From the NCBI GenBank assembly GCA_951406725.2, contig OX597814.1, positions 135,346,001-135,410,000 on the forward strand: a DNA stretch of 64,000 bases, written 5' to 3'. Positions 1 through 64,000 of the stretch are shown here, in pieces. The translations under genes were made by a program, and so were the position numbers. This DNA is from Octopus vulgaris (lineage: Eukaryota). Every line of letters begins with the position of its first letter. Within the stretch, counting starts at the first letter, position 1. The notes under the pieces were generated by a model. The model worked only from the letters and a program-made list of their open reading frames with translations. It was not told the origin of the DNA and made no database searches.

Positions 1-1529
1 CTTGCCTCAACGGGTCTTCACAAGCAGAGTTTTGACATGCCACCGGCACTGGTAGCACATCCGCAATTTCCATTGATCGATTTCGATTCTGATCCTCACT
101 TGCCTCAACACGTCTTCACAAGTAGAGTTTTGTGTCCCAAGAAGGGAAGGTATGCATACGTAGGCCGGCTCCATCCCATGTAGAAGGCCACGGGTTATGG
201 ACTCACTTGTCCTGCCGGGTCTTCTCGCGCACAGCACACTTCCAGAGGTCTCGGTCTCTAGTCATTTCCTCAGTGAGACCTAAAGTTCGAAGGTCGTGCT
301 TCACCACCTCGTCCCAGGTTTTCCTGGGTCTGCCTCTTCCACAGGTTCCCTCAACCGCTAGGGTGTGGCACTTTTTCACACAACTATCTTCATCCATTCT
401 CGCCACATGACCATACCAGCGCAAACGTCTCTCTTGCACACCACAACTGATGCTTCTTAGGTCCAGCTTTTCTCTCAAGGTACTTACACTCTGCCGAGTG
501 TGAGTACCGGCATTACACATCCATCGGAGCATACTGGCTTCATTTCTAGCGAGCTTACGCATATCCTCAGCAGTCACGGCCCATGTTTCACTGCCATGTA
601 GCATGGCTGTTCGTACACACGCATCATACAGTCTGCCTTTCACTCTGTGCGAGAGGCCTTTTGTCACCAGCAGAGGTAAGAGCTCTCTGAACTTTGCCCA
701 AGCTATTCTTACTCTAGCAGTTACACTTTCAGCACACCCGCCCCCGCTGCTGACTTGGTCACCTAGGTAACGGAAACTATCAACTATTTCTAGTTTTTCT
801 CCCTGGAAAGTGACGGAAGTTGGTCTCAGAGCATTTTCAGTGTTTATTGTTCCTGAGCATCTGCCACATACAAAAACCATCTTCCTAGTTAGCCTTCCTT
901 TGACATTGCTGCATCTCTTATGTGTCCATAGCTTACACTTGGTGCATCTTATAGAGTTTCTACCTACACCTTTTCTACAGATCGAGCAGGGCCATCTACC
1001 TGAAGGTGTTTGTGATTTGTCTACCTTCCTACTGATTACGACTTTGGTTTTAGCTAGATTGACTCTGAGGCCCTTCGATTCTAATCCTTGTTTCCACACC
1101 TGAAACTTCTCCTCCAGTTCTGATAGCGACTCAGCAATTAGAGCAAGGTCATCAGCATAGAGGAGCTCCCAAGGGCATCCTGTCTTGAATTCCTCCGTTA
1201 TTGCCTGGAGGACTATGATAAATAGGAGGGGGCTGAGTACTGAGCCTTGGTGGACTCCTACCTCTACCCGGAATTCTTCACTGTACACATTTCCAACCCT
1301 CACCCTACTAGCGGCGTCCCTATACATGGCCCGCACAGCTCTCACTAACCATTCATCTATCCCTAGTTTCCTCATTGCCCACCAGATAAGGGATCGGGGG
1401 ACCCTGTCGAAGGCTTTCTCCATGTCAACAAAAGCCAGGTACAGGGGCTTATCTTTGGCTAGGTATTTCTCCTGCAGCTGCCTTACCAGGAATATAGCAT
1501 CAGTAGTACTTTTCCCTGGCACAAACCCA

Positions 1530-1530
<1 letters not shown>
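1..1530 (-). mobile_element. RTE-clade LINE, 5'-truncated, open RT C-terminal ORF (about 1530 to 203) plus 3' UTR
   Basis: Translation shows GFVPGKSTTDAIF, FVDMEKAFD, GVHQGSVLSPLLF, LLYADD, FRYLG, RRLRWYGHV and GRGRPRKTW with no stops. The 5' end abuts a (TA)n tract. The 3' UTR has a repeated unit (cttgcctcaac...tcttcacaag.agagtttt) at 1-33 and 98-131. Confidence 0.93.
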
Positions 1531-1567
<37 letters not shown>

Positions 1568-1727
1568 GACACACACATAGGATTGTTTGTAGAAATACAT
1601 AAATCCAGAGGAGAAGCACATTCTAAGATGTAGAACAGTTAATACATATACATATATACATACATACATACATACATACATACATTCATACATATATACA
1701 TACATACATACATACATACATACATAC

Positions 1728-1785
<58 letters not shown>

Positions 1786-1790
1786 TCACC
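1528..1790. repeat. Compound microsatellite (TA)n/(TACA)n
   Basis: Directly visible tandem repeats. Confidence 0.95.
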
Positions 1791-2377
1791 CACCCCACTA
1801 CAAAATTAGTTTGGCTAAATAAATCATTATTATCATAATAATTATCTGTTCTTTTTCATGTGAAAATGTTTTACTCATTAAGTAGGATGAATTATTGATT
1901 TTAACACTGAGATCATTGGGGAGATGTTAATAATAATAATGGTTGTGGTGGTGACAACAGTGGCGGTGGGCGGCGGTGGCAGCGGTGGTGGTGGTAGTGT
2001 TTCTGTTTAAAGAAACCAGCTACCTAGTGAGCGAGCTAAACTATTCTGTAGTAGCGGTAATAATGAGGGAAAGCAGGCTAGGTCTTAATAGTCAGACTTT
2101 CTTCAGCTAATTCTACATAAAATTTTAAAAAAAAGATAAAAATGTAAAACTTACCCCTACTTAACAAAATGGTAAGAGTTGAACCTAGCATGAAAATAAA
2201 AAAAAGAACCTAAATGATTAAAAAAGTATATCAATAAAAAACAGACACTCTGAAGGTAAAAGAAATGTGTAAGGAAATTGTATCAGCAAAAGCATGTATG
2301 TACATTTACAAAATGTGAGTGCTTCTTGTAAGAGAATAATGTATTTGAAGGAAATACTAAAATATTTTACAGTGATA

Positions 2378-2748
2378 GATGCAGGTATGGCTGTGTGGTA
2401 AGAAGCTTGGTTCCTAACAATATGGTTTTGGATTCAGGCTCAGTGTGTGACACCTTTGGCAAGTGTCTCCTACTATAGGCTCGGGCTGACCAAAGCCTTG
2501 TGAGTGGATTTGGGAGATTGAAACTGAAAGAAGTCCATTGTGTGTGTCCCACTACTGCTTGATAACCAGTGTTGGTATGTTTACATTCCTGTAACTTAGT
2601 GGTTCAGCATAAAGAGACTGATAGAATAAGTGCCAGTCTTAAAAATAAACGTACTGTGATTGATTTAGTTGACTAAAAATTTTTCAGGGTGGTGCCCCAG
2701 CATGACCAAAGTCTAATGACTGATTCAGGTAATGGATAAAAGAAAAGA
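2378..2748 (+). mobile_element. tRNA-derived SINE, family A
   Basis: A-box-like tggctgtgtggt and B-box-like ggattcaggct, then shared body gaccaaagccttgtgagtggatttgg and tail gccccagcatg...taatgactga. More than ten related copies occur in the window. Confidence 0.8.
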
Positions 2749-3058
2749 TGATATCAATACACACACACACTAGCGTGCGCGCAACAATAAACAAATGAAT
2801 AAGTATGTAAACATAACACTAGAGGGTACACCAACATAAGCAGAAATTCAAAGGAATATGGAACAAAACATTCAGCACAGTAATAACTGGCATACAAGAT
2901 CAGAATGGAAGAAAAAAAAACACAAAACACTGCAAACGTAACTCGCCATAGTGGGAAAAAACTTAACAAACACAGCTGGAGAGCCTCTGGTATTTACAAG
3001 GTCTCTAATTCCTGGATAAAACATCTGAGTATCAAGGGTAGGTAGCAGCAGCATTTAA

Positions 3059-3278
3059 CCCTTTCATTACCAACCTGGCTGAAACCGGCTCTGGCTCTGA
3101 GTACAAATATCTTGTTTTCAAAAGTTTTGAACTAAAATCTTCCACCAAACCTTAGTCACAATTTATGTTCCTAACACTAGCTGAATGATAACTAAGTTAT
3201 TTTACTAAATTCTTTGTTATATTTAAAGTAATTGAAAGAAGCACAGAGCATCTCAAAATAAATACAGTAATGAAAGGG
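3059..3278. mobile_element. piggyBac-type MITE (220 bp), family 1
   Basis: TIR ccctttcattac / gtaatgaaaggg with TTAA on both sides (3055-3058, 3279-3282). Second copy at 26774-26988. Confidence 0.88.
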
Positions 3279-3711
3279 TTAATGAACTGATAAACAGAAT
3301 AGAATCAACACCTCAGTAGCAGATGGAATGGGAAACAACATTAATTTCTCCAAAACAAAGATACCAGAGATTCTCCAAATTACATGTTGGTAACTTGTTT
3401 GCCAACATCATACAAAATCCATTATCTACGACAGGTTTGTTGCTCACCTGAATAGAAATAATGTCTTTCCTGAGAAGCAGGAAAGGTGATGATGTTTGGC
3501 TATAAAGAACAACTACTGGTGAATCAGGCTAAATATAAAAAACAGTAAAAAGGGAGAAATAAATGTTAGCATGGCCAGGATTGATTACTGAGATGCTTTT
3601 GATACTATTTCACACTTTTAGATTTTGGGGGCATTCTACATAAATAAAGTAATTCAACTACTAAAAAAAAAGTACATCAATTATTCCATGTCAAAATAAA
3701 AAGTAACTATA

Positions 3712-3915
3712 TTGGTTTCAAATTTTGGCATAAGGCCAGCAATTTCGGGAAGGGGTTGAGTCAATTACATTGACCCCAGTATTCAACTGGTACTTATTTT
3801 ATCAATCCTGAAAGGATGAAAAGCAAAGGCAACTTTGATGGAATTTGAACTCAGAATATTAAAACACAAAATACTGAAAAGCTTTTTGCCTGGCATGCTA
3901 ATAATTCTGCCTGCT
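3712..3915 (-). mobile_element. tRNA-derived SINE, family B (Meta/MESC-like core)
   Basis: Reverse complement of the family B body gagttcaaattcc...gttgcctttgcttttcatcctttcaggattgataaaataagtaccag. Confidence 0.7.
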
Positions 3916-4029
3916 CAGTAACTATAATTCTTGTAAGGCTAACAGAACATCACTAAAACCAGCGCTCTGCCCATAAAAAGAATCTTCCAGAGGGATTTTT
4001 TATCCACTCATTTTCCTAACATTAACAAA

Positions 4030-5590
4030 TCTGCTGAATGAAATCACCAATGGTTATAGATGCTATGGGGAACTGTAAACCATCTCCTCTTAATGGATGA
4101 CTTGAAAATAGAAAACTGCTAAAGTTTGTTGATAAATTCAGCCAAGACAGAAATGAGTATGGTATAGGTAAATGTGTCAAAGTTACTATAAGAGAAAAGC
4201 ACCTCAATTACAACTAAAAACAGTAAATTAGATACAGACACTGAACAGGACCACCCATAGAGATACTGAGTATTTCTATGGGTAGTTTTGGTCTGATTCT
4301 CTTATTTCAGTAAATAGAACTGAAAAGATACAACACACTGAAATTAAGGAGAAAATTAGAAACACGAGTTAAACTAATATTCAAAACTGAACTCAGCATT
4401 TGAAATGCTATAGCTATATCGGTTATAAACTAACAGTTCCAACATAATAAACTGAAGTGAATGGAAGAGCATAAACAGAATAATAAGGAAATTACTTACA
4501 GTGTCCCAAAGCCACTTCTCCATGGCTGATAGAGATAAATTATACATACCCTGAATATAGGAAGACAGAATGTGAAAAAAATCTGTTACTAAGTATTATC
4601 AGATGTAGAAAAATGAGAAGTGTGCAAAGTGAAATTGATTAGAGTAATAAGAAAACATAAAGGAAAAAATTTTCTCAAATATATAAGGAAACAATTAAAT
4701 ACAAACTGGAAACTTACGACACTAAAGAAAAAGATTTAGATAAGAAGAAAGCAAAAGAAAAGGTTAAACGAAAAACAGCAAAAACAAATCAAAGCAGAAT
4801 TATCAAACATTCTAAAGAAAAAATGGAAAGAAAAACCACTTCATAGTAATACCTTACAAGACATGACAGATCAGAAGTAAGCCAAAGTGAAAGTGAACAA
4901 TGGTTCAAAAGCTTTGAACTAAAAGTAGAAACAGATTGTAGTTGTATAGGATCTATGTCTAGCTACAAATAATTACAAGATAAAATAATAAAAAAGATAC
5001 TAACATCAAGTGCATGCAACCAATACAATGAGGTAACTGGCCAAATTATTTGTGGCTGATAAATCCTTACCAAGTATGAATATATTCACAGATATGATTA
5101 AGTCAGCAGCTATATCCACTGGGCAACAGGCTGGCAATTCAACATGAAAATGGAAAAGAAATAGTACAGACATATACCAAACACAGTACATGATAACCTG
5201 GCCACTATCATTTAAAACATGCCAGTTGAGATTGACAAGGAGATCAAGTTAATCCATCCAAATATAATTATCAAGGATTGGAACAACAATGTTTGAACTC
5301 TGAAAAGCATTTCAATCCATTCTAAATGAAAAACATTGCACAGAAGATGGAGAAACTGAGAGAGTACAGTGATCTTGAAATTGGAATTGAAATGAGCTGT
5401 GTGGTATGAAATTAACTGTGAGGTTGAAAGTTGAAATAATCAAGAATTACCGGTATGATGAAAATAATAATTAAGGTGTGATAAAAAAAATCTGATCAAA
5501 ATCATTAAAAAATACTGTACTAGGACTCAATGTTATACACAGTTCAAAAGATAGTTCTGCTTGGCACAGCTCATCCTACTCAACACATTT
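4030..5590 (+). mobile_element. Heavily decayed Dong/R4-like (restriction-like endonuclease) LINE
   Basis: Interrupted frames give KKKWKEKPLH (4815-4845), a PNIIIKD motif near 5258, KYSDLEI-like sequence near 5365 and QKIVLLGTAH near 5545. Many stops and frameshifts. Confidence 0.65.
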
Positions 5591-7129
5591 TCAATTTAAT
5601 AGCTTCACTCAAACAGTAGACTCACTGCACACAATGCTTCCTCTAAACAATCACTACCCAATAAAATAAATCATGCAACACATATTCTACGCAATCAATA
5701 CTAAGCAATATGGCAACACAACACATACTCTACGCAGTTAACATCCAGGAAATAAGTGTTTCTAATTTAGGCACAAGGCCAGCAATTTTTGATAGGAGAG
5801 AATTTGTTACATCAACCCCAGTATTTGCCTGTTACTTTATTTTATCTACCCTGGAAGGCTAAAAGGCAAAGTTGACAATAACAGGATTTGAAATCATAAT
5901 ATAAAGAGCTGGAAGAAATACTAAAAGGCATTTTATCTGATGCTCTAATGATTTTGCCAATCCACTATGTAGTACATACTCTTACATAATCAATACCCAA
6001 TACTATAAAACTTATATTTACACAGATGTTATCTGTTAATCACATACCCTACACCACCCTACACTAAAAAACGTGTCATTGATGATTTAACACCTACGCT
6101 ACACAAACACCATCCAACACTCAAATACATAACACCAATCACAGAGTGCATTTGAAACACAAACATTGTCCAGCAAAATAACACAATACACAGAGCACAT
6201 TTTCTACACAGCACACGGAACATTAAACAGAACCAGGAACAACAAAGTAGAACCAACAACAAAACAAAACTTATGTAGTGTACAAACACAATTCTACCAC
6301 CTCAAAAGACAATGCTGTACACCTCAGAAATATGGATGTGTGCCTGGTGCTATTATAGGAGCTCACATAAATTAAAATTATGATGATGGTGATGATGATA
6401 ATTTCTAACATGAACAGATTGCTGTAAAGCATAGGTTGAGGAAAGCCAAAACAAATTTACTTCAGTACATAAGTGGTATTTAATTTAGCATCCAGAAGGG
6501 TACTGCAGAATTCCTGGGGAAAAGGAGAAAAACCAATGATATGAAACTCAGAAGATAAAAATCAAAAACCTGCAATCAATAAAAGAATATATATATATAT
6601 TATACCAATAATTGCTGGTGCTCTAGGCACAGTGGACAAAGAAATAATAAAATTGGTTGAAAACGGTGCATAAAAATGAAAATAGAGTACATTCAGAAAA
6701 CAATATTACTTGGCTGTGCAAGGAGTCTCTGCAATGTTCTCATGACTTGGAAAGAATGTACTACATTAGTTCATGGGAAGTGAGCAGCTGGATTGTAAAT
6801 GACACTTCTTGCAACAAGATGAGTATGTTAGACTTGGTAAACTATTATGATAATAGATACCTTAATCACAATGTCACACATCTTAAAGGAAGCTTGTAGT
6901 TGAGGACAATATCAAAAGATGAAATACAGCACACAAAAGGTGGGGTTTCAAAAGAAAATCAGCAGTAAAGACATAAAAGATTCCAAAAAGATTTCAACAA
7001 GAAAAAATTCCCCAGTGGTGGGCAGCTCACATAAAGTAGTTCAGGGAGGGACCTAATTTTGGGGAAACTCTATACAAACAGACCAGATTACTTTGTCATC
7101 TCCAAGGCTTTGTAAGTACCTTCTCTCAG

Positions 7130-7360
7130 TTTCTTTACTACCCACAAGGGGCTAAGCATAGAGGGGACAAACAAGGACAGACAAAGGGATTAAGTCGATT
7201 ACATCGACCCCAGTGCGAAACTGGTACTTTATTTATCGACCCCGAAATGATGAAAGGCAAAGTCAACCTCAGTGGAATTTGAACTCAGAACGTAATGACA
7301 GACAAAATACTGCTAAACATTTCGCCCGGCGCGCTAACGTTTCTGCCAGCTTGCTGCCTT
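7130..7360 (-). mobile_element. tRNA-derived SINE, family B, CpG-rich young copy
   Basis: Minus strand reads agctggcagaaacgttagcgcgccgggcgaaatg...gagttcaaattcc...gactttgcctttcatcatttcggggtcgataaataaagtaccag. The core resembles the Meta/MESC SINE domain as I recall it. Confidence 0.8.
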
Positions 7361-7852
7361 ACTCAGGATAGGTCCACTGAAACTCACCAGTCTTGTCATT
7401 CTCAGCCACCTTTCAATAATAATAATGGTTGCTGATTTAGGCACAACATCTGTGATTTGAGGGGAGGGGTAATTTGTCGATTCCATCAACCCTAGTATTT
7501 GACTGTTATTTTATTTTATGGAACTCTGAAAGGATGAAAGGCAAAGATGATCTTGGCAGGATTTAATAACAATAATGTGAAAAATTTTGGGCACTTATTT
7601 GACACCCTCCCAAAGTAATGTAGCAGCCTCTGTATGGTAATTTGATCTACTAGAAATTGCTACCAAGTCTTCCTCAGGTCATACCCTACTGTCTTCAAAA
7701 AACAGCACATTGAATAATGTCATCTTGGATGTATTATATCTGAGTAGAAGACAAGATGGTTGTTATTGTAATGCCTTCAACCATAGGGTAGACCTAGGGA
7801 TAAACAGCAGCAACAGCAACAACAATAACAACAACATGATGATGATGATGAT

Positions 7853-8010
7853 GACAGAAAATAGCACTACAAGGCACTGCACAAATCCTATATGAAGCAC
7901 TTTCAATACAGTGAAAATAAAAGCACTACAACAAACCACAGTACATACTCAAGGCACATAGAGTTGTATTCGGTAGTGCAGTGAAAGCACATGATAAAAA
8001 TAAGATTACT
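7853..8010 (+). mobile_element. Dong/R4-like LINE 3' terminal fragment ending in (AAT)n
   Basis: QKIALQGTAQILYEALSIQ-stop, a short UTR, then an (AAT)n tract. Confidence 0.6.
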
Positions 8011-8627
8011 GAATAATAATAATAATAATAATAATAATGATGATGATGATGATGATAATAACAACAACTAGAATAAAACCATTGTATAAAATAGCCAGAA
8101 ATTAATGTAAATAAAGTACTTGAATGAATTGTTTAACTTGTAAATGGGTATGAAAAAGCAAAAGATATTCCCATAAGAAAAGAACCAGAGAAATATAGGA
8201 GGGAAAAGAATAGAAAATGAAAGACTCGTTAATCTCATGAACAATCAATCACAACATAATGTAAAGTAATGAAAATAATAGAAACAATACAAGGACTACT
8301 CGAAACTATAACTGTACAAAAACCAACTACCCACTGGGTATTAATGGTGAGAATATTGTAAAATAAATAAATGAGTTATCATTTGCTCTAAAGATCAGCA
8401 ATAAAAAGGAATTCATTTGCTTTCATTTACATTTGAATGATAATGAGGGAGGCAGAGCAGGAGGAAGAGAAAGGTACATTTAATACCACTTCAGGTTCAT
8501 AGTGACTGAGCATTTAGGGCAGCTATGTGTGCTTATGATATATTCCTACCTTGAAAAGAAAGGATGTTGAATAATGATTATATCACTGTATAATAGTCTT
8601 GCACACACCTCAAAAAAAGACTATTTG

Positions 8628-9008
8628 TGCAGATGTGGCTGTGTGGTAAGAAGTTTGCTTCCCAACCATATGGCTCTAGGTTTAGTCCCACTGCGTGGCA
8701 TCTTGGGCAAGTGTCTTCTACTGTAGCCTCAGGCTGACCAAAGCCTTATGAGTGGATTTGGTAGATGGAAACTGAAGGAAAACTGGTGTGTGTGTGTGTG
8801 CGTGTTAGTCCTCCCCCACTGCTTGACAGCTGCTATTGATATGTTTATACCCCTGTAACTTAGCGGTTTGGTAAAAGAGTTTGATAGAATAAGTACCAAG
8901 CTTAAAAGAAAAAATAAGTACTGAGGTTGATTCATTCCACTAAAAATTCTTCAAGGCAGTGCCCCCAGCATGGCTGCAGTCTAAAGACTGAAATAAGTAA
9001 AAGATAAA
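8628..9008 (+). mobile_element. tRNA-derived SINE, family A, near full length
   Basis: Same head, body, internal (TG)n and tail as 2378-2748. Confidence 0.82.
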
Positions 9009-9399
9009 AATATAGTCATGTGTGGAATGTTTTTCATCATAGGTTTGCTCAATGAAGGTTGGCCTAGGGTAAGCAACAACCATGTGAGCTTGAGGGAAAA
9101 CAAAAACTAGAATTTGAGATAACTAATGATTGTCAACAGTTCCAAAAAAAAAGTAAAGAAAAATCATAATGAAATTTATAAAATAAGTAAGTTTAACATT
9201 CAGTTTGGACTAAATTTTGGGGTAGTCATTGGCTTTATCTCATATCAGAGAATTTAGTTTCTTTTTTGCTGAATGCTTTCTTCGTGGTGATGGTGTTGAT
9301 GACTATGTAGACCAATTCTTGCATAGAAGAATCGATAGCATTGGTTGCATGGTAATGTTGGTGGAGGACGAAGTCGATTTTGTTGAGCCTTTCTCTCCT

Positions 9400-9645
9400 G
9401 TCATTTGATTTCTTCCTTTTCTCTTCTGATGGCTTCAAAGTTTTTGGTTCTGAGGTGATGGAACACTGCCACTCAGTACAGTCTTGGGCTTGTGTTTCAA
9501 ATAATTTAGGCTCAAGTTCAGTGGTTTTCAAGTGTTGTTTTGAGCTGGTCCATGTATCTTTGAAGAGCGCAACTTTGAGGTCTTTTCCTTGAATTGAGCT
9601 CCCTGAATAAGTCTTAGGGCTGGTTACTTGTTTTATATGGTGTAA
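9400..9645 (-). mobile_element. RTE LINE 3' fragment
   Basis: Frameshifted LFRELNSRKRP...RYMDQLKTTL and LFETQAQDCTEW resemble the RTE/BovB C-terminus. Confidence 0.55.
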
Positions 9646-10841
9646 AAGTGACTGAGATCACAACATCTCCCTGAACAGGATGTGAATCCATTGTACAATT
9701 TCTCATTTACAGCTTTGACTAAACTGGAACAATGTGAAATGAAGTATTTTGCTCAACACAATGGTCTGGAAATTGAAACCATGATCTTGTGATCATGAAT
9801 GCAATATTCCAATCACTAGGCCATCTACCTTCACACAGAAAAGAAGTGGGTAATGATTCAATGAGAGTAGAGGTGATCAAAAGAGAACTGTCTGGCTGTC
9901 TATATTCTAAGATATGTTACAGACTCTAAATGCCAGTTCTGCATAAAACCAAATAAAGATGATCTAGTGAGGAAGTTGGCCTGCTTAAATATCAGCTAAA
10001 TCTATATCACATAATATTCTATCTTAAAGTATTGAAGGACACATTGAATAATGATGTCCTAAATTACTGTTAAACTATCCTCCTCCCATCCAACTTGGGT
10101 AGTCATGGCTGGAATGCCTTTGATCATAAGAGATGGATTGGGCTTTAAATGCCTATCAACAATCAAATAAAAACGATTGGCTTTCTAACTAATGGCTAGT
10201 ATATCACCTTGATGATGGTTAAAAGTTGTGGGAGTGATGTGGATTAAGGTGTCTCTGCAGGACATAGGCATTTATATTAAATCATAACTTACCAACTTGA
10301 AAAAAGGAAGGTAGAGATGGTCACAGCTAAAATGTTTTTGATGATAGATGTGCTTGATCAAAGTAAATTTGGAACTACGCAACAACAATGTTTGACACTA
10401 TTTAGCAATCACTTGTATTAGGCCTGTTGTGATTTAGATGTATGCTACAAAATATAAAAAAAACCCATTTGTAAAGCAATATTCCTTGAAAACCAGTCTG
10501 ACAACTGTTAGTGTTTGCTCTTAGGATTTATTGATTGATATAGTAAAGCTTAAATGTTCTGGAAACTGTAGTCTTCAAAATTGAAACAACATATCTGTTA
10601 GTATATGTGGAATTGTGGGTTTAATTGCATCCTTACTCTTAATACACCAAAAGGGGCAGGCACGGTTGTGTGTCTATGAATTTTGCTTCCTTGCTATATG
10701 ATATCAAGTTCAGTCCCAATGTACAGCACCAGGGGCAAATATATTCTATTATAGTCCTGGGCTGACTAAACCTTTGTTAGTGGATTTGGTTGACAAAAAT
10801 TGAAAGAAGGCCGACATATATATATATATATATATATATAT

Positions 10842-11170
10842 ACAGTTATAAATAATGAGAGAAATATAGTGTAATAAAATTTATTTAACCATTGGAAATT
10901 CTTATATATCAACAATTGTTTTACAACTTAATAAAACATGCATGGATAATTTATTTTATTATATTTTATGATAAGTAAATTACTTACATATCTGCATTAA
11001 TGAAAACAACCTTTAAACTAATGCAGATATTAAGCTAGCTCATCAGGTCTGAAGAAATCCATGTTAAAAAATAATTCCTTGACATAAAGTTTCAAGAACA
11101 CAAGGTCAATATTTTAAAAAAGTATAATTTTATGCACTCCTTATAGTTTTCTCTTGTATCATACCATATA
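10842..11170. mobile_element. Decayed PLE pseudo-LTR-like element with hammerhead remnants, next to (TA)n
   Basis: Minus strand: CTGATGAG (11046-11039), long stem II, aaaa-caattg-tt near 10911-10922. Plus strand: CTGAAGA starts at 11049. Confidence 0.45.
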
Positions 11171-12051
11171 TTCTGTATGTTTTGTAGAATGATACATTAA
11201 GGAGCTTTTTTGAGAGTACCACCAGATTAATTGAATCCATACATTGTGACTTAAATTCACACACACATCTTTATACACAAGCACTCCTATTAATGTTTGT
11301 TTTATTATAGTTATATATAAAAAAATAAGCAAATATTTGATTACTAAAACCTTTAAGTAGATAATCATATTTTATTTTGTTAGTTGAAGGTTGACAGTGA
11401 CTTAAAAATTTCAGCTTACTTACCTGCGTCAGACTGTAGAGTATTTCTGGTTTTCCAAGCCTTATTTTGGTTCATTTTGGTTCATTTTGTGGGAGGAGCA
11501 ATGTGATTGCAGAACAGGTGTGCTATAACAATCTATTTTTGTGGCATATGAAAAAAAGTGCCTTTATGAGTCTAATTCAATTGGGTAAGCAGAAACAGTG
11601 AGCTTGTGTGGAGAAAGAAATGGTAAATAAAGAGAAGAAAAGAATGAGATCTACAAACCAATCACTTAACCAACCAACCAACCAACCAACCACTATAGTT
11701 ATAATCTGTCCATCTGTAACATAAGTTTTGGTTTGGTTTGCAATTCTCCCTTTCTCTTTCCCTCCATATATATGTATATATGTATATTTACACAGACTCA
11801 CTATGTACACAGATATACATATATTCTTCTCAGAACTATTGTTAAAGACATAAGAACAAAAATATGAATCTCTGTTCTGTCTGTCTCTCTCCCTCTCCTG
11901 CTCTCTGTCTCTTTGTATAATGATACACATATATACATACACCCAAGTACATATATATAAATATGATAGCTGTATTATCTGATGGTATATGTGTATGTAC
12001 ATATCTATCTGTCTGTCTGTCTGTCTATCAATCACACATAGAAGCTTACAA

Positions 12052-12530
12052 AATGCCCCTACCCCTTACCGATTCCTCAGACATTTCGTCAGAAGACAAA
12101 AGAAGTGAGGAATGGCAAATAGCCAGAAAAGGAAGGAGGACGAGCAGCAAGAAAAGAACCAAACCAAACGCAAATGCAAACAAAGCAGGGAGATACACAA
12201 CTCCTGAAAACTTTTCGAACACCAACACTCACACACACAACACCAACACCAACAGCAACACCTCAAAAACAAACACATACAATGCTCACTGCCATCAACA
12301 CGAAAAATACAGAGTTGATGGAACACATCAACAAAAAAACAAACCTAAAACATGAAGACATAAAAACAAGCAACCACCCATACACAATACCACCAGAACA
12401 CATTAAAATATTGCACATCACACCAACCATGCACCACGCACTAAAATCCATTTACTCCAATGCAGTTGGAATATGCCAGAAGTACACTTCCACACATCCC
12501 AAAAACTTTATAGTAATACAAGGGACATTT
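12052..12530 (+). other. Frameshifted ORF-like, A/C-rich fragment, probably the 5' part of a retroelement ORF
   Basis: MPLPLTDSSDISSEDKRSEEWQIARKGRR... has an acidic then W-x-x-x-x-K/R basic start typical of LINE ORF1 N-termini. It continues in another frame. No splice signals or recognisable domain. Confidence 0.3.
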
Positions 12531-12746
12531 TCCTTGTATATGAATACTATGCAAATATTCTTTTAAAAAACTTTTCATTTAATTTTTCCAAAATTTAATT
12601 GTTTTCCATACTTACAGTTGAAAAAGTCTCAATGATCAAAACTGGTACTGAAATGTTTTTTTATAAAATTATTTTAGCATTTTCCACCTTGATTTTTTTC
12701 CATATATATATATATATATATCAACTTGTGTGTTCCTTTTCAACCT

Positions 12747-12796
<50 letters not shown>

Positions 12797-13514
12797 TAAT
12801 ATAGACAGCCATGTGTCGTGTGTTACTAAAAAGAAAAACTATAAATGTCATTGAATATAACACCTACATTGCTAGAAATAAGAGTTAAAAAGCTCTACTG
12901 CTGTAGTTAAAGCACATAATTATATACATATGTACTGACAGGGACTGTAATTGCCTGAAAACACCAGTTAAGACATTCTCTATACTGGTAAGTCAGTTTT
13001 GGCTAATTTTGTAGCCTCATCAATATGGACCGCTTGATTCAGCTGATTCTGGACTTAATTTTCTGTCAGAACATATGTATTCACCATAAAAATATATGGA
13101 TGATTTAGTGAATTGCTAATATGTATACAAAAAATTAATATATATATCATATATATAATACTTTTTGATAGTTATATATAATAAAAAAGAAAATAATAAT
13201 ATTTTATATATATATATCATATATATATACATATATATATACACACACACACACATATATATATATGTGTATGTGTGTATATATATATATATATATCTTC
13301 ATCATTTAACATCTACTTTACCCTGTTTGCAAGGATCAAACAGAATTTGTTGCTGTAGATTTTCTACATCTGGATGCTCATCCTGTCATCATGCACAAAT
13401 ATGTGCATATATATATGTGCATGTATATGTATATTTTTATGTATACATATATGTGAATATATATTTATATATCATGTACATGTATATGCATATGTACATG
13501 TGTGTGTGTGTGTG

Positions 13515-13581
<67 letters not shown>

Positions 13582-13582
<1 letters not shown>

Positions 13583-13792
13583 GAGTGGGTGTTAAAAAGT
13601 TCCTGGCTTTGGGTAAAAGAAAATACAGGAGGATCAGTTAATTATGATTTAGTCAACTATTCCTCTCTCCAATTCACACACTTATTGCTTTAGTCAGTTT
13701 TTCTAAGCCCTGTAAAAGAACTGAGAAGATTGGACCACCAGCCAGACCTTTCACAATACCTTCAGAGCCAGGAACTTTTCAGCACCTCCTCA
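13582..13792. mobile_element. Mariner-type MITE
   Basis: Imperfect TIR tgagtgggtgttaaaaagttcctggcttt / agagccaggaacttttcagcacctcctca with TA flanks. Second copy in the opposite orientation at 55842-56052. Confidence 0.82.
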
Positions 13793-14208
13793 TATATGTG
13801 TATGTTTATATATGTGCATGTATTTATATTCATATATGTGTATGTATGTGTATATATTTATATGAGTGCATGCATATGTACACACACACACACACATCTA
13901 CATTTGTATTTATATCCAGTAGCATATTCTCTCTAGTGTAGTAGTATCCCTGCCTGACATCCAGAAAAACTTGGCTTGGTTTCCCATGAGAGATAAATGA
14001 AACATGTCCCATTGCAAACAAATATTCCTATCTGTCTTTTACTCTGAAGGTAAATCCCAAATTGGAGAATGGTGCAGAATGACTAATAATCAGAGAATTA
14101 CTTTTTTATTCTTGATTGAAAACCTGTGTTGGAGTCGGAAAGAATAACACGAGAACCTTTTTGTGTGTGTGTGTTTGTGTGTGTGTGTATGTGTGTGTGT
14201 GTGCGTGT

Positions 14209-14240
<32 letters not shown>

Positions 14241-14533
14241 ATTTGCACACATGTGCATAGCATTGAGGAGTAGAAATACTTGTGCTTTTGTTTGAATCAG
14301 AAATAAAACTCTACAATCAAGTCTCTGCTGCGTTGTCATTATTTCATTGGGGAAAGTTAGACCTGCTGCTGAAATTGTTGTGTCCTCTTGCTCTTACTCA
14401 TCACAAGACTTTTAACTATGGATACGTTGGGAGTGGCATATGTATTGCATAAGCATATGTTGCTGTAATCCAGAGATATACAGATGACTCATCGTCTAAT
14501 AGTTATCACCTGACAAAATGATGCAAACCTCAA

Positions 14534-14535
<2 letters not shown>

Positions 14536-14583
<48 letters not shown>

Positions 14584-14715
14584 ATTATTTTTATTTTTTA
14601 TTTATTTAATTATTTTAATTAAATTTTTAAAAAAAGTTAGATATATATAACTAGCAAAAAGTATTAAAAAATTTAATATAAGATAAAAAGTATAAGATAA
14701 AAATATGTCTATCTA

Positions 14716-14790
<75 letters not shown>

Positions 14791-14875
14791 CTATATATAC
14801 ACAAACACACACACACTCACACATATATATAAATAAATGTATTTATATATATAAATATATATATATATATATTTA
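14536..14875. repeat. Compound microsatellites (TA)n, (TATC)n, (CA)n
   Basis: Directly visible. Confidence 0.9.
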
Positions 14876-15052
14876 GGTGTAGGAGTGGCTGTGTGGTACA
14901 TAGCTTACTTATGAACCACATGGTTCCGTGTTCAGTCCCACTGCGTGGCACCTTGGTCAAGTGCCTTCTACTATAACCTCGGGCCAACCAAAGCTTTGTG
15001 AGTGGATTTGGTAGACAGAAATTGAAAGAAGCCCATTATATATATGTATGTA

Positions 15053-15121
<69 letters not shown>

Positions 15122-15128
15122 CTGTGTG

Positions 15129-15165
<37 letters not shown>

Positions 15166-15366
15166 CACGTACACATGTAAATATACATATATAAGAATAT
15201 ATTTATATAGGAGTGGGTGGGTGGTAAGTAGCTTGCTTACGGACCCCATGATTCTGGGTTCAGTCTCACTGCATGGCACCTTGGGCAAGTGTCCTCTACT
15301 ATAGTCTCAGGCCTACCAAACCCTTGTAAGTGGATTTGGCAGACGGAAACTGAAAGAACCTGTTGT
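14876..15366 (+). mobile_element. Two tandem family A SINE heads separated by (TA)/(TG) repeats
   Basis: Heads at about 14876-15036 and 15209-15366, with B-box-like gttcagtccc / gttcagtctc. Confidence 0.78.
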
Positions 15367-15375
15367 ATATATAAG

Positions 15376-15415
<40 letters not shown>

Positions 15416-16104
15416 CATCATTTAATGTCTTTTTACCTTATTGTCATGGGCTGAATGGTTTGACAAGAGCATATGAGCCAGAGGGCCCTGCTAGGTTCTA
15501 TGTCTTCTTTGGCATGGTTTCTATAGCTAAACATCTTCCTAACATCCACTCAGAATGTACTGGGTGCTTTTTACATGGCACCAGTACCTGTGAGGTAGCC
15601 AAGTATCCACAAGATGTGATCCCCACAGCTGAGCAGAATATAGACTGGAGGAATAAGAAACTATGATAGGAGAGAAGCAGGTGTCTTGCTGAAGAGGTGA
15701 ATACATGGCTTGCCCATTTAGAAAGTGAGAGAGAGAAAGAGAAAAAGAGATGTGAGGTCTTGATACAATGTTAATATGGAACAGAATAGGATAGAAGATT
15801 AGAAAAGTTAGATGTATACTTATGTGCATTGAGTGAAAGCTGTGTACAGATGATTAGAGATAGGGAATGAGTTGGATGCAGTACCAGGGGAAAGTGAAGA
15901 AAAAAACAATTGCATGACTTGGTGGTTAGGGTATTCTACTCACAATCTTAACTTTCTTGTGCATGAAGAAAATATATATTTTTATCATGTCAATTCCCAC
16001 CCTTGTTTTATCTATCTCTCCTTTGTCACACTCTTACAATTTTTAACCCCACATCTCATCCATCCACTGCCCTCTCATCTGCTGTGTTATTCTTCCACTG
16101 TAAA

Positions 16105-16403
16105 AAATAGGGTAAAGACCCCCTTCAATCATGAATGACCATGGAATGCACCTAGAAAGTTCCCCTCCAAGGCACAAATCTGGGCAAGGTTGTTTATGGA
16201 AGATCAGTTGTCGCCTATGCATACCAGTCTCTTCTCTCCATGCTACTGATGTTATCCAAGGGAAAGGCAAAGGCCAATACAGCTTGGTACCAGCAATGTC
16301 ACTACTTATTTCTACAGCTGAGTGAACTGAAGCAATGCAAAATAAAGTATCTTGCTCAAGAACACAATTCAGGGCCTCAAACCATTAAGCCATGCACTTT
16401 CAC
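16105..16403 (-). mobile_element. SINE (family D head) with 17-bp target-site duplication
   Basis: tattcttccactgtaaa flanks it at 16088-16104 and 16404-16420. The tgtgttcttgagcaag...ttcactcagctg segment is shared with 9650-9835, 26135-26310 and 44507-44760. Confidence 0.78.
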
Positions 16404-17624
16404 TATTCTTCCACTGTAAATAATCAAATAAGAATCTGTTATTATAAACTGTATCATATCACTATTTTTGCTTTACCAGACATCACTCCCTCTGCTCTGA
16501 GCTCTCAACATTGGTCCATCATTTTTATCATCCCTTCACTTATGTTTACCATCGATTACCCCCACCACTCCTGTTTGCTATTCCCTACATTTACTTCCTA
16601 TATATATCTGACCACCTCTACTCTATCTTTATATCCAGCTTTCACTCTTGCCTCATACTCTTGTAATTTTACCCACACCTGTTGATTCTCTTGTTTCTAT
16701 GTGCTCTTCTATTTAACTTTCTTGTACATGAAGAAAATATATGTGAGTGTGTGCATGTATGGGAGAATTTGTTTTTGAAAATGCACCTGAATTTGAAAAA
16801 CTTGTAATTGTTTTTAAATAAATTTATTTACATACATACCAAACTAGTTTCAACAATTTTTTGTTTGTCAATGGTATAAACATATATAAAAAATAGGATT
16901 TAAAAAAATTTAAATTGTGAAGTAGAAAACATGTTTAAATGATTAAATGTTCACACAAGTTCAATGACAGGGGTAGATAATATAAAAAATGATCAGCGAA
17001 GATTATAAAAAATATGGATTACTAAAAGTTCAATCATACTGAGTTATTATAGAATACATGGACAAGAGAGAGAAATAAGAAAAGAAGAGAGTAAAAAAAG
17101 GGTTTCTTTTACAGTTTCTGACATCTTGCATGCGATTCTTTTTTCCATCATATACAGAGCTTTTTAGTTTTAACAGAGTGTTTTGGAATCAGTGTATATA
17201 TATGTTTTTCCACAGATGGATCTAATTTTTGATTCATTAAAATTCTGATGACATCTTATTCTTTTTAGTAGTCAAGTTTGGCATTCTGCTTGGCTGACTT
17301 CCCTGTAATTGGTTGATTCTCTTAAGGGGTCGGTTTGTTTTTTTCCTGAGGGTCTGGTTCTGATCGGAAGTAAAAGTTCATTGGTCTAGAGGTAGATGAC
17401 ATTAGCAACTGGTGTTTGAGAAGGTGTATGGTGTTATTGTATAGTGATTTGGAGTTGCAGTTTCAAAACCCAGGTGGAAAGCTGTTACTAAAGTTTTTGA
17501 ATTATGTCTGTTGTATCTGGTTGTTTCTTTGTGGAGAAATTGAGTTTTTCTTCTTTCTAGTGTTTTTTCTTCTGTCTAAAGGATATTTAGTTGTAGTTTA
17601 TATTTTTTAATGAGTATGCTTTCC

Positions 17625-19320
17625 TTATTCAATCAGAATTGGCTTGAAGTGTTTCTGGTGCACTGATTTGGTATTTTGGATTTATGTTTGTGGGGCATTG
17701 ATCAGGAAGATTTGGTATTTTGGGTTTATGTTTGTGGAGCATTGGTCTAGATGTTTGCTTACAGGAATTTTCCTGGTCATGGAGTACCGGATTTGTTGTC
17801 TGTGTACCCTCAGTCTGTCCTTCAAGGTCAAACTAGCTTCACCTATGTAATTTCCATCACATCCACCACTTTTAAGGACATAGATTAAATTCTTTGCTGC
17901 ATAGTTGAAGTGATTTTTTTATGGTGAAAGTTTGACCTGACTTAAATTTATATGTCGAGCCATCTAAGAGGTAGATGCAAGTCCCACAGTTAGGGCGGTT
18001 GCATTTTTTGAATAGTGGGGTTGTAATTTTAGTAGATAATTTGACACTGGTGAGTAACCTTTTTAGGGATTGCAGTCGTCTCTTGCTTTTAATAATCTTA
18101 TGTGTTTCCAGTGCTTTTTTCACTCAAAGGTTGTTCATAAGGTGGGGTATATTTTGGTGGATGATGGTGTATGCTTCCATGTTTCTTGGATTGTTTGTTG
18201 ATACGTAAGACAAGGTTTTAAGTGTGTTATGGGGTTTTCTTGTTTTCCGTAATTCTTGAATGTCTATCGTTTTTGCATGTTCAGTTCCGTTTTTGATTAA
18301 ACTAGCTGGGTATTTTCTTTCTGTTAATGTATTTTTAAGTTCTTGGAGTTGTTTATTTTGGGTTTTGAGATTTGATGCAATTGTGCAAATTCTTCTTGCC
18401 AAGTTGAACGATATATTGATTTTAGTATGTTTTGGGTAGCAGAAAGAGAATAGAAGATATTGTTTTGAGTCCGTTGGTTTGAAGTAGATGTCAGTGTCAA
18501 TTTCAGTATCTCTTTTCATGATTAAGATGTCCATGAAGGGGAGCTGTTTGTGATTGTATTCCATTGTAAATTGGATACTGTGGTTAATGCTGTTAATTAA
18601 GTTTTTAAATTCTAAGAGTTGCTCAAGGTTATGTGATCACAGAATGAGTGTTTCCAGTTGGCAAGTAAGTATTTTTGGAAGTTGTCTCCAAATTTCAGTA
18701 TAGTGTATACTTGGACTTTCAAGTATGCCTTGACAAGGTTAGCAAATGTAGGAGCCACCCTCGTTCCCATCGCCGTGCTCGATTTTGTTTGTAGGTGTTC
18801 TCATTGGAGTTGAAGAAGTTGTTCTGTAGAATGAATTTTATTCCTTCAATAATGAATCCTTTTCCAATTTTGTCAGGAATGTCATTTGAGAATTTTTCAA
18901 GCCAGAATTGTATGGCTTCTATTCTGTATTTGTGAGGAATCAAAGCATAGAGGTTTATTACGTCAAATGAAACCAGAAGGGAGTCCTTGATGATTTTATT
19001 CAGGAGATGGTTTTATAAAGTCCAGATCATCCCAATAAAGTTACTGAGTCTGTGTGTCTCACATGAGGAAACAGCTACAATTGGTTTCATTTTGAGATCT
19101 CTTGGATGTGGAATATTTATGACTAAAGAAGTTGATTTGCTCCAGTCTTTGTTTATGGCTTGGAAGTCCATAACAGTTGCTGGTTTTGCAGTCAAATCTA
19201 GTTAAGTAATCTCTCTCCTTTTCTGTTAAATCTTGTTCAAACTGATGGATAAGGGTAGTAAGCTTTGCCATTATCTTGGATTGACTGTAGTTGTTGATTT
19301 TTTCATTAAAAGTGTGTTCA
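17625..19320 (-). mobile_element. Penelope-like element, decayed RT and GIY-YIG endonuclease
   Basis: Motifs across frames: YGLP, KPIVA, LVSFDVINLYALIPH, TAMGTRVAPTFANL, LPFMDI, TDIYFKPT, Cys linker CNRPNCGTC, KNLIYVL and GCDGNYIGE, ending HFKPILIE-stop. The YxDD segment appears deleted near 18645. Confidence 0.9.
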
Positions 19321-19569
19321 TGGGTTAAATTCAGTAAGCAGATACTTTAAAACTTCAACACCTGTGAATACCTAAAAACCACTTGCTAAGTGATTTCTTA
19401 CCAAACCTAAACTGAATAAATAACAAGGCAACACACACACACGCACGCACGCACACACACACACACACACATTAATGTTTGCATTTATATTTAGTTATAA
19501 TTAAAACAATTTTATGTAATCAGAGGGGTTACTCTATACTTTTATAAAGTACAACTTTATTCTTCAACA

Positions 19570-20140
19570 AGAATATTGTAGACAATGACTTGAAGTTTCA
19601 ACCAGTTAAGCCATCATCAGACTGTGATGCATTACAGTTAATCTTGGTTTTATATAGTCTCAATGACAACAAGTAAAGAAACTGACCAACTAAAACATCA
19701 TGTGTTTACATTCTTTTGTGAACCCCTAAAAAATTCCATTACCAAAATGTTTATACACCCAGTTATTAACGATTTAAATACTGGTCTTTGTACCTTGTCA
19801 AAACCAAGAATAAAATCAATCCAATAAAACCAAAAAAAACTAAACAACTAATACATTTTGCGCCCACCAAATAAAGGGAAACATCTAAACATACACTGCT
19901 TACAATGCTCTACATACATTAATAAATTCTAAACAATACTATCACCCTAAATTAAATCAATAAAAATTTCTCCATAACAATCCACCCTTAAAGCCAAATT
20001 ACCATCTCACTCAAACCCACATGCACAAGGAAGATTTTAACATGACAGAGACTATATAAAATCAAAATTAATTTTAATGCATTGTAGTCTGATGATGGCT
20101 TAACTGGCCAAAACTTCAAAGTCACTGTGTAAAATATTCT
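19570..20140. mobile_element. Truncated PLE with inverted pseudo-LTRs, each carrying a hammerhead motif
   Basis: 19570-19661 is the diverged reverse complement of 20048-20140. Both contain CTGATGA-tggcttaactgg..-(G/A)AAA-cttcaa(a)g-TC. Confidence 0.72.
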
Positions 20141-21286
20141 TATATATATGTATTTATTAAGAAGCTCGCTTCCTAACCATATGATCATGGGTTGCTTGTT
20201 TCCTATCTTTGGTGTAAAACATTTTGGAAACCTTGCTTGGGAATAGGTAAGAGTTGGCAACAAGTGAGATATTCAGACATAAAAAAAAACTGTTTCAACA
20301 AATTTTGTATGACCCATGCAGACATGGAAAATGAGATGTTAAATTATATATATGTATGTGTGTACATAATATTTTTCTAAGTCATCTCATATTCTTTCCT
20401 TACAAATTTAGCAATAAAATAAAATAAACTTTTGCATACACATACAGAACATGCATTCATACATGTGTTAATATATACATTTAATAGTATATTTGTGGAT
20501 ATATGCATGTACATACTTGCACACATGCACACACACAAATTTTGAAGACTAAGTTGTTTGCACTGTTCCCCCCACCACCCTGTTTCCTTCCAAAACAATA
20601 TAGCATACCATTAATTTTCTCTTACCCAGAACCTTCATTTCAAAATGTAACTTATATGGTTGACATTCCTGAAAAAAGTTCACAGCTCTGACCAGCCACT
20701 AGATGAAACTCAAATAAGCTGTCACATTTGATATAATGAGCATATCTCACCACTCTTCTCCATCTATCCTTGATATCACCAGACTATATATTGGCATTTA
20801 TACTCAGGTACTAACAGTTCATACTATATAATTAACCTCTGTATATTAGCATATACAATATGGTCCTTCTATAGGCAGAGCCATGATATATTTGGAACAG
20901 TAGATCTGTTAGTCTCAAATATTTGTTCAGCTGAATGATTATCTATGTGTCATAGGTCTGCTCAGTCACAACACTACACAAGAACAAAACAACATAAATT
21001 AGATAACTCATAAAGGAACATCACACTGTACCTTGAGTCAAACAATTGTATCTATTTCTCAATGACATTAACCATGTTATCTTTAGAGAAGCAAACTATC
21101 AGTTTTAATAGCAAGAGCAGAATAATAAATAAAGGTGGAGAAAATAACTACAGCATTGTTGCAATATTTTATGTCATGCAATTCAAAAGATGTTATAAAT
21201 GTTCATTACAGTTTAATGTGATGCAAATGATGATGGTGAGGTAAATGCCATTATCTCCATGAAAAATATCATCACCATCATCCACA

Positions 21287-21397
21287 TTCTTCTTCTTCTT
21301 CTTCTTCTTCTTCTTCTTCTTCTTCTTCTTCTTCTTCTTCCTTCCTTCCTTCCTTCCTCCTCCTCCTCCTCCACCTCCTCCTCATTCTTCTTCTTCT
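21287..21397. repeat. (TTC)n/(TCC)n microsatellite
   Basis: Directly visible. Confidence 0.95.
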
Positions 21398-21939
21398 TGA
21401 GTGAGAGAGCAGTGCATGCCATTCAAGTGACATTGGAGTACAAATATACGAAGCCCAGTATACCCATCATGACTACCTGTCTGATAAGAGTACACCAGGC
21501 ACATGCATCACAACCATATGTGTGCAACATGGTGATCTCATATCAAGATAAACAGTGCATGACCTTGCATGTGGGATCCAGTTAGAATTTTCTTCAGGTC
21601 AAGTAACCCATCCCACTCAAAAAGTCCCTAAATAAGGTTTGTTTCCAGAGGTGAATTATCCAAACCCCAAAGAATTCCTCTCAACACATGGCTTTGATGT
21701 TCCCCCACTACTTCTGCTTGTGATCAGAGATGTACATATCATCAGCCACTAAGGGATATTCTCAAATGGTTAGGGTCAAACAACTGACAAGTGAATCTGT
21801 GATATTGGGCTGAGTGTTTCCTGTAGCCCATCTTTTATACCAAGACAAAACAATGTACATGACAACACCTACAATCAGTTAAGATGAGAAGCCATGAAAG
21901 CCACTACCTGGTACTGCATCAGGGCATTATTATTATTAT

Positions 21940-22886
21940 CCACAACAACCTCCACCTTATGTGATACATTATAGAGAGGGCTGGGGTCAAAGCTGGTTTC
22001 GGGGGTGCTCTGATCAGTGTGGGTCAATCGAAAGCATTTGATAGGTTGACCATTGCTACTTGGAAACCATCCTGAGAGGTAATTTCAAACCCATTTTCTG
22101 AGGCTGGATCGCTGTAATGCTTAGCAGCATCTGTTCAGTGGTCAAAGTAAATGGCTACTTATCAGAGCCATTTGGCATTGCACACTCAGTCCATCAGGGC
22201 TGTCCGCTGTTGCCTCTTCTGTAAGAAACAGGCTGAGAAGAAGCTGTCTCCGTTATCATTTATCGTCTCTGTTATCATTTATTGCCTGATTGTCATTCCT
22301 TGTCCCAGTTACTGCTTAAAGCAGATTGGAGTGTCTCTTATTCAAATTCTTGTGGAAATGATGCATTCCAATGGTCGGGTGGTCAGTTTGTTGCCTGTAT
22401 CCTCTGAGTGGTGGATTAGGTATGCGGTGGCTCCTAATGAGCAGACATGCTCTTAGGTTACACCACCTGCAATGATTTCTAGACAGTGAGCATGTGTGGG
22501 CTCTGTTTATGAGGCTCGTCTTTCCACATCTTGTCTCCTTGATGGAGCTGCAGTCCTGGGTGAAGAAAAGACAAGAAAAGACACCTGGAACCTAGAATGT
22601 TATCAGACATTCACAACCCTCTACCAGTCAGGCAATGGGATCGGTGGATGTTCCACTTTAGAAATCTAAAGATTAGTGGCAGATTAGGGCCACATCTCTA
22701 TTATCCTCCTTGCCACTTTTTTTTAACCTTTGTATGCTATGCATATGTGCCTTCTTTTTCAGTGTATACTGTGTATACTTAATTTCTTTCTTTCCTTTTG
22801 TTATTTCATTATATGTAAACCCCCACACTTTATGTCTGTCTTTGTATTTGTCTCCCTCATCCTTCACCCTCGTGGCAAATGAAATC
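21940..22886 (+). mobile_element. Tx1/L1-like LINE remnant with internal deletions, flanked by (ATT)n
   Basis: HNNLHLM, ALISVGQSKAFDR, VKVNGYLSEPF and SVHQGCPLLPLL, then downstream fragments and a pyrimidine-rich UTR ending at (ATT)n. Confidence 0.75.
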
Positions 22887-22918
22887 ATTATTATTATTAT
22901 TATTAATTATTATTATTA

Positions 22919-22967
<49 letters not shown>

Positions 22968-22974
22968 CACCACC

Positions 22975-24102
22975 ATTATTTACTTTTAATCTGCATGTTT
23001 GTTACAATCACTCGCTGACACACACCCAGCATCCTAGGGTGAGTGAAGGATAAGAGATGTTACAGTATGACTGACAGCTTGAAGAGGGCAAGTGGCAGGG
23101 GCAGTAGCAAAATATCTCCATCTAATATGACACATACATTTAAATTGATAGGTATTTTCTAATGATGTGGGCAGTACTTGTCAGCACAATCTTTTGGATT
23201 TCTCTGAGACATGGTTCTTCTGGGACATTATCTAAAAGTTTCTGACATCCCTTTCTTATCATATCAAGGGCACCCACAATAACTGGAACAGTTCTCACTT
23301 TAAGATGTCACATCTTTTGTATTTCAATTTCTAGGTTCTTATATTTATTTAATTTGTCAAATCCCTTTATAGATAAATTTTTATCAGTGGGAACACTTAC
23401 ATCTATTAGTCTACAAGTATTTTCTTCTTATTCTTTAATGACTATGTCTGGTCAATTATCCTGCATCATTCTATCTGTGTTACCTGGAAATTCCCAGAGG
23501 ATATTGACATTTTTACCTTCAATGACTGGCTCAGGATGATGTTCATACCAGTAAGCAAAAGTGCTGATTGTGTAGTGTTTACATATTTTCCAATGTAAAT
23601 ACTGTCCTACTCTATTGTGACAATTTTTGTATTCATTTGGCGTTAGCACAGGACATCCTGAGACAAGATGGTCTATTGTTTCATCAAACTTATCACAGAA
23701 TCTGCATTTAGAACCATTTTGAAGAGCATTAGATTGGTAGTTTTTGGTAAGCAAGCTTTGATCTTGTGTCGCCGATATGAAACCTTCAGTCTCTGCTTTC
23801 AGTCCTGAGCTTCTCAGCCACTGGTGGGTTGTTGTTTGGTCTACATCAGCATTTCAGCTTTGGAGTATATACTGTACATGCAGAGGCTTCTGGCTCCACC
23901 ACTCCTCAATTCGTTTCTGCCCATTCTTTTTTGCTGTCTGTTTGATCCATTTTGCTTTTTTTGTGGCAGTGTTTTCAGGTTCTTCATCAAATTCAGGGTT
24001 AATGCCAAGTCCCCTTGTAAGTTTGCAAGCTTCATTGACAGCAGAATGTGCTTTTTTTCTGCTTTCATATTTGCACACAAGCTGCAGCATCCAGTCTTCT
24101 GT
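22975..24102 (-). mobile_element. Dong/R4-like LINE 3' portion (CCHC knuckle and restriction-like endonuclease)
   Basis: KPLHVQY, CRFCDKFDETIDHLVSGC, WYEHHPE, PDIVIK, LIDVSVP, KYKNLEIE, PVIVGAL and EIQKIVL. (ATT)n-type tracts lie on both sides. Confidence 0.88.
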
Positions 24103-24114
24103 ATTATTATTATT

Positions 24115-24149
<35 letters not shown>

Positions 24150-24150
<1 letters not shown>

Positions 24151-24519
24151 AAGGTGGTGAGCTGGCAGAATTGTTAGCATGCTGGGTGAAATGCTTAGTG
24201 TAATATATCTGTAAAGGACCTGGAAATTGAAACACAAAAGATGTGACATCTTAAAGTGAGAACTATTCCTGTTATTGTAGGTGCCCTTGATATAAGAAAG
24301 GGATGTCAGAAACTTCTAGATAATATCCCAGAAGAACCATGTCTCAGAGAAATCCAAAAGATTGTGCTGACAAGTCTTCACATTCTGGGTTCAAATTTCG
24401 CCAAGGTTGACTTTGCCTTTCATTCTTTTGGAGTACCAGTGAAACACTGGGGTTGATTGATGTAATCAACTAGTCCTCTCCCCCAAAATTTCAGGCCTTT
24501 TGCCTTTAGTAGAAAGGAC

Positions 24520-24520
<1 letters not shown>
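24150..24520 (+). mobile_element. Family B SINE interrupted by a 163-bp inverted LINE fragment (24213-24375)
   Basis: SINE head at 24150-24212 resumes at 24376 with the B box. The insert is the reverse complement of 23176-23341. Confidence 0.8.
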
Positions 24521-24574
<54 letters not shown>

Positions 24575-25877
24575 TAAGGTGGCGAGTCAGCAGAATTGTT
24601 ACCACATTGGGCAAAATGATTAACAGCATTTCTTCTAGCTTTATGATCTTAGTTCAAATGTCAATAAGGTTGTCATTGCCTTTCATCCTTTCAGGGTCAA
24701 TAAAATGAGTACCAGTTGAGTTCTGGGGTTGATGTAATTGATTTACCCATTGCTCCCTCCACCCAATCAGGTCTAGTGCCTATAGTAGGTATCTGTACTA
24801 TTGATGATGATGATGAATACTGTCAAAGTCAAAGGCAACAGTTTGGCAGAATTGTCAAAGTGTCTGAGACAACATGAACTCAATAAGCTTAATAGAATAA
24901 CTATCGTAACACTTTTGGTAGATGTTTATGCTTAAATACAACCACTAAAGAAAGAACAAAAAAAATTCTGCTTCAAAACTGGCTAGGAGGAACATAGCCT
25001 TTTAGGTGGTTTTTCTTTTAACTATATATAAAGGACTAGGTTCTCCAATATTTCATTTCCTAATTTTTAGATTGTTTGATGTGATTTGAGGGAAATTTGG
25101 CTGCTATTTCTTTCAGTCTGAGTGACTGTACAGAGGTCTTCCCTTGTAAGCTCAAACTTGGTTGATGGTTAAAATAGGCCAGTCCTCATTGAATAGATGA
25201 AAGATGCTCCAATCATGGTCAATCCATCTTTTTGTACATCAGTGACTAGATTGTCTGCTATATCTTTTATTTAAGACACTAGGGTGTAATTTGAGGGAGA
25301 TTTAGCTGTGCTTTCTATTAGGAGGAGTGGCCATGTAGACACCAGTTTTTAAATACTGAGACTAGCCTACTTAACATTGTTATCACCTTACATAAAGGAA
25401 AATATTGTCAGGTAGTGTCTGCTAGAATGTGATGATAATAAAGTACCTGTTCAGGTGTGTAGTTGCCACCTATTTTTAAGAAGTATTTGTGGATGTTCTT
25501 CCTACGTGAAATAACTAATATTTTGATAGCATTTTTGTTAAAATGAAAATTGACCTCAAAACCAAATGTTTTAATTCTCTAAAAAATTGTATTGCAGCAG
25601 GGATTTTTCAGGGAACTTTTGAGGAGTTTTCATCTGTTGTTCCCTTTTTTTTTTATCCTTTTTTAAAAAATTTAATATATATATATAATCTAGCTTTAAA
25701 TGCAGTCAATGCTTTAAGTTACTAGAAAGCATTGACTGCAGCAATGAATGTGAATAGCAATTATAAGATTGAGCATGCTTTTAATTAAATTTCAGTGTAA
25801 ATATAATAAATTGTATATATATATGTCACAAAAGAAAGAATACAACTCTCGCTTCCCTCTCTCTCTTTACTTCTCCC

Positions 25878-25947
<70 letters not shown>

Positions 25948-26773
25948 TTACTTCAGAGATGTGGCTGGTGTAAGATTTGATATGAGGTATGAATTACTTA
26001 GGGAGGATGGGATACATGGTGAGAGGAAGACTGGCAATATTTCAGTTGCATATACAGATATACTTACAAAAGCCCCATCATGATTAGGATATGACATCTG
26101 GTTGCAGAATTGTGACTCTAGATAATACAAAGCCATGAAGCCTACTTCTTAGTGTGTTGAGTTAGTGGTTGTAAGATCATGGATTTAATTTCTGGGCTGG
26201 GTGATGAACTGTGTCCTTGAACAAGAAACTTCATTTCACATTACTCCAGTTCACTCAGCTGAAAGTGAGTATCAGCTGCTGAAGTTAGCATTGTAATGTC
26301 CCATCCAGAGGGAATCGCCATGGAAAAGAATGGCAACAGCCAAGTGCTTTATTTTTCTTCAGTAGAAATATTATCATGATAGCTAAAGTTACCTAACCCT
26401 GTCAAATGTAATGCTTATTTATTCATATTGTTTTGAATTAATCTTGCATTATTTTGTAGCTTTGAGATTTCTGTGATTGTTTAAGTTTTACAATGACATT
26501 GTCGAGTCAGTGTGTGAAGCTGAATTTGGCCAGTTTGAACACAAAACAGGTAGAATATATGGTTGGTTTAGATGCTAAAGTGTTAATAGTCCCAATTTGC
26601 AATACAGTACATAAACTGTACTGATCTGATATGTCAGTTCCATCTCTATATAACTTTATATAGTGTATAAAGAAGTATAGACATGTGTTGCAAAATAATG
26701 ATATAATTTTTGCTCTGGATGGAAACATTCTAATATCTTTTGGTGAAAAATACACAAGGAAGAGGTAGATTAA

Positions 26774-26988
26774 CCCTTTCATTACCAACCCGGCTGAAAC
26801 CGGCTCTGGCTCTGAGTACAAATGTCTTGCTTTCATAAGTTTTGAATTAAAATCTTCCACCTTAGTCACAATTTATGTTCCTAAAATTAGCTGAGTGATA
26901 ACTAAGTTATTTTACTAAATTCTTTGTTATATCTAAAGTAATTGAAAGGAACATAGAGTATATCAAAATAAATATAGTAACGAAAGGG
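26774..26988. mobile_element. piggyBac-type MITE, family 1
   Basis: Colinear with 3059-3278; TTAA on the left, TAAA on the right. Confidence 0.85.
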
Positions 26989-27491
26989 TAAAGAGAAAAC
27001 TTGATAAATAATGATCAAATACTGGTGTGAGTTTGGACAGTTCATTTCAGTCTTGGTCACTTCTTATTCAGAGTTAGTGTCCTTCTTATGGGGTTGGAGG
27101 ACTACATTTAGCTTACTTGTATATTATGGCAAGATTTCTAAAGCTGGATGTCCTTCCTAACATCATTTAATATAATTTATCATGGCACCAACACTAGAGA
27201 GGTTTCTGGTTCCTTAGCCAGATTTAAAGAGTTCTCTCAGTACACATGCAGTCAACTATGGAAGCACACCTAGGTTTTTTGACATGTCTTGACCATGTTG
27301 CATGATCTTTGTAAACAATAACAAAAGGGGTTCATAACTATGTCTGGGTTGTTCATTGTTCAGTTAACTAAAGGATTATTACCTTACTTGAAAACAGGTG
27401 GGGGTTGATAACAGAAAGTGCATTTAGCCATAGAAATTTTGCTTCAAGGAATTCCATCAGAATCTTGCAAACATGGCAAAGGGAACATTAA

Positions 27492-27540
<49 letters not shown>

Positions 27541-28374
27541 GTCTGCTGTCACAACTTTAATAACTGTTTACTTTGTACTGCACCATCATAGCTATAACCC
27601 TTTCCTCTATTTACTGCATTTTCACTGCTGTACATATTTGCTCTGCTCACAGTTTTTACAGTGCATCCTATACAGTCATGTCAATGCAGTGACATTGATA
27701 CTGTGTTACATTTCTTCTCAATGTATCTTATAATTGATGTTGTTCTATGTAATGTACAGAGTTAAGACATGATGAAGAGACTCATCAATTTGGATGCTGC
27801 TTCAGCAGTTTTTCATGTCGACTTTTGATTAATGGTTTCTCACTAAACTGATTAGTTTTCTCTTATGACTCGCTTCTTATTGAAACACATTAAGATGCCT
27901 TGTATATGTTGTATTTTATTTCTCTGATGGAGAGAATCGATTATTATGACATTCACACTAAGAGGATAATGTAGATTGAGGTGATTTTAGGAGGTATATG
28001 ACACATCAGATGATGCTTTTGCTGACTGAGGTGAGTGACTCATTGGTTGATGTGATACTATTTAACATGTATACCATATGTTGGTGTCTGCTGTATGGTC
28101 CCTGCAAAAATAACTGTTTTCTAAGTATACCTTTACTGTCAATGCTAATATTGTTTACACTCATTGAGTGAAATAATGAATGGAAGATTATTATTCATCA
28201 TCACCATTGTCATCATCATCATATCTCTGTTTTACCATGCTCGTATGGGTTGAATGGGTCTTTTCCAGCATTGTATCCTGCCACTTGTTACATTCCCTTG
28301 TCATCTCCATGAATAATTAATTGATTTTGAAGTCTTTAGTCTTTAACAAAAAAGTGAGTCATTAATATATCATG

Positions 28375-28414
<40 letters not shown>

Positions 28415-28581
28415 AATTTAACATCCATGTTCTATGGTGGCATGGGTTGGATGGTTTGATGAGGAAATCAAGGAGTCAAGGACTGCATTGTATGACAGTG
28501 TCTGCTTTGGCATGGTTCCTGTGGCTGGATACCCTTCATAATGCCATCCATTTTACAGTGTGTACTGGGTGCTTTTTCATG

Positions 28582-28660
<79 letters not shown>

Positions 28661-29069
28661 AGCTAATTTATTGGTTGGTTGACTTACTAAATAGACAAAT
28701 TGCTTAATTTCTGGGCAGTGAAATGACTATGTAGAGTTCCCTGGTTGCTTTTTAGAGTAGAAACTTGGATGCAGGTAGGATTGGTTTGGCTAGAGGAGTT
28801 AGAGATGCTTACATGGGAGACTAAGGAATATATTTTTTAAAAAATGAGGTTGGTTATATTTCATGATGTCAGGCAAGATCATGGAAATTGAAAAGTGTAG
28901 CAATATGCCATATAGCAAACACATATCACCCATTCTAGCATGGAAAAATGGATAGTATGTTGATGAGAATGAGGAGCAAAGACAGTTTCTTTGTTTGCTA
29001 ATCTTTGGAATGAAGGAGTGAATCTAATTTATTAGTGTGGTGTTTAACCTTTTAGGATATAAACTGGTC

Positions 29070-29445
29070 ACATCATCATCCTTTAATGTCCATTTTCCAT
29101 GCTGGCATGGGTTGGCTGGTTTGACCAGAGCTAGCAAGCAGGAGAGCTGCAACAGGTTTCAGTCTGATTTGGCCTGGTTTCTGTGGCTGGATGCCCTTCC
29201 TAATGCCAACCACTTTACAGAGCATGCTGGGTGTTTTTTATGTGGCACCAGTACAGGTACTTTTATGTGACACTTGCATGGGTGCAATCTCATGGTGCCT
29301 GTATGAGTGCTTTTTGCATGTCATTAGTATAGATACTTTTTATGTGGCTCCAGCACACAGCTCTTGCAGGTCAATCCTCTTCAGCAGGGGGAGCGACATT
29401 AACACTTCTTATGTGGAGGACAGGTCTTCTTGAGTACAGCAAGGC
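29070..29445 (-). mobile_element. SINE family C with (CAT)n end
   Basis: catcatc-tttaatgtccattttccatgctggcatgggttgg...ctggatgcccttcctaatgccaaccacttt is shared with copies near 15415, 28410, 31935, 32415, 33085, 34600 (opposite strand), 55525 and 56860 (opposite strand). Confidence 0.72.
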
Positions 29446-30226
29446 GCCAAATATTCTGTTTTATGTTCAGACTGGTCAGATCCAGCTTCTCACACCTATC
29501 CTACAATATCATTCTAAAAATAAGCTATCACATCAGTAAAACCTGAAATATACCAGATAATGCATGATTAAGTCAAATAAATGAGTAAGCACTACATTTA
29601 ACAAAGTAATCTGAATGCTAAAGTAACACATGTAGTAACACATAGAGAAAATTATTATGTAATCTCAAATTCTGGTTTCTGAAGTAGTTATTGTGAGCCT
29701 CAGGTCAGCTTTGACTAAGCAGACTTATGATCAAAGGGTGTTCCAGTCATATTATCCCAGCATTCTTTTTCATAATATATTTAGGACTACATTATCCAGT
29801 GTTTCCTTTCTCAAGACAGTAGGTTATGATTTTAAAGAAATGATATTGATAATTCTAGCTGACCAAGTGACCACATAAATGTCTCCTTCATTGGTTCATG
29901 TTTCCTATAGTAGTAAAGAGAGAAAAGACAAATTTGCTGTTGATTGAATACCAATGTATTGCTGGGTGACAGTTCCTGACAAGCTGGGTAAACTGAGTTT
30001 TGTTGCATAAAGCATTCTGCTTAGAACCACCATGAAAAGCTTGTATTAGATTTTCATTAGTAAACTTAGAAACCATGAATTTGAAGTTCAATACTCTATT
30101 TAAGCCATTCCATCATTCCCATAAGGAATTATAAGATTCTAAATTTTCTTAATGTTTGTGAGTAGCTGTCAGAGCTGAAACTTTGCCTTTTTATAATTCA
30201 TTCTTTCTTTCTGTTTGTCTAGCATC

Positions 30227-30303
30227 ATGGATGATCCTAACAGTCAAAGCAATACTGACCGGTGGGTGTGTCCTAATGACCGGCAATTAGCATTACGTGC
30301 CAA
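30227..30303 (+). CDS. RPH3A: Rabphilin/Noc2-family Rab effector, coding exon 1 (MDDPNSQSNTDRWVCPNDRQLALRA-K)
   Basis: Polypyrimidine tract and AG at 30221-30222, ATG at 30227, WVCPNDRQLALRAK signature of rabphilin/Noc2, donor AA/gtaagt, phase 2. Confidence 0.92.
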
Positions 30304-31380
30304 GTAAGTATTAGTTATTATTGTTGTTACTGCTGCTGCTGCTGTTGTTGTTATTGTTATTGTTGTTGTTGTTGTTGTTGTTGTTCTTCTTCTTCTTCTT
30401 CTTCTTCTTCTTCTTCTTCTTCTATTATTATTATTATTATTATTATTTGTTGATGTTGTTGAGTTCCAATTCTGACAAGGTCAATTTTGCCTTTCGTCAC
30501 CCTGAGTCAATAAGATAAAGTACCAGTTTTGTACTGGAGCTGATGGTTTTGACTTACTACTTTCTTCAGAATCACCGGCTTTGTGCTTAAATAAGAAATT
30601 ATCATTATTATTATTATTCTCAAGGCAGCAAGCTAGCAGAATCATTAACATGCTTTAACGGCATTTTGTCTGTCTTTATGTTCTGAGTTTAAATTCTGCT
30701 GAGGCTGACTTTGCCTTTCATCTGTTCAGGGTTGACAAAGTAAGTACCAGTTGAACACTGGGGTTGATGTAATTGACTATCCCCCTCCCCCAATTTCAGG
30801 CCTTGTGCCTATAGTAGAAAAGAATGATTATTATTATTATTATTATTTGTCTAACCCGTGCTCTCTGTCCAACCCATGCTAGCGCGGAAAACGGACGTTA
30901 AACGATGATGATGATGATGATGATTATTATTATCATTATTATTATTATTATTATTATTATTAATATTATCATTACTATTTAAATAGTGAGTGAATGACTT
31001 TTATTATAGATCTCTTATCACTCACACGTGCTGAAGGATACAGAAACTGGATGAATGAATACTTCTCTAGAAAATCAACCAGATGTATACACACACAGAC
31101 ATCCATCACATTTACACATGCATGAATATTTTGCACATACACAGACACATCATACATAAATTATAAAAATGATCAAAGATCTGTTTTCTTTATCCATGAT
31201 ATTGTTTTCAACTACCAATAACCACGCCTCAGATTTACCTCATTGGCTTTGGTACCGCCTCTGCGCAAAGCTATATTCATCAGTGAGCATTCAAAATAAT
31301 GATGTTTCTTAGTAAAAGTGATGATAAATAGCCCATAAATTTTACTTTTGGAGTATTGTTTACAAAAATATATACTAATG

Positions 31381-31381
31381 A

Positions 31382-31412
<31 letters not shown>

Positions 31413-31528
31413 TGCATATACATATATGTATGTATATATGTGTATATATATATATATACATATATATGTATGTATATATGTGTGTATATATGTATATATA
31501 TACATATATATATATATATGTATGTATG

Positions 31529-31603
<75 letters not shown>
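31381..31603. repeat. Compound (TA)n/(TATG)n microsatellite
   Basis: Directly visible. Confidence 0.95.
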
Positions 31604-31606
<3 letters not shown>

Positions 31607-31898
31607 ACAGTGGTTAGGGCAGCGGACGCACGGTCGTAAGATCGCTATTTCGATTCCCAGACAGGGCGTTGTGTGTGTTTATTGAGCGAAAACACCTAAG
31701 GCCTCACGAGGCTCCGGCAGGGGGGGGGGGATCCCTGCTGTACTCTTTCGCCACAACTTTCTCTCACTCTTTCTTCTGTTGACCTGCTTGCTTAGCCAGC
31801 GGGGTGGCGTCATTTGAAGGCTAAAACAATGCGAAGTGCATTGTGACCAGCGATGTGTAGCAACATCTGATAGCCTGGTCGGTCACATGATCACGTGA
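31604..31898 (+). mobile_element. CpG-rich tRNA-derived SINE inserted in (TA)n, single copy in the window
   Basis: A-box-like cagtggttagg, B-box-like atttcgattccc, 3' end gtcacatgatcacgtga, (TA)n on both sides. Confidence 0.7.
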
Positions 31899-32724
31899 TA
31901 TATATATATATTTATATATATCATCCATCATCATCATCATCGTTTGATGTCCATCTTCCATGCATGCATGGGTAGGATGGTTGACAGGAGCTGGCCAGGT
32001 AGAAAAACTGCTCTAAGTTACTGTTTCTGTTTTGGCAGGGATTTTATGACTGGATGCACTTCTTAACACCACCCACTCCGCAGAGTGGACTGGATGCTTT
32101 TTACGTGACACTAGCACTAGCAGGGTAACCAAGACAAGGAATTATGAGAGGGGCAGGGCATTTGAGGAGAGGAACTTGTGTCAGAAGATGAAAGGTTAGA
32201 GTGAGACAAAGAGACAGAGAGACAGAAGCAGGTGTCTTGTCACAACAGAGATGTAATAGAGGAATTGATCCAGTAACAGATGATGAAAGGTTAGAGTGTA
32301 ACAGTGAAATAGTATGGTGGAAATATTATATATAAATTTTATTTATATATATATATATATGCAATTAATCCAAACATGAACAAAGAGAAAACGCCATCAT
32401 CATCATCATCCTCATCATTTAACATCTGTTGTCCATGCTGACATGAGTTGGATGTTTGACCAGGGTTGGCAAGCTGGAAGGCTGCAACAGACTCCAGTCT
32501 GATTTGGCATGGTTTCTATGGCTGGATGCCCTTTCTAATGCTAACCACTCTGAGAGTGTAATGGCACGGGTGCCATTTGCATGATACACATGCACACACA
32601 CACACACATATATATCACATTCTTCTACATGTTAGTCTCCACCAACACACTCTCTCTCAATGACAAGCCTGTCCCTTTCACCATATTTAAACTTATCAAC
32701 AGCAAGCATAAAGTCAGTTATAAG

Positions 32725-32901
32725 ATGGAGCACCATCTTAAAGGGTTTTAGTCAAAGAAATTGACCCCAGGACTTATTATTTGTAGGCCTAGTACTTATT
32801 CTGGTAGTCTCTTTAACAAACCAGTAAGTTATGGGCATGTAAACACACCAACATCGATTGTTAAGTGATGGTGGGAACCAACACAGACACAAAGACACAT
32901 A

Positions 32902-32941
<40 letters not shown>

Positions 32942-33085
32942 GCTTCTTTCAGTTTCCATCTACCAAATCCACTCAAGAGGCTTTAGTCAGCCCAGGGCTA
33001 TGGTAGTAGACACTTGCCCAAGATGCCATACAGTGGGACTGAACCAAGAATGATGTGATTGAGAATCAAGCTTCTCACCACACAT
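32725..33085 (-). mobile_element. tRNA-derived SINE, family A variant with internal (TA)n
   Basis: Reverse complement of the family A head, body and tail. Confidence 0.75.
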
Positions 33086-33782
33086 CATCATCATCATCAT
33101 TCTTTGATGTTCATTTTCCAAGCTGGTGCAATTTTTATGATTGAACCCAAGCTGGCAAGCCAGAATGCTGCACAGGTTCCAGTGTGATTTGGCTTGGTTT
33201 TTGCAGCTGGATGCCCTCCCTAACACCAACCATTTTATAGTGTTGGCTGAATGCTTTTAATGGGGCTGCAGCATGAGTGCATTTATGTGATGCATGAGTA
33301 CTTTTTATGTGGCACTAGCACAGGACTCTTGCAGGCCAATTCTCTTCACCAGGGGCGGAGTGTCTTTAGCACTTCCGGTGTGGAGAATGGATCTTCTTCA
33401 GTACAGCAAGGCACCAATTATTTTGATCCTATATATATATTTAAAACTTTGTTCCTTGTTTGAAAGTAAATTCAGAGACTTCAAGTAATCCAAAATTGTG
33501 TGTGTCTGTGTTTGTACCCCATCACAACTTGACAACTATAGTCCCTGTAACTTAGCAGTTCAGCAAAAGAGACCAAGAGAATAAGTACCAGGCTTAAAAA
33601 ATAAGTACTGGGGTTGATTTATTCAACTAAAAATTCAAGGCAGTGCCCTAGCATGACCACAGTCTAATGACTAAAATAGATAAAAGATAACTGATAAAAG
33701 ATACCGCAAAATAAATGTTTAGTACCTTTTCATCTCAATTATCCAACTCTGAATATATACATTTTTTTTCTTTCGTTTTCAG

Positions 33783-33926
33783 ATTAGGAACTGGCTGGTC
33801 ATATCATACAAATCGATTCACTCAATTTCGCAAGGATGACCAACTTAGTGTTGATGAACAGGAGCAGATACTAAATGTGATCTCACGTGCTGAATTCATG
33901 GACAATGTGGAACAGGAACGAATTGG
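33783..33926 (+). CDS. RPH3A: Rabphilin-like coding exon 2 (LGTGWSYHT...EQEQILNVISRAEFMDNVEQERIG), Rab-binding helix
   Basis: ttttcag acceptor, GG/gtaag donor, 144 nt, phase 2-2 compatible with neighbours; GWS and EQERIG motifs. Confidence 0.93.
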
Positions 33927-35077
33927 GTAAGGTCCAGCAATCCTATCATCCTTTCTGTGATAAGCTGTCCAAGGATATCAAATACTATTTTTTAACAATC
34001 ATCATATAAAATATAACTCTCCACTATCTTACTTGGTAGCATTTGCTGTTGAATATGAGCCTAATTATCTTACATTTCATATTCAAGAAATTTCATTTAG
34101 GTATGGCCATGCTAAGAATAGGATGTAAGCATGGCCAAATGGTTAAGAAGTTCACTTTAGAATCATGAGATTCCAAGTCTGATTCCACTTGCACCTTGGG
34201 CATCTTTTATCATAGACTTGGATCTACCCAAACCTTGTGAGTGAAAATGGGTAGATGGAAAGTTGATTGAATTGAAATTACTTGTAATTCAAAAATGCCT
34301 GCCTTATTGCACACAATGTCATCTTGATTCAGCATTCATATTACATTAAATGTACAAATTTCTGTGGAATATTCAACCATTTGAGAATCCAAACAATAGG
34401 AAGTTCTGTTGTTTGGGCAACTAGAACACCTGTTATTGAAACTGACAGTGGATTCATTTACATGTAAATAATTATTATAGTGAGCTAGGTGAAATCGTAG
34501 TCATGGCAAGTGCTGGAGATACACAAAAGCACCCATGCTGGTGACACATATAAGGCACCCATGACAGGGACACATACATGGCATCCTTGCCAGTGACATG
34601 TAAAAGACACCCAGTACAATTCTGTGAAGTTGTTGGTATTAGGAAGGGCATCCAGCAGTAGAAACCAAGCCCCAAAAGACTAGAGCCTGGTGTAGCTCTC
34701 CAGTTTATAAGCTCCATTGAAACCATCTTACCCATGCCAGCATGGAAAATGGATGCTAAATGATGTTACTAAAGGATGATGATGATGATTTTTCACTCAG
34801 CTAAGACCTCTGACATTTTTCAGTCTCTTTAAACCAGCATCTCAAACAATGAAGCAGTGGATGTGTCGTTGCTCTGAATTTTTACTCTCAGTGAATTAGG
34901 CATGTACTGTCCATGCGATCAAGCAGTTTGAATAGCACTGGAAAAAGCTAAAAGCAGAAATGTCCAAAATGATTCCACAATGTTATTAGTTTACATGAAA
35001 CTCTTTGTTGTGACAAAAAGTATCTCTCAAAAGAGTTGGTTTATTTTATTTTCTGTTTTGCATTTCTTTACTTTCAG

Positions 35078-35207
35078 GCGTCTGGTAGAAAAATTTGATA
35101 ACATGAAGAAGAATGCAATGGGAAACGGTGACAATCAATGTATTTTATGTGGTGATGAATTTGGTTTGCTGGGAGCTTCTCCAACTTACTGTGATGATTG
35201 TAAGAAG
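35078..35207 (+). CDS. RPH3A: Rabphilin-like coding exon 3 (RLVEKFDNMKKNAMGNGDNQCILCGDEFGLLGASPTYCDDCKK)
   Basis: tttcag acceptor, AAG/gtaatg donor, phase 2-0; first two CxxC pairs of the FYVE-type finger. Confidence 0.94.
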
Positions 35208-35252
35208 GTAATGTAATGTCTAAATGAGACTATATTTCTTAACATGTTTTAA

Positions 35253-35429
35253 CACTTTAGCATTCAGTTACTCTGTCAAATGTAATTCTTATTTATTTAC
35301 ATTGTTTTGAATTAATCATGCATTATCTCTTAGCTTTAAGATGCTGATGATGTGAATAGATTTGGTCAGTTTGAACATAAAGCAGATAGAATATTTTGGC
35401 CGGATATGGCTGGTTTAAATGCTAAAGGG
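35253..35429. mobile_element. piggyBac-type MITE, family 2, internally deleted
   Basis: TTAA-cactttagcatt ... aatgctaaaggg-TTAA; reverse complement of 43150-43369. Confidence 0.8.
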
Positions 35430-36729
35430 TTAACAAATGTTTTTAACAAGAGATTATTATTATAGACTCATTAGAGTCAGACAAAATGCTTTGCAATATT
35501 TCTTCTGGTTCAATACATTCTGAGTTCAATGCATTTGTGGTCAATAAAATAAACTACCAATCAAGTACTGGGGTTAGTGGTATTGACTGCCTTGCCCACC
35601 TCAAAATTGCTGACCTTCCTCATACCTAAGTCTAAAACCATTACTGTTGCTGTTGTTATAGAATTGCACATTGATCATGGAGAATTAGTGACAATAAGCA
35701 TTCTCAACTCTCAAAGACTTTGTTAATAATATTGGCATAATAGAGAATGATAGTTTACTGTAAACAAACTGTTCAGGTTTCAATTCCCATGTGAGACAAA
35801 CTTTTGAATAGCTGTTTTTGTATCATTCTCACTGCTTATATGGTTACAGAGATGATTTGTATTCAGATGTCTTAGAATTTTCTCATTTATTTGGTGAAAT
35901 CAAATTGATTTCAGTCTGTTTCTTTTGTTTCAGCTCTATTCTATGACATAGCAAAATCTATAATCTCATATATTTTATTTGTACTCCTATTACATAGTCA
36001 GTTTGAATAGTGAAATCTTACATAATCACACAGTAGTTGTTTTCTTTACTGAATTCAAATTTCTGACAATCTTCACAGTTTAAGTACCAGTCAGATCAGT
36101 TTAACTGACTATGCCTTTCCCTGAATTTTGTGGGCGTGTGCCCATGTTAAGAGAGGTGCTGTTTTCTAGTAACTTTCCTGAATGCTAAGTAAGAATTGTG
36201 AGAATGACTACAGAAGCAATAAAGAATAGATGAAATACGGATTTATGAAAATTTGGGCTCTGGTTATGTACAGTGTGTGTAAGAAACATATAGTCTACTT
36301 GTGAGAATTAGCTTTGGTGACTATTGTGAACTTTGTTTAAATTACAACAAAAATATGGGCCCATTCTTGTCCATTCTGACACCTGAATTGCTTGTGGGTA
36401 CTTCCAAGATGTGACCTTTTCAGGACTTAGACAAAGTGTAGGGCAAAGATGAAGATAATCATAATTTTGAAGAGCCTTGATCTAACTCAGGAAGTTATGA
36501 ATTTTCTATGAATTATATGTTTTAATTATGTCTGTATTGATGCATATTCATTTATGATGAGTAATTTGAAAGGAAAAAATTATCACATCTCAGTATGTTG
36601 TGTATCTTTATCCCTCCTCTTTGTTTTGTTTATTCCCACATATTTTGTAACTTTATTTATGCATTTGTATTGTATGAATGAATGGATTTGATGGCAGCTA
36701 TAATAAAGATTATTATTTTTATTATCATT

Positions 36730-37135
36730 CAGGTGGTGAGCTGGCAGAATCATTAGCATGCTGGGCAAAATGCTTAGCAGCATTTATGTTCAAAGTCCCC
36801 TATTTCAGGGTTGATAAAATAAGTACCAGTTGAGTACTGGGGTCAATATAATTGACTGTCCCCCTCCCCAAAATTTCAGGCCTCATGCCTATAGTAGAAA
36901 GATTATTATTATTTTTTTTAAGGTGGCAACCTGGCAGAACCATCAGCATGCCAGGCAAAATACTTTGTGGTATTTTGTCTGGTTATACATTCTGAGTTCA
37001 AATTCTGCCAGAGTCAGTTTTACCTTTCTTCCATTTGGAGCCGATAAAATAGGTACCGGTTGAGCGCTGAGTTGATATAATCAACTTTCCCACCTGTCAA
37101 AATTGCAAGCCTTGTGCCTATAGTGGACAGAATTA
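36730..37135 (+). mobile_element. Two tandem family B SINEs in (ATT)n
   Basis: ggtggtgagctggcagaatc head at 36732 and ggtggcaacctggcagaacc head at 36922, each with the core and an (ATT)n tail. Confidence 0.75.
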
Positions 37136-37145
37136 TTGTTATTGC

Positions 37146-37179
<34 letters not shown>

Positions 37180-37630
37180 GTTATTATTTCTTTTCAGTTC
37201 TTTATAAGTTTTTTATACAACCGCCTCCCCCTCCCTCTGTGTCCTCTGTGTGCTGATGTTTGTTCAATATTAACAATTTGGAGAATGAGAAGGCTTTCAT
37301 ATTACATTTAATTTGCTGTGTTGTGCTTTTGGGATTTCTTTTGTTGTTTCTTGTGTTGTTTTAATGATACTGCTCATGTTTGCTGTGAAAGCTTTTATAG
37401 TTATTGGGAGGTGATTTTATGCAATACGTTCTCTCTGGATTATGTTATTGAATTGAAAGTGTCTTTCATAGATTGTGTACTTTTGAATTGTGTGTAAAGT
37501 GGTAAGCCCTGATTATTTTTGTTTTTGTTCATGTTCTTATCGTACCTAGATCATCAGTTATTACTGGTGCGCACTTTATTTTTATTCATTTTTTTTCTTA
37601 CTTTTTATACTTAATAGTTTCTGCCATCAC

Positions 37631-37695
<65 letters not shown>

Positions 37696-37702
37696 ACACA
37701 CA

Positions 37703-37738
<36 letters not shown>

Positions 37739-37994
37739 TTATACATATACATATATGTGTGTGTGTGTGTGTGTTTATTTATTTATTTATTTCACTTAGG
37801 CATAGCAATATTAATAACCAGTTGTTAGAACTCAATATTCTTATGCTTTAGAGAAAAATGTTAGTCAAGTACAGAAAAAAGTCATGTAATCACCACCATT
37901 AGCTTACAGTTATTTCAACTATGAAAAGTAGTGCACTCAAAGCTGAATGCTTGTGCAACCTCCTATAGCTTCCTCAGAGCCATTAAAATGAAGT

Positions 37995-38600
37995 GTATTT
38001 TCATTTCAGAAAGCATTTAAATACAAACATACATTGGGAATACTGGTGGAATATCCTAGTGAAAACCTCAATAAAATGTAAACATAACAGACTTGATATA
38101 GTTATTTGGTACAGAGAAGAGAAACTCTGTGCACTAGTAGAAATTAGCTGCCCAGCAGATATGAACATAACGCTAAAGATCAGAGAAAAAGAAAATACCT
38201 ACGTTGAACTACAGAGAAATCTGCTGTTACAAAATTACAAGTTCAGGTTCATACCTGTAATAATTGGGGCACTGGCATATGCAACACACTTCAGAAGTTA
38301 GTCTTCTCAAAATCAGAGAGGAGAAAGCTGTTTCAGAGACTACAGATCCAAGCCATCACTGGAACTGTAAACATTTGTAAAACTTTCTAGAAATTTATCA
38401 TTTATGTATATATACATATGTCCAGACAAGCAATCATATGCATAAGAATACATACATAACATACAAATCTGCACATATACATACATTCACACAAACAAAA
38501 TTACTCTGTTGATGTTGAAATTCCAGTGAAGGAGCCTTGGATCTTGGTTAGAAAGTGGCTCCTTCACTATTGGCAAGAAATCTTGAAATAAAAAGGAATA
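37995..38600 (+). mobile_element. Dong/R4-like LINE 3' fragment with 3' UTR hairpin
   Basis: EYWWN...HNRLDIVIW...LVEISCP...IPVIIGAL endonuclease region; UTR stem agtgaaggagcc / ggctccttcact. Confidence 0.75.
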
Positions 38601-38936
38601 ATAACATACACACACACATGTACACATACACACACTCATACATACACATACATACATGATTAAAATATACATACATGCATATTTTAAGTCTGTTACTTAC
38701 TCTTTTGGTTTGTGCTTGCTCAACTGCTAATCTGCAGTTGTCAAGTAGGGACTGGGGTGAGTACAAAGGCACAGACAGACCCTCATACATCATTATATGC
38801 ACATTCACTCACAAGGCATTGGTCAGCCTGAAGCTATACTAGAATAAACTTGCCCATGCTTGCAAAGAAACCACATGCTTGCAAAGTGAACTTCTTAGCC
38901 ACACAGCCATGTGTCCATGTTTGTATGCATGATATA

Positions 38937-38970
<34 letters not shown>

Positions 38971-38979
<9 letters not shown>

Positions 38980-39300
38980 GGAAATGAAGAAAATGCTGAC
39001 AAAATAATTTAAGTAAGGGAGAGTGTATTTAATTAGGTGAAAGTTCTTTTTACCGGTTGTGCATTTGTTATGCTTATCAAAAGATGTTTTTTAAAGAGAT
39101 AGAGTTCCTTTCTGATAGATTTTTTTCTCAGATAAGAGAAAAAAATCTATCAGAAAGGAACTCTATCTCTCTTAAAAAAACATCTTTTGATAAGCATAAC
39201 AAATGCACAACCGGTAAAAAGAACTTTCACCTAATTAAATACACTCTCCCTTACTTAAATTATTTTGGCAGCATTTTCTTCATTTCCTTTTTTTATATAT
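38971..39300. repeat. Near-perfect palindrome (about 160-bp arms, 6-nt loop) between (TA)n tracts
   Basis: 38971-39129 is the reverse complement of 39136-39300 apart from one clear substitution and small indels; loop agataa. Confidence 0.95.
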
Positions 39301-39328
39301 CACAACTCGTGTTCCACATCTCCTTTTT

Positions 39329-39395
<67 letters not shown>

Positions 39396-40746
39396 CAAGC
39401 AGAGATACCTTGCCTTGCTCAGGATTAAAAGGGCATAGTTTTTTTATTGTCTACTTGTTTCAGTCATGTGACTGCAGCTATGCTGGAGCATCACTGTTGG
39501 TCGAACAAATCAATCACAGGATTTATTCTTTGTAAGCCTAGTAGTTATTCTATCAGTGTCTTTGCCAAACCGCTAAGTTATGGGAATGCAAACATGTATA
39601 TAAATACATAGTGAAAGTAATTGAAATCAAAACCATATAATAGTGGAAGTATTATATCACATTACAAGAGAGATGTTATTGTTTCACTTTTGACATGTAA
39701 TACTAATACTAAAACAATGTAAGAGATAAGAGATTGCTCCAGGCTTGCATTGGGCAAGAAGTTAAAAAAATTTTGGGCCCATGATACTCCATGTGTAAAA
39801 TTTGTGTAAAATTTGAATGAAATCAGTTGTGTAGTTCTTGAATTTTAGTGATGCACACTGTCAGACACACAGACAGACACACACACATTCTCAGTTTTAT
39901 ATATATAGATATATAGATATATATACTCATATGTGTATATATATATATGTTTGTGTGTGTATGTATATATATATATATAGACAGATAGATAGATAAATAG
40001 ATAGATAGATAGATAGATAGATATAAATATATATATTCACATATGACATGTATGTATATTCGTTGTGTGTTTGTGGTGTGTGTGTGTGTATACATACACA
40101 TATATCAAGAGGTAATCTTTATATTCAACTTAACTTGGATGTCTTGTTAGAATGTCAAATATTGCATTATTAGCCTTGAGAGATCCTCTCATATAGGTAC
40201 TTGGTGCATAAAAGCTTGCACAAAGATCGTAGCAGATGAGAATCATTTGTCATGGTTGCCAGAACTCTCATATCACATGATTACATTCTATTGGAAATCA
40301 TCATCAGTGGAAAGCATCCAGTCACACAAGCTAGTCTGATATAATCTATGTGTGTGCTTTTATGCCCCATGTGCCTATATGAGAGAATCTCTCAAGTTAG
40401 AACACTTGGTATTCAGTGTTCTAACATGACTGCAAGATAGAAACAGAAAAAAACAAAGAATTACTTCTGGTATTTTGTTTAGTTGTGGTTATGTCCCTAC
40501 ACACCTTCATGCTTTTCAACTTTTCTTGTCATACCTTATGAGTAATTGGATCATTATTAAAACCTTTGGAAGAGCTGTCCCAGTGTGACTATAATCCAAT
40601 GACTGAAACCAGTAAATGAATAAAAGAATAACAATATTTATTTCATAACAATTTCCAATCAGATCTCTTGGGAAAAAATTGCTAATGTTTTTTTTTCTTT
40701 TTTAATTTTCTGCAAATTAATGACTTGCTGTTTAATTTATTCAAAG

Positions 40747-40833
40747 GCTGTATGCATTAAATGTGGTGTAGATACCTTCAACAGCCAAAAGACACCATTA
40801 TGGTTATGTAAATTATGCAGTGAGAGCAGAGAG
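40747..40833 (+). CDS. RPH3A: Rabphilin-like coding exon 4 (AVCIKCGVDTFNSQKTPLWLCKLCSESRE)
   Basis: tcaaag acceptor, GAG/gtaaga donor, 87 nt, phase 0-0; VCxKCG and WLCKLCSE complete the Zn finger. Confidence 0.93.
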
Positions 40834-42700
40834 GTAAGACTTGCTTTGTATTTCTTGAAAATCTTTGGGAGTACATATTTGTTTTACTGGAATTAGGTGC
40901 CTTGTGTAAAGGTTAGAAAAGTGACAAAAATGGTTCATGAAAAATACCTTTTAGAAAGTTCTAGGAATTTATTGATGAACTATAGTTTATTTTTTGTTCT
41001 CCAATTTTTCTTTACATTTTTTATCATCTCAAAAATATTTATTTAAAAAAATTTTTAAATCATGTTTTCCCTTTCTTTTCCTTTGTTTACCTTAGCTTTC
41101 AATTTTTTGCTTTTTTTCTCCCCTTTTCCCCTTATTTCTTTCACTTTTTTTACTATCTCTTATCTTCTCTTTGCAGTTTGCCTTCCCTTCTAACCCCTTT
41201 TCTTTGTCTTTTAGTAATAGTCCCATAATCAGTTTTCTTTTATTTGAGATACCAGCCAGAGAGGTTTTATGAAAACCCTTTTATTTACATTTATTCTCAT
41301 CCTTCTTGGCAGTCTCAAGACATTATGAAGTAATGTTAAATTTATGTTAGCTTCTACAAAGGCAATACATTTACAAACCTGACTTGTGTAGCAATAACTA
41401 CTGCCAATAAACAATCTTATCTTGCACACCAACAAACAAAAAACTTATTTCAGTTGCAAAACCTGCTTTACATGGTGAATAATGGGTCCAAATAAAATGA
41501 AGTTGCCAGTGATTAGGTAGTGGGTGAGAAGAGGTTGTGTTTTTGTAGATTTCGTTGTCAAAATATTTTCCTTTCTATGCTATATAATTTGTGTTGCCTT
41601 TAACATAACCACTACCTTTACTACAACACTATTACTATAATAACTATTTTAACCATTGTCAACTCTCCATAATATAATACAAATGATAACCCAAAGAAGA
41701 AGTCTATGTAGTCACTTTACCTGTTAGAAATAGATGCTACACCCTGCTCAAATCAGACCCTTAATCTTAAAAACAGCACACATTAGATAAGGCATGTACC
41801 TCTAAAAGGATGGGAAGCATTTTGTTATAGTCTTTTCAAACACAACTTTCCACGAGTTAAACAACAATCCAGAACCTGTAGCTAGAAATAGTAGCCAAAA
41901 CTCCCTCCAATCAGAACTTAATGCCTAAAAAAAAAAGAACCTATGGGATAACTTTACCATGCATAAAGATTGGATGGTCATAGCTGGATGTATGAGCATA
42001 GGTAGGTCTGCTAGGTCTAGTTGACACAGGGCTAGTTTGATATACAAATTAGTTTGATATACAAATTAATTTGATATATAAATTAGATAAGTTTCATGTT
42101 CAAAACTCTTGACCATCGAGTCACTTTATAACTTCTGCTGATTAAAAATATATGTATACTAATGTTTTGAGTTTTATCTCTCCTGCTTGTACTATTAAAC
42201 TTGATATACAAAATTAGAAACTTGTATCAGGCATACTCTGCCAACACTTCTCCAAAGTATCATTCTTTCCTATCTGCAATATGGACAGCTTGTCATGAAA
42301 AAGAAACTTCACCAAACTGTTGATATGCTTATTGTGATCTTCACAATATTAAGGACTATCTTAATCAATTTTCTTTGAAGCTGAGAAGTTTTTACAATAA
42401 AATTTGTTGAAAGTTCAGAAAGCTTTTTCCTACATGTCAGGTAGATACTACTTAAGCATTTAATAAAGTATATCTAGTGAAGTATATCCACCACAATTAC
42501 TCACTCACTTGTGTACTAAGTCAAAGTAAAAGACGTCTTCATTCAATATCAATCGCCATTCACATACTTACCTGTTAAGTATTCTCTCTGTTCTTTTAGC
42601 AATTATTGTTACTACTGTTATTATTACTGCTTTTAATGTTTATTCTTGTCAAACTCATTCAACCATAAGACAAAACACCTTGCAATATTTAGTTATGATC

Positions 42701-42898
42701 AAAGGCAGTGAGCTGGCAGAATCATTAGCACGCTGGGTTAATGTTTGTCTTTATGTTCTCAGTTCAAATTCTATTGAGGATGACTTTGCCTTTCATCCTT
42801 TCAAGGTCAATGAAATAAGTACCAGTAGAGCACTGGGGTTGATGTAATTGACTTATCCTCTCCCCTGAACTTGCTGGTCCTGTGCCAAAATCTGAAAC
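42701..42898 (+). mobile_element. Family B SINE with 18-bp target-site duplication
   Basis: caatatttagttatgatc at 42683-42700 and 42899-42916. Confidence 0.85.
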
Positions 42899-43149
42899 CA
42901 ATATTTAGTTATGATCTCCCAAAGTCTTCTTTACTTTTCATCTTTACTGAGTTGTTAAAATAAAGTATTAGTTAAGTACTGGAATGATTTAATTAACTAT
43001 ACCCATTCCACACATATGAGGCTTTGTACCTTCTTCAGAATCAATATTACTACTAGTAATATCTTCACTCCTTCAAAGTTTTAAATTCTATGCTACTTTC
43101 CTTTTTTCTTCATTGTCTAATCAACTTATATCATCACATAGATATTTAA

Positions 43150-43369
43150 CCCTTTAATATTTAAGCCAGCCATATCCAGCCAAAATATTCTACCTGCTTT
43201 ATGTTCAAACTAGCCAGATCCAGCCTCTTGTATCTACCCTACAATGTAATTCTAAAAATAAATAATATCATCAGGGAAATCTCAAAGCTATGAAATAATG
43301 CAGGATTAATTCAAATCCATATGAATAAATAAGCATTACATTTGACAGGGTACTCTGAATACTAAAGGG
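43150..43369. mobile_element. piggyBac-type MITE (220 bp), family 2
   Basis: TTAA-ccctttaatatt ... aatactaaaggg-TTAA. Related copies near 26380-26587, 29450-29625 and 35253-35429. Confidence 0.85.
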
Positions 43370-44506
43370 TTAATCCTTCCTATCTGGATCAAGGGCTGAA
43401 TCCATCTTTGGTGATGCATTTCTTTTAGTTTCTAAGGAGCAACAAGTGAAAACATTAACTATACTGATCTTACCCAGCTGTCTAATTTTACCATTTTTAT
43501 TAACTCTGGATATGCTATGGGTTCATCCTCACTTCACAAACAAATAATATAACAAGCAACAACATGATATAAACAATTTGCCTATTCAGCTAAATATTTC
43601 AAATGGAACAGTAATTAAAATGGCCTTTGCTTGTGTTCTGCTGTTAAGCATTGTTTAAACGCTGATCTTATCCAATCAATATAAGTGCAATGATGGTTGA
43701 TTTCGATAATAATCCAACTATAATTGCAATTTGAATTTGATTATCTTCAGAGTTTTCTATGCCACATATAATTGACACCAATTACAATGATTTCCATTTT
43801 ATTATTAAAGCATCAAATATGGTTTGCTACTTCCTCTATTGATATACTAAGAGCTGCTTTTAGTGGAGCAAATATTGGTTTATCATATTTCCTTTTTCTG
43901 GGACTAAATGCGGTTCTGAACCAAACATACCTTTTCCTCTATGTTTCTTTTCTCTAGAGTTGATACAATAATTATCGTAAATATAATGAGGTTAATTCAA
44001 TTACTGTTTCCTAATACAAAATGTAACCTATGACAAAAGCAGTAATTTTCTCACTGACTGGTGGGCATTGTAGTGTGATACTCACTCTTTCATCAATCTT
44101 CTATGTTATCCTATTTTCTTCACTTCTCACAACACTGAACTGATATCCTCTGCATCCAGCTCATTCCCTATCTCTAATCATCTGTCACACTATTTTCACT
44201 CAGTGCATTTACCTACACATCCACCTTTTCGGCTCTTCTATTCTTTTCTGTCTCATATTCATGTTGTGCCTGGACCTCATGGAAGCAGATGGCATACCAT
44301 GTATTCACCTCTTCAGCAAGACACCTAATCCTCTCCCTCTATTATAGCTTCTTATTCCTCCAGTTTATGCTCAGCTCAGATGAGGGGTCTTATCTTGCAG
44401 ATACTTGGTGACCTCACTGATGCTGTTCACCATGTGAAAAGCACCCACTGCACTAGGTATGGCATTCAGCTGTAGAAACCATGCCAAAGCAGACATAGAA
44501 CCTGGT

Positions 44507-44760
44507 AAAAAGGTAAAGTTACCTTCTCAAGTCATGCCGACTCATAAGGGCTGGTTTCCTGGATTCCATGGAGTATAAATTCCTCGTCTGGATGGGATGC
44601 CGGTCCATCACAGGATTTCTCACTTTTTCCAGCTGAGTGGACTGGAGAAACATGAAATGGAATTTTTATGCTCAAGAACACATGTTGCATGGTCCAGGAA
44701 TCAAAACCACAACCTTATAATTATGAGTCTGACAGCCTCACCACTAAACCATGTGCCTCC
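44507..44760 (-). mobile_element. Family D SINE nested inside a family C SINE, 14-bp target-site duplication
   Basis: acatagaacctggt at 44493-44506 and 44761-44774; the host SINE resumes after the second copy. Confidence 0.82.
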
Positions 44761-47075
44761 ACATAGAACCTGGTTTGTCTGTTCTTGTTAAACCATCCAA
44801 TCCATGCCAGCATGGAAGAAAAGGACATCATATGATGATGATGATGATAATGATGATGATTAGCTCACTCCCTCCATCAAATTGGTGTTGCCTGAACAGG
44901 TGCATGGTGTACCTCACATCAGGTATCAAAGTGATCACAGAGCAATGTGAGATGAAGTGTTTTGCTCAAGAATATAACACACCATCCGGTCCAGGAATTG
45001 ATACCACAATCTCATGATCATGAATGCAACACCCAAACTACTTGACCATGCACCCTCACCAGTTGTGTATGTACAACACATACAATTAAATAGTGTTAAT
45101 TGACAAAATAAAGATGAAAGCAGTTTCATTTAGAGAAATTAAGCCAATCTGATATATCTAGCTGTTCTGTTTCTCATAAAGGTATTTTAACATGTCCTTC
45201 ACTTCCATCAAAGTAAGATCTAAATTTGTGGCTACATACATAGTGTTTGTGTAGATTGTGAATAAGGATGCTTTGTTAGTTTCTGAGATTTAAAGTTACC
45301 ACACTCTAGATATTCCATATTTTCTGTGAGGTAACTTACTTTCGAAGAGAAATACACATGCAAACTCCCTTTTTTCTCTGTCTCCTTAAAAATAAAAAAA
45401 TAATAAAAACAGTTACTTTGTATCTATATAAAAGCTAAATATATTTTTGATATTTTCAAATATTGGGAAAGTAAAGTTTGTGGAGATAATATGCATTTTA
45501 TTGAGAAAAATAATTTTAAAAATCTCTAAATCTATTTTAAATATTGGAATCGATTTTTATTTTATTTTAGCCACAAGAGATGTTTTTCTTGTTTTCATTT
45601 TAGTTATATTTTCTTAGAATTTCTATTGGTTTTCCTGATAATGATGTTTCTACTTGGCTCCATAAATAATTAAATAAAATAAAGCTGGTACAGATTTCAT
45701 CACTCCCAACACACTTCATTGGCTCTCTCTCCCTCTCTCATAGAGAGAGAGAGAGAGAGAAAGAGAGGGAAATCTTTTGACTTGATTTTCAAGGATTTGA
45801 AACAGATTTTTATTATTTTTCTAGCCATAATTATTTTTTTGCCTTCTAATTTTATATTTCCAATAGGAATTTCTGTCAATTTACTCTTTTTTTTAAAAAA
45901 TGTTATTTTATTATAATTTTTGTTTCCTTCATTTGATATTTCTGCTTGGCTCAACAAATAATCTAATGAAATCAAGTCATTCCATCTATTGTGTATCATC
46001 AGAAAGCTACAATATTTAGAGAGAGGAAAAAAAATTAAAACCTTGCAGGTTTCAAGTAATCATAGTGTTTTGAGTGTCACTTTGAATACAAGAAAAAAAG
46101 TGGGGGTAGAAACCCACTCATACCACAACTACTACCACCACCATGACCTTATTCTTTCTTTCATCTGCATTTATTACTATTTTATTTGCTCCATGAATGA
46201 CATATAATGTAATATTCATAAACATAGTAAACTCCTGGGAGAAATTCTAAAGTTTCACAAAGTTTTGAGATTTCAATCTTTAATACTAACTAACCAAGCT
46301 AGTACTGGGAATTGGAACAGAACTGAAATAAATATTTTGTATCAACATTTCTATAATGAGTGAATTCTATGAGGATTTGATTTTATGAAAAAGTTATTGA
46401 GTTAATGGTCTGTAGTGGAGCAGGGAATTATGGCTAACATTTCTGTATCAGCGATAGAAAATATATTAAGTTTACTAATTTATTAGCTTTGTCTATTGGG
46501 AACATTGTGTATCATGATGAGGAAGCAGATGAAGTGTTGTCTCATTAGTGAACTACAGGTATTGAAGTTGGTAAGGATTCATTTGGCAGTGCAGATATAA
46601 TCTGTACTATTGAATGCTCCAGTAGGGTAAAAGCAGTGAAACATTGTCTGAGAATACAGAAGACTTGGGAAAATAAAAGTATGATAGATCATAGTGAAGT
46701 ATAGTAGATGATAACTGTCAAAGTAGGTGTAGTTTATTGGCAATTTGAGCAGTATTGATGGACACTGGGGAAAAAAACAAAACTTTAGTAATAACTAGAA
46801 TAATAGATAACCAATGAAGCATAATGTAGGATAAATGAAATTGTCCCTAGTCTTGATTTAATAGACAAAGTAAATTGGGGAAAAAGAAAAACAACTAAAA
46901 GGAGCTTGTTTTGTACAATCTATACTACCTTGCCTACAGCATTTTTTTTTTTTTTTTTTGTCATTTAATTTTAGAGTTTTACTCTGTTTTCTACATCCAC
47001 CGAGTTAGATTTTTCAATTTGTTTATCAGTTTTCCTTTGCCATTTTAGAATTTTTTAAAATTATCATTTATGTAG

Positions 47076-47280
47076 GTATGGAAACGATCTGGTGCTTGGT
47101 TTTTTAAAGGAATTCCAAAATATACAGTTCCAAAACATCACCATGAAGGTGGCAAGTTTTCTTCAAATGCAAGAAACCAACTAGAAACTTCAGCTCACCA
47201 GAAAGGTCGTTCTGGATCATTTCGCAGTTATAATACTTGGAGCAGAGGACGGCACAATGGCAACAAGGAAGGTTTTGGAG
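47076..47280 (+). CDS. RPH3A: Rabphilin-like coding exon 5 (VWKRSGAWFFKGIPKY...GNKEGFG)
   Basis: tgtag acceptor and the SGAWFF Rab-effector motif. The donor is uncertain: after 47280 (gtcagg) or 47271 (gttttg), both phase 1. Confidence 0.9.
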
Positions 47281-49407
47281 GTCAGGCATCATCTCACATA
47301 ATCTGAAATGTTTCTACTTCAATTCTTTCTCTCATGATTTGTTCCTGTGAAGGGTTTAAGATATTATTATGTAAAAACAGAGTTGGTACTAGATAATGGA
47401 AGGCAAACTATCTTAGACATGATGCAAGAGCTTCCTAGAATGTCAGCAACTGCTTTTAGCCATAAAGATCAATTCAAATAATTTTGACAGCTTTGACTAT
47501 GTTGAAGATATATGGTTTCTAGGAGATTATTATTACCTGGATTTATATGTAACAAAAGGTTTCTTTGGTTAGAGATAACTCAAAAACAACAGCTATAAAA
47601 TCACAAGAGTTCTAATAGGTATGGTAAATATATAGAAGGTAATTTTGATGAGCAGTACATATTAAGATAAGTGTGGATATGTCACTAGAATTAGCTAGTG
47701 ATAGTCTGCACCAAATTGATTGAATTAAATAGCCACAAGAGAATATATGAAAGTCAAAAGCAATACATAATATTCTCAGGCAGCAATTGAACTACAAATT
47801 CTCTGATGTACTGACAATCACACTAATTAACCAGTGCAATGTAATCAGCCTATGTAAAACAATTTCTATTGACAATTATCACATTACTCGTTTGAATTGT
47901 ATTAGCTAATACACACATATCTACATATATGAGTGCATGCATTCATGTGTGCATTTCTACTCATATTATGCGCTGTGTCAGTCTCAAGTTTCACTGACAT
48001 TTTAATAAGTAGCTATCTGATATTACAGTTAGCAGTTTGGAAGGGAGAAGAAGTAAGTCCAGAGAAATTGTTAAATAATAATGAAACTGATCAGTCTGAT
48101 GCTCATCCCAAGCTGTTGCAAAGTCTCCTCATGGGCATAATTCCACAGTGTGACTATATGGATATGACCTTGCATATTTATCTGTTCACAACCTACACTA
48201 TATTGGTACTCTAGTGATTATTCTCAGGTTATCTATCTTGTACCATTATACAAATGAGCTGCATCAGTTTTGCTTCTAGCTCCTGCAGCTAACTATTGTT
48301 TGCTGTTTAGTGGAAAGAGGTGATTCCTAATGAAATGTTAAATAAAAATGAAGCTAGTTGGTTTGATCTTCAAGTCCAATTACTAAAGGACCATGAGAGC
48401 CAAGAATAAATGCTGCTCAATTAAATACATGTAGATGATTTCTTATATTGATTTAAAATGCAATAGTTTCCATTCATATTGTTTTGTACTAATCTCAGCG
48501 TATTATTTTATGCAAATCTGGATATTTGCATATTGTTGGAGTAACTGTTTTGCTAGGGCTATCTGTTTTATTGTTGGATTTCTTTTCTAACAATAACCAT
48601 CCAACCATGAAATTGCAATTCTTTTTAGTTAGTTATTCTATGGCAAGCAGAGTAACATGCCTTGTTTAAGAGGCTTTTTAATATTATTATTTTATGAGAC
48701 ATGCATTAAATTATCAAATATATCTTTTTTAAAAGCATGGTATAATTAAAGCAATTTTTTAAATTCATAACCTTTGTTGTTGGTAGCACCTTAACCAAAT
48801 AGTATCTTAAAAAATATGAGTCATTTAAGAAAAAAGAAACTTTTCATATATTTACACCTTGGTGTTTGTAGTTTCCATATTTAGGTATATTGATGCCAAC
48901 TTATTTGTAAAGGTGGCTCTAATATGTACAGTGCTTTGGATATAGCATTTGTACGAATGTTCATGATTTCAAACATGTTATGTTCTTGATTCTGAGTAGA
49001 TGATGATGACCTCAAATGGATCATATTCCTTAGTGAGCTGCCAAAATTTTTAACGCATCAGACAAAATGCTTAGTGGTATTTCTTCCATCTTTTACATTC
49101 TGGGTTCAGACACCAGCTTTGCCTTTCATCCATCCAGGGTTGATAAAATAAAGTATCAATCAAGTACTGGAGTCAATGTAATTGATCAACCCCCTTCCCC
49201 TAAAATTGCTAGCTTAAAAGTTTTATTGGGATACTGATGATCTCAAATTTTTGACATTCATATATTTATGTAAAAGTCAGAGATCACTGCTAAAAATTAT
49301 TTAAAGTCAGTTTAGATCTCTTTTGCAGTCCTTGGATATTGTATTTCATTTAAGTATGAATGTATGCAATTTATTTTGTTGTAAGGAATTTATTTTGTTG
49401 TAACTAG

Positions 49408-49476
49408 GAGAAAGCAGTGGTCAAGATGCCTCAAGCAGTTCTGAAGATGAAGTGAGCATTGGAAAACGCACAAAAG
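49408..49476 (+). CDS. RPH3A: Rabphilin-like linker exon 6 (G-ESSGQDASSSSEDEVSIGKRTK)
   Basis: ctag acceptor, AAG/gtaaat donor, 69 nt, open in phase 1-1; Ser/acidic composition fits the linker. Confidence 0.75.
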
Positions 49477-49719
49477 GTAAATAGATAACTAAGCACTGAC
49501 TAGCCAATAGAAAATGGATTGATTGAATAGTGAAATTTCAAATTTGATACAATTCACATTGACAAATTACTTCTGTAGACTTTAACCAAAAAATAATCTG
49601 GTAAAAGAAGTACTTGCTGCTAATGCATGTTATGTTTAATGTCATTTTGCATTTGGCAATATCAGCAGATTTATGGATTTTTTTTCGTTAATCCATTCAT
49701 TCATCCATCCATCTATTTT

Positions 49720-50115
49720 CTCTGCTCGCTATTTCTGGGAGAGTCATATGGGCAGTGTACTTGAGCACCTCGTCCATAGGGTCCTATTAGACTTCCCTGT
49801 TGGGTTCCCAGATTTGATCAACTGAGACTATGTTTATTATCCAACCATCTCATTCTTGGTCTGCCCTTAGGTTTCCTGCCTGTTGGCTTGGCTTGAAGAA
49901 TCTATCTTGTAATTATTTCCTGTGACATTCTAATCACATGTCCATAGTACTGGAGTTGTGACCTCTCAGTGCTGAGAATTAGCAGTTTGACCTGGAGAAA
50001 CTCCCTGATATTCAAGCTATGCAACTTGTTAAGTAACATTATTCCTTGAGACCTTTCAGAGGAACCTCATTTCAGCTGCTTGTATTCTCTTTCAGTCATT
50101 ACTCAACATTCATGA
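49720..50115 (-). mobile_element. RTE-like LINE 3' fragment
   Basis: ILQAKPTGRKPKGRPRMRWLDN preceded by a YYGHVIRM motif. Confidence 0.7.
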
Positions 50116-50918
50116 TATATAGTAGTTTCATTATGTATAAATAATTAATGAATACTTGTGTGTACTGAGAGTTGTATTTTTGAGTGTGTAAACATGATTA
50201 TAATGTCAAATTTACTGAGTTCTCAATTCATTTTGTATTTTATTTATCATATCATGAGCAATATTTAATTTCTTTCAGTTTGTAGAGATATAAAATTAGC
50301 AGAGTCATTAGGGTATAGGATAGAAAATCCAGTCAAATAATGAAATGAAATTCTTTCCCCACTCTCTCTACTTTATTGCTTTGTGATAAAGGCCTTGAGA
50401 GACTGTTCACATCACCATTTTCTGCAGACACGGGAGGATGGTTAGAGTGAGATGCTAGAAACATTGTACTGTAATAAAACTGATATGTTATTGGAACCAA
50501 TGAAGGAAGGACTGTTAGCACAGCATAATAAAACAGAAGTAAAGAATTTGAAAGAAAAAAATTAGTTCATTGAGACATTTAACACCTTTCAACTTTAATA
50601 TCTGGAATGTTATCTGTTGTTTCTATCCATAAAATAGACTGTATTAACCTATGAGTGCTTGTTGTAATTAAATAAGAATTAATTGTTGCTATTATGAAGA
50701 ATGTAGCACAAGCAAATATCCCCAAATGTTGTTTTTGTTGATGAAGCAATGTCAATAATTTAATTTGTTTTAGTATGCAGGCATGGCTATGTGGTTAGAA
50801 GTTTGCTTCTTAGCCACATAGCTTTGGGTTCAGTCCCACTGTGTGGCACCTTGGGCAAGTGACTTCTACAAGCTGACAAATGCCTTGTGAATGGATTTGG
50901 AAACTGAAATAAACTCAG

Positions 50919-50960
<42 letters not shown>

Positions 50961-50967
50961 TGTGTGT

Positions 50968-51003
<36 letters not shown>

Positions 51004-52905
51004 GTCTCCTTGCATTGACATCATGTCGTAGTTGTAAGCAAGTGTTACCATCATGCATGGAGTGTCCTTTATTTCTAATCTTTTATGAAAACTTCACACA
51101 CAATGGCGGTGCCCCAGCATGGCCACAGCTCGTGAGCTGAAACTAGATAAAATATAAATATAAATATATATATAAATATATGCTCATGAGGAAATATTAA
51201 TTTACTCACAAACAGGAGGAAGGTTGATGACAGGAAGGGTATCCACCCTTTGAAAATCTGCTTCAACAAATCCTGCCCAACCCATGTGAACATGAAAAAA
51301 CAGACCGTACAACAACAGTGATATTGTACTGGCTTATTGTTGAGGTGTACTCTTTATGATTTTGTTGTGTTGTGTTTATCATGATATCTGCATTGTATTA
51401 TATGCAATTAGGCATTGACTATTGTTATGTAACATCATGGCTTAGGTGATTGATGCTGGACAATAATTTTAGCAGCTGATATTTTACAACAGCAATAAAC
51501 TCATAGCTGTTGATTAGTCATAGGTCAGTCTTGACACCTACTAAGCAAATCTGTGATTATAAACATTCTAGTCATGATCATTCAAACTCAACTTCACGTT
51601 TTTTACTTAAAGACATGAAAAATAAAATCAAGTGTGTCTTTACTTCACCAAGACAGTCTAGCATGAAATTTGAGTATCATTTCTAGCATGCCAAGCAACT
51701 GAAAGGATGCACTTGCTAAGAATTTTGGTGTGACTGTTGACAGTGTGTCAGCCTTACAATGAAATGTTTAAGCTTACTGCTTCTAGTTGAGTGGGGCTTA
51801 TCTAGACTGCCACGTAAATTGTACCTACATTTCTTAACAGATATAGATCTCTGTCCAATAACGTCAACAGTGAGATCTTTTATTTTTGAGCATACAATAA
51901 CCACACAGTTTATGAGACAAATACCCAAGTATATAACATGACAGATAACAAACCAATAAGAGAACCTTTACAGGGTCACTTGCTCTTCAAGAATTACCAG
52001 CCTTCTTACTTGTTAGTCTTCAAATCACACTTGGTAGTCTTCAAATAAAGAAAAAGAAACATTGGCTAATGTAGTCATAGATACCACAAAAATTGTTGGG
52101 TTAGTCATAGCTGGAGCTTGAATGCCATTCAATCATGTTTGTCCAATCACAATTGATCTGGAGCTAAATAGCAAAATTAAAAGCATGGATGACTAATACT
52201 TCTGCTGAGGTAACTCCATGGTCTGGTCTTCATTCTATGTTATGTGTCGTTAATACCCTTAAGAAGTGTATTAGCATTGAGTCTTCCTCTTTTCTGCCCA
52301 TAGAAATTTGGACTTTATACTTACCTGGAGAAAGCAGTGTCAAACCATTCCGCTGTCATTACTCTGGGGACATTGTAATATCATAGCAAACTATGCCCTG
52401 CACCAAATATACTATAAAGAGAATTATAGTAGTTAGATAAATGTACTGATGATGGCAGTTTCTTTCTGTCTAAAGATCATGAAGAAGGGTGATACATACA
52501 GGTGTGGCTGTGTAGTAAGTAGCTTGCTTCCCAACTACATGGTTCTAGTTTCAGTCCCACTGCCTGGCACCCTGGGCTAGTGTCTTCTTCTATAGCCTTG
52601 GGCTGACCAAAGCCCTGTGAGTGGGTTTGGCCGACGGAAACGGAAAGAAGCCTTATATATACATATAAATATATATATATATATATATATAATTTATGTG
52701 AAATAGAAAGATGAATAATCTTGTTGCAGATTAATCAAAAGTTTAACCGATACCTTGGTAGCAAAAATCACAGCAGAAGACAGCACGGTTGGAGGTACAA
52801 CCTTATGGTGTTGCAACCGTGCGTTGGTGCGGATAATTGAATTTTAATATTATTATTAGTGAATTGAAGAAATGGAGTTGAACGAAGATTGAACAGAAAT
52901 CGTTT

Positions 52906-52998
52906 TATTTCATTCTACACGTGTTTCGAAAGGCACAATTTACCAAATTCCGATTGAATAATGAGACCATATTGTGTCTTTCTCTTCAGGAAGAAATA
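52906..52998 (-). ncRNA. Minimal type I hammerhead ribozyme (mirror copy)
   Basis: Exact reverse complement of 53038-53130. Confidence 0.75.
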
Positions 52999-53037
52999 GG
53001 AAATCCGTTGGAAAAAACAAAAACAGAACGGATTTCC

Positions 53038-53130
53038 TATTTCTTCCTGAAGAGAAAGACACAATATGGTCTCATTATTCAATCGGAATTTGGTAAATTG
53101 TGCCTTTCGAAACACGTGTAGAATGAAATA
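53038..53130 (+). ncRNA. Minimal type I hammerhead ribozyme, PLE type
   Basis: Stem I tatttcttc / gaatgaaata; CTGAAGA at 53047-53053; stem II gaaagacacaat / attgtgcctttc; GAAA at 53109-53112; stem III C-ACGT-G; predicted cleavage after GUA at 53120. Confidence 0.78.
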
Positions 53131-53944
53131 AAACGATTTCTGTTCAATCTTCGTTCAACTCCATTTCTTCAATTCACTAATATATATATATATATATATA
53201 TATATCTGTGTGTGTTTTTTTTGTGTCTGTGTTTGTCCCACTATCACTGCTTGACAACAGCTGTTGGTTTGTTTACATCCCTGTAACTTTGTAATTTGGG
53301 TTTTTTGGCAAAAGAAACCAATAGAAGAAATACTAGGCTTTTAAAAAATAAGTCCTGAGATCGATTTGTTTGACTAAAAACCCTTTAAGGTAATGCTCCA
53401 GAAAGACAGCAGTAGAATGTCTGAAACAAGTAAAAGAATACACTTTCAAGTGGCTATGTAAACTGATCCTTGACACTGCATGGTTTTTCTTCCTGTCTGC
53501 GCTTAGGAGTTTTAAAGTAACAGTCAGTCTGTGCAATTCAATCTCACCCTTTAGACTTGGAGGTCTAACAACAGTGGCTTAGGGATAAGACAGCTGCAGT
53601 GACCAGCAAGCAATAGGTTTCACATTGGTGTGACCATTGCCTAAGTGGATTGTCTTATGGGGCTAGAGTGCTCCACCAACCCTGAAGTTGCTGGAAGGGT
53701 GTCAAAGATGCACTGGACCACTTGAGGTATTCTTTGGTTTTCTGTTGAGGTTGACTCTCCTAAGCTTTTTCTTTTCCCGAGGCACTTACAAGGCACAAAG
53801 CAGTGAAGGTAAGTGTACTGTGTGTCATCAAATGTATATAAGGGACTGGGGGCACCTGCAGTGACTGAGTGTTTACATCTAATTGCTAGTTATACTCATT
53901 TTCTGTATTTTTTCTTCTCTCTCTCTTTCTTTTCCCTTCTCTAG

Positions 53945-54112
53945 AAAGTGATAACATCAGCATTGGAAGTTCACAGAGTAGCCGAGATCATCAAGGAGGA
54001 AATGGTAAGGTGATCAGTTCTAACACAAACGTTCATGGAGGTCACTTAAAAAGCACTGACAACAATCAAGATTTCCATAACGCATCTGACAATGAGAAAA
54101 CTGGAACCACAG
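53945..54112 (+). CDS. RPH3A: Rabphilin-like linker exon 7 (E-SDNISIGSSQSSRDHQGGNG...NEKTGTT)
   Basis: Long polypyrimidine tract and ctag acceptor, CAG/gtatgt donor, 168 nt open in phase 1-1. Confidence 0.78.
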
Positions 54113-54519
54113 GTATGTATGTTAATGGTCTAGTTTCAAATGTACACACATGATTTCATTCTATGAGTGGCAATGACTTTCTTCTATGTTCTTAGTTTGG
54201 CTATAAGTATATAGGGCGTGAGGCATGAACAAAAACTGAATGAAGAATAAATGCTTTATGTGTATGTATGTATATATATATATGTAGGTGTAAAAAGGTT
54301 GAATGTAAATTCGTCCTTTAATTTTGGAGGTTTCCAAAAGAGATTTCTAATGCTAGTTCTTCATACCTTCCTGGTAGTTTATAGGTGTAAATTTGCGAAG
54401 ATATGAAAGTGATACTTGTATATAATGTATGGTGAATTTATGGAAAGAAGTTCTATAAAATTCATCAGTTTATTTAAAAATGGAGGAGACAAGTTGTTAA
54501 AATATATAAGAAGTTTAAT

Positions 54520-54625
54520 TCTTGCAGACGATCGTTTCATACAGAGATATAAAAATAATAATGCAAATTCATGATAGAATTAAATTAAATTAATTAGATA
54601 TATCAATGTACTCTTCAGTGCAGGA
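54520..54625 (-). ncRNA. Minimal type I hammerhead ribozyme with extended stem II
   Basis: Minus strand: tcctgca-CTGAAGA-gtaca...tgtat-GAAA-C-GATC-G-TC-tgcaaga; predicted cleavage after 54527. Confidence 0.68.
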
Positions 54626-55061
54626 GGTACAAACAAAAATACAGTGAACTTAAGAAGGAAAATAGTAAAAAAATTGAATCTAGGCGTTTCATATTTTTAT
54701 CCATGTGAGAAAGAGATGTGAGCCATGATGGATATTTAACCATAACTTAAGGTTAAATATCCAACATGACTCACATCTCTTTCTCATGCATACACACATA
54801 CATACATGCGCACACACACACACACACACATGCACGCACACACACACACATACACACACATACATACACACATACATACATACATACATACATACATACA
54901 TACATACATACATACATACATACATACATACATACATACATACAAATAAACAAACAAATAAATAAATAAATAAAAGGTGGACATTTCACTATTGGAAATA
55001 TTGGAAAAAAGATTTAGGAAATGATGGGAAGTATTTTTCAAAATGATAATAATATGTATAA

Positions 55062-55104
<43 letters not shown>

Positions 55105-55841
55105 TGAGTGTGTGGATATATTATTGTATTATGTAGCATTATATTATATGAATATGCAAAAAATCAAAGTGTTAGCAGAAGTGATGTCAGCAGCAACATC
55201 CATTGCACCTATCATAGAATGCAAATGTAAACAAACACTCAGACATGCATATGCACCCTCTGCCCCCCACACATACGCATGCACATAGGCATACATACAT
55301 ATCTCCATACATACACAGACAGCCACCCACACATACACACTTAAGTGTGACTGTGTGGTTAAGAGAATTACTTTCCAACTATGTTTCCTTAGGTTCAGTC
55401 CCACTGCGCAGCACCCTGGGGCAAGTGTATCCTGCAACAGCCCTCAGCCAACCAAAGCCATATGTGCAGATTTGGTAGTTGTAATCTGAAAGAAGCTTGT
55501 CATCATCATCATCATCGTTGTTGTCATCATTTAACATTTATTTTCTATGCTGGTTTGGTGTGGATAGTTTCACAGGATCTGGCAAGCTGTAGTGTCACTT
55601 TCAGTGTGGGTTCCACAACTGGATGTCCTTCATAATACCAGCCACTTTACAGTGTGTACTGGATGCTTTTTCTTTTCATGCTATCAGTACAAGTGAGGTT
55701 ACTAAGTAACTTGCAAGGAAAGAAAAGAAAAGACCCCTTGACTGAGTGGAGAGGTGTGTTTATACTAGGTGTTGAAGCATGATAGAGGGACAAGTACAGG
55801 TATCTTGCTAAAGAGGGGATGCATGGCTATCTTGCATTATA

Positions 55842-56052
55842 TGAGTGGGTGCAGAAAAGTTCCTGGCTTTAAAAGTATCACAAGAGGTCTAGTTGGAAGC
55901 CTAACCTGAGTTCTCTTACAGGACTTAGAAAAACTGAAGGACCACTGCAATAAGTGTGTGGATCTGAGAGGGGAACATGTATATAATCATAATTAACTGA
56001 TCCTCCTGAATTTTCTTTTACCCAAAGCTAGGAACTTTTCAGCACCCCCACA
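55842..56052. mobile_element. Mariner-type MITE, same family as 13582-13792
   Basis: TIR tgagtgggtgcagaaaagttcctggcttt / aaagctaggaacttttcagcacccccaca; the interior is the reverse complement of the other copy. Confidence 0.82.
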
Positions 56053-56776
56053 TATAAGGGTGGATGAGAGTAATAGGGAAGAAGGTGCTTGAACATGTTC
56101 TCAAGATGAGTATGAGAGAAAATATGGACAGTTGATCTAGAGAGAAGATGGGTTATTTCATAAGAGTGTGAGAGGAGAGTGACAGATGATTAAAGATAGG
56201 GTAAGAGTGAATGTAGTAAGTAATGAACAAGGGTGGAGGTGTGGTTGATAGTGAATATTGGTATGGAAGAGGAAGTTGAGAGAGGTAGGGGTGGCTTGGG
56301 AAGGTGATGACAAGCAAATGCCAAGGAAGGGAGGAGAGCAGCTTGTAAACTTGAAGATATCCCAGAAAGTAGAGAAATGACATGCAGGCTGAGAGAGTGG
56401 GAGAAGGGAGATATACAGTGACAGAGATGGAGGTTAGAGGTACATAAGTGTGGCTATCTGGTAGGAGAAGGAAGTAAACTGGTAGTGCAAAAGTAGTATG
56501 AAATGTGTCAATTCTGCTCTCAAATGATTACAGGGTGTGAGTAGTGCCATATTCAGAAGAGTGATGGAGGGATAGGTATTAAGAAGAGCTGTGAAAACAC
56601 GCACACACACACACACACATGACAGGCTTCTTTTAGCTGCCGTCTACCAAATCCACTCACTAGGATTTGGTTGACTCAGGACTATAGTTCTACCCAAAGC
56701 TCAAAGTGCACTGCAGTGGGACTGAATCTAAACTATATGGTTAGTAAACAAACTCCTTAACCACATGTGTGTATGC

Positions 56777-56826
<50 letters not shown>

Positions 56827-58535
56827 TTGTATATGTGTGTGTATAATATATATATGGCATGTAAAAAGCACCCACTACACTCATGGAGTGGTTGGCGTTA
56901 GGAATGGCATCCAGCTGTAGAAACACCGCCAAATCAGACTGGAGCCTGGTGTAGCCTCCTGGCTTCCTAGACCCAGGTCGAACCGTCCAACCCATGCTAG
57001 CATGGAAAACAGACGTTAAATGATGATGATGATGATGATAATGGTGATAGATATATATATCGTCAACGATAATTAGGATATATATATATACACTCACACA
57101 TACATACATATGTGTGTGTGTGTGTGTGTACATACATATACACACACACAGAAACTAAATTAACACTGTGATATGTGCTGCAATTTCTTTACTTTTCTAA
57201 TCTTCCAGCTATTCTAATAATTCTAATCCATAGCAGTATGAACTTGGAAGATAGTAATACTGACAAAATGAAATGCTATAAAAAAACATAACAGAAAAAA
57301 GAAAGAAAATATAATATGATATACAAACAAGAAATTCTAATTTTCTTCAATGTTGGTACTCTTCTCCAGATTTGATTATGAATTTATTTTTTTCCTCGTA
57401 ACATTCTCTCAAATTTCATTTCACCATGTATGCTTACAGAGTTACAACAAAAAAAAAACAAAAAACAAACAAACACAAAACACAAGGATCGTTATTAAAA
57501 CAAAATGGAAGATAATGATGATAATCTCTTTATTGTAATATAAGGTAATGAGGATGATAATGGTAATGATGATGATGTTAATAATAACAATAATTATAAT
57601 AACAATAACGATAATAATAATAACAACAGTATTAATGATAATAATTATAATAACAACAAACAACAATAAAAACAACTGCAATGTACTGTTTTTATGCTAT
57701 CAAATCAGTTAGTTTTGTGGATATGATGGAGATATTTGATGTGAATGATTGTAGTTTTATGTGGTAATTTTTGTATTCTTTTTTTCAGTCTGGTGTTTCA
57801 AATGTGTTGGTTTAATATTATTTTATATAAAACATGATATTAAATGTCCAAAAATGCTTTTATGAAAGTGATATTTATTGAAAATTACTGGCTCTTTTCT
57901 CCATTTTACATCATTAAATGTTTTTAAAATGTATCTGTGTACTTATATATGAGTGGGTTTATGTGTATATGGGATGATGTATATGTGAGTTTATATACAT
58001 TTATGAATTAATATATGTACAATTTTATGTTTGTATAAGTGTTTGTTAATGTGGGATACCTTTCCTGTGAGGGTGGGGGTACCAAATATGGCATAATGTT
58101 TGGAATCTATTCTGGTTGTTCAATTGCATTGCTATTTCCCAATGCTTGCTAGTTTCATATCCTTTTGTCTTGCCTTCTGTTCTGTTCTTTCCTTCAAAGA
58201 TAATGGAAATCAGTAGACAGCCAGCCAGATATACACAGATTAACTGACTGAAAGACCAAAGTGAACAGTTGAATAGTGTTCATCATAATCATAATAATAT
58301 ATACTGAATACATCTTAAAGCACATATATACTTTTAACTTTTCAGCTTATATAATAACCAAAATCTAACAAAAATATTCTGAAATGTTTTTCCTGTGCTT
58401 CAATGAAAACTGACCAGTTCTTCTACAGATGCATCACATATTTATACAAGTCAAGTTCTACCATAATTTACATCTCCTTTGGAGTTTTGGGTTTAATTCA
58501 TTTTAATTTGTATTTCTTCTTTCCCAATTCATAAA

Positions 58536-58585
<50 letters not shown>

Positions 58586-58811
58586 GCACCTACATACATA
58601 TATGTATATGAATGGAGATATATATATATAAATATATACACACACACATATGTATGTATGTGTGTTGCTCTGTCAAAAGCAGATGATATACTTGGAGCAA
58701 CAAACTTTCCATCCTAATTAGGACAGGTGTTTGGTTCTTCCATCCTCTTTGCCTCTGCTGCCCTCCTCTCTACTCTTCCAGCCAGGTAAGCTCTATGTGT
58801 ATTTGCGTGTA

Positions 58812-60328
58812 CACTGGCCAAAATAAGTTGAAGACCGATGATGACAGTTCTATTCCTTCATTAATTTATTTTTAACAAGCCTGTATAAAATTATTTTACT
58901 TTTTACAATTTATGTAGAATTTTTTCGCTTTCGAATGATATAGGTATTATATATCTTTCTACAATTTGAATAATTTTAATGTGCAATTAATTCAAATGAT
59001 TAAAAATTATCGGCAAAATAAGTTTATGACTGTACCAACAATATTTTGTTTAAATTGAAAATTTACAGCACAAACGATCAACAAACAAAAATTTATTATT
59101 AGTATCTAGTTCCATAGCCATTATTTTCAATTACAGCCTTACAACAGCGGGACATGGAGTTCAACAAATGAGTACAAAAATCACTTGGAATGTTCTGACA
59201 TATTTCTTCAATAAAATTATATAATTGGGACAAATTTGTTTGTATTTTAGCATGAACTCTTTTAGAAACATAATTCCATAAATTTTCTATTGGATTCAAA
59301 TCCAGGTTCTGTGGAGGCCACTCAATAACCACCATATTGTTGAACTCAAAATATTGCAAGACTTTCCTAGCCTTATGAATGAGGCAATTGTCCTGCTGGA
59401 AAAGAGATCCTAGTGGTGTCTGATTATTTAAATATGGCAGCACATTTTCATTTACTAATTGCAGATAGCCTACACTGTTCAGTCTGCCATCAACCTTAGC
59501 AATTCAACCAACACCTAAGCTGCTGAACACAGCCCACACCATTACCCCCTACTTCCCACTTGCACCATTTTCTTGACACACTTAGAATGGAATTCTTCAG
59601 TTAGACAGCGCCTGACATAAGTCTTTCTGTCTGATCCAAAGATACAGAAGCGGGATTCGTCACTCCAAAGAACTTTTGACCAGTCTTCGGCCATCCATTC
59701 AATATGGCTTCCACCAGTTCATCTCAGAAATTATCGGCTTCTTTTGAGTGATCCGGTCAAACAGTCCAAATTCTTTTAGGTGGCTTCTGACAATTTGTGG
59801 TGTAAAGCTGATGTCAGTTTCATTAGATAATTGCTTTAAATGTCCACAACTGTTAGCATTTGGTTACCTTCAGAGAGCCTATGAATTCGCCAATCCATCT
59901 GTACTGTTGTTTTTCTCAAAGCGCCTGTTCTTTGCCAATCTTTGTACTGGCCAGTGGCTTGAAAAGGCTTCCATGCTTGAACAAAAGCCATTTTGCTGCA
60001 CCCTAATTGCTCACTAATGTTCGTGAAAGACATATTTTGCTGATGAAGCAACACAATGTTTTGGTTTGTTAATTCGCATAGTCTTGGTATGGTCTTAAGC
60101 AAAATAATGTTGGTATGGTCTTAAACTTATTTTGCTGACAATTTTTAATCATTTGAATCATTAAAATTATTCAAATTGTAGAAAGATTTATAACACTTGT
60201 ATCATTTGAAAAAGAAAAAAACTTACATAAACTGTAAAAAGTAAAATAATTTTATACAGTTTTGTTAAAAATAAATTAATGAAGGAATAGAACTGTCATC
60301 ATTGGTCTTAAACTTGTTTTGGCCAGTG
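58812..60328 (-). mobile_element. Full-length Tc1-family transposon (IR/DR type), frameshifted DD34E transposase
   Basis: TA-cactggccaaaa ... ttttggccagtg-TA, about 240-bp TIRs with inner and outer direct repeats; WSKVLWSDESRF and FQQDN...DLNPIENLW with 34 residues between D and E. Confidence 0.93.
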
Positions 60329-62094
60329 TATGTGTGTTTATGTGTGTGCATTTGCTTGTTCTGCTGATGTGGCTTTTTGATTTGAATTTTGCTTTGTCAG
60401 TTTTAATGTCACCAGCTGTGCAGCTAAACATTTTATGCTTGAATAAAAATATTTCCACCCAGTTGATTCTAAGCCTGGAATGTATCCACCCTGTTGATTC
60501 TGAGAATTACTAATCCATTTTTAAACACTCAATCTATCTTAATGTCAAACTTGTTGAAATGATAAATATACAGACAACTGAATAATAGATCAAGGGTTAA
60601 AACACTTTTCAAAGCTTTCTGTTGTGTTTTTAGTCATGGCATTTTACTCAGCTTGCCACAATCTACCTGGCTAAAAATAACTGCCACTCCTGTTTTGCAA
60701 CTGAGAAATATTTATTTCATCTAAATATTTGAATTTGCATAGCCATCTAATCGTTCTAGTCAGAAAACAAAACTCTGTTATTAATAATTAACTAAGGTTT
60801 TCTCATACCAAACAATCCTAGTAGCTGAACAATCTAGACAAGTATTGAAAAAAACCAAGGTCATAGTTTAATTTTTAATCATTTTTATTGTTCATATTAT
60901 ATTATTTCTTTCTACATTACATCATATATTAAATCAGTACTAAACTAACATGTCTGTTTCAAACATTATATTGTATACAATGCACCTGAGCACTGTATAT
61001 AATAAGTTTATTATTATCATACCAAATAAAATTTATAAACAAGCTTGTAACAATATTTCTTCAATGATTTTCAAATAATGTTTTTATAGTACATATTATG
61101 TAAGCATGTTTATATACTGATGAATTCATTAATTATGGACAATTTAATTGAGATTCATATAGCAAACAGTAACAGATAAGATAGCATTCACTTCTATTAA
61201 ATGATAAAAGTTATGAAGTTCTATATTATAAAACAATTAAATATCTACTAATCAACTGAATATGGAGATTTTAGATTAGCTGTTTTGTTGTTGTTTTTTT
61301 GATGGGGGTGGCAGGGAACAGACCTTAGCTTCTAAAGGTGACTTGTCATCATATTACCAAAAATATCAGTGGATAAAATGCATTCAGCGTCATTAGTATC
61401 TTGTATGCTTCCATTGAAAGTAATCTTTGTTATAGATGACATCTTAGAGAATTGTTTCACTGTAGGTAGGTCCTAATGAAATAGACATATAATCAGAGGT
61501 ATCCCAGCTATGACTACCCTGGTATTTTATGTAAAAAAAAATTTTTTTTATTTTTAAATAAGTGACCACAATGTCCAGTTTTCTTAAGACAGTAGGATGT
61601 TATTTAAGAGAGATTTTGTTTCTGTTTTTAGCAGGCTGAGTGGCTGCACTAAGAGCACCCTGGGTCACTAATTATCAGATTATCCTTACGAGGGACACTG
61701 TCCAGTGCTAGTGAAGAGGAACAAATTATTGATATTTTATCTTTTTTTATGGGAAATACAAGCAGAAAGTAGTTTTTGAAAACTTCCTATCAGATTCTTG
61801 CTGATTCAGATTATCACCAGTCTATGAAATCTAGTGGCCGTCTTTGTCTTCCTATTGATTTGGTTAGTTGTATTCCTCAGAAAATAACTACCTACCCATT
61901 CATAAGCTTATGTGGATAGAATATTTTATTCCAACTCTGCTGAGATAGGTTTTAGAAATTGCATTTCTTTCTATTTCATTTGGCATGTTATTATAAGAAT
62001 TGATTAGTAACAACATAAGGTTCTTTTGCTGGAATATGAACCGTATCAGGAACTTATATTCATGTGTATGTATGCTTATTCTTTTATTCTTTTA

Positions 62095-62440
62095 CTTGTT
62101 TAAGTTATTTGATTGCAGCCATGCTGGAGTAATGCCTTTAGTTGAACATATTGACCCCAGGACTTATTTTTTGTTAGCCTAGTACTTATTCTAGTTACAG
62201 GGATGTAAATACACCAACATCGGTTGTCAAGTGATGGTGGGGAGACAAACACAGATGCACAAATATATATACATGTCTATCTATATATATATTGTATATA
62301 TGATGGCTTCTTTCAATTTCCATCTACCAAATCCACTCACAAGGCTTTGGTCAGCCTAAGGCTATAGCAGAAGACACTTGTCCAAGGTATCACACAGTGG
62401 GACTCAACTCAGAACCATGTGGTTGGGAAGCAAGCTTCTC
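62095..62440 (-). mobile_element. tRNA-derived SINE, family A
   Basis: Reverse complement of the family A head, body and tail. Confidence 0.75.
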
Positions 62441-62736
62441 TTTTTTCCCTTATCCTTAATTGCTTTTGTGATCCCTCCTTACTTACCACAACCCATAGCT
62501 TACCATAATAAATTTTCTCCTACAGCCCACTGCAGTCTTACCATAATCTAGTCTAGTCTGAGTCACTGACCTTAGATATCAAATTACACACTTTAAAGAA
62601 CTACATTCTTAACCTAAACTGCCAACATAGTTGCTCATTTTCCCATTCATAACTGGCCTTGACAAACACATCCCTGCTGTGTTCCTGAATATTCTTTTAT
62701 TTTGTAAAAGAATATTCAAGAACACAGCAGGTATAT

Positions 62737-62830
62737 GTCTTCTCATCTGATGATTACAGTCTTTTATAAAGATGTAATGTTCTCATTCATCTATTAAAAG
62801 TTATGAAAGAAACAGCTGTAATGAGATGAC
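62737..62830 (+). ncRNA. Minimal type I hammerhead ribozyme
   Basis: Stem I gtcttctcat / atgagatgac (9 of 10 pairs); CTGATGA at 62747-62753; imperfect long stem II; GAAA at 62809-62812; stem III C-AGCT-G; predicted cleavage after GUA at 62820. Confidence 0.72.
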
Positions 62831-63286
62831 AATTATCCATTATATGTTAATATTCATTTGATTACAATACACCAGGGTATTTATGACTTATCGGACACGC
62901 TAGAGTATACCAACAATGTACTACTCAAAGTTATGCGTTATTTGGACACAAACGAAATATCCTAGCTGATATTGTCAACTCTCACAAACCATAGGCCTGA
63001 ACTGCAGACATTACCCATCCCTACCTGGTGCATACCTTTTCAAGCACCTAATTCTATTGGAATCTTCTTCTTACTACTTATAGGGCTTCTTTCAGTTTCT
63101 GTTTACCAAATCCATGACAGGCTTCTTTCAGTTTCTGTCTACCAAAATCCACTCACAAGGCTTTGCTTGGCCTGAAGCTATAGTAGAAGACACTTGCCCA
63201 TGGTGCTACACAGTGGGATTGAACCCAGAACCATGTGGTTGGGAAGCAAGTTTCTTGCCACACTCCTGCACCTATATATATATATA

Positions 63287-64000
63287 CTGGGTCATCCCAT
63301 AAATAATGAAGTTTTTTAAATTGCATGAACTAAAAGTTGGAGGGGAATGGGATAAACTACCTGCATCTATTTGCTTTAAAAGGAGGTTGTAAATTTACCT
63401 TGTCCGTATTCTTAGTGCAAGTTTTGAAAAGTGCTGTTATTTTTTCAAAGCTATAATAGAAGTGACAAAAGAACATATTCGGGGTAGTTTGCTTTATGAG
63501 TTCAATAAAGGCAACAACACAACAGAAAGCACAAGGAATATTAATGCAGTATATGGGGATCGGACAGCAAGCGTAAGCCAGTGTCAATAGTAGTTCCAGA
63601 AATTCTGAGCCAGAAACCACAGCCTAGAAAATAAGCATTATCCTGGAAGATCTGTAGGGCTCAAAAAGGACTTCCTGCAAACCCTAGTGGAAGAAAATCC
63701 CACCGTGACTGTTGAGGAACTAACAGAGAAGCTTAGATTTGGTCATTCGACCAGTCATTCAAGTCAGCACTAGAAGAAAATCGACCATCTTTGGTTTCAA
63801 GATGAAAGGTGTTTTTTCATCAAGATAATGCTTAGCTACATACAGCAAGGATAACATTCCAAAGGCTGGAGAAGTTTGAATGGGAAACAATACCCCACCC
63901 ACCATTTACACCAGACATTGCCCTATATGATTATCATTTATTCTGCAGTCTTCCAAATCATTTGGACGGAAAAAAATATGAATTCTGTAGATGAGATCAG
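63287..64000 (+). mobile_element. Mariner-family transposon, internally deleted, running off the window
   Basis: Starts after TA. HIRGSLLYEFNKG, INAVYG and LVEENP, then a jump to FFHQDNA and IPHPPFTPDIALYDYHLF (mariner YSPDLAPSDY-like). Confidence 0.85.

Follow-up and report, generated by a model that had tools for sequence, protein, structure and literature searches.

Hammerhead-bearing fragments of Penelope-like elements in the Octopus vulgaris genome and their probable origin by double priming on one RNA

The window, a 64,000-nucleotide stretch of the Octopus vulgaris genome (contig OX597814.1), contains ten hammerhead-like loci, all of them portions of dispersed repeats that fall into nine unrelated families (A–I). 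The loci are truncated pseudo-LTR (pLTR) copies of Penelope-like elements (PLEs), because longer copies of two families (A and D) continue into PLE reading frames and family A has intact parents. They occur in TA-rich microsatellites as 5′-truncated hammerhead pLTR copies or as head-to-head pairs, and probably arose by double priming on one RNA with a microhomology join. The element class is known; the genomic constraints on its open mechanism are new. The origin of the inverted PLE ends and of the tail is declared open in the available text of PMC8557442 and PMC11167929, and our literature search, with most subscription papers outside its coverage, yielded no published account of PLEs based on twin priming or run-off.

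Hammerhead Motifs and Parent Elements

Four sites in the window satisfy a strict descriptor (CTGANGA, GAAA, at least 4 bp in each of stems I and II, palindromic stem III, UH); their cores lie at 53047(+), 52989(−), 54618(−), and 62747(+). Over 100 local dinucleotide shuffles the mean was 0.06 sites per shuffle and the maximum 2, so the motifs reported in the preliminary description of this DNA are real. A stricter first descriptor recovered only one of the four, together with 37977(−); a relaxed core matched six sites, compared with 1.22 per shuffle, and several variants escaped it as well. Core boxes, stems I and II, and palindromic stem III of minimal type I hammerheads are present, and the family A core boxes are kept in 63/67 and 60/67 arms. 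Monomer folds predicted for six window copies contain stem I or II in some and the complete three-way fold in none. An Rfam scan listed no hammerhead among the best 150 of 176 matches; its miRNA matches in the window were set aside as microsatellite noise.

The initial grading of the motifs as intact or decayed needed revision. The core of 19582–19625(−) is intact as claimed, but stem II has two G-U pairs and the stem III palindrome is broken relative to family copies; the strict descriptor did not catch this site. The motif at 39183–39222, called decayed, is mostly a family variant, with a U3-A8 core in 84/94 arms and GCAA in place of GAAA in 74/94 family D arms. The hammerheads at 12.6 and 16.8 kb, which had also been listed as decayed, are likewise U3-A8 types.

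Family A has open frames of 899–908 codons just after the tail in all four full-length loci fetched. The proteins carry YRDD and DKT and give a weak BLASTP match to family D (E 1e-5); Atlas neighbors carry RVT_1 and HTH_animal, and Pfam and PDB searches returned no match. DKT, RWL, and CNLC occur in 4/4 frames and CPH in 3/4, and inspection by eye found no CCHH in these frames. Family A thus resembles Hydra clade PLEs as described in the available text of PMC8557442 (DKT, RW motif, CxxC and CxH around the endonuclease, no CCHH, (TA)n target). It differs from that description in that a long Asn/Ser-rich stretch replaces the CxCX5C linker, although it still inserts in (TA)n. Because this linker is absent from 4/4 frames, family A is Hydra-like and is not filed as Hydra, an assignment judged by motifs alone. 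Family D continues into a frame with reverse transcriptase (RT) and GIY-YIG, the latter above the Pfam cut-off, and has the CX4CxxC linker finger of Neptune/Nematis-type PLEs (PMC8557442, available text). Two features of endonuclease-bearing PLEs are thus present: a parent with an RT and C-terminal GIY-YIG in one frame, and a pLTR formed as a partial tandem with a hammerhead. The order pLTR–tail–ORF was found in L277, L281, L286, L295, and others, and L358 is a full element. None of the loci examined has the D2 insert in spliced form.

Coding sequence is mostly missing: 107/123 family A arms begin within the final ~670 nt and 98/112 family D arms start after the stop. The idea that the loci derive from PLEs, lack ORFs, and carry minimal type I hammerheads was borne out, with the parent-ORF evidence coming from families A and D and no ORF link found for B, C, E, F, H, and I. 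The families may already appear in the supplements of PMC8557442.

Structure of the Loci

At 53 kb, a tail-bearing family A arm (52696..53032, −; hammerhead 52906–52998, then ~155 nt of tail to (TA)n), which in full-length copies runs on into the ORF, meets an inner-site arm (53027..53182, +; intact hammerhead 53038–53130, ending at (TA)n 53180–53205) at a 3-nt microhomology. The family D pair at 39 kb joins an inner-site arm (38975..39129, −), with the U3-A8 variant hammerhead, to a tail-bearing arm (39128..39331, +) that begins at the Inr-like TCAGAT of the family D 5′ hot spot and has a ~34-nt tail; both arms end at (TA)n. A further head-to-head arrangement lies at 10.9 kb, where a family F inner-site arm (10843..11119, −; decayed hammerhead at about 10910–11046, ending at (TA)13) faces a tail-only arm (11123..11257, +). 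These arms overlap by only ~10 nt, so no hairpin forms.

Two single arms were found, one of family I (12535..12700, +; decayed hammerhead 12614–12651, ending at (TA)n), whose homologues come only from loci collected for other families, and one of family H (12800..13175, −, limits approximate; decayed hammerhead near 12985–13030), whose relatives have a longer stem III. A family B long arm (54286..54745, −; hammerhead 54520–54625 plus tail) starts at the family B 5′ hot spot and abuts a short inverted arm of ~40 nt (54746..54786, +) that ends in the microsatellite before the inner site and may be a true snap-back or the result of later deletion. Family C is represented by a forward copy (62435..63082, +; hammerhead 62737–62830) with an internal inverted duplication of ~29 nt at 62710–62738. 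Family E comprises a tail-type arm ending at (TG)n (19475..19661, −; hammerhead 19582–19625, stems eroded) and a long inner-site arm (19662..20141, +; hammerhead 20085–20128, G12 changed).

Five inverted repeats had been proposed, each centered upstream of a hammerhead. All five pairs of arms exist, measuring 156 bp (53 kb), ~160 (39 kb), ~40 (54.7 kb), ~30 (62.7 kb), and 93 (19.6/20.1 kb). The last pair, however, lies 387 bp apart and forms no centered hairpin, and the 62.7 kb arms are an internal duplication ~270 bp inside the forward copy. The microsatellite setting of the inverted 5′ ends held up: (TA)4 or longer terminates 116/123 family A and 119/121 family D arms.

A decayed PLE of family G (16738..19320, −), with RT and GIY-YIG remnants at 17625–19320 and the U3-A8 hammerhead 16836–16877 at its 3′ end, had been put forward as a possible mobilizer. 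This is not supported: many stops and frameshifts interrupt the element, its 3′ end has a hammerhead of the 16.8 kb type, it does not match the 19.6 kb pLTR, and family A has intact parents of its own. The 19.5–20.1 kb locus was also considered as the 5′ pLTR of the 17.6–19.3 kb element and rejected for lack of a match to that element's 3′ end.

Pairing of Arms and Double Priming

Head-to-head pairs combine one inner-site arm with one tail arm in 90/94 cases (48/51 in family A; 42/43 in family D, where one pair is a local duplicate), against ~50% by chance; four pairs violate the rule. An inverted 5′ copy with the tail at one end is thus found in 90/94 pairs, as in PLEs. Each locus is likely a one-off insertion from two separately primed cDNAs of one parent transcript. 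Both cut target strands would prime reverse transcription, presumably through an RT-endonuclease dimer, from two fixed positions of a single source RNA (the inner site and the tail end), and the two cDNAs would join at their 3′ ends through microhomology. We infer a single RNA template; a pair of RNAs from one master copy would fit the data just as well. The products would be dead on arrival. In vitro, according to the available text of PMC11167929, the PLE protein of Anolis Poseidon PAc cuts and extends both target strands, starts reverse transcription at two sites, one at each boundary of the tail, and uses uncleaved RNA, ribozyme cleavage not being required. In that account the start sites do not differ between strands, whereas our genomic pairs imply one per strand.

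The published self-priming and endonuclease-resolution ideas, and the preliminary description, are close to another account, in which one cDNA self-primes by folding back into a hairpin and the endonuclease trims either arm before integration. Junction palindromes are interpreted as self-priming in the available text of PMC3846280, and the tail is attributed to endonuclease resolution in that of PMC8557442. Matching haplotypes and junction microhomology agree with fold-back, as do nearly equal 5′ ends in 23/75 direct pairs, and the 54.7 kb 40-nt arm and the 62.7 kb duplication, which fit the two-arm pattern poorly, look like fold-backs. Untrimmed snap-back nevertheless demands that the tail arm always be longer. 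Among 40 direct family A pairs the tail arm is longer in 14, equal in 8, and shorter in 18, and 10 of these 18 are disjoint, with arms that have no common sequence; among 35 family D pairs the counts are 9, 15, and 11. For disjoint arms, including those at 10.9 kb, the inner site would have to be a first-strand cut in some cases and a second-strand stop in others, and the in vitro start sites that bound the tail (PMC11167929, available text) also oppose the idea. Cis snap-back of one cDNA therefore fails as a general mechanism, and we regard fold-back with trimming as unlikely.

Haplotypes and Junctions

Within family A, arms of one locus diverge by 0.8% and arms of different loci by 3.2%; comparisons at common variant sites were concordant in 86 cases and discordant in 6, with 17 expected. 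Disjoint arms also match known haplotypes (0/5000 permutations, n = 10), a match for which arm-to-arm conversion cannot account. Concordance is weak in family D (14 concordant, 25 discordant, 6 expected; 2.0% versus 2.6%). Insertion-free junctions have microhomology of at least 2 nt in 18/24 (A) and 10/18 (D) cases, against a null of 17%. Extra bases are present at 16/40 A and 17/35 D junctions, so the joining of arms is not always simple.

Complex junctions and local duplicates do occur, and palindromes are unstable. An origin in later changes to the insertion (palindrome deletion, gene conversion) or in misassembly of long palindromes can, however, produce neither the one-inner-site, one-tail rule nor base-exact 3′ ends at (TA)n, nor haplotype matches between disjoint arms, and is very improbable.

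A self-propagating retrozyme-like family, whose hairpin-plus-hammerhead RNAs are cleaved, circularized, and re-inserted by PLE enzymes, is similarly remote. Most copies do lack coding sequence, family A cores are well preserved, and animal retrozymes derive from PLE pLTRs (10.64898/2026.07.22.740005, available text). Yet 37 of 40 sampled junctions are distinct, the very outcome that had been named in advance as refuting such a system. Three of the 37 recur, and these fall on microhomologies with opposite tail polarity or different haplotypes; the 53 kb junction occurs exactly twice genome-wide, in differing haplotypes. No head-to-tail arrays were found at 70 A and 77 D loci and no long-period tandem array within the window; one family A locus has two same-strand arms separated by TA. 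Copies run across the cleavage site and do not start there, the copies lack the cleavage-site unit ends and the common junction expected of a retrozyme lineage, and in the transcript of a head-to-head pair a single hammerhead is in sense orientation, the second arm being complementary to it. The retrozyme-like reading is thus already largely refuted.

Comparison with Known Systems

In the available text of PMC3846280 and PMC8557442, endonuclease-bearing PLEs resemble the window loci in their hammerhead pLTR, 5′ truncation, inverted 5′ copy, one-end tail, junction palindromes, and (TA)n targets. The tails there measure 30–40 bp, against ~155 nt in family A and ~34 in family D, and are described as "optional" or "often at one end", whereas the pairing here is near-obligate; most copies here are pLTR-only, and our analysis gives counts for non-nested and disjoint arms. 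Among truncated PLEs (PMC4209133, available text), hammerheads also have minimal type I cores, a palindromic 15.2–16.2 region, the U3-A8 variant, and numerous families in each genome, and opposite-strand pairs 100–700 bp apart were already noted in Schistosoma. The predicted ribozymes here differ in the long AT-rich loop II of families A, B, C, and F and in the family-wide GCAA and weak stem I of family D. Animal non-LTR retrozymes (PMC7761336; 10.64898/2026.07.22.740005; available text) are likewise ORF-less, 150–300 nt long, and of PLE pLTR origin, with type I hammerheads. They carry these in consecutive head-to-tail units, whereas the copies here are head-to-head or single with unique junctions. 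Hairpin-plus-hammerhead matches in animal genomes need not mean retrozymes.

The young families offer a countable record, in which each insertion pairs an inner-site arm with a tail arm, some arms cannot be mutual copies yet have a common haplotype, and the 5′ ends mark a sharp, probable run-off site. This record makes precise predictions for the existing in vitro PLE system, for which intact family A parents are candidates. The insertions putatively scatter promoter-like, double-strand-RNA-forming sequence through microsatellites. In L1 twin priming, two target-strand primers yield an inverted, truncated product joined by microhomology. Here, unlike in L1, the two start sites are fixed and most arms overlap, which would call for strand displacement or a second RNA.

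5′ Ends

The 5′ ends pile up at hot spots: 45/74 family D arms within 13 nt, 15/42 family A arms within 16 nt, and 13/25 family B arms within −9..+8, the last in a sample biased by its query. Ten family A arms starting at 1361–1400 of the reference are at least in part alignment breaks (6/10 continue upstream). Inr-like words lie at the hot spots (7–9% per family by chance), with a TATA-like box at −30 in D and B and a DPE-like word at +28 in A; we read these short words, assigned post hoc, as promoter-like. The pile-up is likely run-off at a transcription start. Even if double priming is correct, the hot spot might instead mark pausing by the RT, RNA processing, or a favored microhomology; the family A site is broader and overlaps small imperfect palindromes or hairpins, and the first bases of family D resemble the TA target. 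In family D, however, the upstream edge is sharp (three adjacent positions account for 26 arms, the 177 nt upstream for 6) and no stable stem ends there, single arms joined straight to (TA)n begin at identical hot-spot bases, and the TATA-like box lies at −30. We consider a non-promoter cause rather doubtful.

With run-off as the preferred reading, we lean slightly toward PLE integration as obligately asymmetric twin priming, in which a dimer uses one start site per target strand on the same RNA and both cDNAs, when begun within the 5′ pLTR, reach the cap and run off there. If so, such starts would mass-produce fixed-length promoter-plus-ribozyme "strong-stop" palindromes; inverted pLTRs, the tail, and thousands of solitary animal minimal hammerheads would be explained in one step, and self-priming would be replaced as an explanation. 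An extra cap-derived G at 5′ ends, sought by eye, was not convincing, and contigs of four runs each for A and D, whose RNA origin is a guess, gave cover and no ends. The template would be mostly uncleaved RNA, with the hammerhead copied as a passenger. Slightly more 5′ ends than expected lie close to the cleavage site (8 arms in each case; p 0.026 and 0.003, uncorrected), which suggests that some templates were cleaved.

Hammerhead Motifs and Repeat Families

Four sites in the window (53047+, 52989−, 54618− and 62747+) match a strict descriptor of the minimal hammerhead. Local shuffles contain a mean of 0.06 such motifs each and 0 of 100 reach four. The remaining loci in the preliminary description are eroded or variant hammerheads. 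At 19582–19625, listed as intact, the core is kept but the stems are weakened. The motif at 39183–39222 had been read as a decayed core; it is a variant common to the arms of family D, an arm being one copy of the hammerhead-bearing pseudo-LTR (pLTR) of a Penelope-like element (PLE). U3-A8 occurs in 84/94 arms and GCAA in 74/94, with canonical boxes in 0/94. The U3-A8 variant of PLEs has been published (PMC4209133). Inverted arms are present as described, except that the 93-bp pair is separated by 387 bp and the hairpin at 62.7 kb is internal to a forward copy. Two extra descriptor matches, at 37905–37977 (−) and 60206–60278 (+), may be chance.

All ten loci were checked, and seven were used to search the host genome, a 2.8 Gb, microsatellite-rich animal genome. 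The loci fall into nine families (A–I) with no primary sequence in common among the matches listed in a self-comparison of the window. A first look gave 1348 candidates for A, 456 for B, 693 for C, 1456 for D, 1758 for E, 376 for F and 458 for H; homologues of the 12.6 kb locus (family I) and the 16.8 kb locus (family G) came to light in loci sampled for other families. Exact matches number 1097 for A (36-mer) and 783 for D (34-mer), with 0 for controls. Copies are up to 99–100% identical in A, about 97% in D and about 80–88% in the other families. In family H (L344–L357, sampled elsewhere in the genome), stems I and II are 5 bp each and stem III is longer; this hammerhead may be able to cleave as a monomer. 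PLE fragments of differing families often adjoin or nest in one another or in other retroelements (L127, L009, L024, L041, L136, L236), consistent with common AT-rich targets.

Arms Are Paired by a Nearly Constant Rule

The two youngest families, A and D, were sampled in order of position. Of the 1097 places listed for A, the sample takes 96 of the leading 100 and yields 70 loci and 123 arms (one place had no arm above the filter). Of the 783 listed for D, it takes the leading 100 without omission and yields 77 loci and 121 arms. Arms end 3′ at one of two fixed points, the inner site or the tail end, which lies ∼155 nt further in A and ∼34 nt further in D. (TA)n follows in 116/123 A arms and 119/121 D arms. 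Every pair in both samples is head-to-head, and a pair combines one inner-site arm with one tail arm in 48/51 cases in A and 42/43 in D (p < 1e-11 each versus about 50%).

Both arms of a pair have a common source. A arms differ by 0.8% within a locus versus 3.2% between loci, their haplotypes are concordant in 86 comparisons versus 6 discordant, and disjoint A arms agree with known haplotypes more closely than in any of 5000 permutations. The evidence is weaker for D (2.0% within versus 2.6% between; 14 concordant, 25 discordant, 6 expected).

The preliminary description attributed the hairpins to cDNA snap-back, and the main rival to our own account is self-priming with endonuclease trimming (PMC3846280; PMC8557442). 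When a cDNA folds back on itself, the second arm must lie within the first, and non-nested pairs therefore count against snap-back. Of 40 direct pairs in A, 14 have a tail arm that extends further 5′ than its partner, 8 have arms that extend equally far and 18 have a tail arm that stops short of its partner's 5′ end, and in 10 of these 18 the arms have no sequence in common; among 35 direct D pairs the corresponding numbers are 9, 15 and 11. The 10.9 kb locus of the window is itself a near-disjoint pair.

Insertion-free junctions show microhomology of at least 2 nt in 18/24 A and 10/18 D cases (17% expected); about half of D junctions and two fifths of A junctions carry extra bases. Several template switches, with short pieces that are inverted or repeated, are visible at some junctions (L164, L205, L213, L267 and window 62710–62738).

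A retrozyme-like, self-propagating system had also been proposed, with shared fold-back junctions as a check. Nearly all A junctions are unique (37/40 distinct), the window's family-A junction has exactly two occurrences genome-wide, on different haplotypes, and no head-to-tail arrays were seen at the 70 A and 77 D loci sampled; the proposal is not upheld. Two junctions nearly identical to the window's have their tail on the opposite arm. Recurrence of junctions is a product of microhomology and a 5′ hot spot, and not of descent.

Parent Elements

Longer family A copies extend upstream into a reading frame. All four full-length loci sampled (L358:1102–3813 and L359–L361) have open frames of 899–908 codons, starting ∼45 nt past the tail, with Hydra-like motifs and no CxCX5C linker. 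The protein has 0 matches in Pfam and 0 in PDB; its Atlas neighbours bear RT and HTH_animal families. A long Asn/Ser-rich linker replaces the zinc finger thought to direct (TA)n targeting, and family A still inserts in (TA)n. Family D leads into a frame that encodes RT, a zinc-finger linker and GIY-YIG. Since A and D copies continue into parent reading frames, the short elements are copies of the pLTR, a sequence that would also serve the parent mRNA as its 5′ leader. The PLE at 17625–19320, previously suggested as a mobilizer, is broken; the 16.8 kb motif sits in its 3′ end, and the 19.5–20.1 kb pair belongs to family E, as an insertion of its own.

In subfamily D2 (L204:535–725(−), L123, L194, L205, L362–L373), ∼197 additional nt sit precisely where the hammerhead is predicted to cleave; the 40 scored copies, of 116 candidates, are 98–100% identical. 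The insert contains what we take to be GT donor-like, branch-like and polypyrimidine-AG words; it could be an intron, a ligation product or the ancestral state.

5′ Ends and a Model for Pair Formation

Of 74 D arms reaching the hot spot, 45 stop within 13 nt, compared with 6 of the remaining 29 over the next 177 nt. In A, 15/42 arms stop within 16 nt, and in B 13/25 stop at the hot spot, in a sample biased by the query. The hot-spot adenine is at window position 39130 for D and about 93 nt upstream of the core in A. The D hot spot has TATAAGAG at −30. The sites are Inr-like, with words we take to be TATA-like in B and DPE-like (at +28) in A. We infer that the hot spot reflects run-off at a transcription start; the Drosophila Penelope pLTR is described as containing Inr and DPE (PMC2377424). 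A slight excess of 5′ ends close to the cleavage site hints that some templates were cleaved.

The most likely account of the head-to-head pairs is double priming by the parent's enzyme on the source RNA, followed by a microhomology join. The enzyme would cut both strands of a TA tract, and each target 3′ end would prime on the RNA, with the inner site used by one and the tail end by the other. Synthesis of both cDNAs would proceed toward the 5′ end of the RNA and halt either prematurely or on reaching the cap, and the cDNA 3′ ends would pair by microhomology before fill-in. For an Anolis PLE in vitro, two start sites are reported to flank the tail, with both strands extended and ribozyme cleavage dispensable (PMC11167929). 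One start site per strand, a single source RNA and run-off are what we infer in addition.

Earlier papers already describe the element class, its hammerheads and inverted pLTRs, the tail on one side and the pairing of hammerheads on opposite strands (PMC8557442, PMC3846280, PMC4209133). In the main texts searched, largely of open-access papers, we found no published count for the pairing rule, for disjoint arms or for the run-off site. The window loci are new members of a known PLE class, and the mechanism proposed for them is testable.

Other Features of the Window

The minus strand holds four further features. A U4 snRNA match at 31139–31272 (73.9 bits) has a divergent 3′ part and is probably a pseudogene. 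At 203–1729, the 3′ part of a frame for a non-LTR RT (RVT_1) with a PHD-like finger is open, its 5′ end lying in a microsatellite. A DDE_3 transposase fragment (59099–59503) between 244-bp inverted repeats (58810–59053 and 60095–60330) is a Tc1/mariner-like remnant. A zf-RVT-like fragment below the Pfam cut-off (23452–23853) lies between 165-bp inverted repeats at 23176–23340 and 24214–24375.

Follow-up and report, generated by a model that had tools for sequence, protein, structure and literature searches.

The palindrome at 38971-39332 of the window, i.e. of the whole 64,000-nucleotide stretch of DNA that was analysed, is one insertion of an abundant repeat family that is found in three organisms, and both of its arms are most likely copies of a single template. 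Judged by its anatomy, it would be a truncated or non-autonomous insertion of a Penelope-like element (PLE), and we regard it as likely that a short, non-coding and abundant element of the PLE pseudo-LTR (pLTR) type entered a (TA)n microsatellite in a single event. The changes in the hammerhead-like motif of the arms, which had been questioned as INACTIVATING, are of two kinds: C3U, G8A and A13C are shared by the whole family, and G12A alone is specific to this copy. As changes shared by both arms are expected from one template, the apparent puzzle posed by them is removed.

The palindrome, its repeat family and the shared letters

The left arm (38975-39129, minus strand) is an inverted copy of the element without its tail, and the right arm (39136-39292, plus strand) is a direct copy that reaches, at 39300, an internal TA run where tail-less family copies stop. 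If the terminal TA is included, the arms measure 159 and 161 nt and the palindrome spans 38971-39296. Between the arms lie the six unpaired nucleotides AGATAA (39130-39135, plus strand), which appear to be family 5'-end sequence that is absent from the left arm. On one side only, a 36-nt 3' tail of family sequence follows (39297-39332, plus strand), which has no mirror counterpart and had been overlooked in the earlier note. The left and right portions of the target microsatellite are found at 38939-38975 and 39332-39392, and as (TA)n thus stands on both flanks of the 38971-39332 insertion, any target-site duplication is hidden. The arms of about 160 bp, the 6-nt loop and the (TA)n on either side, as they had been described before, are borne out by these coordinates, and so is the near-identity of the arms, which differ by one substitution and two length changes. 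The substitution is private to the right arm, with G at 39268 (plus strand) and T at the mirror site 38999, where the left arm has the family letter; the length changes are one of 2 nt near 39170-39175 and, at the terminus, a T-run of 7 versus 5.

Part of the stretch is present in 20 of the 24 sequencing runs listed. Contigs of four runs, namely X1 and X2 (both organism A), X3 (organism B) and X4 (organism C), were aligned to 39100-39332 with a cut-off of 80% likeness, and letters were listed from 4% of the depth upward. The matching contigs numbered 2007, 673, 413 and 580, respectively, and single contigs with a depth of 460-1098 were found beside many at 11-75; depth does not equal copy number, but together with the contig numbers it marks the repeat as abundant. 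Across the fold, the depth climbs 61-128 fold from 39116-39123 to 39140-39147, and the family therefore begins at the fold. Its 5' start lies near 39128-39135 and its 3' end either at the internal TA run (39300) or past the tail (39326-39332); the family element is non-coding and ~170-205 nt long. TA runs stand behind 39300 in 17, 6, 6 and 16 contigs (X1-X4) and occur in loose ends also before 39132-39135, and 6, 10, 7 and 9 contigs have a common upstream continuation before 39128, with loose ends of ~10-30 nt. The tail reaches 0.72-1.18 of the pre-tail depth and is thus covered as deeply as the arm.

Some other copies of the family also fold back at this 5' end, but their centres vary. In X1, X2 and X3, TCTTA is inserted behind 39127, which would extend the pairing by 5 nt and reduce the centre to 1 nt, and all four runs contain a TTA form of the centre. 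Four of the 32 pieces listed cross the fold, only one of which (X4, record 25) is near the 31-letter bridging rule; no contig listed for X1-X4 spans the whole stretch or has the exact AGATAA centre of this locus. Besides this, a variant that skips ~11 nt after 39240 was seen in loose ends of X1, X2 and X3 and in a gapped piece of X1, and the depth of X2 dips strongly at 39252-39267; the variant without ~11 nt of 39240-39251 is possibly a subfamily.

The family majority departs from the right arm at only three sites, having T at 39181 (94.6-98.8% of depth), G at 39207 (99.56-100%) and T at 39268 (99.96-100%). The right arm thus has three substitutions and the left arm two, both of which are present in both arms. 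One of these is C at 39181 (plus strand; 39086 in the left arm), a minority letter that accounts for at most 1.2-5.4% of the depth in all four runs. The other is the rare G12A at 39207 (plus strand; 39060 in the left arm), with A amounting to at most 0.37% (X1) and 0.44% (X2) of the depth and to 0 in X3 and X4. The comparison of arm-to-arm with arm-to-family divergence that had been suggested earlier gives one substitution and two length differences between the arms, and 2-3 substitutions in ~157 nt (~1-2%) relative to the family majority, two of them common to both arms. The probability that independent mutation struck these two sites in each of the arms is ~2e-4 or less, and that of an unrelated second family template carrying A39207 is at most 0.004. 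The two shared minority letters, together with the three arm differences, therefore indicate that both arms derive from a single template or a single source copy.

The hammerhead-like motif

The motif TTGATAA-gcat-aacaa-atgc-ACAA-CCGG-TA is found in the right arm at 39187-39216 (plus strand) and with the same letters in the left arm at 39080-39051 (minus strand), which confirms the claimed identity of the two. At 39187 (U3), 39192 (A8) and 39208 (C13), no alternative letter with at least 4% of the depth was listed in the deeply covered bins of any of the four runs, and the family core thus is TTGATAA...GCAA-CCGG-TA, in an alignment in which a more distant subfamily with a canonical core could be under-represented. 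The possibility raised before as a refutation of decay, that the family consensus already reads TTGATAA/ACAA, is borne out for the most part: it applies to TTGATAA and C13, which are family-wide, but not to A12, as the family has G12. Likewise, of the four changes that had been called ribozyme-inactivating, G12A is indeed particular to this copy, but C3U, G8A and A13C belong to the whole family, and U3-A8 is a known pair.

The layout is that of a minimal type I hammerhead, with a U3-A8 core, a 4-bp stem II and a palindromic ACCGGT stem III, and A39216 would be the putative cleavage base. As in the minimal hammerheads of metazoan PLEs, including the U3-A8 variant of Schistosoma mansoni (PMC4209133), with which the family has the type I layout, G10.1-C11.1, the palindromic stem III and the U3-A8 box in common, stem II is closed by G10.1-C11.1 (GCAT/ATGC) and ACCGGT is followed by A. 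The family-wide core box UUGAUAA is the U3-A8 covariant of CUGANGA. The family differs from these hammerheads in having GCAA for GAAA (G12, A13, A14, A15.1), which in the 38971 copy reads ACAA, in the lack of an extra base between positions 9 and 10.1, and in helix I, which in the hammerhead register comprises 2 bp and a mismatch rather than 4-5 bp. The best pairing for helix I is the 6-bp TCTTTT/AAAAGA, which absorbs U3 and U4, and it therefore may be that the box has lost 2 nt and that U3-A8 is a false covariation. In view of the deviating GAAA box and helix I, we call the motif hammerhead-derived and not a hammerhead.

The motif exceeds chance only moderately. In dinucleotide shuffles of the arm, the relaxed score of the 38971 motif was equalled in 21 of 1500 cases, or in 2 of 1500 if the stem II segment was limited to 20 nt; with the family letters, these numbers were 6 and, for the compact form, 2 of 1500. 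A relaxed motif scan of the window gave 11 matches, 7 of which are unrelated. As a monomer, the arm motif does not adopt a hammerhead fold (z -0.81), and the Rfam search of the window found no hammerhead, its sole match being a U4 copy. The palindromic stem III can dimerise, with a predicted -8.3 kcal/mol. Exact motif scans had no match in metagenome contigs and none in viral contigs. Gapped-motif scans yielded 52 and 61 loci. Of these 113, none is arm-like except for one weak match (E 0.008), and 22 have at least 3 stem II pairs; all were judged to be chance matches. At L045:1501-1530 and L084:501-530, the only hammerhead-shaped match to the variant core lies inside a bacterial open reading frame, which was likewise judged to be due to chance.

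What do the core letters imply for activity? The U3-A8 pair is a natural hammerhead covariation that is active in vitro (PMC3088659), it occurs in ~1,300 PLE motifs of Schistosoma (PMC4209133), and motif 3 of S. mansoni has an identical UUGAUAA box (PMC4209133, supplement). It is known as a compensatory pair and not a lesion. In case of G12, which serves as general base in the hammerhead (PMC11014351), the consequence is different, and the 38971 copy with its A12 should be dead. For the family as a whole, the non-canonical core and the weak helix I suggest that the motif is probably inactive, and activity at the family level is unlikely. The ribozyme of the family is probably neither active nor needed for insertion. 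In our literature searches, we found no natural A13C core, which weakly supports its absence from print, and no match for hammerhead together with C3U and G8A; the accessible part of PMC6765202 contains nothing further on core variants. Short words of the family were unmatched in the accessible supplements of PMC8557442 and PMC13282606, in which line breaks can hide matches.

Insertion mechanism and alternative explanations

The 38971 insertion has the features of a PLE insertion: an inverted 5' copy beside a direct copy, the one-sided 36-nt tail and a target made of (TA)n. PLEs frequently come with an inverted, 5'-truncated copy next to them and with a tail of 30-40 bp at one end, they prefer microsatellites, and among those listed from octopus are families with a preference for (TA)n (PMC8557442). 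The closest likeness is to the head-to-head pLTRs of endonuclease-bearing PLEs (PMC8557442, Fig. 2 legend; PMC3846280), with their tail-less inverted 5' copy, tailed direct copy (30-40 bp), junction palindrome and (TA)n target that would hide any target-site duplication. In contrast to these, the insertion has no coding part and consists wholly of two short terminal units, and the 5' end of the family is fairly fixed, as expected of a non-autonomous, SINE-like derivative. The two family 3' end points that delimit the tail match the two start sites of reverse transcription that delimit the tail in vitro in case of PAc, the Poseidon element of Anolis carolinensis (PMC11167929), and were therefore counted for the PLE model. 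PAc is similar also in its AT-rich target and in the independence of insertion from ribozyme cleavage, which is dispensable, as hammerhead mutants insert equally well; it differs in being autonomous and in having a working, protein-assisted ribozyme, whereas the 38971 family is known here from non-coding copies. The palindrome at 52854-53182, which has the same layout, an intact core and arms that agree at 156 of 156 positions, and a decayed PLE-type element in the same window were counted for the model as well. No link of the family to an RT/GIY-YIG gene was seen in the contig alignments, in which the upstream loose ends cover ~10-30 nt, and as the family is unmatched by the PLE remnant of the window (~17.1-19.9 kb), its PLE membership rests on anatomy. 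Similarity exists also to the non-LTR retrozymes (bioRxiv 10.64898/2026.07.22.740005), which are short, non-coding, hammerhead-bearing and PLE-related; however, these are head-to-tail tandem units with intact cores, whereas the family is head-to-head or single, and its ends, among those listed, lie off the cleavage site. An identity as tandem retrozyme was thus rejected, given the head-to-head arrangement at the locus and the lack of listed ends at the cleavage base.

Mechanistically, a PLE protein that is encoded elsewhere would nick the (TA)n target, and one RNA would be reverse-transcribed from the tail up to its 5' end, with the mirror arm being produced in the same insertion event. This could be achieved in two ways. 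Either the cDNA end snaps back, for which a possible 2-nt GA/TC match would be available, or the other nicked target strand serves as primer for a second cDNA that starts at the tail-less site, and the ends of both cDNAs are then joined. In both cases, letters of the template, or letters that arise in the first cDNA, would end up in both arms, and the three arm differences would have arisen afterwards or at the junction. How PLEs form their inverted copies is an open mechanistic question (PMC8557442). Junction palindromes in PLEs have been attributed to self-priming (PMC3846280), and the protein of PAc acts on both strands of the target, which it cuts and extends (PMC11167929). The 1-nt centre found in three runs would hardly form as a snap-back hairpin and thus leans to two-ended priming, which we take as a hint only in favour of the second route. 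We found no literature that combines 'twin priming' with pLTR. The idea that a dead-ribozyme template was still mobilised and folded back agrees with this model, but it would apply to the whole family and not to this copy alone.

What alternatives exist for a single PLE-type insertion copied from one template? The homogenisation of an old hairpin by gene conversion, as once proposed for this locus, is not needed, as the arms are only ~1-2% away from the family and as they still differ on either side of the motif. In a narrower form of this idea, both arms agreed with the family at insertion, one of them later acquired G12A and the T>C change at 39181, and gene conversion or hairpin repair transferred these to the other arm. 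CpG sites are prone to decay, and the family letter G at 39207 creates such a mutable site; in agreement with a late origin, A39207 was seen in X1 and X2 of organism A only, and the 92-nt block 39176-39267, which contains both shared letters, has no arm difference. However, C39181 may amount to up to 1.2-5.4% of the depth in all three organisms, which fits a subfamily letter that existed before, the arm differences that remain on either side of the block would require a conversion tract confined to 39175-39267, and with 2-3 substitutions in ~157 nt relative to the family majority the hairpin is not old. As a single template accounts for everything without a second process, such copying between the arms is quite unlikely. 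A more trivial explanation would be an assembly or chimeric-read artefact. Such structures do trouble assemblers (PMC8557442), no listed contig covers the whole stretch, and two of the three arm differences lie in homopolymer or CT runs. Yet past the TA runs the flanks show no mirror symmetry (best local score 22), there is a substitution between the arms, only one arm has a tail, and mirrored centres with other loop forms exist in contigs of separate runs and organisms, all of which makes an artefact extremely unlikely.

Two further alternatives concern the nature of the family. It could be a SINE- or foldback-type repeat that is not derived from PLEs and resembles a hammerhead by chance, in line with three core mismatches that remain even with the family letters, with the 7 chance matches of the relaxed motif in the window and the lack of an Rfam hammerhead match, and with the fact that no coding partner was found in the window or in the contig alignments. 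Against such an origin, which we consider very unlikely, stand the shuffles with the family letters (only 6 of 1500, or 2 of 1500 in compact form, equal the motif), the agreement with PLE descriptions (PMC8557442, PMC11167929) in the tail, in both 3' ends, in the head-to-head arrangement and in the (TA)n target, and the 52854-53182 palindrome, which combines the same layout with a perfect core. It could also be that the family core with U3-A8 and C13 is a working hammerhead dimer that associates via ACCGGT, and that only the 38971 copy is dead due to G12A. The natural and in vitro active U3-A8 pair (PMC3088659), with its ~1,300 occurrences in Schistosoma PLEs (PMC4209133), would agree with this, as would the core that is uniform over four runs and three organisms, and the predicted dimerisation. 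But A13C disrupts the consensus core and does not figure among the variants described as tolerated in the accessible text of PMC3088659, the 6-bp helix I takes up U3 and U4 from a box that may have lost 2 nt, no contig ends at the cleavage base 39216 among the loose ends listed in X1-X4, and the uniformity may simply reflect a young burst from a single master copy, so that we regard a working dimer as improbable. The same low likelihood is assigned to the combined possibility that a natural core variant (U3-A8 and C13) cleaves as dimer and that the mirror copies result from two-ended priming at the two start sites of one RNA. We thus retain the single PLE-type insertion from one template.

Genomic context and meaning

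Upstream of the palindrome, an exon of the host gene at 35079-35210 (plus strand) encodes part of a rabphilin-like FYVE_2 zinc finger and matches rabphilin-3A (1zbd_B, E 1.4e-12), and a downstream exon of the same domain lies at 40693-40842 (plus strand; profile positions 31-80, then 62-108). As FYVE_2 exons stand on both sides, the palindrome is located in an intron of a rabphilin-like gene. The pre-mRNA of this gene (35079-40842, plus strand) would hold an intronic double helix of ~160 bp, with a predicted -245 kcal/mol, which may be a substrate of RNA editing.

The second head-to-head palindrome (52854-53182, in the region 52669-53205) is unrelated in sequence to the first. It has perfect arms of 156 nt, a 17-nt loop, (TA)n flanks, an intact core (CTGAAGA...GAAA-CACGTG-TA) with a 54-nt stem II segment, and a one-sided extension of ~160 nt, which exceeds the usual 30-40 nt tail. 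The match in arm length that had been pointed out before is real (155-161 versus 156 nt), but it concerns only two cases, and the internal spacing is unlike, with 51 nt from fold to core in the 38971 palindrome versus 20 nt in the second one. A common cause for the similar arm lengths was rejected for this reason. The decayed Penelope-type RT/GIY-YIG element at ~17100-19900 (minus strand) contains a hammerhead-like box at 19620 (minus strand); its relatives carry RVT_1 and GIY-YIG, the best named ones being Octopus bimaculoides proteins, which points to an octopus-like host. PLEs account for 6.83% of the genome of Octopus vulgaris (PMC13282606), and two such palindromes in 64 kb are therefore unremarkable. 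Other elements in the window are a U4 snRNA match (31139-31272, minus strand; 73.9 bits) with a poor 3' part, which is probably a retroposed copy, 172-nt terminal inverted repeats around a broken, Tc1/mariner-like DDE_3 transposase (58810-60330), and an RVT_1 frame with a PHD-like finger (203-1729, minus strand), a piece of a non-LTR retrotransposon. The frames at 37987-38301 (plus strand), which had no Pfam match, and 23452-24315 (minus strand) look like fragments of non-LTR elements of the type with a restriction-like endonuclease.

As a single locus, the palindrome matters little, as retroelements of this known kind produce such insertions routinely. At the family level, it represents a natural case in which a PLE-type family was amplified with a non-canonical and probably dead ribozyme, which agrees with the dispensability of cleavage in vitro, and the family-wide GCAA core and the statistics of the centres are points of further interest. 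If cleavage as a dimer with U3-A8 and C13 were true, the family would provide a natural core variant of which we found none in the literature. On the scale of the family, rare letters that are common to both arms, together with the variable centres, offer a cheap test of how PLEs form their inverted copies, and if two-ended priming holds true, the palindromes of the family would constitute a large natural record of the second-strand step of Penelope-type insertion, which is unsolved.
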